Virus record (IMG/VR): IMGVR_UViG_3300012017_000779
Span: 18,179-82,178 of that record
Strand: one strand, 5' to 3'
Source of the DNA: a virus
Length of the DNA stretch: 64,000 nucleotides
Shown here: piece after piece, positions 1 through 64,000 of the stretch
Numbering within the stretch: position 1 is the first letter of the stretch
Layout of the letters: each line of letters begins with the position of its first letter
The notes under the pieces: model-generated
Database searches by the model: none
Seen by the model: the letters and a program-made list of their open reading frames with translations, nothing else
Told to the model about the DNA's origin: nothing
Translations under genes and position numbers: made by a program

Positions 1-3000
1 CCCGGTATCTTGATCAATTAAATCATAGTTAAAGTTTTTATTTAACTTCCATGTACTTACACCTACTGTAAAAGTTATTGGAGGTTTACCAGTAGCTATA
101 AAAAGACTTTCATAAACTTCTCTAGCTTCATTAAGTCCTTCAAGTTCTTTTTTAATAGGAGCACTAGTAGATGGTTGAGACCAATCATATTTATTAATTA
201 AATAATCTAAAGCTGTAGCATGAGACGGTTCTCCAAGTTCTGCATAATATTGAAGTTGTCTTCCTTTTAATTTACCTGATTTTAAAACATCTAGAATAAA
301 TGCTTTTCTTTTTGGTTTAACATCTTTAAATTTATCAGTAGTTAACCAATCAATATAATTTATAACTGCTTCTTTAGTAGTATTAGTTTTTATAGTACCT
401 GTTCTATTAAAAGAAGCCCAAGGATTACTAAAACTATTTACATCACTAACCACTTCCATAGTATAAACTCTATTGTTAGCTTTTGCTTCTTTTATATTAG
501 CATCCCTATCATATTTACCATCTTTAGTTTTAATGTTAGAAATAACTACATTTTTATTTTCTAATTGAGAATATATATCATTACTATTAACACTAGTAGA
601 TGATTGAGTAGCAAGTGCAGTTTTAAGTTGTGCTCTCCAATTAGTATCAGCCATATTAATAGTTGGTATACCTTTTCTTCTAGCCATTTCAACAGCTTGT
701 CCTGTTCCTCCTTTAGGTCTTAAAGGATCAGCTGTTTCTTTAGCATAGAATATTACAAAGTCTACTGGAGTATCAAGATTTTTACCAAATATTTGATTAG
801 TATTTCTAGCCATTAAATTAGCTACAAATGCAGCAGATCTTTCAGGATCATTTCCTTTTGTTATAGCTTTTTTTCTAGTGCTATCTAACATTACATTCCA
901 AGCAGGATGAATTTCTTCTGCTATTTTAAGTTCTTTTTCTCCAGTTTTTACACTACCAATAAATATTTCTTTTAAAGATGTTACACCTTTTTCAAATGCA
1001 GCATCTGCACCAGCTGCTCCACCACTTCTTAATGTATATCCTAAAGACTCTAAATATTTAGCAACTTCTGGCATAACATCAAGAACTTCTTGTGGAGTTT
1101 CTCTAGATCCTATACCTGCATAAGTCATAGTAGGTGTAGTAGATTTACTAGGAAGAGAATCAAATACAGGTCTATCACCTGATACAGGTGGTTGAGTAGG
1201 TTGACCAGTAGTAATTTTATAACCAGTTTTTAAATCAACATTTTCAATAACAATTTCACCTCCATCTTTATCTACTAAATTATATAAATTATTTTTTTGT
1301 AAAATCCATGATGTACTATGTGGTGCTTTTTCATTTTTTCCTGTTTGTGAATTATAAAATTCTTTAAAAAATGTAGAAGGAGTAAAAAATTCTTTAGGTT
1401 TAACACCATTAGATTTTTCTAAATATGTATTATATGCAGCAATATCATCATCTGATATAATTTTAGTTTTAATAATATTTTCTTCATTTTCTAAATCAAA
1501 TTCTATTTCTATGCCATCATCAATATCTTTTTTAACAGGATTGTTATATTGATCTGCATTTTCAGTATATTCAATAAACTGTCTATTTTTTACATCTATT
1601 ACTTTACTAAAAATATTATTTAAAGTAACAAAAGAAAAATCTTTACTTTCTAAATCATTAATAAAAAATGTTGATGCATCAATCATTTCATCTGTAAATT
1701 TTTTAGCATCTAGAACTCTATTGATACTTAATTTACTATTTCCAAAACCATGTTGATAAAAAAGAATTAATGAAAAAGGTTTAAAAAATTCTAAAGATTT
1801 TTTATCTTTATTTATTGTAGGATCTGCTAGATCTTTTAAGTTTTTATTATAAATAGAAGATATTTCTTTAGTTAATAAAGATTTGTTATTTAAACTTAAT
1901 ACTTTATTTATATTTCTTTTATTACTTTTTAAAACTATATGATTTAAAACTGGAAAATTTACTTTTGTATCATCAAAGTTATTTATAATATTCATTATAC
2001 TTTCTGAATATGAATATTTAGTTTTTCCCATTATGTATGGAGAATTAAAACTTTTTAATAAAGCAACTTCAGATAAGTATTCTTCAGTTACTTCAGTATC
2101 AATTAAAGAATCTCTTAGTACTTCTCTTTCCATTACATATCTTACATAACTTGAAAATGTTTGAAATGGATTTTTATTTTTTTCAAACACATCTAAAGCA
2201 TCATCATTTAAAAATATTTTATTATCAAAATCTGATTTTAATTTTTCTTCATTTACAATTATATTTTTTCCAACAATTACATCTTGTTGTATTGTATTAT
2301 CAATTATAACATTTTTAGAACTTAAAGCTTTAGGAATAGTTATATGTTTTCCATTTACTGGATCAGTAAAATTAGACATATAGTTTTGATATATATAATC
2401 TACCACAGCATTATTATATGATGAAGTAAAATATTCTTCACCTTTAACACCTTTACCAAATTTTCTTGTAATTCTAGCTCTTTCTTTTAATAACTTTTCA
2501 GAAATAAAAGAAGAAATATTTTTATCTAATCTTAATTTAAATAAAGGTTTGATTAAATCAATCATTAATGCATCCTGATTAAAAGATGAAAGCAAAGAAT
2601 CTTTCATTAAAGCAGTAAGAAACTCTTGATCTATTTTAGAATTTCTTTTTAATTTATCAAAAAGTTCTATTCTTTTTATAACTTGTTGTAATGTAGTAAG
2701 TTTACTAGTATCTGGTGCATAAATCATTTGCAATGTTTCCAGACCTTCATATTGTTTTTCTAGTTCAATAAAATTTAAAAATAAAGCCAAAGATTTTAAA
2801 GATGCATCATTATTCATTGATTCTTTTAAATCAGATATGTTAATATCATCTTTAAATAATTCTTTAGATAAAACTTCTGATAAATAAACATAGTTGTTAC
2901 TAAAATCATAAGTTTTAGTTTTATTATCAAGAATTTTATTTTCAAGACTTTTTACTATATCATATACAACTTCATTATTATTACTTTTAATGCTGATAAT

Positions 3001-6000
3001 ATTTAATGGATTAATTTTTTTATTATTTAATCCTTTTATTAATTCATTTAAAGTATAATAAAATGATTGTTTTTTATTATCTTTTATTAAATATTCATCA
3101 TCAGCAGGATATATTTTTTCTAAAGACTTTATTGTAGTTCTTAATTTTAATAATGTAACACTATTAATAACTCTTTGTAATTCATCTGGTGCTAAAGTAT
3201 TTAAAATTTTATTGCTTATTTCTGATGCAATATTATATTTATTACTTTTTTCAAATTGAGCATCTGTAGAAATTAATGGATTTAAAGAACTATTTTCTAA
3301 TCTTTGTTTAAAAAAGTATTCTCTAATTAAAGGTTGAGTTACAAAATAAAAAACTTCTTCTTCATCTACACCTGCTTGCATTAAATAACTTATTACACCT
3401 ATTCCTTCAGGAGTTAGTTGTAAAACAAAAGGGAAAGAATTTTTTGCTCTATCTAAAATACCGTTAAGCATGTGTGAATTAAGATCTGTAATTCTATTTC
3501 CTTTTTGAGACTTATTACCTGATATAGAAATTACTTCATCACCATTTTTTGATTTTATAATGTTGTGTTTAAATCTTATAATAAAAGGAATGTCAATTAA
3601 ACCATCTTCAAATTCACGTAAATTTTTATTAAAAACAGAGTTTTTATATGACTTTGGCATCTTAGCACCCAACATTTTAAAGAGCACATGATTCTTTGTA
3701 TTTTTAGCTTGTATTCCTAATGAAGGTTCTAAAGATAAATTAGCAGCAAACTTGTATAAATTATAGATATAATCATAATTTCTTGAAGGACTTATAATTT
3801 CTTTTTTTCCATCTGCACTTTTATTTTTTTCACCAACTTTACTATCAGTATGAGAAACATTATCTAATCTATTATACTCATTTACAATATTATTTTCTAA
3901 AGATTTACTATATTTTTCTACTAAATATGTTAAATTAGGTTTTGTAAGTATTGCAAAGTTTTCAGGAAGAGTTAAAATATCTAAACTTATTTTAATGTAT
4001 TGATTTTGTAAATACTTTTCTTGCTGTTTAATTAATTTATTAGATGTTAATGCACCTAATTCAAGTGTACCAGTAAACTCTTTATCTTTTGTTTCTTTTA
4101 ATATTTTATTAAAGTTTTTTATTGGAGTATTTATATAATTACCTTCTATATCAATATTAGGCATACTCATAAATAATTTATCACCATCATAATCAGAACC
4201 TGATTTAGCAACTATTTCTGTTGGAACAATAATAGCATTACCATAACTTTCATCTAGAAAATGCCATACCTCAGCTCCTTCAATTGTACTTAATGCATCA
4301 TTAGGAATCCTTGGACCATATAAAGATATTGAAAGTCTATTTTTTTCTAACCAAGCATCATCTTTAATTAATTCATTTAATCTTGTTATAGTACCAATTT
4401 TATTACCTTGTAAGTCATTTCCATTTAAAAGATTAATAAAGTCTCCTTGCAATGCAATAGCTACTTTCATTAAACCTGTTCTACCATTTTTATTTCGTAT
4501 GTAAGAAGGCAGTGTATTTGTACCTAATACTTTTTTAATTTCAGAAACTTTAGTAATTGTTTTATATTGAGTATTCCAAAGTCCATTTGTAAATGTAGAA
4601 GCAGCTTGAGTTAAAGGTTCACCATTAATTGTTTGTTTAATTAATCTTGATTGAACAATACTCATTATAAGTTTTTCAATTGTTTGAGCTTCAGGATGTA
4701 TAGAAAAATCCATAGATGCAGCATTACCTTTTTTAGTTGCATTTAATAATCTAATTAAATGGTCAGGCACATCTCTTTCATCTAAGTTATCTCTGATAAT
4801 TTTTATAAACTTTGAAAAATCACCATTGCTTACATATTTTCCATCTTTTTCAGTAAAACCAATTTCATTAAGTAATTTTAATTTAAGTAATGCACTATAG
4901 TCATTTACTATTTTACTATAACTATCTAATGTTTTTTTATTTTTTGGATTAATTAACTCTCCATTATCATATAATGTGTCTGTTAATATTACTCTTGTTT
5001 GTGTAGCAATTGGAAGACTTCCTTTAAAGGTGTCATTAATGACTGTAACTTCTTTTAAGTTAGCAAGGTATACTGGATTAATAGTAAATGTAAAATCATC
5101 ACTGATGCCAGTATTTTCAGTTTTATCTTCAAAAATATCATCAGTTTCTTTATTACTAGTAAGTTCAGAACCTTTTGAACCTGATTTAAAAGTTACATAC
5201 TGAACATTATCTTTTAACATTTTAAGATGCAACTTATATAGTTCAGATCCTTCTTTTGCATTCACTCCTGGTATTAAAGGACTAACAGCAAATTTATGCA
5301 TAGCAATTGCTGGCAAATACTTATTTTTTATAGCACCAAATAAATGTAACTTATATATAGGAAAAAATTGTTTAACTGTATTTGGATCAATAGTTTCTCC
5401 TTTAACAATTTTTTGATATAAACTTTCTTGCTCCATTGACCAGCCTCTTCCACTTACTTTATGTAATATTCTATAGGCATCAATAGTCATAAAAGCCATA
5501 CCATCACTTTCAACTATTTTTTCATAAGCTTCTCTATCTTCTTTGATTCTTTCTTCAGTCTCTGCTTCACTAAAAGTTTTTAAATAATCTTCTCTCCAAG
5601 CTTCAACTAAATCATCTATATAAATAGATTCTCTTGTAGCATCTTTAATAACTCCTGTATTTATTACTTCACTAAATACATATTTATTATAATCTATATT
5701 ATCTTTACTTAAGCTTTTGTTAAGTTCAGAAGCATAAGTAGCATTTGTTTCTGTAGGTTTGTTAAATGTGTTATTAATAAAATTAATAGTTCCTTCATCA
5801 AATAAAAATCTAATACCATCAGAAGTACCACCTGGTATTCTTTTAGTCCAATCTTCTTTTGAATGATCCCATTGAGCTATATCTCCAAATAATAAAGTTG
5901 AGGTTTCAAATTTATATATCCAATCATTATATAAAAAAGCTTTTAATAATACATCAGATAATTCTTCATTTTCATTAAGCATATTTAAGTCAGCTTGATT

Positions 6001-9000
6001 ATTGACCTCCATACCAAGTTTTTTATATATACCTTTTGAGAATATATTTTTTTCTTTAATAGGATTATAATAATATTTTTTAAGCTCACTTACTTTATCA
6101 TTAAAATATTTTTTAATTTCATTTTGAATATTATTTTTTAAATCTGCATTATCTTTTTGTTTTAAAAGTTCAAGTAATGTTGATATTGTATCTTCTTTAA
6201 CAGCTAACTTATATAATTCATTTTTAGTTTTATCAGATAATAAATTATCAAATGCTGAAAATACTTCACCTGCATAAACATCTTTTCCTTTTACTTTTTT
6301 TACTACTTGATTAAATCCACTTATTTTTAATAATTCATCTCTATCAGGACCTTTGAATTTTTTTATTCTATCAAATTCACTTTCTATATATTTTAATAGA
6401 TAACCTTCAATAGCATATGTTTCACCAGTATTTTCTTGAAAAGTAAACATTATTGGATCAACAAAAATATTATCATCAGTTCCTTTTGTTCCATCTGCAA
6501 GAGTTGGTTTAAGTAAACCTCCTTTCACTGTTAAACCAAAAGACATCTTCTTATCTGCTGTTCTTCCTAACTCAGCTTTACCATTAAGAAGCATCATATT
6601 AATATCCTGTATAAATTTACTAAAAGGGTCTAATTTAGTAGTTATTGTTCCTGAACCATCCATTTCAGAAGTACCATCTATTACAATTAAATTTAAATTT
6701 TTGCCTTTAATTTTAACTTTATCAATACCAAATAAACTCTGAAACATTACAAGATTCTTAGTAAAAGCATTTATTTTTGGATCTAAAAAATTCATGTGAT
6801 TAAGAATAGGATTTTTACCATTCCATAATTCATCTTGTTTAGATACAGAATTTATTGCATATAAGTTATTTGTAACTGAACTTGCATTCATTGTTTCATA
6901 TGCAACATTACCATCAGCTCTAATTACAGCATTAGTTGAACTATCAAATCCATATTGAGATTGAAGTTTTGCTAAATTTTTTATTTGTGTATTTTGTTTA
7001 ATAACATTTACTTTATCTATCTCTGGTAAAATATTTTTAGGAATTTCTTCTTTTAATATTTTTATTGGATTTTCTTTAAAGTCTTTTATATATTTTTTTT
7101 GTAAAGCTGTTTTTTGTGGAAGTTTATCAACATTATTAAAGGCATTTAAAATTCTAAATATATATTTTAATCCATAAGGTGTAGAATTATTTTTTAATTC
7201 ATCTTTAATATTATTATTATTGGCTAATCCTATTCCTATGGCATTTGCAAATTCTAATTGTTTATTAATATCAAGTTCATTTTCTTTTGTTTGTTTAAAT
7301 TCACTAACAACTTTATCTAAATTTAAATTAGGGACATTAGCTACAACATCTATAAACTCATTATAAATACTTAAACTATTAAATTCAGATATCCATTTCT
7401 CAATAATAGAAGAAGTTTCCATAGAAAGTTCAATTACTTGAAAGTTTACAGTTTCATCACGGGATGCAACTAATTGTACATATTTAACATTAGGTTTTCC
7501 AAAATCATTAAAAAATGATACACTTAAGTCATACTCAAAAGTATTTGTAGTGTTAGGTTCAGGATATTTTTCTTCAAAGAATTGTTTTAATTCTGGATAT
7601 TTTTTATATTCTTTTTCTAATTTTTTATATGCTTCATCTCTATCTGATATATTACCAATTATTGCATATAACATATTAAATATATCTGAAAAATCAGCTC
7701 TTTCTTTAAATCCAAATCTATCAACAGGTGTGCTAATATCTCCATTTTTGTTTCTAACAACTTTAAATAAAGATTTTATTACATATATAGTTTCTTTAGA
7801 TAACATGTCCTGAAGTGATATTTTTCCAGGTACAGCATCTATTGTTAATTCATCAACTCCTTCTTCTTGTTCTGTTTCTTCTTTTGCATCTACTGCAATA
7901 TCATATACTTTTTTTGAAGTTTTAAAATCACTATTTTCTGAATGATATTTAATTACACCTGACCCTTTACTTCCCCAGTTATCAAGTGTTGTTTGTAGTA
8001 TTCTTATATTATCAAGTATAACAGATTGTTCCGGACTTAAAACAGTTTCTGATATAGAATCAGTAATTAATTCTGTATAATTTTCAGTTACACCTTCTAT
8101 TTTATTAAATTTTTCTTGTTCTTTCTTAAGTTTATCTTCTAGAATTTTTTTAGTTTCTCTATACAAATATTCTTTTTGTTCAATACCTTTTAAAAATAAA
8201 ACATTAGCTGCTTTTAAATTTTGTTTTCCAGCTGCTTTTCTTTTATTATATATGTCACTTAATAGTTCAGCCCATATATTATCTATTGTCATGGTTACTT
8301 CTAAAGAATCTTGATTACTTAATATATCTATAGAAGGATTATTAACTTTTCTAATTCCACGGTCAAGTTCATATAAAATAGCATTTTCTATTAAAGGTTT
8401 ATAACTATTAATCTCTCCTATATATAACTTATTAAATAAGTCTTTTGCCATAGGAGAATTCATGCTATCAACAAGTATATCTTTTTTAGAAAAAACATTT
8501 AGTTTACCAAATAATGCTTTTAAAAAATTAAGCATTTTTCTAAACAAAGTATTTTTAACTGGTGTCTCAGGACTTGGCTTTTGATTTTTAGCATAGTTTC
8601 TAAAATCTTCAGCTAACATTTCTTCTAACTCTAAATAAGATTTATTTATATTTGGTTTATTCCCTTTTGAATCAGTATAATTTCTTAATTCAGTATATAA
8701 TTTAATTTTATCTTGAGGAGTCAAAAACAATTGTGAAAATATATGCCATGCTTCATGATACAAAGTAAGATTTTGGAATATATCTCCTTGTTTTCTATTT
8801 ACTGCTATAGTTGCTAAACTTCCATCTGGATTAGCTATTTTACTTGCATTAACTATAAATGTTGCATAAACATCTGAATTAACTAAGTTAAACACTTGTT
8901 TAAAAGAAATTACTTTTCTTAATGGTTCAAGTGCTTTACTATTCCACCAAGTATTGATATCTTCAAGTTGTTCTTGAGTTATTTTTTCTTTTTTAAATCC

Positions 9001-11208
9001 TTTTCTATCAAGACCTTTAAATATATCATCATTTATATCAATACCGGTATCAGTATCATTTGGATTAGCTGCTCCTGGAACAATAGTATTTTGAATAACA
9101 TCTGTTTCTGATTTTATTTCTTTAACTTCTTTAGTCTCAACTTTTTCTTTAGGTAAAGCTAAAAATTGACTTCTAAAAAATTCTCTTTGTTTATTAGTAA
9201 TAGCTGAAGGTTGTCCATTATAACTTGACATGTCTGTCCACTCATTTATAATTTTTGTAAATTGTTCTTGAGTATCAAATTCTCCTTTATCAAGAGCTGT
9301 TTTAATAACATTAAACAATACAAAACTTAAATTTTCATTAAAAGAAAATCCTTGACTATTAGTAGTAAAACCATCTGCAATTTTTTTTCTAGCTTTTTCT
9401 AAAAAATAATCATAAGATAATTCAGATTCAACTTCATCAGATTCTATACTTTCTTTTATATTATCAAAAGATACATCTTCTGCTGAAAAATTTACTACAA
9501 AATTAAAAACATCATTAGATATGTTTTTAAAATCTATATTAGGATTTAAACTAATAATTAAATCTAAATAATCAGCTTGAACAATTTCTTTTGTTTCTGT
9601 ATTATAATCATTATAAACATGATTTCCTTTAATAAATTCATTATTATAAAAAAGATATGGAGGATTATTAAAGAAAATATTTTTAATTTTAGTTTCATAA
9701 TCTTCAATACTATCATCAGATATATTAGATACATTTAATTCTTCAATAATTTCTTTAGAATCTTTGTCAATTATTTTAAATATTAAATTAGAACCTTCTT
9801 CTTTAATTAAAAAGTTTCTATTACCTTTAGAATCTAAGAATAAAAACTGCTTTACAAAATTTAATTTTACTTTATTTTTTAAATTTTTATTAGTTAAAAC
9901 TTTAGCAATTTTTATTGCAAGTTGATCTGACATTTTCATTCTGTCAATTTCAACTTTTTCATTTTTAAAAGATATAGTTGCTTTTTTAGATGAAGCATCA
10001 ATAGTTTTTAAACTCTCTTTATTAAACAGTGTACTATCTATTAATTCTTTTAACTTATATGTATCACTAATTTTATTTTCTGTAATACCAGTTGATATAT
10101 TTGTTATTGGTAATAATAAGTCTTCTGTATTTTTTTTATTTTTAATTTTATTTTGTAGAGCTAACAGTTGTTCTGATTCTTTTTTTAAAGTCTCTTTAAT
10201 TTCTTTAAGAAATAAAGCCTGGTCTTCAGCTGTAGAACCATTTATTTCTGGATCATAAGTATTTTTGTATATAGTTTCTGCAGATTGTATAGTTATAGCT
10301 TTACCATAAAAATCTTTTACAACTATTTTATTATTTTCAACAGAAGCATTTCTCATAAACTGATAAACAATTTTACCAGTTTCAGCTAAATTACCATCTT
10401 TGTCAAAATATAAAAACTTACCGTTTGTATCAGTGATTACTAAGATTATTTTTTCATCTGCCTGAATTACATTTTTTTGATTTTTTCCTTGTGATGATAA
10501 ATGTCTAGAATCTTTAACTTCAGTTATAGTAGTTGGATCAAGTAAACTTTCATTCTTAGTAAAAAAATCATTTAAAATAAATGGTTTAAACATTAATTTT
10601 TTACCCTGATACATAACAGTATATACATCCTCTTCCATATTTTGAGAAGCTGATATGTTTTCAAGTGCTTTTACTATATGTGCTCTACCGGGATCATCTT
10701 CTTCTATGATTAACTTCTTATTAGGATCTTTAGATTTTAATGTTTGTAATGTTCCACTCAATGGAGAAGCAGTTAATAATCTTTTTGATTTACTAAAAGG
10801 TTTTGGTGGTTCATTTTCATCATCTTCTTCTTCTTCAATTTCATTTGATTTTATTCTATCTATAATATCTTTTAAGTTTATTTTTTTATCTGATAAAGTA
10901 TCAATTATTATATTGATTGCATTATCTGACATATACTGCACATTTAATTTTCTTAAAGATGTTAAATCAACATCAATATTCATAAAAGATAAATTTGTAT
11001 TTGCTACATCAATAATTAATCTTGGTACAGACTGTAAATATTTAGCTGCTACTTCAGGTGACGTAGCTTCAGCAAACTTTTTATATAAACTTTTTAAATA
11101 ATTTTCATACTTAAAAACACCTTCTTTAGAAGATATTTTAAATTGAGCTGTTATGTGTGAATATAATAAACTAACAATTTCAGGATTATTAATTGAACAA
11201 GTAATCAT
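1..11208 (-). CDS. Giant virion-packaged two-barrel RNA polymerase polyprotein (crAss-like vRNAP), at least 3736 aa, 3'-truncated by the window edge
   Basis: ATG at 11208-11206 overlaps the upstream stop (TAATG) and reads MITCSINNPEIVSLLY. The frame was open at every spot check down to base 1, and the ORF track lists no minus-strand ORF here, as expected if there is no stop in the window. Hand translation gives YGPRIPND...GNAIIVPTEIVAKSGSDYDGDK (DYDGD at 4180-4194), SDGMAFMTIDAYR...GW, MHKFAVSPL, VTFKSGSK and NGILDRAKN, which match crAss-like vRNAP motifs. Confidence 0.92.
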   Translation of the reverse strand, partial: MITCSINNPEIVSLLYSHITAQFKISSKEGVFKYENYLKSLYKKFAEATSPEVAAKYLQSVPRLIIDVANTNLSFMNIDVDLTSLRKLNVQYMSDNAINIIIDTLSDKKINLKDIIDRIKSNEIEEEEDDENEPPKPFSKSKRLLTASPLSGTLQTLKSKDPNKKLIIEEDDPGRAHIVKALENISASQNMEEDVYTVMYQGKKLMFKPFILNDFFTKNESLLDPTTITEVKDSRHLSSQGKNQKNVIQADEKIILVITDTNGKFLYFDKDGNLAETGKIVYQFMRNASVENNKIVVKDFYGKAITIQSAETIYKNTYDPEINGSTAEDQALFLKEIKETLKKESEQLLALQNKIKNKKNTEDLLLPITNISTGITENKISDTYKLKELIDSTLFNKESLKTIDASSKKATISFKNEKVEIDRMKMSDQLAIKIAKVLTNKNLKNKVKLNFVKQFLFLDSKGNRNFLIKEEGSNLIFKIIDKDSKEIIEELNVSNISDDSIEDYETKIKNIFFNNPPYLFYNNEFIKGNHVYNDYNTETKEIVQADYLDLIISLNPNIDFKNISNDVFNFVVNFSAEDVSFDNIKESIESDEVESELSYDYFLEKARKKIADGFTTNSQGFSFNENLSFVLFNVIKTALDKGEFDTQEQFTKIINEWTDMSSYNGQPSAITNKQREFFRSQFLALPKEKVETKEVKEIKSETDVIQNTIVPGAANPNDTDTGIDINDDIFKGLDRKGFKKEKITQEQLEDINTWWNSKALEPLRKVISFKQVFNLVNSDVYATFIVNASKIANPDGSLATIAVNRKQGDIFQNLTLYHEAWHIFSQLFLTPQDKIKLYTELRNYTDSKGNKPNINKSYLELEEMLAEDFRNYAKNQKPSPETPVKNTLFRKMLNFLKALFGKLNVFSKKDILVDSMNSPMAKDLFNKLYIGEINSYKPLIENAILYELDRGIRKVNNPSIDILSNQDSLEVTMTIDNIWAELLSDIYNKRKAAGKQNLKAANVLFLKGIEQKEYLYRETKKILEDKLKKEQEKFNKIEGVTENYTELITDSISETVLSPEQSVILDNIRILQTTLDNWGSKGSGVIKYHSENSDFKTSKKVYDIAVDAKEETEQEEGVDELTIDAVPGKISLQDMLSKETIYVIKSLFKVVRNKNGDISTPVDRFGFKERADFSDIFNMLYAIIGNISDRDEAYKKLEKEYKKYPELKQFFEEKYPEPNTTNTFEYDLSVSFFNDFGKPNVKYVQLVASRDETVNFQVIELSMETSSIIEKWISEFNSLSIYNEFIDVVANVPNLNLDKVVSEFKQTKENELDINKQLEFANAIGIGLANNNNIKDELKNNSTPYGLKYIFRILNAFNNVDKLPQKTALQKKYIKDFKENPIKILKEEIPKNILPEIDKVNVIKQNTQIKNLAKLQSQYGFDSSTNAVIRADGNVAYETMNASSVTNNLYAINSVSKQDELWNGKNPILNHMNFLDPKINAFTKNLVMFQSLFGIDKVKIKGKNLNLIVIDGTSEMDGSGTITTKLDPFSKFIQDINMMLLNGKAELGRTADKKMSFGLTVKGGLLKPTLADGTKGTDDNIFVDPIMFTFQENTGETYAIEGYLLKYIESEFDRIKKFKGPDRDELLKISGFNQVVKKVKGKDVYAGEVFSAFDNLLSDKTKNELYKLAVKEDTISTLLELLKQKDNADLKNNIQNEIKKYFNDKVSELKKYYYNPIKEKNIFSKGIYKKLGMEVNNQADLNMLNENEELSDVLLKAFLYNDWIYKFETSTLLFGDIAQWDHSKEDWTKRIPGGTSDGIRFLFDEGTINFINNTFNKPTETNATYASELNKSLSKDNIDYNKYVFSEVINTGVIKDATRESIYIDDLVEAWREDYLKTFSEAETEERIKEDREAYEKIVESDGMAFMTIDAYRILHKVSGRGWSMEQESLYQKIVKGETIDPNTVKQFFPIYKLHLFGAIKNKYLPAIAMHKFAVSPLIPGVNAKEGSELYKLHLKMLKDNVQYVTFKSGSKGSELTSNKETDDIFEDKTENTGISDDFTFTINPVYLANLKEVTVINDTFKGSLPIATQTRVILTDTLYDNGELINPKNKKTLDSYSKIVNDYSALLKLKLLNEIGFTEKDGKYVSNGDFSKFIKIIRDNLDERDVPDHLIRLLNATKKGNAASMDFSIHPEAQTIEKLIMSIVQSRLIKQTINGEPLTQAASTFTNGLWNTQYKTITKVSEIKKVLGTNTLPSYIRNKNGRTGLMKVAIALQGDFINLLNGNDLQGNKIGTITRLNELIKDDAWLEKNRLSISLYGPRIPNDALSTIEGAEVWHFLDESYGNAIIVPTEIVAKSGSDYDGDKLFMSMPNIDIEGNYINTPIKNFNKILKETKDKEFTGTLELGALTSNKLIKQQEKYLQNQYIKISLDILTLPENFAILTKPNLTYLVEKYSKSLENNIVNEYNRLDNVSHTDSKVGEKNKSADGKKEIISPSRNYDYIYNLYKFAANLSLEPSLGIQAKNTKNHVLFKMLGAKMPKSYKNSVFNKNLREFEDGLIDIPFIIRFKHNIIKSKNGDEVISISGNKSQKGNRITDLNSHMLNGILDRAKNSFPFVLQLTPEGIGVISYLMQAGVDEEEVFYFVTQPLIREYFFKQRLENSSLNPLISTDAQFEKSNKYNIASEISNKILNTLAPDELQRVINSVTLLKLRTTIKSLEKIYPADDEYLIKDNKKQSFYYTLNELIKGLNNKKINPLNIISIKSNNNEVVYDIVKSLENKILDNKTKTYDFSNNYVYLSEVLSKELFKDDINISDLKESMNNDASLKSLALFLNFIELEKQYEGLETLQMIYAPDTSKLTTLQQVIKRIELFDKLKRNSKIDQEFLTALMKDSLLSSFNQDALMIDLIKPLFKLRLDKNISSFISEKLLKERARITRKFGKGVKGEEYFTSSYNNAVVDYIYQNYMSNFTDPVNGKHITIPKALSSKNVIIDNTIQQDVIVGKNIIVNEEKLKSDFDNKIFLNDDALDVFEKNKNPFQTFSSYVRYVMEREVLRDSLIDTEVTEEYLSEVALLKSFNSPYIMGKTKYSYSESIMNIINNFDDTKVNFPVLNHIVLKSNKRNINKVLSLNNKSLLTKEISSIYNKNLKDLADPTINKDKKSLEFFKPFSLILFYQHGFGNSKLSINRVLDAKKFTDEMIDASTFFINDLESKDFSFVTLNNIFSKVIDVKNRQFIEYTENADQYNNPVKKDIDDGIEIEFDLENEENIIKTKIISDDDIAAYNTYLEKSNGVKPKEFFTPSTFFKEFYNSQTGKNEKAPHSTSWILQKNNLYNLVDKDGGEIVIENVDLKTGYKITTGQPTQPPVSGDRPVFDSLPSKSTTPTMTYAGIGSRETPQEVLDVMPEVAKYLESLGYTLRSGGAAGADAAFEKGVTSLKEIFIGSVKTGEKELKIAEEIHPAWNVMLDSTRKKAITKGNDPERSAAFVANLMARNTNQIFGKNLDTPVDFVIFYAKETADPLRPKGGTGQAVEMARRKGIPTINMADTNWRAQLKTALATQSSTSVNSNDIYSQLENKNVVISNIKTKDGKYDRDANIKEAKANNRVYTMEVVSDVNSFSNPWASFNRTGTIKTNTTKEAVINYIDWLTTDKFKDVKPKRKAFILDVLKSGKLKGRQLQYYAELGEPSHATALDYLINKYDWSQPSTSAPIKKELEGLNEAREVYESLFIATGKPPITFTVGVSTWKLNKNFNYDLIDQDTG
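162..608. repeat. 18-bp direct repeats (162-179 and 591-608) flanking the DUF4326-like cassette
   Basis: cactagtagatggttgag vs cactagtagatgattgag (17/18 identical), 429 bp apart and in frame; they encode SQPSTS and TQSSTS. Confidence 0.7.
193..480 (-). other. DUF4326-like domain within the vRNAP polyprotein (Cys-less variant)
   Basis: SFSNPW...KEAVINYIDWL...LKGRQLQYY...PSHATALDYL resembles the DUF4326 pattern GNPF..eai..Y..wl..L.Gk.L.C.C.P..CH.dvL, but the cysteines are absent. Confidence 0.55.
637..1128 (-). other. SLOG (SMF/DprA-LOG) family domain within the vRNAP polyprotein
   Basis: Hand translation: TYAGIGSRETP...GYTLRSGGAAGADAAFEKG...HPAW...LMARNTNQIFG...TPVDFVIFY...GGTGQAVEMARRKGIPTINM. 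Confidence 0.85.
8580..8800 (-). other. Zincin-like metallopeptidase domain in the N-terminal part of the vRNAP polyprotein
   Basis: TLYHEAWHIF (HExxH at 8743-8757) followed by ELEEMLAEDF, which supplies a candidate third Zn ligand. Confidence 0.8.
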
Positions 11209-14200
11209 TATTGACAGTTTTTAATTTTGGTTAATAAATCATCTTCAATTTTTGTAATATTATCTTTTAATCCTATTTCAGTTGCTTTATTTTTATCTTC
11301 AGTAGAATTTATAAAAGTATCAGTAGTATTTTGTACTTCTTTTAAAATAGTTTTTTCAGACTCATTTGCTTCATAAGTACTTTCTTCAGATTTTAAATTT
11401 TCAATATCTTCAGAAGTTAAATAAAGGTCTTTATTTAATAAATCTTTTGTATTAACAATTGATTCTTTAGAATTTTTTCTATTTCCTTTTATAGTAATTT
11501 TATCTCCATCAACTTTCATAACTGTAACTTGTGTATAATCTTTATTATTTTTAAAATATCTTGAATTAACTTCTATAGGACTAACAAATTCTTCTTTAAC
11601 TTCACCATATAAAGATAGTAAATTATCTTTTAAATTAGTTAACTTTTCAATACTTCCTAGAATATTCTTTTTTTGAAAATCAATTTTTGCATATTGTAGT
11701 TTATTTGTTAATTTTAAAATTTCATTAGTTAATAAAGAATTATAATTTGTCTTATTTAAATTGCCAAGTACATTAACTGTATCTTGTAAATTCATATGAA
11801 AAGAAGATTGACCCATATAAGAAAATAATGTTTTTTGATATACTTTAAATTCTTGTGCATTAGAAGTATCATTTGCAATTAAATATTCAATTCTTATTAC
11901 AGCATTATGAATAAGTTCAGAAACTTCTGCCATATTTAAATCTTGAGATTCTATTGATTGATATTCTACATCAGTAATAATTTTAGTAGCATTTAAAATT
12001 TTAGCTGCCATTAATTGATTTTCATGAGGAGGTTTTGTACTATCTTCAAATGATTTATGTTTATCATAATAATTTTTAAACTTATTATCTCCATCTTCAG
12101 ATACTTTAAGTCTGTCAGCAATAAAAGCATTACTAATTGCTATATTTGAAATATCAGGTATAGTAATTGATTTTAATATATTTTCTAACTTATCTAAAGA
12201 TATTTGACTATTTTCTAAATCTTTTTTATAACTGTTAATAATAACTGCATTCTTATTTTTTAAAAGTTGTACTTCTTGTGATGTTTGTTTTATATCAGGA
12301 CTTTCAAAAGAAAAAGATTGAGCTCCTTCATCATCTTTAGGTGCTAATAAATCATCTATTTCTTCCGCAACACTTTCTAATGAAAGAGGAATAAATACAT
12401 CATTAATTGCATTATTAGGACCTGTTTTAAATATTTTTTCTTCAAAGTCTTTATCACCTTTAGGATCTTTAAACTTATTTTTCTTTACTTTACCATCATC
12501 ATCAAATTCATAAATTACTTCTTTTGCTAAACCTGCTGCTAATGGTTTTTTAGCAGAAATAATTTGATCTGTTTCTTTATCAGATTCTCTTTCTATTGGC
12601 AATAATCCTATTTCTGTTTCAACACCAGTTTGTCTTTTTAATAACTCTCTATACACTGCTTGTTGTAAAGTATATTCATTTCTTTTTGAATATTTTTTAT
12701 TATCAAAACTATTTGTTAGTGAATTAAAATTTGTCCATTTACTTTTAGAACCTGTTTTGATATCTATAATAAATGCATTACCTTTTTTATCAACTACAAT
12801 TAAATCTATTTCTCCAGCAATTCTATCTTTTTTACCTTCTTCAGTAACAATATTAGAATCCCAAACAACTAAATTATTACCTACAATATAGTAACCTTCA
12901 TCTTTAAATTTCTTACCTAGTTGAACTATATATCCAGTATCATCATTAAATAATTCTTCATATGCTTTTTTAGAAATTATTTTTTCATCAAACTCAGGTT
13001 TTTTTCCATATTGAAAATAATCTTTAATTAAATCTACATAGTTACCGGCAACTCTTCCATCTTCATAAGATTTTTCTGATATTAAATTTAATACTTTGTC
13101 AAAAAGTTCTTCATTGTTTATATCAGTTTCAACAGTTGTATCTAAAGCAGCTAGTTCTGTATTATTAATTGTAAATATTGCAAATCTACCATCTTCTTTT
13201 ACTTTTGTTAATAATCCTTTATCAACAGCTTTATTATGCATTTTAATAGCACCTTCACCAGCAGATTCAGTTTTTAATGTTTTAACACCTTTTGCTTTTA
13301 AGTATCTTATTAAAGTTTCAAACATTTTTGAACCTTGCCCTTTACCAACTTCATTAGCAGATATACCATCTATTCTAAATTCTGTAGGTGAAATCATTAC
13401 TCCACTAATAAGACCATCTTTAGTTTTAAATTGATATAAATCCCCATTAATTACAATATTATTAATAGTTCCAATTTCAATTTTTGAAATTTCTGGAGTT
13501 CCTAAATATTCTATATCAGCTTTAGTATCTGTAGTACCTAAAGCAGTTAGTTTTGCAGTTAAAGTTTTTAAGTCTGCATTTAAAGTTTTAACTCTATCTT
13601 TATTTTTTGCTTTTTTAGATAATGCAATATCTTCTTTTAAAGATTTAATTTGGTTATTTAAAGATTCAATTTTATTATTTACTACATTAGATGTTATAAA
13701 AGATTTTATATCTTTAGATAACTCAGTAAATAATTTATCATTAATACCTGATGCACCACCATCTTTTAAAAGTTTAATAAAGGCATCTACAGAAGCTTCA
13801 TTAAGACCATTTTTTCTAATAGTATCATCATATGATTTTTCTACTAGTTTATAACTACTATATTCATATTTTTCTAAATAAGCTTGTATAGCATTAGTAA
13901 CACGTCTGTGTACTAAGTTATCTATTAAATAGGCTTTATCTCCTTTTTTAAGACCTGTTACCGGGTCATCTTCAGTTAGTACATAATCTTTTTGAACTGA
14001 TTTATTTAATGCTATAAGTTTTTCTATTTCTTTAATTACCTTTTTTTGAGGAGTTGTTCTTTCCTGTAAACTTCTAGACTTATTAACTTTAAGTAATTTT
14101 TTTGTTTCTTCACTTAAAGTTTCAATTTCTAATTTTTTAATATTATAATTAGGATCATCTTCTTTAAGTTTAGATAATTCTTCTCTTAATTTATTTAATT

Positions 14201-17200
14201 CTTTACTTTTTTCATTAACAACAGCTATTATTTGATTAGTACTTAAATCATTAGTGTTAACAGTTTTATCATTATTTTGAAAAGTAAATTCTGATATTAA
14301 TTCAATATCTTTATTAAATTCATCAATGATAGTTTTTGCAGAAGCATCAGTATTAACCCAATCTTGAAATGCTTTTGAAGAAGCATCAGGAGCATTTATT
14401 TTATCTTCAGTTGTTTTACTTGGTAATGTAGTTTGAAAATCTTTGTAAAGTTTATCTTTTAATCCATCAGACATAGCTTTAAAATCTGATTCACCTATAA
14501 TATAAGGATCTTCAAATTCTAAATCAGTTAAACTTTTAGAAGTTTCAAAGTTTTTAATAATATCTAATTTCTCTTTAGCATATCTATTTTCTATTTCAGT
14601 TACTTTTATTGGATCTGGAATTAATTCTTCAGAGTAAACTTTATTTTCAGTAAATCTAGTTTTGTCATTTAAATCATATACATCTCCTGTTTCATCATTA
14701 TATCTTAATACTCCTTGATCATCTTTGTATAATATTATTGTTGTTTCAGAATTTTTTGGAGTAAGTTCAATATAAGAATTATTATTTAATATTTCATCAA
14801 CATTTTTAATACTGATTGATTTAGCATTTCCTTTTAATTCAATAGATTCTTCAGGAATTTGTGTAACTGTTTTTTCTAAAAGATCAAGTTCATTTTGTTT
14901 TTTTTCTTCTAATTTAACAAGTTCTTCAGTATAATCAGCTATTACATTACTTACTTCTGAAAATTTAGATTTTGCTTTTAGATCTCTATCTTTTGATAAA
15001 TACTTATCATATATTTCATTATATTTTACAGTATCTATTTTATAAACTTCTCCGTCTATTGAATTAAAAAACTCAGAGGGTCTAGTTCTTAGTGTTTGCC
15101 AGTCAGAATAGTCATTAGCACTCATATAAAGGCCTTCATCAGCCATTGCATTTAATAAGGCATTACTTTCAATATTAGCAATTTCTTGTTTAACTAAATC
15201 TCTAAAATATTTTTTTCTATTTTTATATAATCTTTTAGACCATTCTGTATTTTTTCTAACTAATCCATAAAAATTTTCAGGATCACTAAGTAATTCTATA
15301 TGAGATGCTAAATTTCTAGAGTCTTTATTTAATTTATAAAAGTCTACAAGTTGTACAAAAGCATCATCTAATTCTGTACTAAAAATATTAGTATCCTGAG
15401 CTTTTGCTAATGTACGTAAATAAGAGTCATGAGATTTTTTAAGATTACTTAATAGTTCAATCATTTTTTCTTCATCATCTTCTTTACCATATAACTTAGA
15501 CATTTTTTCTTCAATATCTTCAGCAGTAATATCTTGTTCTGTATCTTGTTGAAGTTCTTCTTGAACTTCTTTAGTGTATTCTGATCTATTAGTAAATCTA
15601 TTAAATGCATCATATGAAGTTTTAAACTCTTTTAAAGTTGAAATTTCTTCTTCTAAATCATTTATTTTAATTTTATCTGACTCTATAGTTGTAGAAGTTT
15701 TAGACTTAACTCCTTTTTTTAACATATCTAATTCTAACTCAAAAGAATTAATACTATCAGCTAATAACTTAACTTGAAATAATGGTGAAATTTTTGAACT
15801 ACTAACATTTTTTAAAGTACTATTTTTTAAATAAGTTTGCTTAATACTACTAATTCTATTTGCAACATCTTTAAATGCTTCATTTGCATAAACAATATTT
15901 TTAACTGCAACATCCCAACCATTTCTAAGAGCAGCAGCTTCTACATAATTAGGATCACTCCTATCAGGCATGTTGTCATTATTTATTGGATTTGGAAAAT
16001 TTTCAGAAACAGTTTCATAAGCTTCTTTTATAGAATCAATTTTATTTATAGTCTTGTCTATTTTTAATCTATATCTTTCAGCATCTTTTAAATCATCAAA
16101 CTTTAATTCTTCTTGTAATGCTTCATCAGAAACATCTCTTAATGATTTTAATTTATCTTGAAAAATTTCAGAAGAACCAGTTTTTATCATAGTAGAAACT
16201 TGGTTGATTAATGAATCTAACTCAGCATCTTTAGATTCTTTTGTATTTGCTTGTTCCTTTATTAAAGATAATGTATCTTGAGAACCTGCATTTACATATC
16301 TATTAGATAATAAATCATTTATATCAATCTTATTTAATTCATTTACCAAAGTATTTGTTACTGCTTCTTTTTGTTCTGTCCAAGCTTTATATCCTGCTTT
16401 ATCAAAAATTCTTCCATAAGCATTTTGTAACAATGAAAAAGTTTTGTTCATGCCTCCACCTAATGTTCCCATAAAAAAACCTGAAGCAAAAGTTTCAAAT
16501 CCTTGTGCTGAAAACTCTTTATTAAGTTCTTCATTGTAAATACTTAATGGTGTTCCTGAATTATTTTTTAGGTTAATACTATTAACAGCATTATTAAAAA
16601 GACTTGCTTTTAAATATGGACTATTATAAGAATCAGTATACCATTTTTCATTAGCTCTTGCAATAATTTCTTGTGCATTTTCTTGAAATCCTTCAGAAAA
16701 ATTAGATTTAAAATATTTAATAGAACCAAGTACTGATTTAGAAAGAGGTTGTTTCATCCAACTTTTTGCTAAATTTTTAAAACCTTGATATCCAACAGAT
16801 GATTGATATAAAAATTGTTTAGCTGTTTTATCATATAATACTTTACCTATGGTACCAAAAGATTTATGTGAAACATTCATTATATCTTGAGTAGCATTTT
16901 TAAAGTAATTTTTTATACCACCTTTATTTAAAATGTTTCCAAAAGTTATTTTATTTGTTCCATATATTAATCCAGCATTTTTATAAAAAGTTTCTAAACC
17001 AGATTTTACAGAAACTTTAGTCATATCCTCCTGTTCTTCATTAGTAGGGGCTCTTTTATTTCTTAAATAAAATTGATCATATTTATTATTATAAACTTTA
17101 TCCTGAACCATTCCTGCTTCTAATCTAGATTCAGATATGGCTGCATTTATACTTCTTACATCTTGATAAAATCCACCTGCAGTTTTAAAAGCTGTAGCTA

Positions 17201-18224
17201 AATTAGTAAGATTAGATGTTTTAGCATTTTGAAATGATCTTCTAGCATTATTTACTGGATTAAGAAAAGAACCTACTGGAGTATCTAAAAGATAATTTGC
17301 ATCTTTCCAAAATGAATTTGCACTTTTTAAATTATTTAAAGACTGTACAGTTTGTACTGTATTTTCTGCATCTTTAGCAAACTTAAGTCCTTTTGCTGCT
17401 TTATATACATTACTTAAAGAATTTTTTGTAGCTCCTAAAAAACTTAAACCTCCTGTTACCGGAGCCAAAAGACCAGCAGCAATTTCTTCAGTTACTATTT
17501 CAGAAATAATTCCTGCAGTATAACCAAAGTTCATAAATGTATTACTAAAAAAAGGAACTAAACCTTTTTTAGTAGATGTACCAATAGCAGCTGCTTCTTC
17601 ATATTCTCTAGCATCATCTAAATCACCACTAGTAAAATCACCATGAACCATTTTTAATAAACTTTTTGGTCCAGCTACAAAACCTCTTGTAAATAATGGT
17701 ACAAAAGAATGTGTTAATTGTCTACCAAAGTCTTGCCATGCAGAAGTGTTTTCATTAAAAGTAGATTCATTATCTTTCATAGGATTAAATCCTATTTTAT
17801 CAAATGTTTCTGTTCCATATGCATAGTATCTTTTAAAGTGTGCATTTCCACTACTTCCAGCATTATAAGAATATAATTTTGCAGTTGAACCTTTTTGTTC
17901 ATGTGATTTTGATAAAGATGTTAAATAATTCTTAATTAAAGAAACTTTTTCTCTAGGATCTATACCTTTACTATTATATGCAATACCACCTTTTTTTGGA
18001 GGTGTGCCTACAATATATTTTCTTACATTTTTTGATTGATTAACTAAACCTTTTGGAACTAATGGATTTTCTAAAGCAGGAGGATTTGCTTTACCAAAAT
18101 CAATTGGATCACCTTCAAATGGAGTATAATTTTTAGCATCTGGATTAAGAGAATTTATACTTCCAACAGCAGGTCCTAATGTATCAAGAGGATTAAAACC
18201 TTCTTCATTGTTATTTAATGCCAT
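11208..18224 (-). CDS. Giant ejection/cargo protein (2338 aa) with hydrophobic segments, a GNAT-like cassette and a PD-(D/E)xK nuclease domain
   Basis: Lies directly upstream of the vRNAP. Gly/Ala-rich hydrophobic stretches (AAGLLAPVTGGLSFLGA; GFFMGTLGGG), GNAT motif A (IDGISANEVGKGQGSKMF), and nuclease motifs IAGEIDLIVVD...IIDIKTG...LQQAVY. Confidence 0.8.
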   Translation of the reverse strand: MALNNNEEGFNPLDTLGPAVGSINSLNPDAKNYTPFEGDPIDFGKANPPALENPLVPKGLVNQSKNVRKYIVGTPPKKGGIAYNSKGIDPREKVSLIKNYLTSLSKSHEQKGSTAKLYSYNAGSSGNAHFKRYYAYGTETFDKIGFNPMKDNESTFNENTSAWQDFGRQLTHSFVPLFTRGFVAGPKSLLKMVHGDFTSGDLDDAREYEEAAAIGTSTKKGLVPFFSNTFMNFGYTAGIISEIVTEEIAAGLLAPVTGGLSFLGATKNSLSNVYKAAKGLKFAKDAENTVQTVQSLNNLKSANSFWKDANYLLDTPVGSFLNPVNNARRSFQNAKTSNLTNLATAFKTAGGFYQDVRSINAAISESRLEAGMVQDKVYNNKYDQFYLRNKRAPTNEEQEDMTKVSVKSGLETFYKNAGLIYGTNKITFGNILNKGGIKNYFKNATQDIMNVSHKSFGTIGKVLYDKTAKQFLYQSSVGYQGFKNLAKSWMKQPLSKSVLGSIKYFKSNFSEGFQENAQEIIARANEKWYTDSYNSPYLKASLFNNAVNSINLKNNSGTPLSIYNEELNKEFSAQGFETFASGFFMGTLGGGMNKTFSLLQNAYGRIFDKAGYKAWTEQKEAVTNTLVNELNKIDINDLLSNRYVNAGSQDTLSLIKEQANTKESKDAELDSLINQVSTMIKTGSSEIFQDKLKSLRDVSDEALQEELKFDDLKDAERYRLKIDKTINKIDSIKEAYETVSENFPNPINNDNMPDRSDPNYVEAAALRNGWDVAVKNIVYANEAFKDVANRISSIKQTYLKNSTLKNVSSSKISPLFQVKLLADSINSFELELDMLKKGVKSKTSTTIESDKIKINDLEEEISTLKEFKTSYDAFNRFTNRSEYTKEVQEELQQDTEQDITAEDIEEKMSKLYGKEDDEEKMIELLSNLKKSHDSYLRTLAKAQDTNIFSTELDDAFVQLVDFYKLNKDSRNLASHIELLSDPENFYGLVRKNTEWSKRLYKNRKKYFRDLVKQEIANIESNALLNAMADEGLYMSANDYSDWQTLRTRPSEFFNSIDGEVYKIDTVKYNEIYDKYLSKDRDLKAKSKFSEVSNVIADYTEELVKLEEKKQNELDLLEKTVTQIPEESIELKGNAKSISIKNVDEILNNNSYIELTPKNSETTIILYKDDQGVLRYNDETGDVYDLNDKTRFTENKVYSEELIPDPIKVTEIENRYAKEKLDIIKNFETSKSLTDLEFEDPYIIGESDFKAMSDGLKDKLYKDFQTTLPSKTTEDKINAPDASSKAFQDWVNTDASAKTIIDEFNKDIELISEFTFQNNDKTVNTNDLSTNQIIAVVNEKSKELNKLREELSKLKEDDPNYNIKKLEIETLSEETKKLLKVNKSRSLQERTTPQKKVIKEIEKLIALNKSVQKDYVLTEDDPVTGLKKGDKAYLIDNLVHRRVTNAIQAYLEKYEYSSYKLVEKSYDDTIRKNGLNEASVDAFIKLLKDGGASGINDKLFTELSKDIKSFITSNVVNNKIESLNNQIKSLKEDIALSKKAKNKDRVKTLNADLKTLTAKLTALGTTDTKADIEYLGTPEISKIEIGTINNIVINGDLYQFKTKDGLISGVMISPTEFRIDGISANEVGKGQGSKMFETLIRYLKAKGVKTLKTESAGEGAIKMHNKAVDKGLLTKVKEDGRFAIFTINNTELAALDTTVETDINNEELFDKVLNLISEKSYEDGRVAGNYVDLIKDYFQYGKKPEFDEKIISKKAYEELFNDDTGYIVQLGKKFKDEGYYIVGNNLVVWDSNIVTEEGKKDRIAGEIDLIVVDKKGNAFIIDIKTGSKSKWTNFNSLTNSFDNKKYSKRNEYTLQQAVYRELLKRQTGVETEIGLLPIERESDKETDQIISAKKPLAAGLAKEVIYEFDDDGKVKKNKFKDPKGDKDFEEKIFKTGPNNAINDVFIPLSLESVAEEIDDLLAPKDDEGAQSFSFESPDIKQTSQEVQLLKNKNAVIINSYKKDLENSQISLDKLENILKSITIPDISNIAISNAFIADRLKVSEDGDNKFKNYYDKHKSFEDSTKPPHENQLMAAKILNATKIITDVEYQSIESQDLNMAEVSELIHNAVIRIEYLIANDTSNAQEFKVYQKTLFSYMGQSSFHMNLQDTVNVLGNLNKTNYNSLLTNEILKLTNKLQYAKIDFQKKNILGSIEKLTNLKDNLLSLYGEVKEEFVSPIEVNSRYFKNNKDYTQVTVMKVDGDKITIKGNRKNSKESIVNTKDLLNKDLYLTSEDIENLKSEESTYEANESEKTILKEVQNTTDTFINSTEDKNKATEIGLKDNITKIEDDLLTKIKNCQ
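13138..13555. repeat. 22-bp imperfect direct repeats (13138-13159 and 13534-13555) flanking the GNAT-like cassette
   Basis: gtatctaaagcagctagttctg vs gtacctaaagcagttagttttg (19/22 identical), 396 bp apart and in frame; they encode TELAALDT and AKLTALGT. Confidence 0.6.
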
Positions 18225-21210
18225 AACTATTCATTTGTTGAAAAGTAGTAAAATAATCATCTTTAAGATTTGGAAAAAATTCATTAACTAATGAATTTCT
18301 AAATTCAGTTAATTGATTTCCATAAACAGTTGAACTTTCAGTAAAAGTTTCAATTGTTTTTTTACCAGTATTAGGATCAATAAAAGGAAAAGTACCTGTT
18401 ACAGTAAAATCACTTGGACCTCCTAAACTTTTATTAATTTGAAATTTATAATCATTATCTGTAAGATCTTCATATTTATATGGTTTACCTCTACTAATAT
18501 TTGCAGCAAGAGGATCTTCAAAATAATCTTTATACATTTGACTTTCCATTTCTTTATTTTTCATCATATATGTAATACCATTTTTTAACATTAAATCTGC
18601 TTGATTTTGACTTAATATTCCTGATTTTTTAACTGAACCATCAGTATTTAATTGACGAGTATTTTCAGTAATCCACTCTATATCAGGTTTTAAAATATAA
18701 CCTCCTATATCACTTTTACTACCTGCAGTAGGTAATACAGTAAGTTTAACTACTCCAAATTTACTTTTAGGATTATCAATATCTGCTCTAAACTTATTTA
18801 ATATTTGTAAACCTAAGTCATTTCTTTTAAAATCAGATCCAGCTTTATCATAAGCATTGGCACTATAACCCATAAAAGAAACTCTATCAGTTTTAGAATT
18901 TTGCCAGTCAAATTTATCTAAATCATACATGGCTTCTCCCCAATAAGTTCTACCAACAGGATTATTAGGATGTACAACAATTGAACTTAGTGCATCTACT
19001 GCTATTCCAGTACCAGTTCCACGTAAACCAGCATCATTATTTTTTAAAAAGTCACTATCACTATATAATTTATTAGCTCTTGTATTAAAAAAGTCATACT
19101 CTTCATAATCTCCACCTTCAGATCTACCAATACCTGGTATCATATCTTTAGCCTTTTCCCAATAAGATCTTCCATCATAAGTATATTTTCCTGCTTTTGC
19201 TAATGCAGCAAAGTATTCATCTTTTGTTCTTTTGTTGCCACTTTCATCAAATAAATATTGAACATTACCTCTATTTTCACCAGTAAGTTCATTCATTATT
19301 TTACTTTCAATAAGTTTTGATGTTTTTATTTTCCACTTTTCAGTTTCATCTAAATATCTAAAAGTGTCATCTAATACTAATTTACCAGCTACATACTGTT
19401 TATATGGTTCATTATCTTTTTGAAATGTAGTAAAAGTACTATCTCCTTTATGATTCGAAATATAATTATTAAATTTATTTACAATTTTTTTAAGATCATT
19501 GTCACCAATTCTATTTGTTAAATACCAATTTATTGATTTATCATCTTTTATTTGTTTGTCAAATGCATCTAAAGTAACTTTTTTATTTTTACTATAACTT
19601 AAAATTTCAGTAGCTTCTGCTTGACTCATTTTATTACTAGAAACTAAATCATTTAACATATGAGTCATGTTCTTTAATACACCTTGAGCATTATTTTCAC
19701 CAATAAGCATTTGTGTATCTACTTTCATTTTTTGATAATACTTATTTGTTTCATCTGTAACACTACCAGTTTTAAGTGAACCTTTGGGTTCAGAAAAAGT
19801 TTGATTTTGATTTTTATATTTTGCAAAAACTATATTACCATCAGCATCATTAGTCATATAACCTTGTTTAGTATCAACTAAATATTTACCATAAGCAGCT
19901 TCTTTCTCAGCAGCAGCTTTAATATTTGCTGCTTTTACTGTAGCATTAGCTCTTGTACGTGCTGCACTCATAGTTGCTGCATTTCTTTGAGCAACAAGAC
20001 GGCTTTCTAATTGATTTTTATAATCTGCAAGTTTATATTGATCAACTTTAACATCAGTCTTCATATTTTTTAAAGCAAATAAATTAGCATCTTCTAAAAA
20101 TTGTTTTTGCATTAAAGCAGCTGCCATTCCATTATCTACTTTCCATTTTAAAGATTTTACATCACCATAAGGATTTTTAAATTTACCATCAGCATCAACA
20201 GTTTCTTTCATGATGTCAGCATTTGTTTTTGCTCTATTTAATACTTTAGTATTTATGTCTTTATTTAATTTAAGTTGAGCAATTTCTTTATCAATATTTG
20301 GTCCTCCTTTATTTTCTTTTTTTTGTTTTTCTAAGTCTAGTAACTGAGCATCATAATTTGTATTGACTTCATTTAAATGATCATACTGAGCAATAGATTG
20401 ATCTTTAAGAACAGTAAACTTGTCTTCTAAATATTTCATTTCTGCCTTATTCTTATCTCCTCCAAACTGTGCTGCATTAGTTACACCATATCTTTTTCTA
20501 TCTACATATGCTTTAGTTCTAAACCAATCTTGTACTCCTGGATCATCACCAAGACTAGCTTCATATAATTTATATAACGGTTCAACTAACTTTTCACCAT
20601 TAGTTGTTGTTATTATATAACCATTCTTAAACTCAGGTGCAAATTGTACATTTCCAAAGTCTTTAGTAATTTTACTAAGTTCTGCAGTAATATCTCTGTT
20701 AGGAGTATAGTTTGATATTTCAATATTTCCAGCTTCTTCATCAGTAGCATCTTTAAATTCTTGTAATTCAAACTTAATTTTATCTACTCCTTCACTCCAA
20801 TATTTTTTATTTTGTATTGGATCAATTTTACTTAAGTAACCTTCACCAAGAGAAATTTGAGATTTAGCTTTTTTGGTTTTAACCATGTCAGACATTAAAG
20901 CAGCATCTTCATAAAAAGGTTTAAATATTTGAGAAGCTTGATTAACATTTTGTTCTAAAGATAAATCTAACTGTGATACTCTTTTTAAATTAAATTCAAT
21001 GTCTTTTAAATATGTGTCTCTTTTTTTTATATTATTATCTCTTGTTAAATCAGCATTATAGTATTCACTATACATACTATTTAAAGCCTTCCAATTACTA
21101 TCATATTGAGACTGTTTAGTCTGCATAATATTTTGATAGAAATTGTAGTCAGGCTCAAAAGGCTGAAATTGAGGAATGTAATCTGTGACACCTTGGATGT
21201 ACGTTGCCAT
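18211..21210 (-). CDS. Putative ejection/cargo structural protein (999 aa)
   Basis: Long helical ORF between the cargo genes and the two giant proteins, with its own promoter motif and a 14-bp overlap with the next gene. No enzymatic motif recognised. Confidence 0.6.
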   Translation of the reverse strand: MATYIQGVTDYIPQFQPFEPDYNFYQNIMQTKQSQYDSNWKALNSMYSEYYNADLTRDNNIKKRDTYLKDIEFNLKRVSQLDLSLEQNVNQASQIFKPFYEDAALMSDMVKTKKAKSQISLGEGYLSKIDPIQNKKYWSEGVDKIKFELQEFKDATDEEAGNIEISNYTPNRDITAELSKITKDFGNVQFAPEFKNGYIITTTNGEKLVEPLYKLYEASLGDDPGVQDWFRTKAYVDRKRYGVTNAAQFGGDKNKAEMKYLEDKFTVLKDQSIAQYDHLNEVNTNYDAQLLDLEKQKKENKGGPNIDKEIAQLKLNKDINTKVLNRAKTNADIMKETVDADGKFKNPYGDVKSLKWKVDNGMAAALMQKQFLEDANLFALKNMKTDVKVDQYKLADYKNQLESRLVAQRNAATMSAARTRANATVKAANIKAAAEKEAAYGKYLVDTKQGYMTNDADGNIVFAKYKNQNQTFSEPKGSLKTGSVTDETNKYYQKMKVDTQMLIGENNAQGVLKNMTHMLNDLVSSNKMSQAEATEILSYSKNKKVTLDAFDKQIKDDKSINWYLTNRIGDNDLKKIVNKFNNYISNHKGDSTFTTFQKDNEPYKQYVAGKLVLDDTFRYLDETEKWKIKTSKLIESKIMNELTGENRGNVQYLFDESGNKRTKDEYFAALAKAGKYTYDGRSYWEKAKDMIPGIGRSEGGDYEEYDFFNTRANKLYSDSDFLKNNDAGLRGTGTGIAVDALSSIVVHPNNPVGRTYWGEAMYDLDKFDWQNSKTDRVSFMGYSANAYDKAGSDFKRNDLGLQILNKFRADIDNPKSKFGVVKLTVLPTAGSKSDIGGYILKPDIEWITENTRQLNTDGSVKKSGILSQNQADLMLKNGITYMMKNKEMESQMYKDYFEDPLAANISRGKPYKYEDLTDNDYKFQINKSLGGPSDFTVTGTFPFIDPNTGKKTIETFTESSTVYGNQLTEFRNSLVNEFFPNLKDDYFTTFQQMNSYGIK

Positions 21211-21231
21211 AATTTATCTTTATCTATATTG

Positions 21232-21263
21232 TAAATATATTAAAATTTTATAAGTTTAATAAA
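21232..21263 (-). promoter_or_regulatory. Putative promoter TTTA-N20-TATATTTA upstream of 21210
   Basis: One of six intergenic copies with near-constant spacing; overlapped by the inverted repeat AAGTTTA-A-TAAACTT. Confidence 0.65.
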
Positions 21264-21281
21264 CTTTAAAAATTTAGTTGG

Positions 21282-23930
21282 TTAATAATTAGGATATACT
21301 GTATAAACATAACCTCCATACTCAAAGGATTCACCACCATATTTATGATTGTCCATATAAATTTTAATACAATTGTTTAAAGCATTACCTGATTGATCTT
21401 TACAATGTTCTTCTGCATCTTCATAAGTATTTTTTCTTTTTGTACTATCAAGTGTTTTATCAGTTGGAGTATATGTTACTCTTCCACCTGGTCCAGCATC
21501 AGTTTGATAGTTAGGATACATTTGATTAAGAGCATCAGTTTTCCATTTATTAGTTACTGCAGTATTATAAGCATTTCTTAAGTTTTGTCTACCTTGTAAC
21601 TTAGCATTATCAAACTGTTGATTAGCAATAGTATTTTTATCAAAAACTCTATTTGCCATTTGTTGGTTTAACATAGATTCTTGATTTCTTATACCTACTT
21701 GTGTACCTTCAAACTGGTTTGCTATGTTTACATTCTGATTATTTATATTACTCAAAGTATTTGCAGCTTGTGCAGCAGCATTTCCTTGAGTTGCAGCATT
21801 TCTGGCACCTAATCCTTGAGCACCTGCAAAAGATGCAGAAGCTTGAGAAGCAATATTTGCTTGTTCAGATTGTGCACCTAATTCTCTTGTAGGATCTAAA
21901 AATGTAGGTCTTGGTTCTTCAAGATCAACTCTTGCTTCCCATGGCATATACTTTTTAATACTTGCTAAATCAGATACAGCACCCATAGTATTTACATTAT
22001 CTTGTAACCACCATTCAGCAGGTTTTCTTTCACCAGGTACAACTTTATCAGTAGTTGTAGTAGTTGAATCTTCTTTAGTTTTTTCTTCTGTAGTTTTTGT
22101 TGTTTCATAACATGATGCATCATCAGCTATACAATTTCCATCTTTATCTACTGGAGCTTTTTTAGTATTACCTTGAGCATCTTTATATATACTACCATCA
22201 GTTTTTTTACAAAGACAAGGATCTTTTGCTTCATCTGGTAACTTTTCAAAATCAAAATTTATAGGTGTTCTTGAAGATGTAAAAGCTCCAAAATCAGAAT
22301 CAATTCCTTGTCCTGATGTGTTGTCAAAACCAAAATCACTTATAAGACTAGACTTTAAATTAGTTAATTCATTTTCAGTATAGGCTGGTCTTCCAGAAGC
22401 AACTTTTTTAGCATTAAGTTCTTTTACTTTATTAGGTATATAATCATTATTAATCCAAGTTTGAAATTCTTTAACTTTAGGATTATTTTTTCCTGGTCCA
22501 CCTGGCTTATTTATTTCTTCTAATAATTCAGCATATTCTGGATATACTCCATCCCATTTAGCAAAACTTGTTAAGTTTTTTTCAGCATTTCCAAAACCTA
22601 TTTTAGAAGGTTTTTGAACATCCTCATATTCATCAACACCAACAGCTTCATCATTAAGTTTAATACCATATTCTTTAGTATAATCAGTTTTTGACTGTTG
22701 TTTTGTTTTATTTTTTTTATCACCAGGACCACCTACAACATACTTAGGCATACCACCATAAGCCATTTCATATGGATCATCATAAAAAGGCATATCATAG
22801 CCACCCATAGACATACCATAAGCTGCCATAGGAGCTTGTTGCATCTGTCTTGGATCTTGTTCTTGTCCACCTTGCATTTGTTGCATAACACCCATTACAA
22901 GTTGTTGTACTTGATCTTCAGGCATTCCTAATTCTACAAAAATTTGTGCAATTGCTTCAGGAGGAACTTGACCTTGCAATAACTCAACAGTTAACTCTTC
23001 AGGTTCAGCACCTTGTTGTAAAGCCTCTGCAACTTGTTGCATAATCTGCATCATTTGTTGATCTTGACCACCTTGTTGTGGTTGCTGTTGAGCTTGTTGT
23101 TGTTGCATCATCATCATTTCTTCTTCAGATGGTTGTTGCATTCCTTCTTGAGCTCTTCTTAATCTTCTCATTCCACCATATCTCATCATTTCTTCTTGTG
23201 ATTGTGCAGTTGGTTCACCATTAGGCATTTCCATAACTTCTTCTTCCTCTTCTTGAGGCATGTTATTATTATTAGATTGCTGTTGACCTTTTGGATTTTC
23301 TTTTTTAGGAATTAAATCTTCTTCAGTAATACCATTAGCTTCCATGTATGGTTCAGATAATTTAGGGATTCCTTGAGGAAATCCTTTTTTAGATTCCTGA
23401 GCAAGAGCAAGAGCACCTAATTTAATAACATAATTTTTAATCATCATTTCAGCAGTTTTTATATCTAACTTATCTGAATTACGATCTTGTAAAATTTCTC
23501 TATATCTATTTATATCAAATTTTTTAGACATTTCTGCAGGAGTATAACCACCTTTTTTTGTAGGCATGTTAAACATTTTTAATAATACCGGATCATTAAT
23601 CATCATAGCTTTGGTATCACTAAAAATAAAACTATCATCTGGAAGATTTAATGGTACACCACCTTTAGTATGTCTTGGACCTTCTATATTAAAAAATGAA
23701 GGAATTTTACTGCCATCTATATTACCTATTACAGTTTCTCCACCTTCAGCTTCTAAGTTAGCATCTTTTCTAGGTACCGCAGTTATACTTTTAGTAACCT
23801 TGATATTAGAATGATCTTTAAAATTAGTGTTGCTATCACCAAATGATGACACATCATTTTTTAAAGAACCATCTACTTGATAGCCAACTTTTGCTTTTGG
23901 TAAAGATTTTATTCTTACTTTATAGTACAT
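21282..23930 (-). CDS. Internal cargo protein (882 aa) with Gln/Met-rich low-complexity tracts and xxxxGG motifs
   Basis: N-terminal EAEGGETV...GPRHTKGGVPL...FIFSD block typical of crAss-like cargo proteins; Ala/Gln/Asn-rich coiled C-terminus. Confidence 0.65.
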   Translation of the reverse strand: MYYKVRIKSLPKAKVGYQVDGSLKNDVSSFGDSNTNFKDHSNIKVTKSITAVPRKDANLEAEGGETVIGNIDGSKIPSFFNIEGPRHTKGGVPLNLPDDSFIFSDTKAMMINDPVLLKMFNMPTKKGGYTPAEMSKKFDINRYREILQDRNSDKLDIKTAEMMIKNYVIKLGALALAQESKKGFPQGIPKLSEPYMEANGITEEDLIPKKENPKGQQQSNNNNMPQEEEEEVMEMPNGEPTAQSQEEMMRYGGMRRLRRAQEGMQQPSEEEMMMMQQQQAQQQPQQGGQDQQMMQIMQQVAEALQQGAEPEELTVELLQGQVPPEAIAQIFVELGMPEDQVQQLVMGVMQQMQGGQEQDPRQMQQAPMAAYGMSMGGYDMPFYDDPYEMAYGGMPKYVVGGPGDKKNKTKQQSKTDYTKEYGIKLNDEAVGVDEYEDVQKPSKIGFGNAEKNLTSFAKWDGVYPEYAELLEEINKPGGPGKNNPKVKEFQTWINNDYIPNKVKELNAKKVASGRPAYTENELTNLKSSLISDFGFDNTSGQGIDSDFGAFTSSRTPINFDFEKLPDEAKDPCLCKKTDGSIYKDAQGNTKKAPVDKDGNCIADDASCYETTKTTEEKTKEDSTTTTTDKVVPGERKPAEWWLQDNVNTMGAVSDLASIKKYMPWEARVDLEEPRPTFLDPTRELGAQSEQANIASQASASFAGAQGLGARNAATQGNAAAQAANTLSNINNQNVNIANQFEGTQVGIRNQESMLNQQMANRVFDKNTIANQQFDNAKLQGRQNLRNAYNTAVTNKWKTDALNQMYPNYQTDAGPGGRVTYTPTDKTLDSTKRKNTYEDAEEHCKDQSGNALNNCIKIYMDNHKYGGESFEYGGYVYTVYPNY

Positions 23931-23940
23931 AATTAATTAT

Positions 23941-26900
23941 TTATAAAAATTCAACTTGTCCACCTTCTGCCATAAAAGCTCTAATTTGATCTTCAGACAT
24001 GTATGTTATTTTTTCACCACCCTCAGCATAAGTTAATTCATCTTCTTCATCTTCTTCTGTATAAGGATCATAATATTCTTCTTCATCTATGTATCCACCA
24101 TATTGTGCAGATCTACTGTTCCACATTTGACCTTGTTCATCAGGTCTATATAATCCTGAATTAGTATCATAATCTCCTTTATCTCTACTAGGATCAGAAG
24201 CATAAAGATTATTAGAACTTAAGTTTTCATACATTTCATTTTCTTTTTTTCTACTTTCTATATTTTTTCTTATACCATCTATAACATCTACACCTGCATT
24301 AAATGTTTGTAGTCTTGCTTCATTTTTTGATGTATCAGCATTAGCACCAAAAGCAAGGTCTTTTTTATTTTCTACATCAACAGCATACATATCATTAAAG
24401 GATGGTTTATCTTCATTTATTTGAAGATTTCCACTTTTATCTTTTATAACTCCAGGTTTTTCACCAGTCAATGGATTTCTATAATCTTTATCTATTACTC
24501 CTGGTTGTTTTATATCTTGAATATTATTTCCAAAGTCAGATCCTGTAGATCTTTTTTTAACAACTTTACCCATAAAATCTACACAATCTCCAGCTGCATT
24601 TTTAGTAGAACCCATTGGACATTCTCCTGGACTCATAGAAGTTTGAAAACCATCTTCTGCTCTAGGAAGAAACATATCTAAATTACCACCATATTGCATT
24701 TCAGTATTTCTTGGTCCTGATGTATTAATTAATTGATCAGATGAAAAAGGAATTCCTTGTAATTCTTTTGATTGAGTATTTCTTAATTGATTCATTGTAT
24801 CCTGATTAGATTTAATATCTAATCTTCCTGTATTACGATAAGGATGATCTAAAGGAAAATCTGCATAAGGATCATATTTTTTAATTGGCTTACCACCTAT
24901 TGGATTACCATATTCATCTAAACCTTGCATTCTAAGTTTTAAATTATTTATAAAACCATAACCTTGTCTTCCAGATCTTTGATTTTTATTATTTTCTCTA
25001 GTATCTTCAGGATAATTATCTCTAACTGGTTTTTTTGCACCTTGACAATTTGGTGAATTAGGAAAATCTAAACAATATCTATCACGACCTCTTTGAGAAG
25101 CATCAGTACCTTTTGATGTAGTAATAGGTTGACCAGATTGACCATTAAAATACATAGTATATTTTTTTGGTCTACCTGACCAGAATCTAGTTTTATCTAC
25201 ATTTATACTAGATAAGTTACCCATATTAATAGGCATAACAATTGTCTTTCCTGTTCTTGGATCATAAACTCTTTGAATTTCATTTCTATAAGTTCTTTGT
25301 GGACTTAATATATTTCCGGGAAAATAATTTTCAATAAATTTTCTAACTCCACCACCTCTTTGAAAATAAGGATCAGTTGTATCTATAGAATTTGAATAAT
25401 CCATATCTTGTTGAGTAGGATCATAACCACCTTGATTAAATTCATATAAATCAGGATTCTCACTATCTACAAAACCTCCATTTTCAAGATTAGGATCAAA
25501 AAATCTTCCAAGTCTTTCCATAAATGATGGATCTCTATAATAATAATCAGATTTCTTTTTTGTTTTTTTAGTAGTAGTTTTCTTTTTATTAGTAGTTGTA
25601 AATTTAGGAATTTGATTTTCAGGAATTATAACTTTATTTTTTTTAATTTCTATTAAAGTAGGAGAAGAATTTCTTTTTACTTCTGGTTTATAAACACTAC
25701 TTATTATTGGTGTATTTGCTACAGTTGCATTTGGATTAACTGTTGCTTGTGTAATTACTTCTTTAGAAGTACCCGTTGGTAAAGTTGAAAATTTTCCTGG
25801 TTGTAAATAATCAGGTATTTTATCACTATTAGCATCTGTTGTAAAAAAACCATGAGGTAAAAGTGTACCTTGTTTTGGTAAGTCTGTACTTTGAGATTTA
25901 TTTATTATAGTTGCAACAGTACTTGACACTGTACTTTGTGAAGATTTAACAACAGGTTTTTGTGATACTACATCTGGATTATTTCCATTAGCAATATCTA
26001 CAAGTGGAGAATATCCATAAAAATCTATTCTATATTTACTTGGTTTTCCTGTTAACCAATTTGATTTTCTAACATCTACACTATAAGAAGGATGATCATA
26101 AGAATGCATTTCATTATTGCTATTTTCATTTCTTCTTGGAAAACAATTTGTTTGTCCATTTTCATCTTCAAAACATGTATTGTTTCTTTCATTAAATTGT
26201 CCTTTAACAGCATAATCAGTTGCATCTACATAACCATCTTTATTATAATCTCCTTCTTCAAATGTTGTTGTAGGATAATCATTAACATTAAAATAATCTA
26301 TATTATCTTCTCTATCTCTTCTATTTTGACCTGTTATAAAATCTTTTAATTGGTTTGCTCTATATTTCAACTCATTACCACGAACAACTTTAGGATCTCT
26401 TGAACCTGCAGAACCACCTCTTCTCATCATATCATTTTGAGGTTGCATTTGTTGTTGCATCATTTGATCATATTCTTGTTCAGCTTGTTGTTTTAAGTTA
26501 AACATTTCTGTTTCTTTCTTTAAACTACTTATAAAATTATTTAGTTTTTGTTTTCTAATTTTTTTACCAGTAGGATCTCCTGCTTCAGGATCTTCATCAG
26601 ATTTTTTTTCTTCACCACCTTCTGCTTTTTTTGCTAATTTTAAAATAGAATTAACATAAACTCTTTTATTTCTTTTATAATTTCCTCCCATTTTCATTTC
26701 AGGAGGTGCATCTAAAGCATATTCACTAGATACATCAGATTCTTCTTCTTCTTCTTCAGAATTATCTTCATTTTCATATTCACTATTTTGATTTATATCT
26801 TTACTAGCATAATGATTATAATACATTCCTGTTGCAGGATCTACAGTTCCATTTAACATATCTGCCATATTATATGGTAAATAAGTTTCTATTTCTGGAA

Positions 26901-27909
26901 ATACTATACCAGGAGCAGTAGGATTAAAAGGATATGTAACTTGACCATTTTGTTGTATTTCTGTATCAACATCTTCTACTTCTTCTCCATCTTGAGCTTT
27001 ATAAAGTCCACCATAAGCCATTTGTCCACCATACTTTTCTTCATCATCATCTTCCTCTTCTTCTTCATCTTCATCTTCATTTAATAACATATCAGATACA
27101 AAACTATTATTTTGAGTATCTTCAGCAGCATCTACTTCTTCTTGTGATTCATAAGGCTCTTCTTCAACAACTTCTTCTTCAACAACTTCTTTTTCATCTT
27201 CATCTTCATCAAAATCATATTCATAATCAGAACCATTTTGTTCAGTTAAATAATTTTTTACTTGACTTACTAAATTTATAGCTTCCATTGGATCTACATC
27301 ATAAAAGTTTGCTAATTTAAAAGCAATCTGTTGTTCATCAATATCATTATTTAAGTCATTAGAAATTATATTAACTAATTCATCTTGTGATAAATCTTTT
27401 TTTTCTTCTGAATTAGAACCAGGATAACCCATTTCACTAACATCAGGTACTCCACCTAATTGATATTTAGGAAAAGTACCATTTTTAATACGTTGTAAAG
27501 CATTATACTGACTTTGTGTTGCTAAATTATTATTTTTTATTACAGCTTCTATTATTTTTTCATGATACTTTCTAGTTGATGGACTTATATTAGATATATT
27601 TAATACATCTTGAAAAAATGCTGGATTTTTTATTTGAATTTTTGATGATGCTGTAGTTGCTTTTTTAATTCCTTCACCATATTTAATAGCTCCTGCAGCT
27701 CTAGCTGCATTATTAGATTTGTCTATAGCTTTTGCTAGTTCAGTTGCCTTTTGTATTTTATCAGATTCATCAAAATTCATAATAAGTTGTTTTCCATATT
27801 TTAAAACATCTTTTACAATTCTTCCTTTTTGAGCTTTTTCTAAAAACTGACCTGTCTTATTAAGATACTTACCATTTCCATCAGGTGATTTATAAATTCT
27901 AACTTTCAT
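23941..27909 (-). CDS. Acidic, low-complexity internal protein (1322 aa) punctuated by xxxxGG motifs
   Basis: ORF track; Glu/Asp tracts, many GG motifs and an internally duplicated module. Confidence 0.65.
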   Translation of the reverse strand: MKVRIYKSPDGNGKYLNKTGQFLEKAQKGRIVKDVLKYGKQLIMNFDESDKIQKATELAKAIDKSNNAARAAGAIKYGEGIKKATTASSKIQIKNPAFFQDVLNISNISPSTRKYHEKIIEAVIKNNNLATQSQYNALQRIKNGTFPKYQLGGVPDVSEMGYPGSNSEEKKDLSQDELVNIISNDLNNDIDEQQIAFKLANFYDVDPMEAINLVSQVKNYLTEQNGSDYEYDFDEDEDEKEVVEEEVVEEEPYESQEEVDAAEDTQNNSFVSDMLLNEDEDEEEEEDDDEEKYGGQMAYGGLYKAQDGEEVEDVDTEIQQNGQVTYPFNPTAPGIVFPEIETYLPYNMADMLNGTVDPATGMYYNHYASKDINQNSEYENEDNSEEEEEESDVSSEYALDAPPEMKMGGNYKRNKRVYVNSILKLAKKAEGGEEKKSDEDPEAGDPTGKKIRKQKLNNFISSLKKETEMFNLKQQAEQEYDQMMQQQMQPQNDMMRRGGSAGSRDPKVVRGNELKYRANQLKDFITGQNRRDREDNIDYFNVNDYPTTTFEEGDYNKDGYVDATDYAVKGQFNERNNTCFEDENGQTNCFPRRNENSNNEMHSYDHPSYSVDVRKSNWLTGKPSKYRIDFYGYSPLVDIANGNNPDVVSQKPVVKSSQSTVSSTVATIINKSQSTDLPKQGTLLPHGFFTTDANSDKIPDYLQPGKFSTLPTGTSKEVITQATVNPNATVANTPIISSVYKPEVKRNSSPTLIEIKKNKVIIPENQIPKFTTTNKKKTTTKKTKKKSDYYYRDPSFMERLGRFFDPNLENGGFVDSENPDLYEFNQGGYDPTQQDMDYSNSIDTTDPYFQRGGGVRKFIENYFPGNILSPQRTYRNEIQRVYDPRTGKTIVMPINMGNLSSINVDKTRFWSGRPKKYTMYFNGQSGQPITTSKGTDASQRGRDRYCLDFPNSPNCQGAKKPVRDNYPEDTRENNKNQRSGRQGYGFINNLKLRMQGLDEYGNPIGGKPIKKYDPYADFPLDHPYRNTGRLDIKSNQDTMNQLRNTQSKELQGIPFSSDQLINTSGPRNTEMQYGGNLDMFLPRAEDGFQTSMSPGECPMGSTKNAAGDCVDFMGKVVKKRSTGSDFGNNIQDIKQPGVIDKDYRNPLTGEKPGVIKDKSGNLQINEDKPSFNDMYAVDVENKKDLAFGANADTSKNEARLQTFNAGVDVIDGIRKNIESRKKENEMYENLSSNNLYASDPSRDKGDYDTNSGLYRPDEQGQMWNSRSAQYGGYIDEEEYYDPYTEEDEEDELTYAEGGEKITYMSEDQIRAFMAEGGQVEFL

Positions 27910-27926
27910 AACTACATATTATATAT

Positions 27927-27958
27927 TTAATATACTAAATTTTAATTTATTCAATAAA
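27927..27958 (-). promoter_or_regulatory. Putative promoter TTTA-N20-TATATTAA upstream of 27909
   Basis: Shares tatatatttaatatactaaa exactly with the 40997 site; the palindrome TAAACTTA-A-TAAGTTTA (27955-27971) overlaps it. Confidence 0.7.
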
Positions 27959-27968
27959 CTTAATAAGT

Positions 27969-30900
27969 TTAATTAATACCTTTTGCTTTCATATAATTTA
28001 AAATACGTTTGTATTGATTATAAGTAATATCAGGTTTTGTTTCAAGACCTTTTTCATTAGCATGTTTTTTTATATAGGCATTTCTAATTTGCTCATGTGT
28101 AATAATACTTTTTAAATTTAAATTATATTTTTTTGCAATTGGAGCATAATACTCTACAAATGAAATAACTTGTTGATCAGTTAATGGTTTTTTTTGTGTA
28201 TCTCCTTGAAATTCTACACCAATACTAAAATCATTAACATCTTCTCTTCCATTCCATTTTGATTTTCCTGCATGAAAAGAAACTTGTTCAGGAGATGCAT
28301 ATATAGTTCTAGAACCATCTTCTTCAATAACTACGTGAGAAGAATTTTGTCCAGGTGTCATAAATTGTTTTTTTACTTCAGCATTATTAGTAATAGGATC
28401 ATTATAAGCAGTATGATGTAATACAAAGTTTTTAATTTCATTTTTTAATTTATGACCAGCTTTATAACTGTCATCTTTTTTTGTTCTTACATTAGGCATA
28501 TCATATACATACGTTTCTTTAAATTTGTTAACAGGAACATTATATTTTTTTATATATAAACCATTACCTCCAGAAGTATTTTCAGCATCATAATTAACCA
28601 ACCTTTGTTTAGTTAACTTACCATCTTTATAAGAAAGACCTCTTGCATATGTTCCATTATCAAGACTCCATGCTTCAAGATATTTACTGTTTCCTTTTAA
28701 TCTTTTAAATTCTTTTTTAATATGAGAAACACTTCCTGATACCAATGTTTGTTCTTTTGTTGTAGGATTAACAAAAACAACTCTACCTCCTAAAATAGAA
28801 CCATAATAATCTTCTTCTGCTTTACCTTTTTTTGTTAAAATATTTAAAGCACCTTTTTTAAGTTTATTATTTTCTAATATTGTTATTTGAGGTTGCCAAA
28901 ATTTTGGATTTCCAGATCTTGCTCCATCTAAAGATATGTCATCAATAGAAACAATTTTATTCATAAATGTTTTAGAAAATTTCCAATCTTTATTATTTTT
29001 TAAATTTTTATAAATACCAGTATGTAATACTCCTTTGTTATCTAAAGCAAATACACTATTATCATCATTTATACCATTTACATTTGTTTTTTTATTATAA
29101 GGTTTTATATTAGCTGCCTTACTAAATGGATGAAATGTTGTAAATTCTAATCCATCAGATTCTATATCTTGATATTGACCTCTATTTCTACTACCTAAAA
29201 CTAAGTTAGATGTTGGAACAGTTTGTTGTTTAAACTGTCTATTTGGTTGATCATTTACATTTAATATAGTTTGTGATAAAGTTGGATTTTTATAATAATC
29301 TTTTACATTTATAGGTTCAGGTGATTCTATAACTTTTTTATCTTTAGTTTCTACTATACCCCAAGTTTGAAGTTTACGGTCTAAACCATTATTAAAAAGT
29401 TTTTTTTGATTATCCAACCAGTTATCAAAACTTTTTATTTCTTTATAAGTTGATTCAAAAAATGAATCTTCTGGTTTAACAATTTTATTTTTTATATTAG
29501 AATTATTATTTTTAGTTATTTGTAAACTATTTTTAATAGGTTCAACTTTACTTATATTTTTTTCTTTTAAAATATTTTCTTTTGCAATGTTTTGCAATTT
29601 ATTTTTTAAATCTAATTCAAAATTAGATTTAGTTTCAATAGTAGGTATTTTTCTAATAGTTTTTTTTATAGGTTCAGTTGTTTGTTTATATTTTTTTATA
29701 TTTTTATCATCAACTTTTTCATAAGCTATATCATCAATATCTTCCATACCAAAAAATCTTTTAAATCTTTCTGTATATGTAGGATCTCTTGTATAATCAT
29801 AAGATTTACCTTTTTTATTAAAACCACCATTTTGATAATTATCTATTTCCTCTACTATATAACCACCTTCTTTATATCTTTGTACTTCTTCTGGTGTTAG
29901 ATCTAATTCTACATAATCATTATTTTCTCCACCTTGTTTATATTGCCCTCTAAAACCTGTATTATAATCTTTTTTTAATTTTTCTAAATAGTTTTTATAT
30001 TCTATTTGTTTGTTTCTATCTAAATTTTTATAATCCATAAATGGATAAGTTTCATCAACATCAAACATTTTTTGACCTTTTTTTCCTACTACAGTATTTC
30101 TATCTAATAATATTGGTAAATCATAAGAATTATTAGGCATAAATTGAGAATTCCAATAACCATTATTAACTGCTAATTTATTCAATTTTCTACTTTTTAA
30201 ATTATGATATTTATTAAACCAATCTTGATAATTACCTGTACTATAATCTCTTGGTGAATGCAATTTAAACATATACTTTCCATAACCAGATGGTACGTCT
30301 GAAGTATATAAAGCATCTGCATAACTCATATCTGGCATACCTGATCTATAACCATATTGTTGCATAGGTACATGAGTAGCTTGATATTTAGCAATTGAAA
30401 TAGGATCATCAAAATTTACTCCTGCATTTTTCATATTTTCAAATTCAGATATTTTATTATTCCATGAAGGTTTTGACATATCATAAGGTCTATTAGTATA
30501 GTCCATAACTCCTTTACCATCTCTAGGTACTGAACCATCAACACCTCTAAATTTAGTTGCTTCTCTATTTAAAGCTAGTTTAGTTAACTTATTTGTTCTA
30601 TCTGTACTTCTAGCTGCATAATTTAAATCTTGAAAATCTTTACCTATAAGCTCTTCTTTTTGTAAGTTTTTAATAAATTGTCTTCTTGGTAAAAAACCAG
30701 AAATTTCTTTTAAATTTTTAGAAGAAAAATCATATTTAGAAAGGTCTATTTTAGGAGAACCTGATAATTGTTTAGGAACTCCTTTAAATCCTTTTATTAA
30801 ATTTTTAGATGCATTATAAGCAGGTTTAAAAACTTGTTTACCTAAACCTAATCCTAAAAAACCTAGTGCATTAACTCCTGTTTCAAAAGAAGCATCTCCT

Positions 30901-33152
30901 AAAGTATTCCATGAAGGATTATTAATAAAATTACTTTGAGATTTTACAACATCACTTTTTGAATCTCCTTGATTATAAAGAGCATCAGCTCCAAAATATG
31001 CTGCTACAGAATTACCAAGATTTAATTTACCTCCTGTTGCATCTGTAATTTTTTTACCTAATGGTAAAGGTGCTTTTACAGATGTTTTTGTTGCAGTCCA
31101 TAAAGGTTTTAACCATTTTCCTGCTTGTAAAACCATTTTTGGTGCACCTCCTATTCCTGTCATTGGAGAATCTTCAAAAGGAGATCTACCTTTAGGTTGT
31201 GGTTTATAATTACTTTCTGGAGCATCTGTAAATAGTCTATTTAAAATATTAGAATGTTCCCAGTCATCTTGTCTTTTATTAAATTGACCTACTGTTTCTT
31301 TAATACCTTCATTATTAGCAAGACCTTTCTTTATTTTACTATCTTCTTTTTCTTTTTGAATTGCTTTTTCTTTTTCTTCTGAACTTTTTTTAACAAAAGC
31401 TTGTATATTATTTTTATATTTAGGATCAAAAGACCAGTCTAAAGGTTTTTGATAAATATTATTTACTCTTGTATTATCAGAAGAATTAGATGAAACTTTA
31501 GACATACTATCATCAACAGGTTTAGCCATCTTATCTAAAACTGCTGTCCTAGCTTTAACATCTCCTTTATTTAAAGGTTGATATTTACCAGACCTATTCC
31601 AATCTACTTGCCACTTACCATTAACTTTTTTGTAATTACCCTTACTTCCTTTTACAGTGTATATACCACCATCTTGGTAATTATCTATTTCTTCTACTAC
31701 ATAACCACCTCTTCTATATTCTTCTATCTCATCTTCATCAAGATCAGCTTCTATAAATCCTGGAGAAACATCTTTATAATTTTCTGCAAAATAATTAGCA
31801 TCTTCATTTGAATCAAATCTTATAGCTTCATTAGATTCCGGACCATAGTCTCCAAGTTGTAGTACACCATTCTCATCTTGTATTTGTGGTACTGCATAAT
31901 TATCCATGCTTGCCATGTAATGAGAACCAGTATCTCCATTATCAAATTGATAAGGATTGTCTGGTAGGTTAATCATTCTTTCAGCAGCAGGGTTACCAAA
32001 CTCATTAGCATATGCTAGTCTAGCTTTCATCATACCAGTCATTGCATCTTTGTTACCACCATCTTGTTTTTTAGGAAACATAGATTTACCATCTTTTTCA
32101 AATTGTTCTTCACGGACTCTTGCTTCTCCTTCTTCTGTAGTTGGATCTTGATACATTAAAGCATTTGCACCTGGAAAACCTTCTGTAAATTCTTGTAATT
32201 TATTTCTTGGTATAAATTGTAAATTAGGATCAGCTTTGATCATTGCATCTGTTTGTGCTTCTAATTCAGTATTTCTTCTGTCATAGTAATTACTTATTGC
32301 TTGATCTGATGCTACAGTATTATTAGGTCTTTGACCTAAAAAACCAGCAGTACTTGCACCACCTCCTAAGTTTTGCAAATGGTGATACTTTTCATGTTCT
32401 GTCCACCAACCATTATTTTCTATTGATCCAGGTCTTGTATCTTGACTTATTTCACCTGTTGCTGCATTATATCCTGTATTCTCATCAGTTTCAATTACTT
32501 CTGGTTCTTGCCATTCTACACATTGACCATTATAAATAATATATCCTTCTGGACATTTTGATTCTCCACCATCTTGTGCATGTACTAATCCTTGACCACC
32601 ACACTCATGACATGTAGTAATATCTTTACCACCATCTTCAGCATCCCATTTCCAGCCACATTTTTTACATGTTACTTTTTTAGTAAGTAAAGCACCACCT
32701 TCTGCATAATACTTTGAGTTAGGATCAAATACTTTATTCTTTCTAGACTTAGGTTTTGCAAATAAAAAATTTTGTGTAAATAATTTATTAGTTGCACTAA
32801 GACTTCTTGAGTAACCTTTAGAATTTTTTTTATTAGGCATTTTTAAAACAGAACCACCTTTACGCATAAAATCTTCAGGTTGTTCTAACTCAGGTTGCAT
32901 TCTATAGTTAGTAGTAATTTCTTCTCCGGGTTTTAAATTTTTAGAAGCATAGATAAATCTTTTATTATCTATTTTTTTACTATAAGCTGTAGGATTTTTT
33001 TCATTATGATTATGATTTCTTCCAATTTCAGATGCGGGTTGATCATCAACATGAGCTAATCCAATTACCTCACCTTTTTTAAAAGGTGCTTTAGTAAATA
33101 AACCTTTACCAGCTCCTTTTATACTAGATTGTTTTGTTATATATTTTTTCAT
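27969..33152 (-). CDS. Modular polyprotein (1727 aa): SET domain, Zn ribbon, HExxH zincin, unknown modules, C-terminal N-acetylmuramoyl-L-alanine amidase (Amidase_2)
   Basis: SET: GAGKGLFT...NHNEKNPT...GEEITTNY. Zn ribbon: CKKC..CHEC. Zincin: HEKYH (32382-32396)...EGEAR. Amidase: VLHHTA...SSHVVI...FHAG...SIGVEF...ITHEQI...KPD. Confidence 0.85.
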   Translation of the reverse strand: MKKYITKQSSIKGAGKGLFTKAPFKKGEVIGLAHVDDQPASEIGRNHNHNEKNPTAYSKKIDNKRFIYASKNLKPGEEITTNYRMQPELEQPEDFMRKGGSVLKMPNKKNSKGYSRSLSATNKLFTQNFLFAKPKSRKNKVFDPNSKYYAEGGALLTKKVTCKKCGWKWDAEDGGKDITTCHECGGQGLVHAQDGGESKCPEGYIIYNGQCVEWQEPEVIETDENTGYNAATGEISQDTRPGSIENNGWWTEHEKYHHLQNLGGGASTAGFLGQRPNNTVASDQAISNYYDRRNTELEAQTDAMIKADPNLQFIPRNKLQEFTEGFPGANALMYQDPTTEEGEARVREEQFEKDGKSMFPKKQDGGNKDAMTGMMKARLAYANEFGNPAAERMINLPDNPYQFDNGDTGSHYMASMDNYAVPQIQDENGVLQLGDYGPESNEAIRFDSNEDANYFAENYKDVSPGFIEADLDEDEIEEYRRGGYVVEEIDNYQDGGIYTVKGSKGNYKKVNGKWQVDWNRSGKYQPLNKGDVKARTAVLDKMAKPVDDSMSKVSSNSSDNTRVNNIYQKPLDWSFDPKYKNNIQAFVKKSSEEKEKAIQKEKEDSKIKKGLANNEGIKETVGQFNKRQDDWEHSNILNRLFTDAPESNYKPQPKGRSPFEDSPMTGIGGAPKMVLQAGKWLKPLWTATKTSVKAPLPLGKKITDATGGKLNLGNSVAAYFGADALYNQGDSKSDVVKSQSNFINNPSWNTLGDASFETGVNALGFLGLGLGKQVFKPAYNASKNLIKGFKGVPKQLSGSPKIDLSKYDFSSKNLKEISGFLPRRQFIKNLQKEELIGKDFQDLNYAARSTDRTNKLTKLALNREATKFRGVDGSVPRDGKGVMDYTNRPYDMSKPSWNNKISEFENMKNAGVNFDDPISIAKYQATHVPMQQYGYRSGMPDMSYADALYTSDVPSGYGKYMFKLHSPRDYSTGNYQDWFNKYHNLKSRKLNKLAVNNGYWNSQFMPNNSYDLPILLDRNTVVGKKGQKMFDVDETYPFMDYKNLDRNKQIEYKNYLEKLKKDYNTGFRGQYKQGGENNDYVELDLTPEEVQRYKEGGYIVEEIDNYQNGGFNKKGKSYDYTRDPTYTERFKRFFGMEDIDDIAYEKVDDKNIKKYKQTTEPIKKTIRKIPTIETKSNFELDLKNKLQNIAKENILKEKNISKVEPIKNSLQITKNNNSNIKNKIVKPEDSFFESTYKEIKSFDNWLDNQKKLFNNGLDRKLQTWGIVETKDKKVIESPEPINVKDYYKNPTLSQTILNVNDQPNRQFKQQTVPTSNLVLGSRNRGQYQDIESDGLEFTTFHPFSKAANIKPYNKKTNVNGINDDNSVFALDNKGVLHTGIYKNLKNNKDWKFSKTFMNKIVSIDDISLDGARSGNPKFWQPQITILENNKLKKGALNILTKKGKAEEDYYGSILGGRVVFVNPTTKEQTLVSGSVSHIKKEFKRLKGNSKYLEAWSLDNGTYARGLSYKDGKLTKQRLVNYDAENTSGGNGLYIKKYNVPVNKFKETYVYDMPNVRTKKDDSYKAGHKLKNEIKNFVLHHTAYNDPITNNAEVKKQFMTPGQNSSHVVIEEDGSRTIYASPEQVSFHAGKSKWNGREDVNDFSIGVEFQGDTQKKPLTDQQVISFVEYYAPIAKKYNLNLKSIITHEQIRNAYIKKHANEKGLETKPDITYNQYKRILNYMKAKGIN
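29823..31710. repeat. 46-bp direct repeats (29823-29868 and 31665-31710) encoding the linker GGY(V/I)VEEIDNYQ(D/N)GG
   Basis: 42/46 nt identical, 1842 bp apart and in frame. Confidence 0.85.
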
Positions 33153-36100
33153 TATCTTGGGGATACTTGGATTTTAGCATCAAATACTTTAATTATCATA
33201 TTAACATCATTTACAACTCCAACAGGTGCTGCATTTTTTGTTAAATTTAAAAAATTTAAATAACTTCTAAACTTTTTTCTTTGTAATGGTGGTTTAGCAT
33301 AATTTAAATTTGTAGGAGTTAATATTTTTTTATAACCACTAGCATCTGTTATCCATATATTTCTTTCAATATAATTTCCAGACAATACAGTTGTACCAGG
33401 AACTAATGGTCCTAATGGTGGATAACCTGAACCTACAGGAAATTCACCACGGTCTGCAGTAATATCCCAAAATTGATTAAATTTATATTTACTTTCTTCT
33501 TTAGAAAACAATATGTCATAAGAAGCAAAATTTGTTGTGTTTAATTTAGGATATGTTAAACTTAAAGTTACATTATTTTTAGGAAATATATTTAAGTTTA
33601 AGTATCCAGAAACTTGTTCATTATTAAATACAACTACTTTATCAAAGTTATAATCTAAAATTTTAAATTGGTCAACACAATTAATACTAGATCTTTTATA
33701 ACATTCTAATATATATTCAAATGATCTTATAGTAGTTACTGTTTGTCCAGTAATGTGAGGAAATTCAATTTCAAAAGGATATGGTGTATCATAAAAATTA
33801 CAAAAGTTGTTACATATAAAATTATGTTTCCATATTGTATTTTGCTTACCTAAGTCTCCGGTTGTTAAAAAATTATTTTTAGTTCCCATAGTTAAACTAG
33901 GATGCCAATCATGAAATGAAACCCAAACTTGTGTCTTAGGATCATAACTTACTGTCCAAGAAGCATCTTCAAATAAGAAAGGATCTCCTAATAAATATCT
34001 ACCTTGTCCATTTAATGTAAAATAATCTCCTTTACCATTATCTTTACCATATGTTATTAAAGGTATATAAGCAACTGTACCAGGTGCTCTTGGAATTGGA
34101 TCAGTAACTTCTCTTAATCTATAATCTTTTTTAGAAAAATATAACATTGAGTTTTCACTATCATACATTGATTGACAACCTATACCTGCTACTGGATTAT
34201 CCTGATATGGATAATCAGGAAAATCTTCAGTAAGTTTATATGGTAAAAATAAATTAAACCACCACTTTAATCCTGCAGATGATATTTCTTGTAGTCCTTG
34301 ACCATAAGTAAAAACCTTACCTTGATTTTGTGCTATATAAAATATACCAATAGGAGTAGATATAACAGATAATCTATTTTGTGATGAACCATATTCATAT
34401 GATTTATCAGCATTTGTAACAGATTGTCCAGGTTGTGAAAATAATCCACCATCTCCAATAGTTAATTTAGTTCCTAAATCAGTTTGTAACTGATCAGTAC
34501 CTTGAAACATTAAAGGACTATCATTTTTAAATGTAATTAATATACCACTTTTATTTACACTTTTTACACCACTTACTTGTGATTTAAATTCTTTATAATT
34601 ATTTGCTAAATATATAAACCAACTATCTTTAAATGATTCATCTTGTTGTTGTAAAGAATAATATATTCTATCAGGATAATAAGTATAACAAAGTTGTGAA
34701 ACCTTTGGATTATAATATCTACTTTGTAAAGTACCTTGAGAAAAATATTGAGTAAAAGCTTTAGATATACTTAAAGAATAATCATATCTATATTCATTAC
34801 CTCTAGTTATAATTGCTGGATCAATATTAAACATACGTACAGTATCCGTATATCTATATGGATCATAATGTTTTTCTCCTTCTAGTATTCCTTGTTGTCT
34901 AAAGTCTACTAATACATCTGACTCAACAAAAAAATCTTTAACACTAGAATTAAATATATAAAAGTTAGCATCAGGAACACTAATGTCTCGAGTAGAACCA
35001 TAATTTCCTTCATCATCTACTATATAATTATAACCTCTCCAATCAAGTTGATAATAATCTCTTGGCCAAGGACCTGTTCCTGGAGGGTTTGAATTAAATA
35101 AATTTCGTAAATCAGTTAAATTACTTACTAAAACTGATGGGTCATATTCAATACTATTTATAAAAAATCTTGCATTAGGAATCATATTATACAATGTATA
35201 ATTAAATTCATAACCATCAGGTTGTTGCCACAACCAATCATAAAAATAAAAAAATGTATTTTTTTCAGTATATCTATTTATAAAAGTATCTCCACCAAAA
35301 AATATAGGAGTTTGACCTAGTCTAAACCAAGATAAATTACTATTTCCTGTTGTAGGATTAAATATTGTAGGACAATCACGACCAGCATTTACAGTAACAA
35401 AATTATTTTCTGGTGTTGGATTAGCTGCTGTTGGTTGTACATTAAAAGTCATTTTTTGTTCACATGGAGTAATAGGTATTTGTTTGATACCTTCTAATTG
35501 TCCATATTGATTTCTAATTCTTACTTTAATACCTGCATAGTGACTTGCTATTGTTCTATTAAAAGGAGTATCTATATTACTAAAAGAAGGTAATCCAGAA
35601 GAAGAAGTTGATTGTAGTAATGTACCTAATGTAACTAATGAATTATCAGCACCAGTTAAAGCCGTTGGAAGTGATGGAAGTGGAGGAATAGGACTAATAT
35701 TTATAAAATCAGGACCATCTGTAACAGCTCTTCCTGTTTCAGTTCTTAAAACAACTGTATCAGATCTTTTTAAATTATTAATACTATATGATTTATAAAC
35801 ACCACTACTATTTTGATATAAAGGTACATCTTGTATATTATCTCTAATATAAAAAGCATCTTCTATACTATATCTAAAAATATTTGCAGAAGGTTCCGGA
35901 ATAAAATTACCATAAAAACCATAAGATATGCCTTGTAATGCATATTGTTTATATCTTATAACTGCTAATAATAATTTTTTAGCAGCGTCTGCTCCTCTAG
36001 AAAAATAATATGTAAGTTTTCCAACTGCATTAAAAGCTCCACTTAAAAGTTTACCAAGTGATTGTCTATCTCCTAATTCATTTTCATATTCAATTGATAC

Positions 36101-38689
36101 TGTTTGAGCACCAGGTACAATTGATGCAGCTGCATTAACAGTAGAATTAATTGTATCAGGAGAAGCTACACCAAGAGATGTTAAATTTAAAAGACCACCT
36201 GGAGAAAGAAAATATAAAGGCATACCAGGAATAAGAGGAGGTATACCAGTATTATATGGAACATTTACAGCTGTAGCATAAGCACCTGCACCTGCAGCAT
36301 TAGGTATTTCAACAAGAGAACCACTACCTAATGCTAAAGGAAGTATATATGTTCCACCATTAAGAGTAGGTTTACCTGTCTTTTTTTTAGTTTTTCCAAT
36401 ATTTGATAGTATAGCTTCAATTATTCCACCTACAATCATAATTGTTACTGCTGTATCACTTAATAACTTAAACTGTGGATGATCACTTGGTACAATAAAT
36501 TGTTGTTGAGAAGTTCCATTTAATTGACCATAAAGTTTTAATTCACTAACTGATAAAAAAGGTGTTCTAAACATTGTATCAGGTGAATGAAAAGTCATTA
36601 TATCTTTTGGCACAGTTTGATTTATAACAGGATCTCCATTATCTTGTGCACCTAGTGTTCTTGGTATTCTTATATATGGATCATTATAACCAGCCATATG
36701 TCCATTTTGAGTACTACTTGATGGAATTATAGTATTAAATGGATAATTAGGATATAATCCTTGAGATTTATTTAAAGCTACAGAACCTTTTATTTCAAAA
36801 GTTCTAAGATTATTTAACATCCCTTTTGCAATAATAGATTTACTACCTTCTCTTGAGCCTCTTAGTATTTCATAACCAACTATTCCAGGAATATCATTTC
36901 CTTCATTATCTTTTGGATAAGTAATATTTTCAAAAAAAACTCCCATGAGTCTAATGTGATTATCATTATTTAATGTAGCAGTTGAAGGATTAGCTCTAAA
37001 ATGATAAGTGTTTAGGTTTAATGCATTATCTGGAAATTTATGATGTCTTATATTTTTATTACATAAATCAAATGCTGTAGTTGGTAAATTTGTTAAAGGA
37101 TCAATTGGAAGAGGAGTCCAACATTGTGAAGTTGAGTTCCAAACATCATCTTTATTATCAGGATATTTTTCATTAGATTGCCAATAACCCATTTTACCTG
37201 TAGCAATTACTACACCACCATCAGGTAGAATAGTACCAGGATTACCTGTTTGTGATGCTGTATTAAATACTTCAAACAAATGATCATCAGTTGTTAAACT
37301 ATTAATATTTGTTGCAGTAGCATTAGATAATATAGTTGTACTTTCTGGTAATCCATTTTGAACAGGATAGTTTTCAGAAATTCTTCCAGGAATATGATAT
37401 GATGAAGATTTATCTCCTGTATCATAAACCCATCTAATAAAAAAACAATATACTTCATCTCTTAAATATGATCCTTTACCTCCTCCTTTAACATAATAAT
37501 TTCCAGGATATTCAATAGAAGCCCATTTAGAAGTAATTAAATTTGCTAAAGGTTGATAATTAAAATCAAGTTTTGATGTTGGACCAACTCTTAACAAATA
37601 ATTATTTACTTCTGATATCTGATCTGATTTTTCAAATATAGGAGTTTGTATTGGTAAAAAAGATACAGGAACTGTAATTAAATCTTCTCTAATTTGATCT
37701 AACTCAACTACATTAGTATTAGTAGAATAAAAACCAATTTGTTTAGCTACAGTACCTTGATTAATATTTTGTACAACAACTAAAATAAATTCATCAAAAT
37801 TTTCAGAATCTGCATTTATTGAAATTCTAATAGCTCCTTGTAAATCATCAGGTGACCATACTGGTTGTGTATTACTTGCAGAAAAATAATCAGTTACTTT
37901 TTGACCTTTAATAGCATATGCTATACATGCATAATATGTTCCGTTTCTTAATGTACCTCCAGAACTTCCTAAAGTTACATTAATACAAGGTGTAGTCATA
38001 AATCTTGCTATTCTGATTTTACTACAATCTAATACATTTGTATTAGTACAAATTTCACAATCATTAACTATTGGACAATCTTGAATCCATTGTACTCCTG
38101 GCCATAGTATAGGAGTATTTACACCATTACTATAATAGTTTACATTTACTGGTGCTGAAGAATTACCAAAATATGTATATGATGGTGGTATCCAAGTTTG
38201 AGGATCTCCAACATTTAAAAATCTATCTGGATTTAAACCATCTGCAAAATATACTTGCCATGTACAATCTTCTTTTTCTCTTGATACACCTGATATTAAA
38301 AATCTTTTATCAAAACTTAAACAAGCATCTTGTACAATTGGTTGATATATACATCTATTTTCTTGTAATAAACCAATTTCAGACATAATAGGTCTACCTT
38401 GATTATCATGACCTGCAGTAAAAATTATCCATTTATCAGAAAATAAATAAATACAACCTATAATGTATTTATCAGTAACTGCTGTTTGCATAGTTGCACC
38501 TGTTACAGCACATAAAAAATTTGATGCTTCATTTGATAATGTACCTAAGTCACCTTCAGAAGTATTATTAACAGCATTACGGGCATGTGTCCACATACCA
38601 TCATTTACAAATGTAGGATCTGAATCTTTATTTAATCCTTTAGTAAATGTATGTGTTATATTTTGTCCTGAATTATCTGATTCTGCCAT
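33152..38689 (-). CDS. Tail stabilisation / muzzle protein (1845 aa)
   Basis: N-terminal TFTKGLNKD...ARN and C-terminal WTVSYDP..WVSFHDWHP blocks typical of crAss-like stabilisation proteins; lies after the ring protein genes. Confidence 0.8.
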   Translation of the reverse strand: MAESDNSGQNITHTFTKGLNKDSDPTFVNDGMWTHARNAVNNTSEGDLGTLSNEASNFLCAVTGATMQTAVTDKYIIGCIYLFSDKWIIFTAGHDNQGRPIMSEIGLLQENRCIYQPIVQDACLSFDKRFLISGVSREKEDCTWQVYFADGLNPDRFLNVGDPQTWIPPSYTYFGNSSAPVNVNYYSNGVNTPILWPGVQWIQDCPIVNDCEICTNTNVLDCSKIRIARFMTTPCINVTLGSSGGTLRNGTYYACIAYAIKGQKVTDYFSASNTQPVWSPDDLQGAIRISINADSENFDEFILVVVQNINQGTVAKQIGFYSTNTNVVELDQIREDLITVPVSFLPIQTPIFEKSDQISEVNNYLLRVGPTSKLDFNYQPLANLITSKWASIEYPGNYYVKGGGKGSYLRDEVYCFFIRWVYDTGDKSSSYHIPGRISENYPVQNGLPESTTILSNATATNINSLTTDDHLFEVFNTASQTGNPGTILPDGGVVIATGKMGYWQSNEKYPDNKDDVWNSTSQCWTPLPIDPLTNLPTTAFDLCNKNIRHHKFPDNALNLNTYHFRANPSTATLNNDNHIRLMGVFFENITYPKDNEGNDIPGIVGYEILRGSREGSKSIIAKGMLNNLRTFEIKGSVALNKSQGLYPNYPFNTIIPSSSTQNGHMAGYNDPYIRIPRTLGAQDNGDPVINQTVPKDIMTFHSPDTMFRTPFLSVSELKLYGQLNGTSQQQFIVPSDHPQFKLLSDTAVTIMIVGGIIEAILSNIGKTKKKTGKPTLNGGTYILPLALGSGSLVEIPNAAGAGAYATAVNVPYNTGIPPLIPGMPLYFLSPGGLLNLTSLGVASPDTINSTVNAAASIVPGAQTVSIEYENELGDRQSLGKLLSGAFNAVGKLTYYFSRGADAAKKLLLAVIRYKQYALQGISYGFYGNFIPEPSANIFRYSIEDAFYIRDNIQDVPLYQNSSGVYKSYSINNLKRSDTVVLRTETGRAVTDGPDFINISPIPPLPSLPTALTGADNSLVTLGTLLQSTSSSGLPSFSNIDTPFNRTIASHYAGIKVRIRNQYGQLEGIKQIPITPCEQKMTFNVQPTAANPTPENNFVTVNAGRDCPTIFNPTTGNSNLSWFRLGQTPIFFGGDTFINRYTEKNTFFYFYDWLWQQPDGYEFNYTLYNMIPNARFFINSIEYDPSVLVSNLTDLRNLFNSNPPGTGPWPRDYYQLDWRGYNYIVDDEGNYGSTRDISVPDANFYIFNSSVKDFFVESDVLVDFRQQGILEGEKHYDPYRYTDTVRMFNIDPAIITRGNEYRYDYSLSISKAFTQYFSQGTLQSRYYNPKVSQLCYTYYPDRIYYSLQQQDESFKDSWFIYLANNYKEFKSQVSGVKSVNKSGILITFKNDSPLMFQGTDQLQTDLGTKLTIGDGGLFSQPGQSVTNADKSYEYGSSQNRLSVISTPIGIFYIAQNQGKVFTYGQGLQEISSAGLKWWFNLFLPYKLTEDFPDYPYQDNPVAGIGCQSMYDSENSMLYFSKKDYRLREVTDPIPRAPGTVAYIPLITYGKDNGKGDYFTLNGQGRYLLGDPFLFEDASWTVSYDPKTQVWVSFHDWHPSLTMGTKNNFLTTGDLGKQNTIWKHNFICNNFCNFYDTPYPFEIEFPHITGQTVTTIRSFEYILECYKRSSINCVDQFKILDYNFDKVVVFNNEQVSGYLNLNIFPKNNVTLSLTYPKLNTTNFASYDILFSKEESKYKFNQFWDITADRGEFPVGSGYPPLGPLVPGTTVLSGNYIERNIWITDASGYKKILTPTNLNYAKPPLQRKKFRSYLNFLNLTKNAAPVGVVNDVNMIIKVFDAKIQVSPR

Positions 38690-38691
38690 TT

Positions 38692-39747
38692 TTATATAAC
38701 TCTAGTGTTTCTAAAACTTCTTGGATGTTCATTATTTGGTCTATGACTTGTAAACATATCATAATATTTACTATGCATAGCTCTTCTATTTGTCCACCAA
38801 ATTTCTTCAAGTTCACTAAAGTTTGGAGTATTAACTAAACTAAGTGCTTGATTTCTAGCAGCTTTTAATCTACCTTCTATTATCTGCATTCTTTGTGCAA
38901 CATCTTCACCATTCATTAATAAGTTTTCAAGAATTCTTGCTTTAAATGCATATTCATAATATTCATTTATAAGATCATGATCAGGAACTAATAAGTTTCC
39001 ATTATCATCTTCCATAGCTCCTTGATAATTTAAATAAACTTTACATGTGTCTAGTGTAGTAAATAAAAAACCACCTTTTATCCAACCTTCATCTAAAGTA
39101 TTTACATATAAATTTGGACAGTCACAAGAAATTTCTTGACTAGTTTTCATTCTTAATGGAAGAAGTGTACTATAGGTTCTTGTTTGTCCAGTATTTACTA
39201 TTTGAATAAGTTCAGATTTTTCTCCTTTACAGTTCATAAAAACTCTTGGCCTTATACAAGTATCTCCATAAGGATTAAGTGGATCATATGAGCTAGGAAT
39301 AGTTGGTGTGGGACATTCTGCAGCACAAGAATTAGTAGGACATGCTGCAGTATGATTACATGGATTAGAATTACATGTAGAACAGTTAATTGTAATAGGT
39401 GCACATACATTTACATTAGCTGGAGTTTCAACATAAGGTACTTCTTGTATATTAGTTCCACCAACCATTCCATTGTATCCTATACTTTCAGTAAATTCAC
39501 CACATAGTAATGCATAATTAAATACATAAAAGTCATCTGGTAATTTTACTCTACCATGACATACTTCTAATACAACTTCTTTAGTTTGATTAATTCTTAA
39601 ACCTAAATCATAGTTTAATTTTTTAGCTAACTTGATAAGCTGTTGAGGCTCTATCATGTTTTCTAATGCTAAAGTATTAAAGTCTATTGATACATCTTCT
39701 AAAACTGAGTCAAAAGTTCTGTACCGTAGTGTATAATTAAAGTCCAT
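38692..39747 (-). CDS. Tail ring/tube protein with a Cys-rich insertion (351 aa)
   Basis: GRVKLPDDF...VYLNYQG...DDNGNLLVPD pattern of crAss-like ring proteins; adjacent to the muzzle gene. Confidence 0.7.
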   Translation of the reverse strand: MDFNYTLRYRTFDSVLEDVSIDFNTLALENMIEPQQLIKLAKKLNYDLGLRINQTKEVVLEVCHGRVKLPDDFYVFNYALLCGEFTESIGYNGMVGGTNIQEVPYVETPANVNVCAPITINCSTCNSNPCNHTAACPTNSCAAECPTPTIPSSYDPLNPYGDTCIRPRVFMNCKGEKSELIQIVNTGQTRTYSTLLPLRMKTSQEISCDCPNLYVNTLDEGWIKGGFLFTTLDTCKVYLNYQGAMEDDNGNLLVPDHDLINEYYEYAFKARILENLLMNGEDVAQRMQIIEGRLKAARNQALSLVNTPNFSELEEIWWTNRRAMHSKYYDMFTSHRPNNEHPRSFRNTRVI

Positions 39748-40409
39748 TATCTAAGTGTATTTTGACTATCATCAGGTCCATCTGTTGGAATTGACATAGT
39801 CATAGTTAATTCTTTTATTACAAATTGTTCTACTTCAGAAAATAAATATTCTGGTAATGAGAAAGGTTCATCTTGTCTTACTGTACATTCTTTTGTATCA
39901 CATGTTTCAATAGTTCCTTCAAAGATTGCTTCCATTCTTATTGCTTCCCAATCTACATTAGGACAATATATGTAGCCATCTAAATACCAAAAATAAAAGT
40001 TTCTATTATATTTCCAAGTTGTAGTTTTAGTCATAGAAACCCAGGTACCTGGATCTGTTCTAAACATTTCTATACTACCATCTATTGAAGATGTGGTACG
40101 TATAATAGGTCCTGCCATTCCATTTAATATTCCTGGAATCTTTTCTTTTGATCTTTTAAAATAACAACCTGAATATACTCCAAGACAACCAGCTTCTACT
40201 TTATCTACATCTATTAATTCTATATAAGGAAGAACTCTAAATAAAGAACTAATTTTCATTAGTCTAAATTGATTGTCTTCTCTTTTAATTAATGTTTGTG
40301 AATATTTTAATAAAGATGAATATATTATTCTATCAGTTAAAAAAGCATCTTCTTTAACAGCTTTTAATGTATTTCTTACTCTTGATATTGTTTCACCAAT
40401 TGTTGTCAT
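39747..40409 (-). CDS. Tail ring/tube protein (220 aa)
   Basis: Y(F)WYLDGYIY, AIFE and the C-terminal PTDGPDDS pattern; translationally coupled to both neighbours. Confidence 0.65.
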   Translation of the reverse strand: MTTIGETISRVRNTLKAVKEDAFLTDRIIYSSLLKYSQTLIKREDNQFRLMKISSLFRVLPYIELIDVDKVEAGCLGVYSGCYFKRSKEKIPGILNGMAGPIIRTTSSIDGSIEMFRTDPGTWVSMTKTTTWKYNRNFYFWYLDGYIYCPNVDWEAIRMEAIFEGTIETCDTKECTVRQDEPFSLPEYLFSEVEQFVIKELTMTMSIPTDGPDDSQNTLR

Positions 40410-40987
40410 AAGTTAGAGTCATTATATTGTTTTAATGCTAATTCAGCTTCTTTATTTTTTCTATCTCTATATACAGCTTTACTGTATGTTAAGTTTAATT
40501 TTTTTGTAGCATCTACTACAATATACATATTCCAGTTTTCTGGATAAGTTTTAGCTACACTTCTTTTAAAATTTCTACATGCAGTAAATCCCCAAAACTC
40601 TCTATTCTTTATTTTATGTTTAGGAGCATGATTAGTAAAAAATATTTTTGCTAACTTACCATCAGTCTCCCAATTATTATTTGATACTGATACTCCGTAC
40701 TTTAAAGATTTAGCATAGTTTACATTTTGTTTTTTACTTTGTTGGCATGTTCCTATAAATAACCAACCTATTGATTCAGGTAATTGAACACCATCTCTTA
40801 CATCAATTACTTTATTGTATACAGCATAATTAAATTTTTTTATAATGTTTTTTAAATCAGAATTATCTAAGTCTTTATATTTACTATACTTTTTTTTAAA
40901 ACTTTCAAAAAATTCTTTATTCAAAACATTATATACAGCTGGTCTAAATCTTGGAGCTGTAACATCTGGTTTTTTAAATTCTCTCAT
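40406..40987 (-). CDS. IHF/HU-like DNA-binding protein of crAss-like phages (193 aa)
   Basis: Basic protein with GVQLPESIGWLFI and FWGFTACRNFKR; position before the ring/muzzle genes matches the crAss IHF-like genes. Confidence 0.6.
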   Translation of the reverse strand: MREFKKPDVTAPRFRPAVYNVLNKEFFESFKKKYSKYKDLDNSDLKNIIKKFNYAVYNKVIDVRDGVQLPESIGWLFIGTCQQSKKQNVNYAKSLKYGVSVSNNNWETDGKLAKIFFTNHAPKHKIKNREFWGFTACRNFKRSVAKTYPENWNMYIVVDATKKLNLTYSKAVYRDRKNKEAELALKQYNDSNL

Positions 40988-40996
40988 ACTATATAT

Positions 40997-41028
40997 TTAA
41001 TATACTAAAAATTACTGACATGAACAAA
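40997..41028 (-). promoter_or_regulatory. Putative promoter TTTG-N20-TATATTAA upstream of 40987
   Basis: Best match to the Bacteroidota -33 TTTG / -7 architecture; lies immediately after a terminator. Confidence 0.7.
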
Positions 41029-41042
41029 TGTAAAGATACTAT

Positions 41043-41078
41043 AAAAAAACAAAACCCCCACAAGTGCGGGGGTATTGT
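41043..41078 (-). terminator. Intrinsic terminator after the tail fibre gene at 41127
   Basis: Minus strand reads ACAATACCCCCGC-ACTT-GTGGGGGTTTTGT followed by a T tract. Confidence 0.85.
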
Positions 41079-41115
41079 CTTGTTGCCACAGTAACCAACA
41101 AACTGTAACTTCTTA
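41043..41115 (-). ncRNA. Candidate 3'-UTR-derived small RNA (hairpin with UUGUUGGUU loop, then the terminator)
   Basis: GUUACAGU-UUGUUGGUU-ACUGUGGC (41109-41085) forms an 8-bp stem with 2 GU pairs; the loop is complementary to the AACCAACAA leader motifs. Confidence 0.4.
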
Positions 41116-41126
41116 TAAAATTTTTA

Positions 41127-42782
41127 TTATCCTACTCTTCTAATAGCCCACTCTATATTATCACCAAGAGTACGTTGTTCAGTATAAGCCACACCTGTTA
41201 AATTTTGTATTTTTAATACTATTTGAGTTCCTACAGATATAGGTACACCTTGCATACCACCTGTCATATAAATTTTATCATAATAAAATTCTTTTACAGC
41301 AGTAAAAGTATCAGCACAATAAATAATTGCTGCACCTGTTATATCTGTTATACCAATAGTAAAAGTTCCTCCTACTTGACCCCACCCATATGTATTTGCA
41401 GGTGAACTTAAATATACATTATAATTAAGATCATATTTGCCTGTTTGAGGACATGTCCAAACTCCAGTAATTTGATTATATTGTGAAGTAACATTTACTC
41501 CATTTTCTATTTCATATTGTATAACACCATTAGTAGTATCAAATACTACAGTAGTACCTAAAGAAATATTTGAATTAGGTTTATTAAAAGTTAAACTAGG
41601 AAAACTATCAGGGCTAATATAACCTCTAAAAGCTGTACCAAATAAACCTGCAGTAGTTTGAATAACATTTCCAAGTGCATCTGTAGATAAACTCCATGCA
41701 GCAGTACCTATAAAATTATTAGGAGTACCATAATTATTTAATTGTAATTGTCCAGTACTTTTTAAAGTTAGTTGATCTTGAAGTGTATTATTAGCAGATA
41801 CTTTACTTTGAATAATAAATTTAGATGAAGTAGCAGTTACATTTGTATTAACAACTGTTTTAGATACTAATCTATTTGTTACAACAGGTTCTGTTAATGA
41901 AGATGGATTTCCAAATTCAATAGACACCCCAGATCCTGCTGTAGTATTACCTTTATTTTCAACACGTATTGCACATGCATTAGCATTTCCTGCTGAAGTA
42001 ATAGATGTAGGTTGAATTAATAATGTTGGAATAGTTGTTGCTGGAATACTTGAATTTTCTACATTAGAATTTGATATTAATCCTAAAGCTTGAGTTCCTG
42101 ATCCTGCAGTATTAGTAGATGTAATTTGTACAACAGGTGTATTTAAACCAGAAACATTAGACTTTGCTAATATAGCTTGAGAATTTGTTACTGTATTATT
42201 AACTACTAATGTTGCACCAACAGAACCAGATTTATCTAATGTTAATGTAGGTACTGCACTACTATTTATCTTTAAAGCAAATCCATTATTAGTAATAGTT
42301 GTATCTTGAACTAAAGGACCTCCAAGTTGAATATTATTTACAGTTTTTGTTAATCCATTGTTTGCTGTTACTGGTGTTAAACTTACAATTGCATCACAAA
42401 AATATAATACTATTTGTTGTAAAGCTGAATTAACACCAGAACCAGCTGTTACGACTACATCTTCACTACATAATATTTCTGGCACATCACTATATGTAGT
42501 ACAAAAATATTCAACTAAATCTTCTAATAAGTCTGTCCATGTAGAATCTGATGTTATAACAACATCTCCATTACACTCAATGTCTGGACCATTGTATATA
42601 ATACAATCTGAACTTAATACTTCTTGACAAGGTATAGGATCCGGACATCCTGCAGGAGTTGGACATGGAGGAGGACTAGTTAAAAAACTATCCTTACATC
42701 CACATTTTGCACATTTGTTATTACAACTACTGTAGTTATGATTACAACTTGTACAAGTACTATTAGTGTTATTACAGCTCAT
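41127..42782 (-). CDS. Tail fibre/spike protein (551 aa) with Cys-rich N-terminus and C1q/TNF-like C-terminal domain
   Basis: SSDCIIYNGPDIEC head, ANNGLTK..NIQLGGPL fibre motif, beta-rich body, and YNQITGVWTCPQTGKY. Confidence 0.7.
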   Translation of the reverse strand: MSCNNTNSTCTSCNHNYSSCNNKCAKCGCKDSFLTSPPPCPTPAGCPDPIPCQEVLSSDCIIYNGPDIECNGDVVITSDSTWTDLLEDLVEYFCTTYSDVPEILCSEDVVVTAGSGVNSALQQIVLYFCDAIVSLTPVTANNGLTKTVNNIQLGGPLVQDTTITNNGFALKINSSAVPTLTLDKSGSVGATLVVNNTVTNSQAILAKSNVSGLNTPVVQITSTNTAGSGTQALGLISNSNVENSSIPATTIPTLLIQPTSITSAGNANACAIRVENKGNTTAGSGVSIEFGNPSSLTEPVVTNRLVSKTVVNTNVTATSSKFIIQSKVSANNTLQDQLTLKSTGQLQLNNYGTPNNFIGTAAWSLSTDALGNVIQTTAGLFGTAFRGYISPDSFPSLTFNKPNSNISLGTTVVFDTTNGVIQYEIENGVNVTSQYNQITGVWTCPQTGKYDLNYNVYLSSPANTYGWGQVGGTFTIGITDITGAAIIYCADTFTAVKEFYYDKIYMTGGMQGVPISVGTQIVLKIQNLTGVAYTEQRTLGDNIEWAIRRVG

Positions 42783-42794
42783 TATATTTTATTT

Positions 42795-45353
42795 TTATAA
42801 ATCTCTAAGTTTTACAATACCAACTCTTATAGCATCTGCACTATTATAACCTCCACCAGCATAATTTGTTCCTGACAAATTTAATACTCTAAAAATTACT
42901 TCATCTCCAACATCTAATAGTACTGTACATTGTGCATTAAGTATTATATTACTATCCATACTTGCAACAATACTTTTTGAACTACCTGTAAATATATTTC
43001 TTGAATTAGTACCTCCACTACATATACCTATATCAAAACGTCCATCTGTTCCAGATGTTTTCCAATAAGTATTACTATTGTCATCTGCTTTTAAATAACA
43101 AGACATAGTTAATAAGTATTCTCCTTTTTTAGTTATTTCAAATATTCCAGTAGTATTATCAACAGTTACAAATGTAGAAGTTGGAACAGTTGATGCTGGA
43201 GTTGAATTACCAACATACTCAGTTCCTCCTCCATAAGTAGCACTATTAATATTTACAACAGTTCCATTTGAATCCATATAAGTATAATTTAATACATCTT
43301 GAACTCTATTTGATACTGAATAATTATTTCCCCCAAAAGCTACTGTTTTACCGGGAGCATTTGCTACAGTATTTATTGTAGCTGTTGCAGTATTAGAACT
43401 ATAAGCACCTCCAATAGTAACCTGTGCATTATAATAATCTAATCCTTTACTGTTAACAGCATAAGTAGTAGTAGTTCCTACAGTATTAGATGTAACATTT
43501 ATATTTGTTCCACCCTCAACTACTGATAAACTTCCTGGAGGAACTTCTACAGAAAGACATCCTTCAGAAGTTACACTTAAGTCTAAAGAACAAGATGTTA
43601 TTTGTCTTAATACTAAAGACTGTGTAATAGGATCCCATGACTCAATTAAAGATTCTGAACTACAATTGGCTGAACCTCCACTTAATACAGAATTTAAATC
43701 ATTTTCAAATTCTACAGTTGTAAATGTAAGCAATCCTGTTCCAGAATCTACTGCTTTATTAAGTATTGATCCCCATCCATAATTCCATAAACCTTGATTT
43801 GCAGCTATATAGGGATTAGATCCAGCTCCAGTAGGTGTTACACTTCCAAAAATTGGAATAGTATAATTTGCTCCAAATGCTCCACTTAAACCACCTAATG
43901 TAATATCTGTATTATTTGTAGCTGCATAAGCATGAAGTAAAAAATTTTGTTCAAGAACAGTACCATTATATGCTGGATATACAACAGCATTAAAACTAGT
44001 CCAATATGTAGTATAATCTGTTACAAATGTATTGTAGTTACTAGTATATGTAGAAGTTGGTTGAGCAGGACTAAATAAAGAAGCAGGAGAAGCAGCACCA
44101 TGATAGTCAGCTTCAGATTCATTTACAAATGCTACAAATAATATTGCAGTAGGTCCAGCCCATCCAGGTCCATAACTTGGAGGAACTACAGCTCCTATTG
44201 TAGTACCATCTAAAGGATTTAACCAAGTAAAAGCTGCAGCTGAAGTACCTGTTTTAATTATATTAGGGTGGTTTAAATAATTTTCAGTATACGATTCATA
44301 AATATAAATTTGACCAGTATAACTTGGATTTGCTGCAGTATAATTTACCCACCACTGATAAAGTGCTGAACATACTATTTGTTTATTTTGTGCAGCAGTT
44401 GGACCAGATCCACTATATGGGCCAGAAGTAGTATCTATATAACCATAAACATCAGCATCATTTGAAATACCAAGTGCACAATCAGTTTCAGTAATTGTTA
44501 AACCAATTTGATTATCTAAATAATTATAAATATCACAAAGTACTACCCAAACATTACTTAAAGAAGCTGCAAGATTATTTTCTGTAGTTTGCCAATATGA
44601 ATTCCAATTTGGATTTGCAGAATATGTAGTACCTGTAGATAATTGTATATCTGTATTTAAAATACATTGTGATAATACAGCATCAATTAAAGATGCTGGT
44701 AATGCAGTTGCATCTAATAAAGCACAATATCCATAATCATCATCATTAATAAGAATACTTAATAATTGATCCATAGGAACTGCTGGAGAACCCGTGCCTC
44801 CAATTTGCGGACTATTTTGTAATATACAATCACTAGCAACAGTTGGTAAAGTAAATGTTGGTGGAGGAGTATTTTCTAATATTGTAACTCTTATATCTAA
44901 TTCATTAAGTGTATTATTAATTATAGCAATTTGATCTAAAATATTACAAATTTTTAATCCTATTGCTGTTACATAATCTATTAATGTCATTACAGTAACT
45001 CCATTAACTATAAAACAAGGTGCTACAGTTATTAATACATCATCAGATTTACCAGTTGTATCTGCACCTGTTAAAGACAATCCTTGTAATAAACAAATCT
45101 GTTCTATTAAAAATTGTAACAGTTCTTGATAAGTTTCTGGTTTACAACCAACTAAATTAAAACAAGAAAGATCATAATTTGTAATAGATAACTGATCCAT
45201 TACTGTTGCTAATTCAGTTGCAAGACTTGCTATAACATCTGAAATAGTATCTCCTGTACATAATTTAATAATATGTAAATCAGGTCCTTGCCAAATAACA
45301 CAGTTAGATGATATTGGACTACATGGTGAGTTATCGTAATTTAATGGTTTCAT
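42795..45353 (-). CDS. Tail fibre protein (852 aa) with Cys-rich N-terminus, possible vWA-like middle domain and C1q-like C-terminus
   Basis: SSNCVIWQGPDL is homologous to the head of the 551-aa protein; coiled segment; DNTTGIFEITKKGEYLL. Confidence 0.7.
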   Translation of the reverse strand: MKPLNYDNSPCSPISSNCVIWQGPDLHIIKLCTGDTISDVIASLATELATVMDQLSITNYDLSCFNLVGCKPETYQELLQFLIEQICLLQGLSLTGADTTGKSDDVLITVAPCFIVNGVTVMTLIDYVTAIGLKICNILDQIAIINNTLNELDIRVTILENTPPPTFTLPTVASDCILQNSPQIGGTGSPAVPMDQLLSILINDDDYGYCALLDATALPASLIDAVLSQCILNTDIQLSTGTTYSANPNWNSYWQTTENNLAASLSNVWVVLCDIYNYLDNQIGLTITETDCALGISNDADVYGYIDTTSGPYSGSGPTAAQNKQIVCSALYQWWVNYTAANPSYTGQIYIYESYTENYLNHPNIIKTGTSAAAFTWLNPLDGTTIGAVVPPSYGPGWAGPTAILFVAFVNESEADYHGAASPASLFSPAQPTSTYTSNYNTFVTDYTTYWTSFNAVVYPAYNGTVLEQNFLLHAYAATNNTDITLGGLSGAFGANYTIPIFGSVTPTGAGSNPYIAANQGLWNYGWGSILNKAVDSGTGLLTFTTVEFENDLNSVLSGGSANCSSESLIESWDPITQSLVLRQITSCSLDLSVTSEGCLSVEVPPGSLSVVEGGTNINVTSNTVGTTTTYAVNSKGLDYYNAQVTIGGAYSSNTATATINTVANAPGKTVAFGGNNYSVSNRVQDVLNYTYMDSNGTVVNINSATYGGGTEYVGNSTPASTVPTSTFVTVDNTTGIFEITKKGEYLLTMSCYLKADDNSNTYWKTSGTDGRFDIGICSGGTNSRNIFTGSSKSIVASMDSNIILNAQCTVLLDVGDEVIFRVLNLSGTNYAGGGYNSADAIRVGIVKLRDL

Positions 45354-45368
45354 AAGTTTACTATTAAT

Positions 45369-45400
45369 ATAATATACAAAATTTTATTAAGACTTGCAAC
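45369..45400 (-). promoter_or_regulatory. Putative promoter GTTG-N20-TATATTAT upstream of 45353
   Basis: Same motif and spacing as the other five sites. Confidence 0.6.
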
Positions 45401-45412
45401 TATTGTTTATTA

Positions 45413-46663
45413 TTAACAAGGATTAGATAATATAGTAGAAGATAAACCTACTTGCCAAAATTGTCTTTCATCACATATAATATTTTTATTAGAACTTCCA
45501 CCTACTGTTGTTACATAATCAATAGATGCAGGATCTACAAAATTTTTATTTGTTCCATCCCATTCTTCTATACCTATTTCTGATGCAACATTATCAATTC
45601 TATTTGCATAACCAGTTTTTGCACCAGTGTTCGAAGCAAAAACTAATCCTATAATTTTTCTAACTCCTCCAAAATCAGCAATTAATGCTGAACCTGAATC
45701 ACCACCTATAATAGGATTAGCACATAAAACACTTAAACTAGGATCATTTTCAGGTTTAACAAATTCAAGTTGATCTTGAAAATTTACATTAGTGAATGTA
45801 CCTTGTTTTCTATATTGTATTGGAAAAGCACTAAATATAGATTGTATTCTCATTGGACATGATGCACCACCTTTAGGACCTGTACTTCTTCCTGAACTAT
45901 AAATCATAGGATTAGTTGTAAGTAAATTATTTATTTCTGCAGTAGTTGCAAAAGGTAAAGGATTAGTATATGGATCACCAGCTTGCATTACTGAAGATGA
46001 TATTGTTCCTGTACCTATATCACTTTGATTTATAGAAAAAATACCACAATCTACTTTATTATAACCAGTTTGTTGTATAGGAACATATCTTAATGATCTT
46101 CCAATTTCATAATTTAGTGGTGGAGGAGAAAATTCTCCACTTTGATATACCTTATTTATTGGAGAATATTCATTTTGATATACTCCATTTATTAAACTTC
46201 TATCTGATGTATAAAAAGCATCTTGTATTAAAACGTGATTATTTGTTACACCAACTAAAGCTTGAGTATTAGTATCAACAGCAATAAAACCAAGTGTACC
46301 TACAGAACCCGGCAAATTAGATATTTGCATTGACAAACCTCCAACTAAAGGTCTTGTGAATGCTCTGTTTGCTGCTGAGTTTGGACCCATAAATGTGCCA
46401 CAATATGCATTACAAGCTAATAACTCTACTTTACCTGCTTCATATACATCAGTTTTTAAAACTTGATTTCCTATTGTAATTGAACTAGGAATAATTTCAG
46501 AATCTAAAAGTTCAGATATTGATTTTTTTTGGTCTACACCAAATCTAATACATAACTCATCTGTTTGAACATTTCCAACAAATTTATATCCATAAGAAAA
46601 ACTGTTTGCATTAAAAGCATTTTGTTCTGCTAATTCTTGAATTTTTAATTTAATATCTTCCAT
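45413..46663 (-). CDS. Trypsin-like (S1/PA clan) serine protease, Nal1-like (416 aa)
   Basis: GTLG...TNNHVL (His), VDCGIF (Asp), GRSTG and GGDSGS (Ser); the N-terminal GYK...KK...IP...TDV segment resembles the Nal1-type N-domain. Confidence 0.85.
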   Translation of the reverse strand: MEDIKLKIQELAEQNAFNANSFSYGYKFVGNVQTDELCIRFGVDQKKSISELLDSEIIPSSITIGNQVLKTDVYEAGKVELLACNAYCGTFMGPNSAANRAFTRPLVGGLSMQISNLPGSVGTLGFIAVDTNTQALVGVTNNHVLIQDAFYTSDRSLINGVYQNEYSPINKVYQSGEFSPPPLNYEIGRSLRYVPIQQTGYNKVDCGIFSINQSDIGTGTISSSVMQAGDPYTNPLPFATTAEINNLLTTNPMIYSSGRSTGPKGGASCPMRIQSIFSAFPIQYRKQGTFTNVNFQDQLEFVKPENDPSLSVLCANPIIGGDSGSALIADFGGVRKIIGLVFASNTGAKTGYANRIDNVASEIGIEEWDGTNKNFVDPASIDYVTTVGGSSNKNIICDERQFWQVGLSSTILSNPC

Positions 46664-46677
46664 TTTTATTATTTAAA

Positions 46678-49506
46678 TTAAAGTGTACCAAAAGTTGTAT
46701 ATATAGTATTTATAGTTGTTGGACTATCTCCACATTCATTTTCACATTCAAGAAATGTTGAATAAAATCCAGTACCATTTAATGGATCAACACAATTACC
46801 ATTAAGACAATTATAAGAAATAATAGGTGGTATTACACAAGCAGTTTGACAAGCTTCTAATGAAGAATATTCTCCTGAACCATTTCCTATCTCAATACAC
46901 TCACATGCAGTTTGTGTACAAAAACAATTATAAGTTAATGGTAATGATGGACATACAGGTTCTGCAGTTGAACAATTACAATCAGTATTACATCCACATG
47001 AATTTGTAGCACATGGATAAGCTGGATCATTTAATGCAGCTAAATCTATTAGTTCTTTTTGTACAATATATCTTTCATCTTCTTCAGGACAACAATTTGA
47101 TATTCCATATCTTAATTCTAAAACTTGTTTGTACATTGCTTCTGCAGCTCTACAAGAAATTTCTTCATACTTCCATGCTTCACATCCTGGAGTATTATAA
47201 CCAGGAGTAATAGATTTTTGTTTATTTTTTACTGGAGGACATACACCATTTGTACAGTTACCAAAATATTCTATTGTATATTTATATTCTATTGATGTAT
47301 AACTTCCTTGATTTGGAAGACTTGAAATATTTGTCCATTCACCAATAGGACAATTACAATCAGCTCCACATTCTAATGTTGCTATTGGAATATATGTTGC
47401 AACATTAGAATCATAAATAGATAAAATCCATTTTTTACCATCATAGTATATAAAAGCAATGAAAAGTAGACTATAAAATGTAGGTTTACCATTTTGATAA
47501 GTTAGTCCATTACTAGAAAAATTATAAATAGATCCATTTTCATCTATAAATATAAAGCTTTCACAATCTTTTGGTACATACCATCTTATTAAACATAACC
47601 TATCACTTTTTTGACCAGGTTGTAAAAAAATAGAATTTAAATTACCTTCACAATCTAAATACTGATATGAAACTTCTATATCTTCATCAATATAGTTTTT
47701 AATAGTACTACAAACACATGGTGCACTTGTTAAACATTCTATACATTCAGTATAAGAGTTTAAAATATCTGATATAATTCCTGCTCCATCATCTATAAGA
47801 GTTTCAGTTACTTCCCAACATGTTTCAGGACACCAATCTAATGTAATTACTTTACCAACATAATCTGAAAGATCCGTATATGTTATTATATCTAATTCAA
47901 GTTCTAAACAATCCTGTAATCTATAATATTTTCTATTACATAATATACAATCTAAATAATCTTCTAAAACTACAACAGGTGCATCTGATGGTATATTACC
48001 ATTAATTTGAGATACAATCCAACATTCTTCTGGACAGTCTTCTTTTCTAATTACTCTATCAACATACAAACTTAAATCATCTGAAGTATAAGTAAATACT
48101 GTAGAATCATTACATGATGTAAGTTTATAATTTATATTAGGTGAACAAGTTAAACAACAGGCACTAGTAGTTAATACTGTTACACTTATTGGACAAATAC
48201 ATTCTTGTGAAATTAATACTTTCCAGCATTCTGTATAACCAAGTATTGTAACCACTTGTCCAAGATTAGCAGGTAATGCTAATGATGGTGAGTTAGAATA
48301 AATAACATTAGTATTATCTGTACAATCTTCAAGTAAATAACATGCAGGTGGTGTACAAATATATTCTGTAACTTCTTCACATGTTTCTGCATCAATAACA
48401 GTAGTTTCAATACAATCACCATTATTAGTTATAATTGTAGGTATATTGTCATCTCCTGTAAATACAATAGGATAACTTTGAGCACAAAAACTTGATGTTG
48501 ATATTCCTAGATCTGGAAGTAAAACATAATTACCAGAACAATCTATATATTCAATAGATTTAAGATTACCTGTTACTGTATAACATGTACAATCACATAT
48601 ACATGAATTAGAAGTAACTAATACTTCTATTGCATTTGTACAATTAAATTCTGTAGTATCTTGAACAAAAACACAAAGATCAACTATATTATTTTCTGGG
48701 TCTACACTACTAACTGTAATGTGAAGTCCAATAAAAGCTGTTAAATCTGTTGATGTAGTAAATAAAGGTTGAGAACCATTACATGACCAAAGTGTAAAAC
48801 ATAATGGATTGCACTCAGGACAAGCATTAATATATCTTTGACAAGAGGAATCCGGTTGTGCAGGATATACAGGAGAATGATATATATAATTTCCTGATAT
48901 ATTTTGTGGAGCAACAGCTAAACAATTATATTGTGTAACAGTACTAACTGGTTGTCCAACTCCAACACTATGTAGTGTAATAGAATAACATTTGTTACTT
49001 ACTAAAGAAGTAGTAACATTACAATTAACATCTGTTGTTGGATAAGGACTTGAATCAATTGTACCTACATAACTTGCTACTCCATCTATTGGAACATTAA
49101 TTCCAGGCACTCTAAAATAAAGAGTTGGTCCGGAATTAGTACAACATGGTACATATTGTAAATATCTATTATTAGTTGGTTCTACAGGTGAAACACCACA
49201 AGCATTAATACAAGCTTGATCTAAACAACTATTTCCAGTTCCAAAAAATATTGTATAAACAACAGAAGTAGGCAGTATAGGATAAATACTTGGTGATACT
49301 CCAAAAACTAATCTATAACATTGTCCAGATACCAATGTATCTATACCTAAAGGACCTTGACCTTGTCCAGTAGCTGGTCCACCTGTATATCTATATATAG
49401 CACCATCAACTAAGTTACTACTTAATAAAGGCACAGTATCCATAAATATTATACTTTCTCCAGGTTCACAACATGGAACAAATGCTACAGTAGGTGCCGC
49501 TATCAT
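46678..49506 (-). CDS. Cys-rich repeat structural protein (942 aa)
   Basis: About four repeats of Y.L..C...YT..DLS.YV..V...CW.V and two C-terminal YNC...G(S/T)G.YS...C...C repeats. Confidence 0.65.
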   Translation of the reverse strand: MIAAPTVAFVPCCEPGESIIFMDTVPLLSSNLVDGAIYRYTGGPATGQGQGPLGIDTLVSGQCYRLVFGVSPSIYPILPTSVVYTIFFGTGNSCLDQACINACGVSPVEPTNNRYLQYVPCCTNSGPTLYFRVPGINVPIDGVASYVGTIDSSPYPTTDVNCNVTTSLVSNKCYSITLHSVGVGQPVSTVTQYNCLAVAPQNISGNYIYHSPVYPAQPDSSCQRYINACPECNPLCFTLWSCNGSQPLFTTSTDLTAFIGLHITVSSVDPENNIVDLCVFVQDTTEFNCTNAIEVLVTSNSCICDCTCYTVTGNLKSIEYIDCSGNYVLLPDLGISTSSFCAQSYPIVFTGDDNIPTIITNNGDCIETTVIDAETCEEVTEYICTPPACYLLEDCTDNTNVIYSNSPSLALPANLGQVVTILGYTECWKVLISQECICPISVTVLTTSACCLTCSPNINYKLTSCNDSTVFTYTSDDLSLYVDRVIRKEDCPEECWIVSQINGNIPSDAPVVVLEDYLDCILCNRKYYRLQDCLELELDIITYTDLSDYVGKVITLDWCPETCWEVTETLIDDGAGIISDILNSYTECIECLTSAPCVCSTIKNYIDEDIEVSYQYLDCEGNLNSIFLQPGQKSDRLCLIRWYVPKDCESFIFIDENGSIYNFSSNGLTYQNGKPTFYSLLFIAFIYYDGKKWILSIYDSNVATYIPIATLECGADCNCPIGEWTNISSLPNQGSYTSIEYKYTIEYFGNCTNGVCPPVKNKQKSITPGYNTPGCEAWKYEEISCRAAEAMYKQVLELRYGISNCCPEEDERYIVQKELIDLAALNDPAYPCATNSCGCNTDCNCSTAEPVCPSLPLTYNCFCTQTACECIEIGNGSGEYSSLEACQTACVIPPIISYNCLNGNCVDPLNGTGFYSTFLECENECGDSPTTINTIYTTFGTL

Positions 49507-49515
49507 TATATAATT

Positions 49516-49722
49516 TTATTTTATAAACTTTCTTAAAGCTTGTCCTCTTCTATGAGGAGTTATTTTTGTTTCTGTTTCTATAGTTACAGAAGGTTGATTA
49601 ACAACTTTTATTTGTGATTCATAACTATTTAAACAGTTAGTACATACTTGAACTCCATTAGATGCATTTCTTCTTTGGCATCCACAAGTTAAAGTTTGAT
49701 TACAATTTGAACATTGACTCAT
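49516..49722 (-). CDS. Small Cys-rich, probably metal-binding protein (68 aa)
   Basis: CxxC-x5-CxC-x11-CxxC; fills the intergenic gap and has an AACCAACCAA leader. Confidence 0.7.
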   Translation of the reverse strand: MSQCSNCNQTLTCGCQRRNASNGVQVCTNCLNSYESQIKVVNQPSVTIETETKITPHRRGQALRKFIK

Positions 49723-49741
49723 TTGGTTGGTTTTTAAAAGT

Positions 49742-50284
49742 TTAACAATTTACACATTCCATTTTCATTAAAAGTTTTAAAGCATAATTATATAATGACA
49801 TTCCTTTTTGAGGTTCATGACAAAATTCTACTTTAGCTTTTGCAGCATCTAAATACATACGTATTATTCTAAGTGCTTCTAATTTTTGTTTAATTCTAAA
49901 AGGTGGGTCACAATCAGCAACATCCACTCTACATAAAATATTATTATATCTATTTAATGCTTTTGTAATTCTTAAATGATTGTATTCTACAAATACTATA
50001 TCAGATGGTTCTACTGAATATTTAATAATATAAATACCATCAGGTATATCAGTATAACTTGTTCCACAATTTTGTGTTTGTAAATTTAAATCACATGCTG
50101 TCAAAGTTTCATTAAAATTTTGTAAAACAGGTATTTGTACAGAATATGTAAAACCTGGTACTGTAATATTTAATATTGGACAGGTTACAGGTATTAGTGG
50201 AGAATATACACTTGTATCAAATATACTTAAAATACATGTGTTCATTACAGTAGGTACCTCTAAACTTAATACATGATTTGCCAT
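49742..50284 (-). CDS. Putative tail hub/collar protein (180 aa)
   Basis: Beta-rich N-domain with IPDGIY.IKYSV and a helical C-terminus; follows the auxiliary capsid gene as in crAss-like genomes. Confidence 0.5.
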   Translation of the reverse strand: MANHVLSLEVPTVMNTCILSIFDTSVYSPLIPVTCPILNITVPGFTYSVQIPVLQNFNETLTACDLNLQTQNCGTSYTDIPDGIYIIKYSVEPSDIVFVEYNHLRITKALNRYNNILCRVDVADCDPPFRIKQKLEALRIIRMYLDAAKAKVEFCHEPQKGMSLYNYALKLLMKMECVNC

Positions 50285-50295
50285 AGTATTTATAT

Positions 50296-50332
50296 AAAAA
50301 AAGGGGAGGAGTATGAAACTCTTCTCCCCTTT
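50296..50332 (-). terminator. Intrinsic terminator after the auxiliary capsid gene
   Basis: Minus strand reads AAAGGGGAGAAGAGT-TTCAT-ACTCCTCCCC-TTTTTTT. Confidence 0.8.
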
Positions 50333-50357
50333 CTAGTTAATAATTAATTATCTGTTT

Positions 50358-52067
50358 TTATACTCCCCAACAAGAAACTGTATTGTAAGGATTATATACA
50401 GGTAATGTAGGGAATGCAATTGGAACAGTACAAGATGTACTACAAGTATAAACTTCATTAGTATCACATGTAGAACAAGACTCTAACCATGCAGCTGTAT
50501 CATTATAAAATGTTGTAAGAGCTGTTAAAGAAAATATCTCTAATAGGTATTGATCAGAATCAAATGTACCTGAAGGATTATAATTTCTTGGAACATTGTG
50601 TTGCAATATATATCTATAGTATAAAGCATTTCTATTAATAGACGTTACAAGTTGATTTCCTTGAGTAATCTCACGGATACGGATATCTGTTGCTAAGAAA
50701 TTTTGTCTGTAAGATTCTGACAAAGTAAGATCTCTTAAAATAGTTTCTCCTAAACCTTGAGCTTGAAGACCTTCACATTCAGTAACTGTACATAAAGAAT
50801 CAAATGTACAAGGATCACCATTAAGATCTACTTCAGAAGCATATAATTTAACAGGTTCTTTTTCATAGAAATCAGAAATCTGGAATGAACAATCTCCAAA
50901 CTTAGTATCTACATATGCACCATTTATAATTAAACCTGCACAAGCATTAGCTGTGTGTCCTGGAGATACATATAAATCCCAAGTAGTAGCACCATTAGCT
51001 GTTAAGAATGCAGCAGATGTACCTGGAGCATATAATAAATCACCAAGTTCTGTTTGAACAACAATTTGTAAAAACGGAGCTACAATTGGATTAGTAATTA
51101 AACCATTTGCCCATGCAATAAATACTCCAGTTGAATCAACAGGTGTAGGTGCTATTGCACCATCTGGACAACAACCTGTATAAGCATCAATTGTTGCATA
51201 TGCATTGTGATTTAAAAATCTCATTGCAGGAGAACCTTTTACATCTACTCTTAATGAGTAAGTTTCACCACAAAGATATTCTTTACAACATGTATATGTT
51301 GTACCACAACCTGTTTGAGTATGTGCTGTAGTTACTCCTGATGCACTAATAGTAAGAATTGCATTTCCAGGTAAACCACTTGCATAAGGAACAGTTACTG
51401 TATCTCCTACAGCATATCCTTTTCCAGGATTAAGAATAACAACTGAACCATTACTAATTTTACCAGCACCAGTTGTATCATAACTAATTTTAAGACCTTT
51501 TCCAGTACTTGAAGTATTTACAGGTTTTGCAACAACATTAATTGCAGAAAGTGCATACGATGTATTTACACCACCAATAGTACTATTAATAAGCAATACA
51601 CCACCACCTGCAGTCCAGTAAGTAGAACCTACGTGAATAACATTATTTTGTGGAGAACATGGATTTACTTGATAAAATGTAGATACATATTTAGGATTAA
51701 CCATCTTAGACTTGTTAGTCTCTTGATAACCACCTGCTAATGGACCAATTTTATCATTAGAATAAATTGCTGAACCAGCAAGATATACGTTACAACATCC
51801 ACTTAGTGTAACTGATTCATTATCTTTTGGATCAAACCATCCAATATAACCATCTGTAGTAGCTGTAGGTGCAGTACCATAGGTAGCAACAGTTAATGCA
51901 GATAATTGATTAAGTGCATAAGGAGGAAAACCAGGTGATGTTAAATAACCTGCATTTGTAGAAGCAACTCCTAATGAAGCTCCTAAAGGGTCAGTAATAG
52001 GAACAGTTGTTTGTGTTGGCCCTGTAGCCAAGAATGCTTTCTTGAAAGCATGATTAAAATAACTCAT
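50358..52067 (-). CDS. Putative auxiliary capsid (decoration) protein (569 aa)
   Basis: Has its own promoter and terminator, suggesting a high-copy product; synteny after the ring protein gene; CGETYSLRVDVKG motif; NPGKGYAVGDTVT insertion. Confidence 0.6.
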   Translation of the reverse strand: MSYFNHAFKKAFLATGPTQTTVPITDPLGASLGVASTNAGYLTSPGFPPYALNQLSALTVATYGTAPTATTDGYIGWFDPKDNESVTLSGCCNVYLAGSAIYSNDKIGPLAGGYQETNKSKMVNPKYVSTFYQVNPCSPQNNVIHVGSTYWTAGGGVLLINSTIGGVNTSYALSAINVVAKPVNTSSTGKGLKISYDTTGAGKISNGSVVILNPGKGYAVGDTVTVPYASGLPGNAILTISASGVTTAHTQTGCGTTYTCCKEYLCGETYSLRVDVKGSPAMRFLNHNAYATIDAYTGCCPDGAIAPTPVDSTGVFIAWANGLITNPIVAPFLQIVVQTELGDLLYAPGTSAAFLTANGATTWDLYVSPGHTANACAGLIINGAYVDTKFGDCSFQISDFYEKEPVKLYASEVDLNGDPCTFDSLCTVTECEGLQAQGLGETILRDLTLSESYRQNFLATDIRIREITQGNQLVTSINRNALYYRYILQHNVPRNYNPSGTFDSDQYLLEIFSLTALTTFYNDTAAWLESCSTCDTNEVYTCSTSCTVPIAFPTLPVYNPYNTVSCWGV

Positions 52068-52102
52068 TGTTTTTAGTTTTTAGTTAATAATATAATATAT
52101 AT

Positions 52103-52133
52103 ATAATATAATAAAAAGTTTTGAAATAACAAA
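52103..52133 (-). promoter_or_regulatory. Putative promoter TTTG-N19-TATATTAT upstream of 52067
   Basis: Same motif family as the other five sites. Confidence 0.6.
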
Positions 52134-52134
52134 A

Positions 52135-52587
52135 CTATTTTAAAAATTTTAATTTATATTTTGCAGAATTTAAACTTGATTTAACTGTGTCAAGTTCATT
52201 TACTATTTCTGAATATGGCATTTTAGATTGTAATCCATTTACCATATCAATTAACATTCTAATATAATCAAGACCATCTTCAACAGTATTTAAAGTTTTA
52301 TTTGGTGTTTCATTATATTTTAAAAGTGTTTCTGCTGCTCCTTGATATCCTTCAGCTAAATTATCAGCATGATCAACTAAAGCATCATATAAATCATTAA
52401 GAGCTTTATGAGCAGCAAATGATCCTACACCAGTTACTTTAAGATGTAACTTATGAAAACTTGTAGCAGCATTCATTAATTCTGATACACATGCTGCAGT
52501 CATTGTATCTAGAGATCCTCCTGCGGGTGCACTTGAATATGATACAGTTGATTCAGTATTTCTTTTTAAAAGTCTAGGCTTTTCCAT
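52135..52587 (-). CDS. Ferritin-like / Dps-like protein (DUF5856-like, 150 aa)
   Basis: FHKLHLKVTG.GSFAAHKALNDLYD...ADNLAE matches the Dps-type H..HW...G..F...H......Y.......D.lAE ferroxidase pattern. Confidence 0.8.
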   Translation of the reverse strand: MEKPRLLKRNTESTVSYSSAPAGGSLDTMTAACVSELMNAATSFHKLHLKVTGVGSFAAHKALNDLYDALVDHADNLAEGYQGAAETLLKYNETPNKTLNTVEDGLDYIRMLIDMVNGLQSKMPYSEIVNELDTVKSSLNSAKYKLKFLK

Positions 52588-52589
52588 TT

Positions 52590-53288
52590 TTAATTATTTT
52601 TTTCAGCATTTGCACTTCCTCTAGCAAACTGATTGTTTGACTCAATATCTCCTGCTAATATACTTACTGCTTCATCAATAAGTAATTCTATTATATCATC
52701 TTTAAATTCACATTGTACATTTGTTAAAGATACTATACCTGTGTAAGGATCAATACAATCTTGTATTTGAATTTTAATAGGTTGTCTATAATATATTAAA
52801 TCTGCACTTTCTATATTAAATTGATTGTTAGTATAAATATGTACATCATTACCTATTAAAGTAGCAAATGTTTCTGCCCATTCAAAACTAGGTTGTTTTA
52901 GTTTATCATTTAATAATTGTTGTAGATTTGCTTCTTCTGCAAAATAAACTGTCATTCTTCTTTTTTCACAACAATCTTGATTTGCAAACACATCTGTTCT
53001 TTTCCATTGTAAATAATCTTCTGGTAATGCTGCAAAATAATAATAATCTTTTGGATACAATGTTAAATCATATTTTTTCATTAATACTTGTAGGTCATCT
53101 TTTCTTCTAGTAGATTGTTCATCTCCTTCTTTATATTGATTACCTCCATGTAATTGTCTTCTAGCCCACTCTACTTGTGCTTTATTAAAAGACTCAACAA
53201 TTTGCCAGCACTCTATATTATCATAGTCATTGCTATCAAGCTTATTAAGCCTTTGCTTCATTTTTATAGTAATGGTGCTATTTAACAT
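52590..53288 (-). CDS. Head-tail ring/adaptor protein (crAss gene-74-like, 232 aa)
   Basis: LNKLDS...FNKAQ...EQSTRRKDDLQ.L...LPEDYL...YYRQP...IDEAV pattern, plus synteny. Confidence 0.7.
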   Translation of the reverse strand: MLNSTITIKMKQRLNKLDSNDYDNIECWQIVESFNKAQVEWARRQLHGGNQYKEGDEQSTRRKDDLQVLMKKYDLTLYPKDYYYFAALPEDYLQWKRTDVFANQDCCEKRRMTVYFAEEANLQQLLNDKLKQPSFEWAETFATLIGNDVHIYTNNQFNIESADLIYYRQPIKIQIQDCIDPYTGIVSLTNVQCEFKDDIIELLIDEAVSILAGDIESNNQFARGSANAEKNN

Positions 53289-53291
53289 GTT

Positions 53292-53438
53292 TTATTTATT
53301 TTTAGCCATTGCTTTAAATGTTCTTGCTAATGCTTTTCTCTTTGGTGTACATGTAGGTTTAGACATAGGAGTACAGTAACCTTTATGTTTAGGGTTAACT
53401 GCTTTTTGTATCCATTTCTTATCCTTCTTTTCAGCCAT
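53292..53438 (-). CDS. Small basic protein (48 aa), not in the ORF track
   Basis: Hand translation MAEKKDKKWIQKAVNPKHKGYCTPMSKPTCTPKRKALARTFKAMAKNK*; fills the gap between its neighbours. Confidence 0.8.
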   Translation of the reverse strand: MAEKKDKKWIQKAVNPKHKGYCTPMSKPTCTPKRKALARTFKAMAKNK

Positions 53439-53443
53439 TATTT

Positions 53444-54112
53444 TTAATTTTTATTTTTTAATACTGGATATTTTTTTTGTTGTTTTAGTTCTGCTGCCTT
53501 ATCCCACTGTTTCATTTGTTCTTTTATTGTTTTTCTTTCAAAAAGTTTTTGTGAATTAGTTTCTGAATTAAATTTTTTTACATCTTCAGCTACTCTAGGA
53601 AACATACTTTTTACTTTATCTTTTGGATAATTAAACTTTTTAGTAGCAGTTGTTTTAGATTTAGATACAATTTTTTTAGCTACAGGTTTAAGTGTTTTAG
53701 CTAATGGTTTAGTTGTTCTAATAGCCAATTTTATAATACCACCTAACTGAGCTTTTGGTAATTTTTTACTACCAGCACTTTTTTTAGCACCAACAATTTT
53801 GTCAGCAAAAGTTGCTTTGTCATATGGAGGAGCTAATGCTGCAAACTTAGCTGCTTTAGTTGCACCACCTTTTTTAGCAAAACCATATTGACCAGAAGTA
53901 CCAAGATTTTCTTGAGGTATACCATACATACCACCAGTACTTTTTTTAATTATTCTTTTAGTAGTAGTTCCTCCTACTGCCATTTTTGGTGTTGTAGGTT
54001 TTGTTATTTTTTTAACAACTTTTTTATCAAATGGTTTTATAATAGATTTTATTATACCACCCTTTTGCATTTTTTTCATAGAACCTCCGCAGCTCATGCA
54101 TTTTGTTTTCAT
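53444..54112 (-). CDS. Lys-rich basic protein (222 aa) with six GG motifs
   Basis: ORF track; N-terminus paralogous to that of 55136-55540. Confidence 0.75.
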   Translation of the reverse strand: MKTKCMSCGGSMKKMQKGGIIKSIIKPFDKKVVKKITKPTTPKMAVGGTTTKRIIKKSTGGMYGIPQENLGTSGQYGFAKKGGATKAAKFAALAPPYDKATFADKIVGAKKSAGSKKLPKAQLGGIIKLAIRTTKPLAKTLKPVAKKIVSKSKTTATKKFNYPKDKVKSMFPRVAEDVKKFNSETNSQKLFERKTIKEQMKQWDKAAELKQQKKYPVLKNKN

Positions 54113-54147
54113 TTTTTATAAATTTAAAATTACTAATAGTTTATTAT

Positions 54148-54507
54148 TTAATTATATAAATCTCTAACTGCTTTTTCATAAGCTTCTTTTTTAGTTAATT
54201 TTTTAGGATTTACTCTTTCATTAATTGCTTTTTGTAAATCTTTTTTAGCTTTTGATTGCTGCATAGTTGCATTTCCATTTTTATTAGATCCTTTAGTAAC
54301 AGGTTTACCTTCAGCAACTCTTATTTTTTGACCTGGTGAAGTAACTATTTTTTTAGATTTAATTTTTTTAGGAATATTACTTTTTAAAGGAGTTTTATAT
54401 ATACCTGATTTAACTAGTTGTTTAAAAGTTGACTTATTAGTTGGTGTAAATAATTTAATAATACTTTTTACAATTGCTCCTTTTTGAGCTTTTGGTAATG
54501 CTTTCAT
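54148..54507 (-). CDS. Lys-rich basic protein (119 aa)
   Basis: Begins LPKAQKGAIVKSIIK, similar to repeats in the 222-aa neighbour. Confidence 0.75.
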   Translation of the reverse strand: MKALPKAQKGAIVKSIIKLFTPTNKSTFKQLVKSGIYKTPLKSNIPKKIKSKKIVTSPGQKIRVAEGKPVTKGSNKNGNATMQQSKAKKDLQKAINERVNPKKLTKKEAYEKAVRDLYN

Positions 54508-54522
54508 TTTGTATATTTTAAA

Positions 54523-54795
54523 TTAACAATTCCATTTTCTTAAAGAAAGAGCTTTTCTTGTAGGTCTTCCTTTTTCATCTTTCATAGGTCCAGGCATTCC
54601 TGACATTCTAGCACAAAAACTTTTTCTTCTCTTTGCTGCTTTGCCATTTGGATCTAACTTAGATGGCTTAGTAGTGACTGCCATCTTAAGTTTAGATCCC
54701 GGATTAGCTGCTCTATAACTGGCTACTCCCTTTGCATTTAAACCTCCGGTTTTATTCTTACCTTCTTTTCTTGTCCAAGCTGCTGTCTTTGCCAT
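54523..54795 (-). CDS. Small basic phage protein, DUF6321-like (90 aa)
   Basis: GGLNAKG...NPGSKLK...RRKSFCARM...LRKWNC. Confidence 0.7.
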   Translation of the reverse strand: MAKTAAWTRKEGKNKTGGLNAKGVASYRAANPGSKLKMAVTTKPSKLDPNGKAAKRRKSFCARMSGMPGPMKDEKGRPTRKALSLRKWNC

Positions 54796-54797
54796 AA

Positions 54798-55136
54798 CTA
54801 TGCTTTTTTAACTCTTCTTCCCATACCTACTTTAGACTTTTCAGCTTTCTTAGCAGCTAGTTTAGAAGGAGTTAGTTCATACTTTGTTTTAGGAGTATCC
54901 TTAGATACTTTTTTTGTAGGCCGGCAGTATTCATTTGAACCACCGGCACCACAAGCTTTACCTGATTTTGTATCTTGCCATTTCTCTGCTTGCCATCTTT
55001 TAAGGTTTGAACCAGCTTTAGTTTTTCTAACTGTACCAGAACCTTTCCTACATTTAGCAATTGCTTGAGAAGCCCTTGCTGAAGGAAACACAGCATACTG
55101 TGCTTTTACTTTAGAATAACAAGCATCTTTTGGCAT
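54798..55136 (-). CDS. Small basic phage protein, DUF5872-like (112 aa)
   Basis: KDACYSKVK...PSARAS...LKRW..EKW...CRP...TPKT. Confidence 0.6.
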   Translation of the reverse strand: MPKDACYSKVKAQYAVFPSARASQAIAKCRKGSGTVRKTKAGSNLKRWQAEKWQDTKSGKACGAGGSNEYCRPTKKVSKDTPKTKYELTPSKLAAKKAEKSKVGMGRRVKKA

Positions 55137-55540
55137 TACTTTTTCTTTTTCTTTTTATCTTTATCACTTATATATTTAGCTGCAAGTCCTAAACCTCCCA
55201 TAAGACCTCCTGATACTAAACCTACTTTTTTAAGATCTTTATTAAAAGCTCTAGTTCTTTCTACCTTAGATACTCTATTTAACAAATTATTAAGTTGTGT
55301 GGTTTCTGAATCTTTTACTTTTTTTAGTGTTTCTTTTTTTACCATATTTGATATAGTTCCAGGTGCTTTTTTGTTAACATCAATTAAACGTTTTGCTTGT
55401 TTAGTTAAAGCTTTATTTTTTTCTGCTGCTCTAGCACCAATTTTTGCACCTTTTATACCATATTTAATAGCTCCTTTTATAATACCACCTAATTGCATTT
55501 TTTTTGTTGTCCCACCACAACTCATACATTTTGTTTTCAT
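55136..55540 (-). CDS. Lys-rich basic protein (134 aa) with a hydrophobic Gly-rich C-terminal segment
   Basis: MKTKCMSCGG start shared with 54112; VGLVSGGLMGGLGLAA followed by poly-Lys. Confidence 0.75.
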   Translation of the reverse strand: MKTKCMSCGGTTKKMQLGGIIKGAIKYGIKGAKIGARAAEKNKALTKQAKRLIDVNKKAPGTISNMVKKETLKKVKDSETTQLNNLLNRVSKVERTRAFNKDLKKVGLVSGGLMGGLGLAAKYISDKDKKKKKK

Positions 55541-55561
55541 TTTATTTTAGTTTTAAATAAG

Positions 55562-56578
55562 TTACGCATTCCAATACTTTTCACAAGCTTCATTAAGATC
55601 TTTAAGAATGTCCTCATTTAAAGGATTCTTTAAATACTCAACTACATCTGCTACATTTCTACCAAGTAAAGCTGTTGACTTAACATGATAAATATAACCA
55701 TCTGCCTTATTTATAATATACTTAAAAAAAACGGAATCTCTTACAATTGATTTGATTTTTAATGTTTCCATATCCATTGCTGCAGTTTCAATAAATGATT
55801 TAGCTGCTCTTTCCTTGTTTCCTTCTGCACCATCTCCATTTATATAAATGTCCATGTTTTCATAAATAACATCATTAGGTGTTGATTTTCTATACTGTGT
55901 ACTATTTATATCCACAACTTTTGCAATGTAGAATAACTTAGTACTGTTTTTATCAAATAATTTTTGAAGTTCAGATAATGCTTTGTTACGCATTTTTTTG
56001 TACTCTGTTCTTGCCATTACAGTTTCTTCTTCTTTATCTAAGTAAAACTTAGGAGCTACAGCTTTTGATCTTGCATCATCATAACTTTTTGCTACAATTG
56101 CAAAACCTCCTGCTTCAATAGCATAAAGTTTAATTCTATCATAAGGATCTTTTGGGTCTAAGAACATAGGTTCATTTCCACAAGAGATATTTATTTTATT
56201 CCAAAATTTTTGATTGTCAGGTCTTAGTAATGTTACTTTATTCCAAAAGTCCTTATCATCAATATCAATTACATTTGCTGCTAAATCTTTTTCAAGTTCA
56301 ATAATAGCAGATCTTATTTCTTTTATTCTTGCTTCTCTAGCATCTTTTTGAAGTAATTTAATTTCAGGAGCAAACTCATTTAATCCTGTTACATACCTCA
56401 TTACACCATTACTTTCTAGACATGCTAGTTGTTCATGATGTTTAACACCATCATATAGTGCTAATCCATAATTTTCTAATCCCATATTTGAAGCAGAACT
56501 ATCAAAAAAAGGTCTTACAGCAATAGCTGTTTTCTTTGTTGTGCTGGTAGTTGTTTCTACCATTGTAAAATTTTCCAT
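55562..56578 (-). CDS. Conserved head-module protein following the MCP (crAss gene-75-like, 338 aa)
   Basis: Synteny; FW...LDPKDPYD.IK and LG.N...V..YLKNP.N motifs. Confidence 0.6.
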   Translation of the reverse strand: MENFTMVETTTSTTKKTAIAVRPFFDSSASNMGLENYGLALYDGVKHHEQLACLESNGVMRYVTGLNEFAPEIKLLQKDAREARIKEIRSAIIELEKDLAANVIDIDDKDFWNKVTLLRPDNQKFWNKINISCGNEPMFLDPKDPYDRIKLYAIEAGGFAIVAKSYDDARSKAVAPKFYLDKEEETVMARTEYKKMRNKALSELQKLFDKNSTKLFYIAKVVDINSTQYRKSTPNDVIYENMDIYINGDGAEGNKERAAKSFIETAAMDMETLKIKSIVRDSVFFKYIINKADGYIYHVKSTALLGRNVADVVEYLKNPLNEDILKDLNEACEKYWNA

Positions 56579-56619
56579 CTTGTTTGTTGGTTTTTAGTTA
56601 GTAAAATTGAGTAATTATT

Positions 56620-56651
56620 AAAAAAAAAGGAGGAGCTCCCTCCTCCCTTTT
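56620..56651 (-). terminator. Intrinsic terminator after the major capsid gene
   Basis: Minus strand reads GGAGGAG-GGAG-CTCCTCC followed by T9. Confidence 0.85.
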
Positions 56652-56670
56652 AGTTTAATCTTATTTTCTA

Positions 56671-58287
56671 TTAGAATGATCCACCAGTGATTGGGTTTCT
56701 CATAACAATTTTTAAAACTTTAGTTGGATCTTTTACCCAAATAGCTGGCATTGTTTGAGACATCATTACACGGTATCCATTGAATTGACCAGAAGACTGG
56801 AATCCTTGTGAACGTCCCATGTAATCCATAGTACCATTTTGGTACCACCACTTTAATTGATTATCCCAAGACAACTTCAATAAGAAGATATTGTCATTAG
56901 TATTATCAGTGATATCAAAGATAATGAAGCTATAAGAAGATAATGGGAAACCATCAATGATTGGGTTTTCAATATCATTAGTATGAACATTATCAAATGC
57001 TGGATTAAGTACAAACTTAACATTTGCTAAAAAAGGTATTACATATGAAGTATATGCAAATCCAAAGTTCAAGTCCATTCCTTTTCCTGTGATAGCTCCT
57101 ATGTCTGCAGCTTGGATTAAAAGACCTGAAGAGATTGCTTCAGTTTTAATTGCCTCATTAACCATTCTCATACCTGCCATACCAGTTTGAACAACTAGTG
57201 AACGTTTTGGATCTGGACCTTGGAACTCAACTTTACCATTAAAGAAATTATAAATTTCTCCACGGAACAAATCAAGTGTAAAGTTATTCTTGTTATATAC
57301 TCTTTTGAAAGAGTTATCCAACTGCTTCCAAAGACCTACTGACAATCTAACATCATCTGGTCCATCTTGACGTACACGTCCACCATGACCCCACATTAAA
57401 TAAGTTTCTATGTCTGTTGCAATCTTAGAAAGATGTGCAGCTTCCATATTAGTTAAGAATGTACGTGATAAATCACCATTGTCAAAAGCTTTTTTAACTT
57501 TGTCTTTACCCATTACTTTAACCATATCATCTAAAGATGCAATAGATGGATCAATGTTTTTGTCAAATGTTCTCCAGATTTCAGTTACAGGAACTGTACC
57601 ATCTGCATTCATTCCACCTTTGATCATTAAGTCTGCACGAGAAGATATAGAATAATGTACGTGAGCTTCTGCACCACCAACAAAGTTGTAGAATTCACGG
57701 AATCCTGTGTTTGTTGTAATGTCAGAGAATCTCTCTCCATATTCCCCACGGGCAGAACCTTTACGGAATACTTTTGTACCATTAGCTAAGTACTTATTAT
57801 CTAAGTATTTATAGTTGTCATTGTTTACCAATTGTACAGTATAGATAAATCCATCTCCTAAAGGAAGGATATCATCTGCTGTAATGTACATCTCAACACC
57901 ATTGTATTTGTCATATGTGATGATATCACCATGTCCAAATTCTCTTTTGTTAATTTTAATTTTGAAAGTTGTACCATCAATACCTTTAAAGTCATTAGAT
58001 GATTCAATGTCTTCTATAATATATGGAAGATCAATAGAAACCGGAGTTTGCCATTTGTACTCTCCACGAGCATTATCTACATTGATTACATTTTTACCAC
58101 CAAAGCTTGACATTTGGTATAGAGGCATTTCAACTCTTTGAGCCATTGCCCAAAGGTCTACTGGACCTAAGTCCATTGGTTCTGCATCTTTTAGCATGTT
58201 CACCAAGTGGTAAGAATCCACATGGGAACTAGCTGCATAGGCTGTATCCCGTAGGAATATGCCGTTGTTCATTACTGGAGTTGCCAT
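56671..58287 (-). CDS. Major capsid protein (538 aa)
   Basis: Follows portal and scaffold; EYKW, IETYLMWG, GLWKQL, TGMAGM and NPAFD blocks of crAss-like MCPs; followed by a terminator; visibly more C-ending codons than neighbouring genes. Confidence 0.88.
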   Translation of the reverse strand: MATPVMNNGIFLRDTAYAASSHVDSYHLVNMLKDAEPMDLGPVDLWAMAQRVEMPLYQMSSFGGKNVINVDNARGEYKWQTPVSIDLPYIIEDIESSNDFKGIDGTTFKIKINKREFGHGDIITYDKYNGVEMYITADDILPLGDGFIYTVQLVNNDNYKYLDNKYLANGTKVFRKGSARGEYGERFSDITTNTGFREFYNFVGGAEAHVHYSISSRADLMIKGGMNADGTVPVTEIWRTFDKNIDPSIASLDDMVKVMGKDKVKKAFDNGDLSRTFLTNMEAAHLSKIATDIETYLMWGHGGRVRQDGPDDVRLSVGLWKQLDNSFKRVYNKNNFTLDLFRGEIYNFFNGKVEFQGPDPKRSLVVQTGMAGMRMVNEAIKTEAISSGLLIQAADIGAITGKGMDLNFGFAYTSYVIPFLANVKFVLNPAFDNVHTNDIENPIIDGFPLSSYSFIIFDITDNTNDNIFLLKLSWDNQLKWWYQNGTMDYMGRSQGFQSSGQFNGYRVMMSQTMPAIWVKDPTKVLKIVMRNPITGGSF

Positions 58288-58317
58288 TTTTTATTTTGTT
58301 TTTATTTGTTACTTATT

Positions 58318-59565
58318 TTAAAATTTTCTAAAAATATTAGTATTTCTAGATATTGTTTTTGGTTCTCTTGATGGAGTCCTTGTATATTTCTCATCTTCAT
58401 TAGTATATGATGATGTATTTTTTCTAGACTCTTCAGTTTTTAATTGTCTTACTGTTTTTTCAATTGCTGCTTTACTTCCTTGATCTCTTACTTTAGTTTT
58501 GTATCCATCTGGATCTGCAAGTAACCAAAGTGCTTCTGCAATTAAATCATGTCTTGGTTCTACAAACTGATACTTTTCTAACAAGTGTCCTAACATGTTT
58601 GTAGGTTTACCTGAAATTGAAGGGTAGTTAGGTTGAACTAATCCTGAGTAAAGCATATTTTGTATTTTCTTATCTATTTTAATTCCTCCAAGTTCAGCAG
58701 TTATTAATGTATTATATACATTATCTGTATATAATTTTGCTTGCTTTTGTTGTTGTTCTTTTTTTTGTTCTTGTTCTGCTAATTGTCTTGTAATAATTTC
58801 TTCTTGCATTCTATCCAACTTTGGTTTGAATTGATTAGCTTTTTGTTCTAATTTATTAACATCCCTCCAGTCTTCAATTTCTTCTTCTATTTCTTCTGCA
58901 GTTCCAAAATTTGTAGCATATAAATATTGTCTTGCTATTTCTGCTTGGTCATTTTCATTTGCAGGATCTAATTCTATTATTTCTTCTACATATGCTAATG
59001 TTCTAAACAGTCCTTTTAAATCTTGTCCTCCATCTGCTACATATTTTGCAGCAACTTGAAGTTCTTCTGGTAAAGCATTAAAAAATTCTTTTGGAGTACT
59101 CTCTCTTATTTTATTTTCCCTATCTTGAAAATTTGCTTCAAATAGTTCTCTAAAATCTTTTGTTGTATACTCTTCTAAATCTTTATCATCATCAAAAGGA
59201 ACTAAAGCTCCTTCTTCTATCATCTTAGTTGCTAGGTCATAAAGTCCTGACTTATCAACTTTAGGTCTACCTTTATTACCAGCATCCTCCTCTTGTGAAA
59301 TTAGATTATCTAACTCTGCAAAAGTTTCCTTTACTTCTTCAATTTCTTTTGCCTCTTCTTTTGAAACAGGCTTGTCAAGGAACGTAATGTCTATATTTTC
59401 TTTAGAAAACATAGACTTGGGTTTTTCTTCTAATTTACCATCTGATGGAAGCATAACATTTTCTGCTCCCGGCATTCCAAATAGTTCATCAATATTTACA
59501 TCTACTTGTTCTACCGTTGTAGAATCTTGTACTTGATTTTCATCAGTTTCATTGTTGGTTTTCAT
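58318..59565 (-). CDS. Acidic scaffold-like protein (crAss gene-77-like, 415 aa)
   Basis: Acidic, coiled-coil-rich ORF between portal and MCP with a basic C-terminus. Confidence 0.6.
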   Translation of the reverse strand: MKTNNETDENQVQDSTTVEQVDVNIDELFGMPGAENVMLPSDGKLEEKPKSMFSKENIDITFLDKPVSKEEAKEIEEVKETFAELDNLISQEEDAGNKGRPKVDKSGLYDLATKMIEEGALVPFDDDKDLEEYTTKDFRELFEANFQDRENKIRESTPKEFFNALPEELQVAAKYVADGGQDLKGLFRTLAYVEEIIELDPANENDQAEIARQYLYATNFGTAEEIEEEIEDWRDVNKLEQKANQFKPKLDRMQEEIITRQLAEQEQKKEQQQKQAKLYTDNVYNTLITAELGGIKIDKKIQNMLYSGLVQPNYPSISGKPTNMLGHLLEKYQFVEPRHDLIAEALWLLADPDGYKTKVRDQGSKAAIEKTVRQLKTEESRKNTSSYTNEDEKYTRTPSREPKTISRNTNIFRKF

Positions 59566-59587
59566 TTTGTTGGTTTTTGTTTATAAT

Positions 59588-59619
59588 TCAATATACAAAT
59601 TAAACTTGAAAGATTTAAA
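59588..59619 (-). promoter_or_regulatory. Putative promoter TTTA-N20-TATATTGA upstream of the scaffold-MCP unit
   Basis: Same motif and spacing; contains the imperfect inverted repeat TAAACTT..AAGATTTA. Confidence 0.65.
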
Positions 59620-59654
59620 AAAAAAATAATTTTTTTTTGCACTATATGGCTAAC

Positions 59655-62405
59655 CTACTTTTTTTTATTTTTATCATCCTTAGAATCAAACTTATTTTTA
59701 TTAGTTCTTGCAATTTCTAATTGGTTATTTGCTATATCTCTCTGTGCTTGTATTTTTTCTCTTTCAATCTCTAATTTTTGATTTCCTCTTAAATTCTCAT
59801 TTAATTGTTTATCTCTTTGCAATTCAGTTTGTTGTTGATATTGTTCAGATTGTCTTATTTCTTTCATGGAATCTTCATAGTCAGACATTTTGTTTTCATT
59901 TAAATCAACTTGTGCACCATAACCAGCTGCTCTAATTTCAGCAACAGTAATATCTTTTTGTATAAGTTTATCTGATTTCTCAGCTTCTGCTTGTATTGTT
60001 GCTTGTTGTTGTTTTTCTTGAGATGCCAATTGTTCAGTTTGCATTTGTTGTTGCTGTTGCATTTCTTGTTGTTTTTGTTCTTCTTGTTTTGCTTGAGAAG
60101 ACTTAAGAACAGTATTAAGTTCTGCAATTGAATCAGATTGTACAATTTTACCAAGATCATAAATACTAGCACCTGCTGTATTATTAGTCATAGCCATTTG
60201 CTTAAGTTGTTCAAGAACAGCTCTATGATTTGCATTTGTACTACAAAAAATATTTAAGTCTCTCATTAATAAATCTGTTCCATTAATTTGAAAATTAACT
60301 TTTTCATCAGCACTAGTAATATATGTTAATCTTAAAGATGGTTTTGTAGAATGATAATATTGTGCTAAATCAGTTCTCATTGTATGTACTCTAGGCATTA
60401 AATAATCACAGTGTTGAATAAAGAATACTTCAGTCTGAGCATAAGATGCTGCAGCAGCTTGTTCTACTCCAGTAGCAGTCATTTGAGATAACTGTTGTCC
60501 CATTCTTTGTGGATTAACTCCAATTACTTCATATGCTTGTGCTTTAAAATGATTTGCTAAATTTATTCTAGACATTAGTCTTTCAGTTTGAGATAAGTCT
60601 AGTTTTTGGAAATGATTAAAGTTTAATGCATTTTCTGTATTTGTTATAGATGTATCTAAAGGAAGCATACCAAAATTTTTCATAGCAACATATGCTTTAG
60701 ACAAATTTCCTTTTCCCCAATCTTCTCCTAAAGAATGCCTAGGAAGAGTGTTCTGATCTAACATGATAATAGTTCCTAACTCATCTACTAATATGTCAGC
60801 AATCTGGTTGTTTACTATGTTAAATCCAATCTGGTATGGTTTCATTAAATCAATTAGTGCAGTAGACTTTGTATTTCTATCAGAAAAAACAGCACCTTCT
60901 ACAGGAAGTTTACAACCATATATAGTAGAATCTCCTTTAAATTGAAATTTTAATCTACCAATTTTATTTTTATCAATTCCAAGATATAAAGGAGAAAAAC
61001 CACTAGGGTTATTCATTCCCCAAAATGATGTTAAATTTGGACCAATTTTTATTCCACCCCAAACTTCATTTATCCAAATCCAATCTATATGTTCTCCATA
61101 TATTAATGTATCTTTTGTTTTATTTTTAAACAATCTATTATCATATATTGGTTTATATTCTATAACATAATCTTCTGAAATTAATTCATTTACTACTTCT
61201 CCACTTTCAGAAATTTTAGTTAAGTGGCCTACTTTTTTTTGAGATTTCCAATACACTGTTGAAACTCTTAAAAGTAATGCATTACCATTATCAAAAGTTT
61301 CATCACCTTCAGATAATATTTCTGTAATAACATCTCCATTATTTATAACAGTACCATTCATTGCAGAAGTATATTGTCTCATTGCTAATGAAGGCATGTT
61401 AGTATTCCATGCATGTGATTTAGTACCATCATAAAAAGTACCATCATTTTGATAACCACCTGTTGTATAACCAGCAGCTGTAATAGGATATATTGCTTCA
61501 AGACTTTTTAATTGGTCTTCATTCATTAAATAACCATACTTATCAATAACATCTGGTAATGTCATCATATCAGTTTTTCCAACATAATTAGATTGAGAAA
61601 TATATCTTGCATCAGGAGACTTATGATAGAATGTAACAACAGGATTCCAAAGTTCTACTTCATAATCATCTTCCATCATGCGGAAATGCCAGAACTCTCT
61701 ATCAGTAATTAGCATGTCTCTGAATCCTCTTTCTTCTAATTCATCCATGCTAAATCTTTCAACATCTACTTTATGTTGATGAGATGCCCATTCTTCTACC
61801 ATAGATCTATAATCTTTTTTAAAGAATTGTTCTATTTCTGGTAGTGTTTTTAATTTTTCTGGTGATACTTCTTGTTGTGCTTCTTCAGAATTAGGATCCA
61901 TTCCTTGAGCAATTAATGCTGCAACTATTTTAGTTTGAGCATTTGCCATTAAAACTTCTTCTACCATAGATTTTTTTTGTTCCATCATTTCATTATATGA
62001 AATTTCATCTATTGCACGGTATGTAAGTTTAGTTGATCTCTTTGCAAATTCAGCTACTAGAACATTAATAACATTTGGAATAATAGGATAGAACTTTAAT
62101 TCTAAAGCAGATGTATCTTCTTTAGTTAAAAGATCTACTATATCCCTCATTTCATTATTTTCTTCAACTATGTAATCTGATTTATCTATAACACCTTTTG
62201 CTAACTTATAATTTTTCATAAGTCTTCTGGCATTCCTACGTATTTGTTTTTGTCCTTGCCATTCTATCCAATCAAGATTCCAGGCAGCCCATTCATCTGT
62301 TTTTTCTTTTTTAGGTAAAAACTGCAAAGGTTGAGAAATTGTACCAATTTTATTGTTTTCAGTTTTAGTTCCTGCTTTGGCTTGTAAAGCATTAATTATT
62401 TGCAT
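59655..62405 (-). CDS. Portal protein (916 aa)
   Basis: Follows the terminase; FYPIIPNVINVLVAE, WINEVWGG.KIG, LIDLMKPYQ..NIV.N and IGVNPQRMGQ motifs; Gln-rich coiled C-terminus. Confidence 0.9.
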   Translation of the reverse strand: MQIINALQAKAGTKTENNKIGTISQPLQFLPKKEKTDEWAAWNLDWIEWQGQKQIRRNARRLMKNYKLAKGVIDKSDYIVEENNEMRDIVDLLTKEDTSALELKFYPIIPNVINVLVAEFAKRSTKLTYRAIDEISYNEMMEQKKSMVEEVLMANAQTKIVAALIAQGMDPNSEEAQQEVSPEKLKTLPEIEQFFKKDYRSMVEEWASHQHKVDVERFSMDELEERGFRDMLITDREFWHFRMMEDDYEVELWNPVVTFYHKSPDARYISQSNYVGKTDMMTLPDVIDKYGYLMNEDQLKSLEAIYPITAAGYTTGGYQNDGTFYDGTKSHAWNTNMPSLAMRQYTSAMNGTVINNGDVITEILSEGDETFDNGNALLLRVSTVYWKSQKKVGHLTKISESGEVVNELISEDYVIEYKPIYDNRLFKNKTKDTLIYGEHIDWIWINEVWGGIKIGPNLTSFWGMNNPSGFSPLYLGIDKNKIGRLKFQFKGDSTIYGCKLPVEGAVFSDRNTKSTALIDLMKPYQIGFNIVNNQIADILVDELGTIIMLDQNTLPRHSLGEDWGKGNLSKAYVAMKNFGMLPLDTSITNTENALNFNHFQKLDLSQTERLMSRINLANHFKAQAYEVIGVNPQRMGQQLSQMTATGVEQAAAASYAQTEVFFIQHCDYLMPRVHTMRTDLAQYYHSTKPSLRLTYITSADEKVNFQINGTDLLMRDLNIFCSTNANHRAVLEQLKQMAMTNNTAGASIYDLGKIVQSDSIAELNTVLKSSQAKQEEQKQQEMQQQQQMQTEQLASQEKQQQATIQAEAEKSDKLIQKDITVAEIRAAGYGAQVDLNENKMSDYEDSMKEIRQSEQYQQQTELQRDKQLNENLRGNQKLEIEREKIQAQRDIANNQLEIARTNKNKFDSKDDKNKKK

Positions 62406-62411
62406 AGTATT

Positions 62412-64000
62412 TTACTTTAAGTTTTTAAAGGCAGATCTATTAGAGTCTGTCCTATTTGATACCCTATTTCCTCCAACATGACGAAAAGGACTTCTATTTA
62501 ATTTAAACAAATTTTCTGACTTTTGCAAGTTTTTTGCTGCATCATCCATAACTACTCTTTTAGAATATCCTCTATTAGATTGTTGTATTCTCATAAATGC
62601 AACAAGTGCAGCAAAAGAAACTAATCTATCCACATTGACACCATCTGCATATTCTTGCATTTCTTTAAGTAACATAGGATCAGGTATCCTTTCTATACCA
62701 TATTTAGTTCTTACAATAGTACCATCTGTTTTAGTTTCTACATCTAATTCTTCTTTGGTATATTCTATAGTATAACTCAGTAAATGTGCTTTAAATAATG
62801 TGCCAGTATTTTTCCAACCATACTCCTGGAAGACGTTAGCATTAGAACCAATATCTTTTAAAAACATAATTTGTCCTTTAGGTACTAAATATCTTTGTTT
62901 TTTTCTAGATATCATATATTGAATAAACAAAGAAATATTATTTTCTATAACTGTCCATGCATTATACCATTCTATTATAAGTTCTAGTCTTTGGTGAGTT
63001 TTATTAATATCATCAAATCTTCCACACCAAGCTGCAACTATTTTATCTTGTTCAACATATGTTTCAGTATCTGTTCCACTTATTCTAGTTACTTCTACAG
63101 GAGCTTTCATTACATATATAGAACACAATGATTCTGATGTTGTAGTTTTTCCTTCAGATACAGGGTCAATTGAAGCATAGTACTGTCCAAAAGTTGGATC
63201 TTTAACTGGTCTTTCCCATACTACTAATACTCCTGTTTTATCTTCAGTTTTTTTAGATATTGGAAATTCTATTATTGGTCTTTTATTACTTGTTGTAACA
63301 GTAGGTTTTCCATCAGAATCTGTATTAATATCTAAAAATTCATAAGCATATTCTTTTTCTTCAATTCTTCTTGCTTGTGCTGCAATTAGATGTGTAGGAA
63401 AAACTGATACAGATCTATGATCAAATGCTTCTTTTATATTTCTTGGATGCTGAGATATTCTTAATTGGTAATCTTCTGGATTTAATTCTTTTTTCCATTT
63501 TTCAAATTGAGCATCTAATGCTATAAGAGACTCTTCAACAAGTGAATTACCATATAAATCAATGTGAGGAGGCATGGACCATTGTTCTGGAATAAATAAA
63601 CCTGACACACCTGGTGTACCTTTATTATCTAATAAATTTGTTTCTACAGCATATACATCTTTTGAGTTAGGATTTAATATCATATCTCTTAAAGGATTGC
63701 ATTGAGATAAATCACCTACTGATCCTGCAGCAATAAACATTCCTGTAGTTGTTAAACCTGATCTCATTGCAGGTCTCATGTACTCATAAGTCTGATCCAT
63801 CTTTGGTGCTATACCTGCTTCTTCATGAAAGAAATATTTTACTGGTCCACCAACACCATTTGTAGGATCCTTTTCAAAAGACATTCCTTGCATTGTACCT
63901 TTTAAACCTGATTCTGTTTTTCTGTCTCCTTTTCTAATTTCAATTTTTTGTTGCCACATTAAAATTTTATCAGGATTCATAGGTCTGTACCATGCAGTAT
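62412..64000 (-). CDS. terL: Terminase large subunit (5'-truncated; frame stays open beyond the annotated Met)
   Basis: Walker B YFFHEEAG, coupling motif AAGSVG, and RNase H-like motifs YYASIDPV, VIENN and NVDRLVS. The frame upstream of 63980 reads TAWYRP with no stop. Confidence 0.92.
   Translation of the reverse strand, partial: TAWYRPMNPDKILMWQQKIEIRKGDRKTESGLKGTMQGMSFEKDPTNGVGGPVKYFFHEEAGIAPKMDQTYEYMRPAMRSGLTTTGMFIAAGSVGDLSQCNPLRDMILNPNSKDVYAVETNLLDNKGTPGVSGLFIPEQWSMPPHIDLYGNSLVEESLIALDAQFEKWKKELNPEDYQLRISQHPRNIKEAFDHRSVSVFPTHLIAAQARRIEEKEYAYEFLDINTDSDGKPTVTTSNKRPIIEFPISKKTEDKTGVLVVWERPVKDPTFGQYYASIDPVSEGKTTTSESLCSIYVMKAPVEVTRISGTDTETYVEQDKIVAAWCGRFDDINKTHQRLELIIEWYNAWTVIENNISLFIQYMISRKKQRYLVPKGQIMFLKDIGSNANVFQEYGWKNTGTLFKAHLLSYTIEYTKEELDVETKTDGTIVRTKYGIERIPDPMLLKEMQEYADGVNVDRLVSFAALVAFMRIQQSNRGYSKRVVMDDAAKNLQKSENLFKLNRSPFRHVGGNRVSNRTDSNRSAFKNLK

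Follow-up and report, generated by a model that had tools for sequence, protein, structure and literature searches.

Why are modules in three giant proteins of this phage bracketed by short direct repeats that keep the reading frame? The sequence-only reading took these repeats for sockets at which recombination could add, remove or exchange a domain in frame, and the question raised by the locus is whether related phages bear this out. The window, that is the whole stretch of 64,000 nucleotides analysed, derives from an uncultured freshwater crAss-like phage. Its crassvirus structural genes stand in the usual order, with Pfam matches to CrAss_Ring_1 (1.8e-8) and CrAss_Ring_2 (3.6e-23) at 38695-40409 and PHROG matches for portal, TerL and major head protein (MCP) that likewise point to a crassvirus; the ring, portal, TerL and MCP genes share one strand and are located upstream of the giant proteins. 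Megablast of 20 kb of the genome against the phage collection gave no match, and neither PHROGs nor Pfam revealed an integrase in the 28 ORFs scanned of the incomplete 82-kb contig.

The giant proteins and their domains

The three proteins and their landmarks are the following.

1..11208, minus strand: virion RNA polymerase-like protein (vRNAP); full gene 3821 aa, last 85 codons preceding the window start; relatives P0123-P0242
4180-4194: DYDGD metal motif of the vRNAP
8743-8757: HEAWH zincin-like motif of the vRNAP
11211..18224, minus strand: 2338-aa cargo-block protein, with a PD-(D/E)XK domain at 12528-12854
27972..33152, minus strand: 1727-aa mosaic protein; from the N-terminus on SET-like, Zn ribbon, HEKYH, modules without a name, Amidase_2
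28086-28442: Amidase_2 of the 1727-aa protein
32382-32396: HEKYH motif of the 1727-aa protein
32646-32669: Zn ribbon of the 1727-aa protein

To judge from its sequence, the 3821-aa protein is a giant virion RNA polymerase-like protein with the catalytic motif present: it has homologues of 2000-6200 aa and carries at aa 2339-2343 the DxDxD-type motif DYDGD, whose role as polymerase catalytic motif has been described (Yutin 2021, PMC7886860). Its likeness to the cargo or RNA-polymerase-associated proteins gp45-gp50 of crAss001, which were detected in virions by mass spectrometry, consists in synteny, namely a shared place in the gene order behind the tail ring and muzzle genes, and in the polymerase motif, besides giant size (Bayfield et al. 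2023, PMC10172136). By this synteny with the crAss001 cargo genes, the giant proteins would be packaged and injected.

Each polypeptide combines at least two unrelated effector-type domains (polymerase, SLOG and a module termed here cassette X in the vRNAP; GNAT-like and PD-(D/E)XK in the 2338-aa protein; SET-like and amidase in the 1727-aa protein), and the names given to them from the sequence alone stood up to different degrees. SLOG and Amidase_2 are solid. The SLOG/DprA-like cassette matches phrog_768 at 1.3e-45 over aa 3360-3536 of the vRNAP (Pfam DNA_processg_A at 8e-4, under its cut-off), and Amidase_2 (PF01510) is found above its gathering score at aa 1571-1689 of the 1727-aa protein (1.6e-16, 61.3 bits). 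GNAT and SET fall below the Pfam cut-offs. The GNAT-like cassette reaches E 0.0063 and 17.2 bits against PF00583 (Acetyltransf_1, cut-off 20.7), contains the motif VGKGQGS and matches the N-acetyltransferase PDB 4mbu across the motif-A region (E 0.023); the SET-like domain reaches E 0.0066 and 17.3 bits against PF00856 (cut-off 22.4), and several relatives bear a precomputed PF00856 match. Of the zincin there are the motifs HEAWH (vRNAP) and HEKYH (1727-aa protein), with no Pfam or PHROG family at these places. The window's cassette X does not match Pfam DUF4326 (PF14216), and 4 of 10 standalone homologues do so below threshold (E 0.006-0.066). Among the top 50 BFVD neighbours of its model (pLDDT 90), about half are DUF4326 proteins (E 0.03-7, probability up to 0.97); its best PDB match by VIA-align is NADAR (Z 2.9), and Foldseek against the PDB returned nothing. 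We therefore call cassette X DUF4326-like, a designation that rests on fold and sub-threshold evidence. Pfam and PHROGs name neither cassette Y, the 125-aa cassette nor most other alternative cassettes.

Repeats in the window and alleles in relatives

The three direct repeats are present as claimed, with spacings that are multiples of 3. In the vRNAP, 162-179 and 591-608 agree at 17 of 18 positions at a distance of 429 nt (143 codons), and the degenerate third copy before SLOG is the peptide TGQPTQPP at 1186-1209; in the 2338-aa protein, the copies at 13138 and 13534 agree at 19 of 22 positions (396 nt, 132 codons), and in the 1727-aa protein those at 29823 and 31665 at 42 of 46 (1842 nt, 614 codons), or at 67 of 89 when the pair is extended. 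Chance expectation was obtained by shuffling codons inside each ORF and counting in-frame pairs: six 17/18 pairs were observed in the vRNAP (3.0 +/- 2.7 expected), six 19/22 pairs in the 2338-aa ORF (5.95 +/- 2.0 expected) and one 42/46 pair in the 1727-aa ORF (0 expected). From the window alone, the 46-bp pair is the only repeat above chance, the two short pairs being at chance. At the DNA level the vRNAP linkers are more alike than peptide and codon usage predict (18/21 identical nucleotides versus 12.9 +/- 2.0, P 0.003); in the 2338-aa and 1727-aa proteins the repeats do not exceed this prediction (P 0.05-0.14). It is because of the relatives, not of the window itself, that the two short repeats can be regarded as real homologous joints.

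The end of the vRNAP is laid out as follows, all on the minus strand.

1210..1488: tail-like module, aa 3241-3333, diverged duplicate of the opening portion of the conserved C-terminal tail
1186..1209: linker L1, TGQPTQPP, left breakpoint of the segment replaced in a 98% relative
610..1185: SLOG/DprA-like cassette, phrog_768
589..609: linker L2, TQSSTSV, codon-fixed joint; 18-mer CTCAATCATCTACTAGTG on the coding strand
181..588: cassette X, DUF4326-like
160..180: linker L3, SQPSTSA, right breakpoint of the replaced segment
1..159: start of the 138-aa conserved C-terminal tail (PIKKELEGL... to ...KLCQ), in all alleles

Among relatives this place holds from zero to three cassettes, drawn from SLOG, DUF4326-like, NADAR, 2OG oxygenase, ART-PolyVal, DUF7831 and unknowns, and at least 17 cassette families sit between linkers. 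Alleles of one to three cassettes have backbones that are 86-97% identical, and the empty alleles (P0133, P0134) keep a single linker copy. ART-PolyVal (PF18760) occupies the socket of the relative P0123 and is not among the window's own alleles. The tail-like module resembles the C-terminal tail (36% over 53 aa, E 5e-8) and is missing where the socket of a relative is empty or has a single cassette. Cassette X has moved horizontally: it is 88-93% identical as protein between polymerases that are only ~31% identical, and DNA comparison of X plus its two linkers between unrelated backbones gives 96.7-98.5% identity, the homology stopping at the outer linker edges. Standalone or embedded, it is found in 381 cluster representatives. 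Free-standing homologues of the SLOG cassette occur in many phages; tblastn of the vRNAP tail gave such genes only, and a scan of IMG/VR with the conserved vRNAP tail gave only the already known relative. Of 285 BLAST segment ends, 216 lie no more than 12 aa from the four linkers (17% expected), these ends not being independent events. Any multidomain family would be expected to have its segment ends gathered at domain borders.

The corresponding features of the 2338-aa protein, again on the minus strand, are these.

13509..13556: left joint, peptide AKLTALGTTDTKADIE
13161..13508: GNAT-like cassette, in relatives replaced by other domains or absent
13119..13160: right joint, peptide TELAALDTTVETDI, bearing the widely shared AELAAL-type DNA joint

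Here at least 10 alleles occur in proteins that are 92-98% identical. Filled ones carry GNAT, ART-PolyVal (PF18760, in relatives P0008/P0009 and not in the window allele) or one of at least seven unknown cassettes; empty ones are 2206/2207 aa long with one joint copy, one of them being exactly 132 codons shorter. There is no evidence of transfer between the two sockets by way of ART cassettes, which share only 25% identity from one socket to the other.

Both sites can be compared directly in contig IMGVR_UViG_3300042336_000548, which is colinear with the window genome over 25 kb at 97-99% and contains only two non-homologous replacements, at window positions 180-1185 and 13166-13508. SLOG and the DUF4326-like cassette are swapped between the outer linkers and GNAT between its repeats, the junctions lie within linkers in both peptide and DNA, and the right vRNAP junction equals the middle linker of the window in 21 of 21 nt. 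Near-identical relatives thus differ in domain content at the vRNAP tail and in the 2338-aa protein, with DNA and protein breakpoints on the repeats. Cassette-less variants co-occur in lakes: contigs from lake metagenomes are joined in frame from 611 to 1209, without SLOG, and from 13110 to 13516, without GNAT. Other joints with sides of <30 nt or kilobase spans were left out of this comparison, in which runs X9 and X12 cover the stretch thinly. The single metagenome scan yielded 3 loci. A joint 176 -> 591 was not counted as a deletion because one side measures only 21 nt, and it possibly stems from an allele with another cassette. The data also contain a back-joint 13533 -> 13141, which we leave uninterpreted. 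In these two proteins, then, the view of the repeats as in-frame recombination sockets is supported by differing content, by breakpoints on repeats and by empty sockets with a single copy. Neither outcome that would have spoken against the sequence-only reading, identical domains in relatives or indel breakpoints away from the repeats, refuted it.

The 1727-aa protein departs from this picture. Its features, on the minus strand, are the following.

31665..31757: 35-aa junction motif, subtype A (..IEADLDEDEIEEYRRGGYVVEEID..)
29823..29915: 35-aa junction motif, subtype B (..VELDLTPEEVQRYKEGGYIVEEID..), protein end in many relatives
29946..30797: truly variable part of the 614-codon block, ~aa 786-1069, replaced or shortened in near relatives

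Modules do reassort at the motif, but the 614-codon block does not amount to a single cassette. The motif is kept at the protein level, is often C-terminal (60 of 233 instances) and is not codon-fixed, and its DNA has no exact match in IMG/VR. Concerted evolution between the two copies was considered and none was found; they are orthologous subtypes. The 35-aa motif probably has its own function, for which it is conserved at the level of the peptide.

Proposed recombination at joints and its alternatives

The polymerase joint is fixed at the codon level across divergent phages. The 18-mer of L2 occurs 33 times in 24 IMG/VR contigs, in all 33 cases in frame and in giant ORFs; one relative has six TQSSTSV linkers, five of them with the exact 18-mer; and the QSSTS linkers in cassette-found loci share the same coding in 12 of 12 cases, at a codon-usage probability of 0.017 per instance. 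The phages concerned span 23-41% GC, and their polymerases are ~31% identical. Conservation of this kind is what homology-dependent exchange both requires and yields. At least 120 contigs contain the 19-mer of the AELAAL joint, and of 117 matches 106 lie inside ORFs of 500 aa or more.

Taken together, these patterns lead us to suggest, with a probability of about 0.85, that the two cargo-block giants are polyvalent proteins with fixed in-frame sockets whose cassettes are exchanged by recombination at the joints. One socket would lie in the virion RNA polymerase immediately before the conserved C-terminal tail and the other in the middle of the 2338-aa protein, each defined by a short joint, P-T-Q-[PS]-[PS]-T-S-[VA] in the former and (A)ELAAL followed by a T/D-rich stretch in the latter. 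Single-domain cassettes would sit between joint copies, which is why a filled socket shows direct repeats and an empty one a single copy. Phages that meet in one host would recombine at the joints, a pathway that we infer from the patterns: deletion between two joint copies would remove a cassette, crossovers in two joints would replace it, and a cassette with its own joint could be inserted, the reading frame and the conserved C-terminal tail being retained throughout. The 1727-aa protein would follow the same logic with another joint, the modules up- and downstream reassorting at the 35-aa motif.

Could the codon-fixed joints be more than stretches of homology? They might be recognition sites of a dedicated phage-borne, integron-like exchange system common to many environmental phage lineages, in which a nuclease or recombinase cuts or pairs the joints and each cassette carries its own 3' joint, though we think this improbable. 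The polymerase joint contains the palindrome ACTAGT. No recombinase linked to the joints was found, the genome containing elsewhere only a PD-(D/E)XK exonuclease and an HNH endonuclease gene.

A different account holds that the joints are primarily processing sites, and that the polyproteins are cut at the linkers by a phage protease (the HEAWH zincin-like one, or a cutter after Gly-Gly) which releases the enzymes in virion or host; cassette borders would coincide with joints because each released unit needs a site. Polyvalent proteins have indeed been proposed to be autoprocessed by their MPTase zincin domain (PMC5512222), HEAWH and HEKYH are at hand in the vRNAP and the 1727-aa protein, and the 35-aa motif and the xGG punctuation are kept as peptides, the C-terminal position of 60 of 233 motifs looking as if internal copies were former or future ends. 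Selection on the peptide, however, leaves the single codon choice in 12 of 12 linkers and the exact 18-mer in 33 of 33 unexplained. Moreover, the three proteins have three unrelated joints, no Pfam peptidase is found in any of them, and the main text of the crAss001 structure paper makes no mention of cleavage or proteolysis (PMC10172136). Primary processing is to our mind a rather unlikely explanation, and it is compatible with exchange at sockets.

Ordinary turnover at domain boundaries is another explanation of the alleles: illegitimate recombination strikes everywhere, in-frame breaks in flexible S/T/P/Q-rich linkers are selected, and the repeats are by-products of composition and codon bias. 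This agrees with the chance frequency of the short repeats in the window, with the sufficiency of peptide and codon usage to account for the DNA likeness of the 2338-aa and 1727-aa repeats, and with indels that lack repeats in the same proteins. It is nevertheless very unlikely in view of a joint that is codon-fixed across phages of 23-41% GC and ~31% identical polymerases, of exactly one joint copy left in empty sockets, of the 21 of 21 nt of the window's middle linker at the right junction of the relative, and of transferred cassettes that are homologous in DNA up to the outer linker edges and no further. That the alleles are assembly artefacts, with contigs chimeric via short repeats, has next to no probability: all relatives come from metagenomes, assembly programs do stop or join wrongly at repeats (one Logan contig begins at the socket) and the joint 176 -> 591 has only 21 nt on one side, but the same alleles come from independent sources (JGI, ENA, Logan, IMG/VR) on contigs 10-120 kb long, a typical read is longer than the repeats (18-42 nt), every junction is in frame, and the cassettes are coherent folded domains, as the pLDDT of 90 for X and the DUF7831, NADAR and 2OG matches filling the space between linkers indicate.

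Likeness to known systems and significance

The closest counterparts of proteins with exchangeable cassettes are the polyvalent proteins of phages and conjugative elements (Iyer, Burroughs, Anand, de Souza, Aravind 2017, PMC5512222). These too are giants in which numerous enzyme domains of unrelated kinds stand side by side, ART-PolyVal, GNAT, a zincin-like peptidase motif and virion RNA polymerase among them; their architecture differs from relative to relative, and they are presumed to be delivered into the host alongside the DNA. That paper treats architectures and does not discuss linkers, mentioning recombinational variability only as a possibility for one kinase locus (PMC5512222), whereas exchange can here be traced to fixed sockets, which near-identical phages carry either empty or filled, and to joints that are repeated and partly codon-fixed. 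Variation in polyvalent architecture was thus already known, its origin not being resolved in the literature found; here it is mapped to fixed in-frame sockets. In crAss001 cassette sockets have not been described (PMC10172136).

Close relatives also swap functional domains at conserved borders in phage tail fibres, tailspikes and endolysins. Those swaps alter host recognition or lysis, whereas the modules here are predicted to be enzymes of the internal cargo, with NAD/ADP-ribose and nucleic acids as targets, and their joint is a dedicated short repeat. In polymorphic toxins, a short conserved motif stands at the border of the variable part. Like the sockets, these toxins (CdiA, Rhs and relatives) combine a conserved carrier with variable domains, for which recombination with cassettes substitutes others (Zhang et al. 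2012, PMC3482391); their carriers are secreted bacterial toxins, whereas ours are phage virion proteins with internal sockets, a conserved tail after them and room for several serial cassettes. In the loci read, neither an immunity gene nor an array of orphan cassettes was noticed beside the sockets. Integron gene cassettes offer an analogy only: there are seemingly an own 3' joint per unit, arrays between repeated joints and empty sites, but the units here are protein domains inside one reading frame rather than genes, and the joints are translated.

Cargo enzymes turn over fastest in these genomes, since phages 97-98% identical in DNA differ only at the sockets, and components under arms-race selection from the host would be expected to behave in this way. 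The cassettes may act early, within minutes of the start of infection, on targets in the host or its defences, as a host-takeover or counter-defence kit. It becomes possible to ask which injected enzymes (NADAR, ART, 2OG oxygenase, SLOG) counter which defences, whether the short joints drive recombination, and how cassette content relates to host or season in lakes. The joints are also natural frame-safe insertion points in crassvirus cargo proteins.

Two further length differences have a plainer form. Relatives of the vRNAP carry an insert of ~97 aa at aa 1041 without flanking repeats, and aa 1022-1041 was rejected as an extra socket, this being a plain repeat-free insert; in the 2338-aa protein an indel at aa 1963-2191 is likewise without flanking repeats.

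Giant proteins of the phage

The window comes from a crassvirus, as is evident from PHROG matches to terminase, portal and major head protein and from Pfam matches to CrAss_Ring_1 and CrAss_Ring_2. The phage has a G+C content of about 25-30% and its sequence is present in 23 freshwater or lake metagenome runs. All large genes of the window are located on the minus strand.

Gene order past the tail genes
1845 aa, structural protein
1727 aa
1322 aa
882 aa
999 aa
2338 aa
giant last protein (vRNAP) with a DYDGD motif, 3821 aa within the window's 82-kb source contig

Genes in the same position of crAss001 encode cargo and polymerase-associated proteins that were detected in virions (PMC10172136), and judged by this synteny only, the giant proteins of the window phage may be packaged as well. 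The giant cassette proteins belong to the class of polyvalent proteins. Ahead of the 1322-aa and 999-aa genes lie two intergenic regions (27920-27974 and 21225-21279; repeat-scan family D15) with 75% identity over 55 nt, which may represent a shared promoter or terminator region.

Cassettes and their in-frame joints

The sequence-only reading had proposed that modules of three giant proteins are bracketed by direct repeats which act as recombination sockets. The repeat pairs are present, with the identities and in-frame spacings claimed.

Repeat pairs (genes on the minus strand)
162-179 and 591-608, 17/18, vRNAP, bracketing the DUF4326-like cassette X
13138 and 13534, 19/22, 2338-aa protein, bracketing a GNAT-like cassette
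29823 and 31665, 42/46, 1727-aa protein, bracketing a 614-codon block

In a codon-shuffle control the 17/18 and 19/22 pairs occurred at chance frequency for such AT-rich ORFs, the 46-bp pair alone being above chance within the window, and only the polymerase linkers are more similar in DNA than codon usage and their peptide sequences would require. The claim would therefore not be justified by the window alone; it is the comparison with relatives that justifies it. Near relatives do differ in domain content, and in vRNAP and the 2338-aa protein the breakpoints coincide with the repeats.

The relative IMGVR_UViG_3300042336_000548 is 97-99% identical to the window genome over 25 kb and differs by only two non-homologous replacements. 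The first exchanges 180-1185 (SLOG and cassette X) for an unrelated 451-nt segment; its breakpoints are the first repeat on one side and the degenerate third copy on the other (1186-1209, TGQPTQPP), and its right junction equals the middle linker of the window (589-609, TQSSTSV) in 21/21 nt, followed by the conserved tail. The second exchanges 13166-13508 (the GNAT-like cassette) for a non-homologous domain of some 125 aa, which is bracketed by two copies of AELAAL-G/D-T..D-I. Cassette-less junctions, as expected by the sequence-only reading, were found among Logan contigs from lake metagenomes aligned to window 1-15000, which give presence and not frequency: 13110 is joined to 13516 with 12 nt between them (GNAT absent; two runs, shorter side 31 nt), and 611 to 1209 with 6 nt between them (SLOG absent; shorter side 41 nt), both in frame and both through a single linker.

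The polymerase socket is preceded by ..IEIEFDLE and followed by the conserved tail PI[KR][KE]ELEGL...KLCQ, and its contents differ among polymerase backbones that are 86-97% identical.

Contents of the vRNAP socket
P0133, P0134 (relatives' proteins): empty, single linker
several relatives: one cassette (unnamed, 2OG oxygenase, DUF7831 or second unnamed)
P0125: SLOG alone
P0123: SLOG and ART-PolyVal
98% relative: tail-like module and cassette Y
window: tail-like module, SLOG and X

Every cassette is divided from the next by P-T-Q-[PS]-[PS]-T-S-[VA]. The start of the tail recurs, in diverged form, as the tail-like module, and other lineages have X and SLOG in the opposite order. Of 285 BLAST segment ends, 216 are no more than 12 aa away from one of the four linkers, as against 17% expected, these ends being non-independent. 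An insert of about 97 aa at vRNAP aa 1041 (around window 8085) in P0123-P0125 and P0130, absent in the window, has no flanking repeats.

The socket of the 2338-aa protein is a polymorphic hot spot. In proteins with flanks 92-98% identical it is empty or holds GNAT, the 125-aa domain, ART-PolyVal (locus L026) or one of at least six further unnamed inserts, which measure 68 to about 240 aa. Empty alleles of 2206 or 2207 aa equal the window protein minus the exact 132-codon repeat spacing and retain one joint copy, as confirmed on the DNA level in locus L025. The homologue P0036 stops at the socket (1580 aa), which can thus also serve as a gene-fission point. A 229-aa block of the same protein (aa 1963-2191, window 11650-12336) is absent in P0026-P0034 and lacks flanking repeats. 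The AELAAL joint looks like a second widely used in-frame joint: at least 120 IMG/VR contigs contain its 19-mer (degenerate at two positions), and among the matches listed 106 of 117 fall in ORFs of at least 500 aa. The joint DNA, GCAGAAYTAGCTGCTTTAR, often has INAKYD before and a T/E/P/S-rich stretch after it, and its loci (L089-L200; G+C 23-41%) carry diverse domains downstream. As this joint was collected with a DNA probe, its apparent codon fixation may be biased by the probe.

The C-terminal ends of vRNAP (...KLCQ, before the window start) and the 2338-aa protein (...KNCQ, 11211-11240) are alike, and many free-standing X homologues end in a helix followed by K-C-[KQNL] (alignment A1). Such endings may form a common C-terminal signal for cargo or packaging, which, if true, would explain why sockets are placed before a conserved tail and not at the very end.

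Transfer, mechanism and cassette identity

Polymerases with only about 31% identity elsewhere have versions of cassette X that are 88-93% identical. Together with both linkers (window 611-162) X shows 96.7-98.5% DNA identity at six IMG/VR loci with non-aligning flanks, and there the homology ends at the outer linker edges. One X-bearing phage has six TQSSTSV linkers, five of them with the exact 18-mer, between which lie X, a 2OG oxygenase, an unnamed domain, NADAR and a Y-like domain. On 24 IMG/VR contigs the 18-mer has 33 occurrences, each reading (T)QSSTS(V) in frame within a large ORF (33/33). In the sequences analysed, two such linkers enclose members of at least 17 cassette families. X also forms stand-alone proteins (140-250 aa) and is embedded in many places of further giant proteins; its carriers amount to 381 cluster representatives.

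These allele patterns fit a homology-dependent exchange in which co-infecting phages would swap cassettes at the joints, and deletion between joint copies would leave empty sites. Protease processing at the joints is a rival reading compatible with such exchange, but it leaves unexplained why all 12 QSSTS linkers from loci found via the cassette protein, and not via the linker, share a single coding, one that has a probability of 0.017 per linker by codon usage. The codon-fixed linker at 589-609 contains the palindrome ACTAGT and hence CTAG; a CTAG is likewise found in the right joint of the 2338-aa protein's socket. Two nuclease genes belong to the replication module (L028, outside the window).

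Nucleases (contig C1)
5527-6711, HNH endonuclease (phrog_1314, 4.8e-63)
9199-10206, PD-(D/E)XK exonuclease (phrog_412 'exonuclease VIII'; PF12705)

No link of either nuclease to the joints was found. A 424-aa gene directly before the exonuclease has no family match. Polymorphic toxin systems have a similar exchange logic, as do integron cassettes by analogy only; the literature searched gave no description of crassvirus cargo proteins with joints that are fixed, repeated and codon-fixed.

As to the cassettes themselves, the SLOG/DprA-like assignment is secure, and the GNAT call is consistent yet below threshold. The model of X (pLDDT 90) has DUF4326 proteins as nearest predicted viral folds and a weak best PDB match to NADAR; sub-threshold DUF4326 matches of standalone homologues agree with the fold neighbours. 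Relatives' cassettes include NADAR, DUF7831, two kinds of 2OG-Fe(II) oxygenase and ART-PolyVal, domains of NAD/ADP-ribose and nucleic-acid modification chemistry such as polyvalent proteins have (PMC5512222). A role in counter-defence is plausible.

The motif of the 1727-aa protein

The 614-codon block, taken by the sequence-only reading as one cassette, is not one, since near relatives have only about aa 786-1069 replaced or shortened. Its repeat forms the core of a 35-aa motif, GG-[YF]-[IV]-E-x-D-L-[TD]-x-E-E-I-x-x-Y-[RK]-x-G-G-[YF]-[IV]-V-E-E-[IL]-D, which comes in two orthologous subtypes; 107 of 118 homologues contain the motif (233 instances, 60 at the very C-terminus). No homogenisation between the subtypes was seen in the homologue comparison, and a motif DNA probe gave zero matches in IMG/VR; the motif DNA is not fixed, and the two window copies are alike because of the encoded peptide. 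The motif, like the shorter xGG marks, is where module borders of relatives concentrate. Since downstream blocks occur behind either subtype, crossovers happen within the motif, which probably has a function of its own, for instance as a docking, packaging or processing signal.

[AQKE]-x-GG marks (AEGG, QDGG, KQGG) recur at 21285-33152 in the 882-, 1322- and 1727-aa proteins, in the last of which they coincide with relatives' module borders (about aa 100, 200, 363, 495 and 1070), and the C-terminal end of the 1322-aa protein is a weak copy of the 35-aa motif.

Follow-up and report, generated by a model that had tools for sequence, protein, structure and literature searches.

CrAss-like phages are among the most abundant viruses of guts and oceans. 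Adenovirus, ASFV and poxviruses have GG-directed maturation proteases of clan CE, whose sites lie in internal or core proteins and include short N-terminal leaders on basic DNA-associated proteins. Adenain, for example, has its hydrophobic residue at P4 in the site (M/I/L)-X-G-G↓X, and the site in adenovirus pVII is KMFGG↓AKKR. Polyprotein or maturation cleavage is known from adenovirus, ASFV and phage phiKZ. Short peptides also direct proteins into shells of the HK97 fold, as in the capsid-targeting sequence of T4, present once at the N-terminus and cut off by gp21, and the cargo-loading peptides of encapsulins. In modular polyketide synthases, docking domains are short complementary C- and N-terminal peptides that replace a covalent linker, and genes may come to lie in pieces through homing endonuclease insertion, as in the split nrdA of phage Aeh1.

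In phage crAss001, cargo protein C1 (gp45) was identified in virions by mass spectrometry and extends from the portal into the tail barrel, and one cargo chain was proposed to span the portal (Bayfield et al. 2023, PMC10172136). The polyvalent proteins of phages and conjugative elements join unrelated enzyme modules in one late-gene polypeptide whose delivery along with the DNA is predicted; some have a zincin-like domain, and a metallopeptidase domain was proposed as the processor (Iyer, Burroughs, Anand, de Souza, Aravind 2017, PMC5512222).

Our study examined a window of 64,000 nucleotides from IMG/VR record IMGVR_UViG_3300012017_000779, an uncultured crAss-like phage, the genome of which carries a crAss-type structural module, with PHROG matches for portal, terminase and capsid and Pfam matches for ring proteins 1 and 2 at 38692-40409. 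Three large proteins share the gene position of gp45, after the giant gene at the muzzle position and before the RNA-polymerase-associated giants. By this gene order relative to crAss001 they are most likely cargo inside the capsid. In a difference from gp45, the unit here comprises the genes of 1322 and 882 aa and, as a third component, an enzyme-rich protein:

27969..33152, minus strand: presumed multi-module cargo protein, 1727 aa, with 7 [MYF]xxGG, AQDGG and KKQDGG
23941..27909, minus strand: presumed cargo protein, 1322 aa, with 9 [MYF]xxGG; basic at the N-terminal end (MKVRIYK...EKAQKG), acidic at the C-terminal one
21282..23930, minus strand: presumed cargo protein, 882 aa; its N-domain is conserved, its linker rich in Q/M/E, and its C-terminal sequence is KYGG..FEYGGYVYTVYPNY

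Distribution and conservation of the Gly-Gly motif

A recurrent xxxxGG motif had been put forward in the first-pass annotation as a mark of the presumed capsid-internal proteins, and every copy that it listed was found in the translated minus-strand ORFs of the genes named. The consensus in this phage is [MYF]-[QAKR]-x-G-G. Five proteins hold 26 copies of [MYF]xxGG against about 2.8 expected from 2000 residue shuffles per protein of the window: 5 versus 0.61 in the 882-aa protein, 9 versus 0.80 in the 1322-aa protein, 7 versus 1.12 in the 1727-aa protein, 3 versus 0.13 in a 222-aa protein and 2 versus 0.10 in a 134-aa protein, each count being matched or exceeded in no more than 5 of the 2000 shuffles. 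The remaining 22 proteins of the window, giant RNA-polymerase-associated proteins included, hold 6 against about 6 expected, in agreement with the claim that the motif is not repeated in the portal, major capsid and tail proteins. The excess lies in the cargo block and in small Lys-rich proteins, the latter being represented here by three genes:

53444..54112, minus strand: Lys-rich protein, 222 aa, with KKMQKGG at 14-19, PKMAVGG at 42-48 and LPKAQLGG at 118-125
54148..54507, minus strand: Lys-rich protein, 119 aa, starting MKALPKAQKGAIVKSIIK, a single-Gly variant of the motif
55136..55540, minus strand: Lys-rich protein, 134 aa, with N-terminus MKTKCMSCGGTTKKMQLGGIIK, paralogous to the N-terminus of the 222-aa protein

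Whole-proteome scans of the source contig (G000) and three relatives (G001, G002 and G005; two complete, one 91 % complete) found the enrichment in the same two gene blocks, namely the small Lys-rich proteins directly following the capsid genes and the cargo proteins after the 1845-aa gene at the muzzle position. All remaining ORFs of the four genomes agree with expectation, with observed and expected counts of 8/8.5, 18/19.3, 16/13.4 and 26/16.1. KK[MY][QA]xGG also occurs within about the first 20 residues of small Lys-rich proteins of G001, G002 and G005, and the best 120 homologs of the 882-aa protein hold 564 [MYF]xxGG against 87 expected. Our literature searches found no published description of this motif.

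When 53 homologs of the 882-aa protein are compared, the glycine pairs G376/G377, G865/G866 and G872/G873 never vary and G392/G393 hardly does, in contrast to the linker around them, which varies. The linker of this protein also holds MRYGG, SMGG, MAYGG and YVVGG. AF2 models served solely to tell order from disorder and to place one helix; their mean pLDDT was 52.5 over the 882-aa protein and 47.1 over the last 173 residues of the 1322-aa protein. In the 882-aa model, all motifs fall in segments with pLDDT <50 between confident helical domains, and the motif glycines are among the few invariant positions of linkers predicted to be disordered.

Relatedness also ends at the motif more often than expected by chance. 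Of 196 internal BLAST endpoints, 21 % are no more than 5 residues away from the second Gly, compared with 6.2 % for random placement (none of 2000 trials reached the observed share), and several coincide with it exactly. Homology of the 1727-aa protein to its relatives stops exactly at GG 153, 196 and 1075, and the 1322-aa protein has a breakpoint at GG 853. The motif also borders the indels that distinguish near-identical small proteins, as seen when the 222-aa protein is compared with its G001 ortholog.

The 1727-aa protein was said to carry the motif at its domain boundaries, and this is borne out: MRKGG (96-100) comes after a SET-like region, AQDGG (192-196) follows a CxxC...CxxC ribbon and KKQDGG (360-366) follows the HEKYH (HExxH) region. 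Two helix-GG-strand joints and a C-terminal Amidase_2 domain (Pfam, E 1.6e-16) complete its modules. The 'SET' assignment is a sub-threshold Pfam match (E 0.0066) and the 'zincin' is the HExxH motif at residue 253 alone, with no profile or PDB match. With Amidase_2, the sub-threshold SET-like region, the HExxH motif and the CxxC ribbon, this protein combines two or more unrelated effector domains in a single polypeptide of late-gene context, as polyvalent proteins do. Its internal joints are:

31653..31745, minus strand: internal joint ...DEDEIEEYRRGGYVVEEIDNYQDGGIYTVKG, which resembles the C-terminal end of the 1322-aa protein fused to a following module
29808..29900, minus strand: second internal joint ...LTPEEVQRYKEGGYIVEEIDNYQNGGFNKKG, with a BLAST match to the C-terminus of L001_425

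The module at the first of these joints forms the C-terminus of L003_183, L001_425 and L005_1666 in relatives. Taken together, these data support the motif as a real, conserved, protein-level signal that is specific to the presumed cargo proteins and lies at module boundaries.

A signal of this kind might have no specific partner at all and reflect a structural convention, a Schellman-type helix stop and turn (hydrophobic C3, Gly C', hydrophobic C'') spread by recombination of module cassettes. Hydrophobic-x-x-G-G-hydrophobic is common (MAYGG-M, YRRGG-Y, MQKGG-I), the modelled helix at the C-terminal end of the 1322-aa protein (1306-1314) stops just before a non-helical AEGGQVEFL, and the motif does bound indels and swaps. 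We consider this reading very unlikely, as many copies follow Pro (PKYVVGG, PKMAVGG) in predicted disorder, the glycines are invariant across thousands of homologs within otherwise free linkers, and the remaining proteins of the same genomes show no enrichment. The codon context of the motif also varies, so it is not maintained at the DNA level. On the same ground, a DNA-level cause (a Shine-Dalgarno-like GGAGG or a repeated oligonucleotide) was rejected; GGT accounts for 75 % of the motif glycines versus 62 % of other glycines.

Paired ends at the boundary of two cargo genes

The boundary between the 1322-aa and 882-aa genes carries two further conserved elements, and the 1322-aa protein has a related element at its own start:

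23944..24003, minus strand: C-terminal end of the 1322-aa protein, YMSEDQIRAFMAEGGQVEFL; helix followed by GG and a short tail of acidic and hydrophobic character
23868..23930, minus strand: N-terminal end of the 882-aa protein, MYYKVRIKSLPKAKVGYQVDG; begins 10 nt after the stop of the 1322-aa gene
27820..27909, minus strand: N-terminal end of the 1322-aa protein, MKVRIYKSPDGNGKYLNKTGQFLEKAQKG; conserved as MKK(K/R)VRIYK...FL.KAQEGG in L001, L002, L003 and L005

In all 54 distinct junctions among IMG/VR relatives, the 1322-type protein ends ...F-L-A-x-G-G-x-V-E-Y-L and the 882-type protein starts M-x-x-K-V-R-I-K 4-12 nt downstream. In the 1322-type protein, conservation is strong over the five residues beyond the last GG, and V5, I7, P11, A13, G16, Q18, V19 and G21 of the downstream start are invariant in the 53 homologs of the 882-aa protein. 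The pairing is not complete at every boundary, as the 1727-aa protein lacks the acidic C-terminal end, yet the 1322-aa protein after it begins with the basic start.

Both ends are missing from a natural fusion of the two genes. On marine contig L071, a 1772-residue open frame joins the 1322- and 882-type proteins, and both ends, including the KVRIK strand, are gone, while SKYGG-VPHMKMGG-PKGRTG is retained at the joint. The converse is seen in the gut crassvirus cr112_1, where the C1 gene is interrupted by a free-standing homing endonuclease gene: ...EKEIGRLIKEGYEIEYI is the end of the N piece and MKIKILRIPSQ the start of the C piece, the same two kinds of end as at our locus, whereas neither end is present in the unsplit crAss001 gp45 or in unsplit relatives of cr112_1. 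The paired ends and their loss on fusion are new in this analysis. Docking-like ends on split genes that are missing from fused genes indicate that the link across the joint matters, and from this co-occurrence we read the paired ends of consecutive cargo proteins as putative docking peptides that replace a covalent link. The likeness to the docking domains of polyketide synthases and to split genes would lie in short complementary cargo ends on consecutive polypeptides, which split genes have and fused genes lack; the differences are the lack of any sequence relation, a virion cargo in place of an enzyme assembly line, and binding that is putative.

Cut site, packaging tag or uncut joint

If the paired ends are docking peptides in place of a covalent link, the joints would stay uncut, and our preferred reading, which we hold to have an even chance of being correct, is that hydrophobic-x-x-Gly-Gly is the uncut joint, or seam, of modular cargo proteins that are packed into the particle and injected. 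Each exchangeable module would bear the peptide at its own C-terminal edge, and modules would be gained, lost and swapped among phages directly after the second Gly. At a gene boundary, the joint would be built out into two complementary ends, one of helix, GG and acidic tail on the upstream protein (MT.EEI..FLA.GG.VEYL) and one of basic strand on the downstream protein (M..KVRIKK.PKA..GYQV). On the strength of their co-occurrence, we propose that these ends dock and hold consecutive cargo proteins together non-covalently. In that case, the proteins of 1322 and 882 aa would work as a single unit, corresponding by gene order to gp45, and the cargo would be loaded and ejected in a fixed order. 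We infer all four of the uncut joints, the mutual binding of the ends, the location inside the particle and the purpose of the linkage.

The first-pass annotation had offered two readings, a maturation cleavage site and a capsid-targeting tag. The underlying signal, conserved, cargo-specific and at boundaries, stands; the cleavage site finds no support in the tests made here, and a tag or docking role, likewise putative, fits better. Under cleavage, a packaged protease or one from the host would process the cargo ORFs as polyproteins, at GG or after it, and the Lys-rich leaders would be propeptides. The motifs do lie at module boundaries in disordered linkers, homology stops exactly after GG, KKMQxGG N-terminal leaders occur on Lys-rich proteins in all four genomes, and the genome encodes both the HExxH domain of the 1727-aa protein and a DUF2201_N metallopeptidase. 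The short GG-ending leaders, which resemble adenovirus pVII precursors, count against the uncut-joint reading. The locus shares with the clan CE systems both Gly-Gly in presumed internal proteins and leaders on Lys-rich proteins.

The search for a matching protease was negative, and no protease among those checked co-occurs with the motif. Peptidases C5 (PF00770) and C48 (PF02902) gave no match at E up to 1 in G000, G001, G002 and G005, so that, in contrast to the viral systems above, no clan CE protease was found in the four genomes. Peptidase C39 (PF03412) and the prohead proteases S78 (PF04586) and S77 (PF03420) are absent from the same genomes. The HExxH domain was not found in the motif proteins of L001, L002, L003 and L005, so the metallopeptidase-like domain, in a difference from polyvalent proteins, is not conserved with the motif. 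G002 and G005 (one complete, the other 91 % complete) carry motif-rich proteins and lack the trypsin-like gene; the 415-aa gene that lies between those of the portal and the capsid matches nothing in Pfam or PHROG, and no protease domain was found in the giant proteins. A host protease, or a phage protease beyond the recognized families, may nevertheless be the cutter. The hydrophobic residue lies three positions before the first Gly, which is P5 for a cut after GG and one position further out than the P4 of adenain. Furthermore, conserved docking-like ends on split but not fused genes are hard to explain if the joints are cut, and the strong conservation of the five residues that follow the final GG in the 1322-type protein is unlike that of a discarded tail. 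Sortase LPXTG sites, prepilin leaders and split inteins were also dropped on sequence grounds, going by general knowledge of these systems (wrong consensus, no hydrophobic core or Glu5, ends far too short, no junction Cys/Ser/Thr).

The crAss001 particle bears on both cleavage and tagging. Its gp45 has five x-A-[YFE]-G-G peptides, at 209, 263, 332, 427 and 562, and the gp45 segments resolved by cryo-EM border them. Two of these segments are found on either side of the portal and are separated by motifs, and cleavage would explain their positions without 12 chains threaded through the portal. However, the modelled stretch of residues 425-552 is unbroken from its first residue, A425 of AFGG, and the AFGG peptide (425-428) passes directly into W429 and the portal-bound domain, which argues indirectly against a cut at this one site. 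We re-read the MALDI peak lists of the crAss001 gel (Shkoporov et al. 2018, supplementary file 14), in which bands 1-10 correspond to gp44, gp50 + gp47, gp49, gp26 and gp25. For gp45 these bands gave chance matches only, and its not being identifiable at ~90 kDa may speak for cleavage. Homology of the 882-aa protein to gp45 was sought with phmmer against the PDB, hhalign (7 and 53 sequences), PF25725 and Foldseek on the AF2 model, all of which were negative. The crAss_CARG1 profile (PF25725) gave no match to the 882-aa protein at E up to 10, whereas gp45 scores E 2.3e-66, and a six-frame search of G000, G001, G002 and G005 gave no match. The 882-aa protein is therefore not placed in the crAss_CARG1 family, and the cryo-EM argument rests on gene order and motif resemblance. 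On balance, we regard cleavage as unlikely.

A packaging tag seems to us improbable to a similar degree. Here each copy would bind one conserved but hypothetical procapsid receptor, such as the scaffold, the portal wing or the inner capsid wall, and multiple copies would load the cargo by avidity. This is consistent with the confinement of the motif to presumed internal proteins, with a copy in the first 30 residues of the 882-, 1322-, 222-, 134- and 119-aa proteins and of the relatives' small proteins, and with resolved gp45 segments that begin at the motif or 4 residues after it. The capsid protein is 96 % identical between G001 and G002 and the cargo 31-69 %, and a conserved receptor could thus read a conserved tag on fast-changing cargo. 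Against this, the 1727-aa protein has no N-terminal copy, and a tag leaves unexplained both the homology break exactly after GG and the ends that vanish on fusion. The T4 sequence also differs from the motif, which has many copies, internal and terminal, in genomes where Peptidase_S77 is absent. The tag reading overlaps with that of the uncut joint.

Meaning for crAss-like phages

The account of polyvalent proteins (PMC5512222) describes no joint peptide or cleavage motif and contains neither the word 'glycine' nor the word 'crAss'. A broader proposal, which we advance tentatively and think somewhat doubtful, is that the injected proteins of crAss-like phages are loaded as a head-to-tail train held together non-covalently, in which acidic C-terminal and basic N-terminal end peptides would couple one cargo protein to the next and Gly-Gly joints the modules inside each of them. 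Such a train would be anchored at the portal and leave in a fixed order, and the joint would be the plug-in site for new effector cassettes in a general 'plug and inject' payload code.

In summary, the motif and the paired ends bear on how crAss-like phages load and eject several megadaltons of protein. Since the cargo evolves far faster than the shell, it would be the arms-race part of the virion. A joint peptide would supply a sequence rule by which to recognize the cargo proteins of uncultured phages, would map the sites of effector-module exchange and would directly test the crAss001 proposal of one cargo chain spanning the portal. If docking is true, the paired ends are possible handles with which to load foreign proteins into phage particles.

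Distribution of the GG motif

There is about an even chance that the GG motif of this uncultured crAss-like phage forms an uncut joint between the modules of its cargo proteins, with its elaborated ends serving as docking peptides. The long ORFs of the window all lie on the minus strand and together form a crAss-type structural module, in an 82-kb virus record that is ~69 % complete. No cultured relative is close: the nearest, Leptolyngbya phage Lbo-JY46, has a capsid protein identity of 28.5 %, and the Cellulophaga phi4:1 group is more distant still.

Features of the window
Minus strand: large terminase, portal and major capsid protein (the last at 56671-58287), PHROG matches
Minus strand: crAss ring proteins 1 and 2, Pfam matches
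Minus strand: 1845-aa gene, same position as gp44, the muzzle-position gene of crAss001
27969-33152, 23941-27909 and 21282-23930, minus strand: 1727-, 1322- and 882-aa presumed cargo proteins, members of the crAss-type structural module
53444-54112, 54148-54507 and 55136-55540, minus strand: 222-, 119- and 134-aa small Lys-rich motif proteins
Minus strand: giants of 999, 2338 and >3736 aa, without the motif

Two further observations concern this module. The 2338-aa giant, an RNA-polymerase-associated protein (11208-18224), carries a PD-(D/E)XK nuclease-like domain at residues 1791-1899 (DUF3799, E 4.4e-07), and a 150-aa protein of the head-tail module (52135-52587) has a match in PHROG 858, whose annotation reads starvation-inducible regulator or DNA-binding protein.

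Every motif that the first-pass annotation had listed in the presumed capsid-internal proteins was found in the translated ORFs. The form [MYF]xxGG was counted 5, 9, 7, 3 and 2 times in the 882-, 1322-, 1727-, 222- and 134-aa proteins, against shuffle means of 0.61, 0.80, 1.12, 0.13 and 0.10, and the observed count was reached by no more than 5 of 2000 shuffles in any of the five. The 22 other proteins, among them the portal, major capsid and tail proteins in which the first-pass annotation had seen no similar repetition, total 6 copies against ~6 expected. The motif extends to [LFM]-P-K-[AMY]-[QAK]-x-G-G, and single-Gly variants (LPKAKVG, LPKAQKG and EKAQKG) occur close to the N-termini of the 882-, 119- and 1322-aa proteins. 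Codons around the motif vary, which places the signal at the protein level. Among the motif-bearing Lys-rich proteins, at 53292-55136, lie three more small basic proteins (48, 90 and 112 aa), which are motif-free and nearly identical in the near-complete relative G001; the 112-aa protein matches DUF5872.

The same enrichment was seen in the syntenic genes of seven IMG/VR relatives. Across our own contig and three near-complete relatives (G001, G002 and G005), it was significant only in the cargo block and in the set of small Lys-rich proteins that follows the capsid genes, and motif counts in all remaining ORFs were in line with expectation. These small proteins differ greatly between phages, and nearly all carry KK[MY][QA]xGG ~20 residues or less from the start. 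Public data contain at least 1902 homologs of the 882-aa protein, and in the best 120 of them the motif was counted 564 times, compared to an expectation of 87; across 53 aligned sequences, few positions of the linker are invariant or nearly so, and the motif glycines belong to these. Among cultured phages, virion proteins confirmed by mass spectrometry also carry the motif, namely crAss001 gp45 (FSAYGG, AFAEGG, LKAFGG, NAFGG, MFAYGG) and Cellulophaga phi4:1 gp040 (FQAGG, YQNGG, FQIGG, FQSGG), as do eight gut crassvirus gp45 homologs. A packaging tag recognised by a conserved procapsid receptor, a reading that overlaps with that of an uncut joint, is unlikely in our estimation. A plain helix-stop convention spread via recombination agrees with the pattern hydrophobic-x-x-G-G-hydrophobic, but does not account for the restriction of the motif to cargo, and we consider it very improbable.

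Module joints and the question of cleavage

Among 196 internal BLAST endpoints between cargo proteins of different phages, 21 % lay no more than 5 residues from the second Gly, compared to 6.2 % for random placement, which reached the observed share in 0 of 2000 trials. Breaks lay exactly on the second Gly at residues 153, 196 and 1075 of the 1727-aa protein, 853 of the 1322-aa protein and 253 of the 882-aa protein. The SET-like module is a separate 183-aa gene in the related locus L003, the ribbon module is inserted directly after YAEGG and closed by AQDGG, and where the 222-aa protein and its near-identical G001 ortholog differ by indels, these are bordered by the motif. Identity of the major capsid protein is 96 % in G001 and G002 and 82 % in G005; the cargo proteins (21282-33152) in the same genomes are mosaic and only 31-69 % identical. 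In the AF2 model of the 882-aa protein, every motif copy lies in low-confidence segments separating confident helical domains.

The proposal that the motif is a maturation cleavage site drew no support from protease searches, the crAss001 structure or junction comparison. Cleavage is improbable, the short leaders on the Lys-rich proteins being the likeliest sites for it. Among close relatives, an HExxH domain occurs only in the 1727-aa protein of the window; neither G002 (91 % complete) nor the complete G005 has the trypsin-like gene; none of the four genomes has peptidase C5, C48, C39, S78 or S77; and the giant proteins yielded no protease domain. The trypsin-like candidate itself is a 416-aa gene (45413-46663) that matches nothing in Pfam at E ≤ 0.01, and its 60 % identical G001 copy lies within a 776-residue open frame. 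Outside the window, locus L011 (G000:C1) encodes a 395-aa protein (5527-6714) comprising a DUF2201_N putative metallopeptidase and a VWA-like domain, for which no link to the head was seen; a GH16 glycoside hydrolase lies close by (4250-4960). In the crAss001 cryo-EM structure, residues 425-552 of gp45 were modelled as a single portal-bound domain (PMC10172136), and the paper does not mention cleavage or a protease. By our numbering this stretch starts at A425 of AFGG, which suggests that the AFGG joint is intact in crAss001 virions.

Paired ends, an apparent natural fusion and a natural split

At the boundary between the consecutive 1322- and 882-aa genes, the upstream protein ends in YMSEDQIRAFMAEGGQVEFL and the downstream protein starts 10 nt further on with MYYKVRIKSLPKAKVGYQV. 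All 54 distinct junctions from IMG/VR relatives showed an upstream end of M-T-x-E-E-[IL]-x-x-[FY]-[LMI]-A-[NA]-G-G-[QE]-[VIL]-E-[YF]-[LI] and a downstream start with a basic M-x-x-K-V-[KR]-I strand, the gap being 4-12 nt. Acidic ends of this type also close the related proteins L001_425, L003_183, L005_1666 and L006_628, and two internal copies occur in the 1727-aa protein, each fused to the following module. For the 1322-aa protein, AF2 predicts a C-terminal helix stopping directly before AEGG. The last 30 residues of a 674-aa protein of Lbo-JY46 (L008, 17334-19358) match the C-terminal ends of marine cargo proteins (best match L003_1537, E 3.6e-04), so the end peptide may extend past phages of Bacteroidota.

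This kind of protein has already been covered by the polyvalent-protein concept (PMC5512222) and by work on crAss001 cargo proteins (PMC10172136), neither of which describes a joint peptide or paired ends, and our literature searches found no published description of them.

In one relative (L071, IMGVR_UViG_3300017707_000735, 844-6159), a single contig, the 1322- and 882-type proteins form one 1772-residue open frame, an apparent fusion; its joint reads SKYGG-VPHMKMGG-PKGRTG-QQVDYSL and both end peptides are missing. Conversely, in gut crassvirus cr112_1 (NC_055881.1, 54-3103) the gene for cargo protein C1 is interrupted by a free-standing homing endonuclease gene, which overlaps both resulting genes (326 and 516 aa). 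The N piece terminates in HSYGG-YLEGAEYDLDEKEIGRLIKEGYEIEYI, the C piece begins MKIKILRIPSQIDSSNARGWNHAFGG-WLNT, and the seam peptide is doubled, one per piece (WNKHSYGG and WNHAFGG); at the corresponding place in crAss001 gp45, which is not split, both ends are lacking. Judging from these sequences, the ends appear to have been gained with the split and lost with the fusion in two distant lineages, as would be expected of docking peptides replacing a covalent link. Such behaviour suggests that the link across this joint matters, and would be hard to reconcile with routine cutting there.

Follow-up and report, generated by a model that had tools for sequence, protein, structure and literature searches.

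The window analyzed here, a 64,000-nucleotide stretch of the IMG/VR virus record IMGVR_UViG_3300012017_000779, carries a tightly packed, same-strand block of genes for tail ring proteins, a muzzle protein, and a protein that begins with a SET domain, followed by more giant proteins. The identity of this block was fixed by matches to the Pfam families CrAss_Ring_1 (34.5 bits) and CrAss_Ring_2 (82.8 bits), which mark the genes for crAss tail ring proteins 1 and 2 (38692..40409, minus strand). Directly upstream of the SET gene lies a gene for an 1845-aa homologue of the muzzle protein (33152..38689, minus strand), assigned through PHROG virion structural families and showing weak collinear similarity to crAss001 gp44; its stop codon overlaps the start codon of the SET gene (TAATG). 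The window shares the order ring 2, ring 1, muzzle, SET protein with roughly thirty contigs of related phages. Proteins of 1322 and 882 aa are neighbors of the SET protein. The phage is a freshwater crAss-like phage.

The SET gene (27969..33152, minus strand) encodes a protein of 1727 aa, P0001, composed of an N-terminal SET domain, a long lysine-rich middle part, and a C-terminal amidase. The SET core (residues 1 to 98; 32859..33152, minus strand) is followed by a GG dipeptide (residues 99 and 100) and a conserved flexible linker (residues 101 to 153) ending in YYAEGG (together 32694..32858, minus strand), as delimited from the consensus in A1 and A2. The C-terminal domain is Amidase_2 (PF01510, N-acetylmuramoyl-L-alanine amidase; residues 1571 to 1689; 28086..28442, minus strand), recognized by Pfam, PHROG, and NCBIfam (61.3 to 64.4 bits versus a cutoff of 26; E = 1.6e-16 for the full-length protein and 1.8e-17 for a sub-region), in agreement with a sequence-only reading of this DNA, which had the protein ending in a peptidoglycan amidase. 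The best PHROG families for the C terminus were those labeled "endolysin" and "amidase," and the NCBIfam match was AmpD-like. Pfam and NCBIfam searches with six sub-regions of P0001 for further domains returned Amidase_2 alone. That reading had also called P0001 a virion-module polyprotein. The N-terminal placement of the SET domain within a virion gene block held. As to cleavage, GG dipeptides were only modestly enriched and some modules were bounded by xxGG motifs, but no evidence of processing was found.

The segment at 32870-33152 on the minus strand, which upon translation corresponds to residues 1 to 94 of the ORF, had been read as a minimal SET domain with GxG, NH, and GEEITxxY motifs, and all of these are indeed present. 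Motif I, the cofactor-binding GxG, is formed by G15-K16-G17 within GAGKG (33102..33110, minus strand). Motif III, H47-N48-H49-N50 (33003..33014, minus strand), contains the NH of RFINHS and aligns with the NHS of MLL1, and motif IV, GEEITTNY at residues 76 to 83 (32904..32927, minus strand), aligns with GEELTYDY of MLL1, which places the catalytic tyrosine at Y83 (E78-I-T-T-N-Y83). A reading of "HNH" as an HNH nuclease was rejected because the three stand side by side and line up with the NHS motif of SET enzymes.

Profile and structure searches agreed with the motifs. Isolated residues 1 to 104 matched Pfam SET (PF00856) with 32.9 bits (E = 9.2e-8; cutoff, 22.4 bits), the full-length protein scored 17.3 bits, which is under the cutoff, and precomputed PF00856 matches were present in many homologues. 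When PDB sequences were searched with the family profile, SET enzymes only were retrieved, among them MLL1 (E = 1.3e-8) and vSET (E = 1.4e-7). The AlphaFold model of the domain had a mean pLDDT of 84, with values above 90 for residues 1 to 88 and a drop in confidence beyond residue 90. In a Foldseek search of the PDB with this predicted model, vSET was the best match (E = 8.9e-6; TM scores, 0.62/0.64), and every match was a SET or PR domain. VIA-align superposed the predicted model on the solved SET domains of EZH2 (Z = 13.3), MLL1 (Z = 12.4), and vSET (Z = 12.2) with root mean square deviations of 1.2 to 1.9 A. In a model of residues 1 to 200, pLDDT was 50 to 60 after residue 98 and an isolated helix was predicted at residues 115 to 127; the idea that the linker completes the SET fold was rejected, as this model gave no sign of the linker packing on the domain. 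Judged by sequence and by predicted fold, with matches well outside what chance would give, residues 1 to 98 are confirmed as a genuine, very small SET-type domain.

Conservation was assessed in 190 distinct copies of the SET module. G17, N48, and H49 were conserved in all of them, E78 and Y83 in 99%, and G15 in 86%. The residue following NH was S in 50%, N in 35%, and D in 12% of the copies; the NHN of this phage, correctly picked out earlier as a departure from the usual NHS, is therefore a tolerated variant. A divergent paralogous subtype, the second copy in tandem-SET proteins, also keeps the cofactor and catalytic residues, and dN/dS of the module was approximately 0.15 to 0.5. The SET-I region is nearly absent: approximately 12 to 14 residues separate the strand ending at H34 from the NH motif, and upon superposition with VIA-align some 38 to 40 residues of MLL1 and some 24 residues of vSET in this region were without a counterpart in the phage domain. 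The short SET-I holds no conserved tyrosine for motif II (YxG), and H34 is invariant instead. In other SET enzymes the lysine channel has SET-I as one of its walls. Since SET-I varies among SET families, we counted the missing SET-I and motif II as a departure that does not disqualify the domain. The acidic tail QPELEQPEDF (residues 86 to 95; 32868..32897, minus strand), which is specific to this SET family, was 87 to 97% conserved at most positions (D94, 77%; F95, 96%) in a region of low model confidence, and it may possibly serve as a post-SET substitute, a candidate for the flank closing the cofactor and lysine pocket. The reduced SET-I wall with no conserved tyrosine, and the low confidence of the model beyond residue 90, both count against the reading that we prefer. 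Taking motifs, conservation, and modeled fold together, we infer catalysis: residues 1 to 98 are best explained as a working, stripped-down protein-lysine methyltransferase.

A close counterpart among characterized enzymes is vSET (A612L of chlorovirus PBCV-1; PDB 1N3J / 3KMA), likewise a viral minimal SET domain without pre- and post-SET zinc clusters. Both have the GxG, NH, and GEEITxxY motifs, and the predicted model superposed on vSET over 79 residues with a root mean square deviation of 1.6 A. However, vSET is a free protein of 119 aa from a eukaryotic virus, whereas the phage domain comprises approximately 95 aa fused in a 1727-aa protein, and the substrate of vSET is histone H3K27, whereas the bacterial host of the phage has no histones H3/H4. 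MLL1 and EZH2 (KMT2A and KMT6) were the best matches in the profile and structure comparisons, with approximately 30% identity over 76 to 84 aligned residues, and their SET-N and SET-C halves and catalytic motifs align with those of the phage domain. Both have partner subunits, a post-SET region, and a SET-I that runs to approximately 40 residues, all of which the phage domain lacks. Go1-SET of Methanosarcina mazei methylates MC1-alpha (PMC3980110) and is thus an example of a SET enzyme acting on a prokaryotic nonhistone chromatin protein, a plausible target class here, although it is cellular, free-standing, and of normal SET size, unlike the phage module. Phages have 0 occurrences in that review of prokaryotic SET proteins (PMC3980110).

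The SET module was found in 381 representative clusters of uncultured phage proteins and is widely distributed among uncultured crAss-like phages of freshwater and other environments. It was free-standing as a 113-aa protein in L070, and in other phages the same SET subfamily was fused to DHH or nucleotidyltransferase domains; one SET-DHH fusion sits amid DNA-methylase, kinase, and NUDIX genes. The SET domain was missing from 41 of the 120 cargo-position homologues compared, which opened with other modules instead. Where present, the SET domain was not always N terminal (residues 30 to 110, or as deep as residue 662), and some proteins had two copies. Relatives combined it with Amidase_2, GH24 lysozyme, YkuD, or VanY domains, and such varied wall-hydrolase partners would suit an ejection protein, which has to get through the wall. 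On these sequence comparisons the SET module is a shuffled cassette whose presence is optional. Its fusions, its solo form, and its optional presence argue for an autonomous enzyme rather than a part of the tail.

When 50,697 phage records were searched by tblastn with the SET domain, nothing matched at an E value below 0.08; the sole weak match, at that value, was to the unannotated record of Phage zth2-2, and no cultured phage with the module was found. Among 185,579 species genomes, a pattern scan hit just one, on a 4.4-kb MAG contig that is probably mis-binned phage DNA, which suggests that the module is essentially confined to viruses. A full-text literature search on SET domains in phages or crassviruses found no paper describing the module; a match to "crAss-like" together with "SET domain" was discarded, as it concerned immunoglobulin "C2-set domains." The view that a SET domain is unusual in such a gene calls for qualification, given the recurrence in 381 clusters and an automatic UniProt label, "SET domain-containing protein," on one protein with the module.

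The position of the SET gene is that of a cargo gene. In the Bacteroides phage ΦcrAss001, cargo protein C1 (gp45, PF25725) is a proven virion component whose N-terminal part occupies the tail barrel (PMC10172136), and the SET gene, like that of C1, lies immediately downstream of the muzzle gene (the gp44-gp45 order). In contrast to gp45, P0001 has SET and amidase domains, and gp45 has a strong predicted transmembrane helix, whereas none was clear in P0001 (best 19-residue Kyte-Doolittle window, 0.78 versus 1.73 in gp45). Similarity between the two proteins was limited to BLASTP E values of 0.6 or worse, P0001 did not match PF25725, and hhalign of eight P0001 module profiles with gp45 gave probabilities below 1%, with a gp45 profile that lacked depth (homologues only 96 to 100% identical). 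These searches thus gave no detectable similarity between P0001 and gp45. Since neither this similarity nor a clear transmembrane helix is present, we infer packaging from gene order only.

Phages inject RNA polymerases, ADP-ribosyltransferases, DNA-modifying enzymes, and wall hydrolases. Virion-packaged, injected examples are the T4 Alt ADP-ribosyltransferase, P1 DarB, the N4 and crAss virion RNA polymerases, and the T7 gp16 transglycosylase, which modify proteins of the host or breach its wall. To our knowledge none of these is a protein-lysine methyltransferase, nor has an injected one been described, and lysine methylation as a weapon between phages and bacteria has, as far as we know, barely been studied. 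The phage SET domain is not homologous to any of these enzymes; the logic, enzymes delivered with the DNA, would be the same. In our best explanation, to which we give an even chance, the SET module is a virion-borne, injected lysine methyltransferase, with packaging suggested by gene order and catalysis by the conserved residues. The SET domain would be an optional enzyme cassette heading a large mosaic protein, which most likely travels in the crAss-like virion and is ejected into the host before the DNA. During ejection the C-terminal amidase would cut peptidoglycan, and the SET module, attached or released, would reach the cytoplasm and use host S-adenosylmethionine (SAM) to methylate lysines of one or more proteins early in infection. 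Nucleoid-associated proteins or the transcription machinery are our guesses for the targets. Against this reading, a peptidoglycan amidase acts in the periplasm, where SAM is absent; a single polypeptide would need to span compartments or undergo cleavage. The closest parallel is vSET, which methylates host histone H3K27; PBCV-1 "encodes and packages" this enzyme, whose action on the host comes early in infection (PMC7019647).

An active SET domain might instead work in the producer cell on the phage's own proteins rather than on those of the host after injection, with its own lysine-rich polypeptide in cis or neighboring cargo proteins as substrates before or during packaging, for charge tuning, protease resistance, or control of folding. 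Proteins at the cargo position are very rich in lysine (11.9% in P0001 and 8 to 12% in its neighbors, versus 2 to 6% in tail and fiber proteins), most members have the SET domain fused in cis to such proteins, the doubled SET copies of some would fit as well, and SAM is certainly present in the producer cytoplasm. Lysine richness, however, also follows from the 28% G+C content of the genome and from an internal, DNA-contacting location, and a role tied to cargo does not fit the SET domains that stand alone or occur with DHH or nucleotidyltransferase domains in nonstructural neighborhoods. We consider this explanation unlikely.

That the domain is a SET-like fold without catalytic activity, retained for a structural or docking role such as that of a plug or adaptor by which the protein is loaded into the tail barrel or muzzle, is improbable. 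It would account for the near deletion of SET-I and the absent motif II tyrosine, and contact with the muzzle or ring would fit both the location of the N-terminal part of crAss001 C1 in the tail barrel (PMC10172136) and the conservation of the whole domain, QPELEQPEDF included, which far exceeds that of the remaining mosaic. Yet the cofactor and catalytic residues are 99 to 100% conserved in both paralogous subtypes, and the module is optional at the cargo position, can lie as far in as residue 662, and also occurs alone and in nonvirion contexts. Finally, that P0001 is not packaged and is a late, cell-bound multienzyme protein, for example, an oversized lysis or wall-remodeling protein whose SET domain acts late in the infected cell, would agree with a virion link drawn from gene order only, with the negative searches for similarity to gp45 and PF25725, with the lack of a clear transmembrane helix, and with the "endolysin" and "amidase" labels of its C terminus but is improbable for a gene that lies inside a tight ring-muzzle block of conserved order, is translationally coupled to the muzzle gene by TAATG, and encodes a 1727-aa mosaic with variable wall-hydrolase types, less like an endolysin than like virion-associated lysins and ejection proteins.

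The injected-methyltransferase reading can be taken further, and we put forward this extension tentatively. P0001 might carry the first particle-borne, injected phage protein-lysine methyltransferase and the smallest SET enzyme known (approximately 95 residues, no SET-I), which would methylate nucleoid, transcription, or defense proteins within minutes and so rewire the host, and which would form a single exchangeable unit of a modular "effector train" delimited by GG. If true, SET as an exchangeable cassette would make the cargo proteins of crAss-like phages the phage counterpart of polymorphic effector systems. If active, the domain would push the minimum size of a SET enzyme lower than known so far and thereby offer an attractive minimal scaffold for the study of how a lysine channel forms when SET-I is missing.

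Contigs from RNA libraries matched patches of the gene at 90 to 99% identity; these may stem from carried-over DNA, and expression levels cannot be read from them. Within the middle part of P0001, a 170-aa module (approximately residues 197 to 366; 32055..32565, minus strand) flanked by two QDGG motifs was missing from related sequences, and contigs of two RNA-library runs contained a joint that skips 510 nt at this module, with 12 nt common to both ends.

The 5' end of the P0001 ORF (1727 aa; 27969-33152, minus strand) encodes the putative SET domain, and residues 1 to 98 of its translation read MKKYITKQSSIKGAGKGLF...HNHN...GEEITTNYRMQPELEQPEDFMRK. The sequence-only reading had described a SET domain with a GxG motif, an NH motif with NHN for NHS, and GEEITxxY, in a protein ending in a peptidoglycan amidase. 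All of these elements were indeed found: G15-K16-G17, N48-H49 followed by N50 in place of the Ser of most SET enzymes, G76-E-E-I-T-T-N-Y83, and Amidase_2 at residues 1571 to 1689 (E = 1.6e-16). No domain could be assigned between SET and Amidase_2 with Pfam or NCBIfam. Profile search bore out the SET assignment for the isolated domain (Pfam SET, 32.9 bits, E = 9.2e-8; cut-off, 22.4 bits); full-length P0001 reached just 17.3 bits, under the cut-off. When PDB sequences were searched with a 29-member family profile, SET methyltransferases were the only matches (MLL1, 1.3e-8; chlorovirus vSET, 1.4e-7), and the alignments fell into two collinear segments, SET-N carrying GxG and SET-C carrying NHS...GEELTxDY. 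The AlphaFold model of the domain had a mean pLDDT of 84 and a pTM of 0.71, and in a second run on residues 1 to 200 pLDDT was >90 over residues 1 to 88. Its top Foldseek match in the PDB was vSET (3KMA; E = 8.9e-6), the matches listed being SET or PR domains, and VIA-align gave Z scores of 13.3 (EZH2), 12.4 (MLL1), and 12.2 (vSET), with an rmsd of 1.3 to 1.9 Å and about 30% identity over 76 to 84 residues. Sequence and structure prediction thus agree in pointing to a SET fold at the N terminus of P0001; a flexible linker is predicted past residue 98.

The source virus is a crAss-like phage, with Pfam CrAss_Ring_1 and CrAss_Ring_2 and a crAss-type portal, major capsid protein, and terminase; portal identity to the nearest isolates was just 25 to 33%. 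The window belongs to an 82-kb IMG/VR viral contig (about 69% complete; G+C, 28%), and the phage is contained in freshwater and sediment metagenomes. The upstream 1845-aa gene matches PHROG virion families, resembles crAss001 gp44 weakly but collinearly, and is a muzzle homologue; its stop overlaps the P0001 ATG as TAATG (33150-33154), which suggests translational coupling of the two genes. The order p193, ring2, ring1, muzzle, SET protein was kept in roughly thirty related viral contigs, followed there by homologues of the 1322-, 882-, and 999-aa proteins. Elsewhere in the window, an ORF of at least 3736 aa (1-11208, minus strand, open at the window edge) has a DprA-like domain at residues 3360 to 3536 (PHROG 768; E = 1.3e-45), and neither this ORF nor the 2338-aa one showed a recognizable RNA polymerase family.

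In ΦcrAss001, cryo-EM and mass spectrometry have proven that the virion contains cargo protein C1 (gp45), whose N-terminal part occupies the tail barrel in readiness for ejection (PMC10172136). The gp45 gene directly follows the muzzle gene, which is the position of the P0001 gene here. Neither sequence nor profile comparison revealed similarity of P0001 to gp45 or its Pfam family, and P0001 lacks a clear transmembrane helix; we therefore infer from gene order that it is a cargo protein. Further support comes from how tightly its gene is coupled to the muzzle gene and from its wall hydrolase. Ejection proteins of other short-tailed phages contain wall hydrolases. Our preferred reading, held at about even odds, is that the domain is an active minimal lysine methyltransferase that rides on a packaged protein, would be ejected with it, and would act on proteins of the newly infected cell. 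The closest precedent for such a predicted packaged phage SET is the chlorovirus, which "packages an enzyme (vSET)" (PMC7019647). An archaeal SET enzyme methylates the DNA-binding protein MC1-alpha (PMC3980110), which shows that such enzymes can act on chromatin proteins of prokaryotes.

Alternatively, the SET domain might modify its own Lys-rich cargo in the producer cell, which we consider unlikely. Lysine made up 8 to 12% of the proteins of three adjacent genes (882, 1322, and 1727 aa; 21282-33152) versus 2 to 6% of muzzle, portal, capsid, and fiber proteins. Bearing on the polyprotein idea of the sequence-only reading, GG dipeptides were modestly enriched in P0001 (17 observed versus 10.6 expected; z = 2.1) and were also enriched in its 1322-aa and 882-aa neighbors (z = 3.2 each), with [YH][AQK][EDQN]GG as the recurring context, and not in muzzle, portal, capsid, or fiber proteins. 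The module end of both paralogous SET subtypes was F-x-(K/R/Q)-x-G-G. In contigs of two RNA-library runs from different studies, 32055 was joined to 32566; the segment left out lies between two QDGG motifs and is exactly 510 nt long (170 residues), and 12 nt are shared at the joint. At these GG linkers, a 170-aa module (32055-32565, minus strand; about residues 197 to 366) has been gained or lost naturally and in frame. From the enrichment, the SET module ending, and the QDGG joint, it follows that xxGG sites mark module boundaries and are at least recombination joints. A motif of about 25 aa, ...L(D/T)xxE(I/V)xxY(R/K)xGGY(V/I)VEEIDNYQ(D/N)GG, occurs twice in P0001 (residues about 465 to 497 and 1085 to 1110; 31650-31760 and 29820-29900) and is also kept at module ends in many relatives. 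A 416-aa protein encoded among tail and fiber genes (45413-46663, minus strand; PHROG "protease," E = 6.2e-14) is a candidate for virion-protein processing, with no link to the GG sites.

As to the activity that the packaged-enzyme reading presupposes, when 1.84 billion representative proteins were searched exhaustively with HMMER, 381 clusters reached E ≤ 1e-3, and for 224 of these E was ≤ 1e-10. S9, I11, G17, H34, G44, N48, and H49 were invariant across 190 distinct domain copies, E78 and Y83 were conserved in 99%, and G15 was conserved in 86%. In six tandem-SET proteins (P0018, P0022, P0038, P0042, P0044, and P0121), the common type is N-terminal and a divergent paralogous type (…GICHVKNKPSTILGMYNHNKK…), which retains the same conserved residues, lies 130 to 330 residues downstream; motifs were intact in both. 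Pairwise dN/dS versus related phages was roughly estimated at 0.15 to 0.5. The main reservation about activity is the near-missing SET-I insert: only 12 to 14 residues, with no conserved Tyr among them in the family, separate the strand ending in H34 from the NH motif. About 38 to 40 residues of MLL1 and about 24 of vSET are without counterpart, so the phage domain is smaller than vSET, described as the smallest histone methyltransferase (PMC7019647). The family-specific acidic tail QPELEQPEDF (F95 conserved in 96%), along which AlphaFold confidence drops, might substitute for missing SET elements. That the domain is an inert structural fold is, on balance, improbable, given also its distribution.

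P0001 homologues are mosaics. The SET module was present in 79 of the 120 best, mostly from residue 1 and sometimes beginning at residues 30 to 110; in one contig (L004) it starts at residue 662 of the protein that the second gene past the muzzle encodes. The remaining 41 begin with other modules. A conserved alternative, MxNKKVL…DPxGQxxxPGxxTRIP…ITMQGVPYPV…FPGADYVDE(F/Y)PQM, replaces SET in P0031, P0033, P0036, P0060, P0063, and others and stands before SET in some proteins, e.g., P0196. Partner domains vary (Amidase_2, GH24 lysozyme, YkuD, VanY, and others). Phages that do not have the P0001 gene block encode two further kinds of fusion in which the same SET subfamily is C-terminal. Proteins of 650 to 750 aa combine it with a weak N-terminal DHH-family match (L078:8537-10621, L033:8417-10651, and L043:8396-10642), and the L078 gene is surrounded by DNA methylase, nucleotide kinase, and NUDIX genes; a 446-aa protein (L014:1870-3210) combines it with a weak match to nucleotidyltransferases. 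A 34.6-kb viral contig encodes a free-standing 113-aa SET protein (L070:9968-10309); where SET-I would be, this subtype has five extra residues (…LGSDYEF…), one of them a Tyr absent from the cargo-borne subtype. The variable partners, the fusions outside the block, and the free form argue for an autonomous cytoplasmic enzyme and against a structural component of the crAss tail.

Topology is a difficulty for the packaged-and-ejected reading, since the amidase needs the periplasm and SET needs cytoplasmic SAM, so that a single chain would have to reach both compartments or else be cleaved. The further alternative of a late enzyme that is not packaged seems very unlikely.

SET domains and virion-packaged vSET are already known; the novelty, in context and architecture, is that proteins of the phage virion block carry a trimmed SET as an interchangeable module, and a literature search found no paper on this. 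Matching PHROGs families exist, labeled "unknown function," and one relative carries the automatic database label "SET domain-containing protein [uncultured virus]." Among 185,579 prokaryotic species genomes, a pattern scan matched once, in a lake MAG (contig of 4.4 kb), and none of 50,697 deposited phage genomes had the module at E < 0.08. In the unannotated record of Phage zth2-2 (OL791268.1; L083:5401-6279), the C-terminal part of a 292-aa ORF is weakly SET-like (39.8% identity over residues 9 to 84; E = 0.08).

Follow-up and report, generated by a model that had tools for sequence, protein, structure and literature searches.

A conserved 3′-UTR hairpin in an uncultured crAss-like phage, a candidate RNA regulator with a loop complementary to head-gene start regions

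Downstream of a putative tail-fibre gene in an uncultured virus, the transcript is predicted to fold into a small hairpin followed by an intrinsic terminator, and the loop of this hairpin is the exact complement of a short A/C-rich box at the start of virion genes in other parts of the genome. The locus raises the question of whether loop and boxes meet as RNA and, if they do, what this does to the genes that carry the boxes. An earlier reading of the letters alone (here called the sequence-only reading) had proposed a seed-loop small RNA that controls the translation of box-led genes in trans; the comparison of related genomes described below partly supports that interpretation.

The window, by which we mean the whole stretch of DNA analysed, comprises 64,000 nt of IMG/VR record IMGVR_UViG_3300012017_000779 (record positions 18,179–82,178; the record is 82 kb long). 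Its G+C content is ~28%, its large genes are all on the minus strand, and no tRNA genes were found in it. PHROG matches in the window include a portal and a major head protein, Pfam CrAss_Ring_2 matches at 39747–40409 (E = 3.6e-23) and CrAss_Ring_1 at 38692–39747, and giant proteins are encoded downstream in the window (ORF map), so that the signature virion proteins of crAss-like phages lie in one co-oriented block. The ring-protein Pfam matches, the portal and head PHROGs and the giant downstream proteins together assign this uncultured freshwater virus to the crAss-like phages. No GenBank phage matches the window at the DNA level, and none matches the 193-aa protein encoded downstream of the hairpin; a search for distant relatives with P0155 gave no match in viral contigs. 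The nearest cultured phage by capsid protein is Leptolyngbya phage Lbo-JY46, whose identity of just 28.5% makes it too distant for the transfer of transcript data.

The element and its immediate surroundings are laid out as follows.

41127–42782, minus strand: 551-aa variable gene, putative tail fibre or receptor-binding protein, from the ORF list; its 3′ UTR holds the element
41102–41109, minus strand: 5′ arm of the seed hairpin, GUUACAGU, from the fold and the comparison of variants
41093–41101, minus strand: loop and proposed seed, UUGUUGGUU (9 nt), from the fold and its conservation
41085–41092, minus strand: 3′ arm of the seed hairpin, ACUGUGGC, from the fold and the comparison of variants
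41073–41084, minus strand: 12-nt spacer AACAAGACAAUA between hairpin and terminator
41043–41072, minus strand: intrinsic terminator from the fold, with CCCCCGC at 41072–41066, loop ACUU, GUGGGGG at 41061–41055 and a U-run to 41043
40998–41011, minus strand: promoter-like box TTTTTAGTATATTA before the 193-aa gene (ATG at 40987), conserved in 80 relatives, of putative function

The hairpin (41109–41085) has 8 bp, in order G-C, U-G, U-G, A-U, C-G, A-U, G-C and U-A. It stands between the stop codon of the 551-aa gene (41129–41127) and the terminator, where the sequence-only reading had placed it, and both the coordinates and the fold agree with that description. For the minus-strand RNA the folding energy is -31 kcal/mol (z = -4.2). 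Folding of both strands also bears out the earlier claim that the stem, with its two G-U pairs, is particular to one strand: the same stem does not form on the plus strand, because these two pairs are G-U. The loop begins with UUUG and fits Y-U-N-R, a resemblance to U-turn loops in sequence alone, and it is predicted to be unpaired with a mean probability of 0.93 (51 variants, folded as isolated 70-nt RNAs). An alternative fold exists, in which AACAA of the spacer is able to pair with UUGUU of the loop. RNAalifold on alignment A1 favours this alternative, pairing UUGUUG of the loop with the 3′ arm and AACAA (41073–41101) and hiding part of the loop; in one genome (G007) the alternative helix between the loop and its 3′ flank reaches 9 bp. 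On these folding models, the RNA could have two states, the alternative being one with a hidden seed.

The element lies on the same strand as a coding gene and downstream of it, and it ends at that gene's own terminator, as 3′-UTR-derived small RNAs do; the same arrangement was seen in all clades examined. No conserved promoter directly upstream of the hairpin was found among 80 relatives, and the stop codon lies 1–15 nt from the hairpin in many of them, so the RNA must correspond to the 3′-terminal part of the fibre-operon transcript, either intact or after processing. In Rfam, no family reaches its gathering threshold, the best being rnk_pseudo with 30 bits against 55. An attenuator, in which the 3′ arm of the hairpin competes with the 5′ arm of the terminator, was considered and set aside, since inspection by eye showed no conservation of the short complementarity among relatives. 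As a mimic of 16S rRNA the loop would probably fit poorly, the nearest conserved 16S stretch having an extra G and sitting in a helix.

How far the element is conserved was judged from relatives of the 193-aa gene, of which there are 107 in IMG/VR; 80 of these, at 61–71% identity, were compared. The wider family of the 193-aa protein spans roughly 480 protein clusters. The loop 9-mer is exact in 78 of the 80, and the remaining two have a small insertion after UUGUUGG. The loop columns are invariant in alignment A1, which together with the predicted absence of pairing describes a conserved single-stranded seed. Around this loop the stem varies and still pairs, a combination that the sequence-only reading had named as a check on its proposal. 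In a set of 48 distinct elements, 97.6% of the hairpin's helix cells are paired, and the stem changes are, with few exceptions, A/G transitions opposite U (A-U to G-U). Such transitions keep pairing only in the sense RNA, and the pattern is therefore that of a sense-strand RNA helix. The terminator helix is 100% paired in the same 48 elements, with both sides changed in 4 of 7 pairs, and so combines a G+C-rich stem, a following U-run and compensatory changes. With distant clades included there are 24 stem haplotypes of 7–12 bp, all still paired, among them such divergent arms as GUCCACG/CGUGAC, CAGG/CCUG, GUCAUG/CAUGAC and AGUUGCA/UGUAACU. The loop core is retained in clades in which the identity of the neighbouring protein is as low as 31% (31–51%), and the spacer varies among relatives. 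Searches with a covariance model detect a single copy in each genome (~120 kb).

Complements of the loop were located in the window at the following start regions.

59567–59575, minus strand: box AACCAACAA of the scaffold-position gene (415 aa, 58318–59565), ending 1 nt upstream of its ATG; exact loop complement
59552–59560, minus strand: second AACCAACAA, within codons 2–5 of the scaffold gene; near-tandem duplication of box and ATG
56584–56592, minus strand: box AACCAACAA of the 338-aa gene (next after the major capsid protein gene), 5 nt upstream of its ATG; exact
49724–49732, minus strand: variant box AACCAACCA with one mismatch, 1 nt upstream of the start of a 68-aa Cys-rich gene (49516–49722) that heads the block ending at the hairpin

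The three exact copies and the one-mismatch copy had already been named in the sequence-only reading, which overlooked a fifth at 21668–21660; this further AACCAACAA is inside an 882-aa ORF, far from any start codon, and is probably there by chance. Leaders of this genome are A-rich and have no Shine-Dalgarno (SD) sequence, and AAAAACCAAC occurs only in those of the scaffold, 338-aa and 68-aa genes. At the scaffold start (59552–59578), AAAACCAACAAAATG is followed by AAAACCAACAATG, so that box and ATG are nearly duplicated, with the second ATG out of frame; some close relatives have AAAG at this start and have thereby lost the second ATG. The 68-aa product is Cys-rich (CxxC and CxC patterns), and its orthologues of 45–70 aa are kept across clades with the box nearly always present. 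For the 338-aa protein there is no match in Pfam, PHROG or PDB sequences, and a Foldseek search with its AlphaFold model (pLDDT 70.6) gave no hit at E ≤ 0.001. The capsid gene is followed at 56625–56655 by a strong intrinsic terminator (GGGAGGAGGGAGCTCCTCC and a T-run), which relatives conserve with compensatory changes, so the 338-aa gene either opens a new unit or needs read-through.

Within this genome, five matches to the loop complement were observed against 1.24 expected, and 1 of 100 shuffles reached five. When the loop was compared with 48 start regions, the scaffold, 338-aa and 68-aa genes ranked 1, 2 and 3, and 79 of 2000 composition-matched shuffled loops fitted start regions equally well (single-genome p ~0.04). 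We also scored 88 intergenic hairpins (that strand, whole record): within the window, only this loop has a start-region complement of at least 8 nt. Its complement, of 10–11 nt, is the longest among the 88 hairpins and contains C; elsewhere in the record, the longest chance-like loop matches are 8–9 nt and mostly A+T. Taken alone, the single-genome signal is only modestly beyond chance, and the case is therefore carried by the comparative data.

These data show the motif concentrated just before the starts of the same orthologous genes, which answers the earlier suggestion to examine its occurrence near start codons. The leader ...AAAAACCAACAAA-ATG, or one very close to it, is retained by all 29 scaffold homologues (72–98% identity). 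Of 80 homologues of the 338-aa gene, nearly all retain AACCAACAA, and most have it twice in tandem in the interval from the capsid-gene terminator to the ATG. In relatives, the box at orthologues of the small Cys-rich gene is exact, unlike the mismatch variant here. The sense-strand 9-mer precedes the ATG of the scaffold, 338-aa and small Cys-rich orthologues by 10–16 nt in four genomes that are complete or large. Among 84 arrangements of A6C3 that we checked, only those overlapping the box motif recur in leaders. The capsid-gene leader, taken as a negative control, gives ~-5.5 kcal/mol with the loop against ~-12 for the targets. The boxes hold their distance to the ATG and not to the promoter-like boxes described below.

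Other clades were sampled through homologues of the 338-aa protein (46–74% identity), and their hairpins were found beside the 193-aa homologue or one gene from it. In a clade of nine genomes the loop reads UUUAUUGGUUUU or UUUUAUAUUGGUUUU, a change of G to A. Two of these loop-A genomes, G013 and G035, have AAACCAAU, the matching change of C to U, in the leaders of the scaffold gene, the 338-aa gene and the small gene, and no C-type box was found on these genes in the loop-A genomes. When start regions are ranked for fit to the loop, the same three genes come top in G035 and are among the top six in G013. A sister genome, G011, has G in the loop and U in the boxes, giving a G-U pair, and in the 338-aa protein tree it stands just outside the loop-A clade (support 96/94 and 94/86). 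Read along this tree, the series from G-C through G-U to A-U is a classic two-step compensatory path, but it is one single event.

Four other lineages have matching loop and box changes of their own, of which three are detailed here. In G006, a 17-nt loop GCUUGUUGGUUUAGGUA matches ACCAACAAGC before the scaffold gene and CCUAAACCAAC before three other genes, with duplex energies of -18 to -24 kcal/mol; none of 2000 shuffled loops matched as well. An extra G in the loop of G016 matches an extra C, in AAACCAACCAA, before the small gene, and in G008 the loop end UCU matches AGAAACCAACA. Poor fits were also seen: three genomes with the standard loop have a 338-aa leader without the box, and in one subclade the 338-aa leader reads AAACCAAA against loop A. 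The target sites are conserved and show compensatory change, the switch being one event. Because loop and box change together in other clades, direct RNA–RNA pairing, as the earlier reading had supposed for the loop and the leader motif, gains support, and it appears likely that loop and boxes do pair as RNA. Outside the switch from G-C to A-U, the evidence is mostly joint invariance, which cannot prove pairing.

The explanation we favour is an RNA module of two hairpins, ~65–70 nt long, that would form as the 3′ end of a transcript through the tail-fibre genes. Its first hairpin would show the unpaired and nearly invariant loop, with core UUGUUGGUU(U), and its second would be the intrinsic terminator. 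The loop would pair over 9–11 bp (~-12 kcal/mol) with the A/C-rich box (A)AACCAACAA(A). Its predicted targets are three virion genes, which encode the scaffold-position protein, the 338-aa protein that follows the major capsid protein and the small Cys-rich protein. Since the phages have no Shine-Dalgarno sequence, the box lies where the leader has to be single-stranded for the 30S subunit; pairing would then most likely block initiation and lower synthesis of the target proteins as fibre-operon transcripts build up. As a whole, this appears to be the best explanation of the sequence comparisons, with a probability that we put at roughly 0.6. Its parts differ in strength. Repression is the most likely outcome of pairing because the box lies 1–5 nt from the ATG in an SD-less leader, where pairing should block the 30S subunit; translational repression is nevertheless proposed tentatively, at a little under even odds. 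We infer that the RNA accumulates, whole or processed, and that pairing takes place inside the cell. The fibre transcript may be far rarer than the scaffold mRNA, and stoichiometric repression would then be hard unless the fragment is stable. The wider proposal, of a dedicated riboregulator family in environmental crAss-like phages in which an anti-leader loop and a box in the SD place of fixed head-assembly genes co-evolve along a wobble path, has in our judgement an even chance of being right. If it is, the phage would own an RNA switch for late protein synthesis in hosts that ignore Shine-Dalgarno sequences.

Promoter-like sequences have a place in one of the rival explanations and are given here as observations. 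A promoter-like TTT(A)GTATATTA box precedes the 193-aa, 1322-aa, 852-aa and scaffold starts by 10–35 nt and is strongly conserved in relatives; its positions, all on the minus strand, are 40998–41011, ~27930–27950, ~45370–45400 and ~59585–59600. Distant clades have TTTTGTAAATTATA at its place. The TTT(A)GTATATTA box may be the promoter type of these phages.

If the pairing is real, its outcome could still be something other than repression in trans: a contact in cis within one transcript, from the leader of the small Cys-rich gene to the terminal hairpin, protection or activation of the target, or a role of the boxes as a sponge for the hairpin. The sequence data are silent on the direction of the effect, the 68-aa gene with its box variant heads the block that ends at the hairpin, with no terminator-like gap noticed between them on the ORF map, and the loop of G016 fits the box of the small gene best. 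Against a general contact in cis, the scaffold and 338-aa genes are in other transcription units, with a strong terminator after the capsid gene, and at least those contacts must therefore be made in trans. A box ending 1–5 nt from the ATG is moreover the usual site at which pairing by small RNAs blocks the ribosome, and we consider these other outcomes unlikely. The box might instead be a double-stranded DNA site, an operator, promoter or initiator for a phage factor or RNA polymerase, of which the hairpin holds an inverted copy and whose copies all move together when specificity shifts. Such a site would likewise predict concerted change of all copies; the boxes do lie near promoter-like TATATT or TTTGTATATT, and the hairpin copy is ~80 bp upstream of the next promoter-like box. 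A DNA site does not account, however, for an inverted copy that is always in the loop of a varying yet pairing stem, dependent on G-U pairs that exist in the sense RNA only and always followed by a terminator, nor for boxes with constant spacing to the ATG and none to the promoter-like boxes. In G011, G in the loop and T in the box would be two different DNA sites, but form a wobble pair as RNA, and in G006 one half of the loop is matched by some genes and the other half by others. A role as a DNA site is accordingly hard to sustain, and we give it a low probability.

Box and hairpin may, on the other hand, have nothing to do with each other, the box being an unstructured translation enhancer for strongly expressed genes in a host that does not use Shine-Dalgarno sequences, the hairpin a stabiliser of the 3′ end, one component of a compound terminator or the target of an RNA-binding protein, and their complementarity a matter of chance. 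All leaders here are A-rich and SD-less, and shuffled U/G-rich loops often find complements of 8–9 nt in such leaders, as the single-genome p of ~0.04 reflects. Yet a loop of 9–11 nt that is invariant across proteins down to 31% identity, and is the exact complement of an equally conserved box, makes chance unlikely; each of the matches in G006, G008, G016 and the loop-A clade would need one more coincidence, and in G006 no shuffled loop out of 2000 matched as well. Chance complementarity is consequently very improbable, and pairing between loop and boxes, with repression in trans as its proposed outcome, remains the reading we prefer.

Base-pairing small RNAs derived from the 3′ UTRs of bacterial genes, of the CpxQ, SroC, DapZ and MicL type, are the closest counterparts. 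Like them, the element follows a coding gene and shares its terminator, has a short conserved single-stranded seed and has several predicted targets at start regions. It differs from them in its source, a lytic-type crAss-like phage with its own virion genes as predicted targets; in its seed, which is held in a hairpin loop where theirs is a processed 5′ end; and in its targets, which are SD-less and have the box in the SD place. Among phages, the c4 antisense RNA of P1 and P7 (immI) has exposed loops that pair with boxes at the ribosome-binding region and block translation; it is cut from the 5′ part of the operon it controls and governs immunity (icd/ant). The present element is likewise phage-encoded, small and structured, with an exposed loop complementary to short boxes at phage start regions, but its position is 3′-terminal in a late structural operon, its predicted targets lie 8–18 kb away in other units, and we found no sequence or Rfam relation between c4 and the element. 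The CopA, Sok and RNA-OUT class uses YUNR U-turn recognition loops and is cis-encoded and fully complementary to a single target. Here too, a loop of 9–13 nt on a moderately stable stem is the proposed first contact for a linear target, whereas the element is trans-encoded with a short match to several targets.

Translation starts in Bacteroidia show Kozak-like preferences for A. Their start regions are A-rich and Shine-Dalgarno-less (PMC9976891). The phage leaders are similar in being A-rich without an SD sequence, with the box where an unstructured leader is needed, and dissimilar in that the AAACCAAC box occurs at only a few phage genes and is matched by a dedicated complementary hairpin. 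The leader motif is absent from a paper on phage ribosomal protein S21 (PMC9723584), and no report of such an element was found in the literature. On the sequence comparisons, the element would be of a known kind, a terminator-ended RNA with a seed for start regions, in a new setting made up of a crAss-like phage, a loop-held seed, a box in the SD place and a head-assembly regulon. CrAss-like phages are among the most abundant in guts and waters, and their presumed hosts initiate without Shine-Dalgarno pairing; to our knowledge, almost nothing is known of translation control in these phages. If the favoured explanation is true, this would be the first RNA regulator described for crAss-like phages, with a defined seed and a three-gene regulon. 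The element would then also offer a directly testable case of control at SD-less starts, for which the natural series of G-C, G-U and A-U pairs supplies ready compensatory variants.

Twenty metatranscriptome runs, mostly from lake water, share 6–13% of sampled words with this sequence. Four runs compared over 38700–45400 have low cover at 40940–41163, as seen in Logan contigs, which give no RNA ends, strand or level and may include DNA carry-over. RNA-library contigs from three lake-water studies cover the ring-protein and 193-aa genes (38700–41025) at 95–99% identity. This suggests that close relatives are present in lakes and are perhaps transcribed there, although contigs cannot prove transcription.

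The gene upstream of the hairpin has a history of its own. The 551-aa protein has no match in Pfam, PHROG or PDB. Relatives (L001, L002 and L004–L083) keep ~94 N-terminal residues of this protein together with the intergenic element, and the same relatives have unrelated C-terminal parts, or quite different genes, at its position. As judged from these alignments, the gene before the hairpin is a swappable fibre cassette and the hairpin marks its downstream edge; because it adjoins the swappable gene, the hairpin is a sharp marker of the cassette boundary. Many other clades have an extra conserved gene between the hairpin–terminator and the 193-aa homologue (for instance L233 (G008), at ~6200–7600, and L315–L330), and the hairpin is therefore linked to the end of the fibre block and not to the 193-aa gene. 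The product of this extra gene ends in ...YYHYHNKW/F.G....L.....KG....F.Y.
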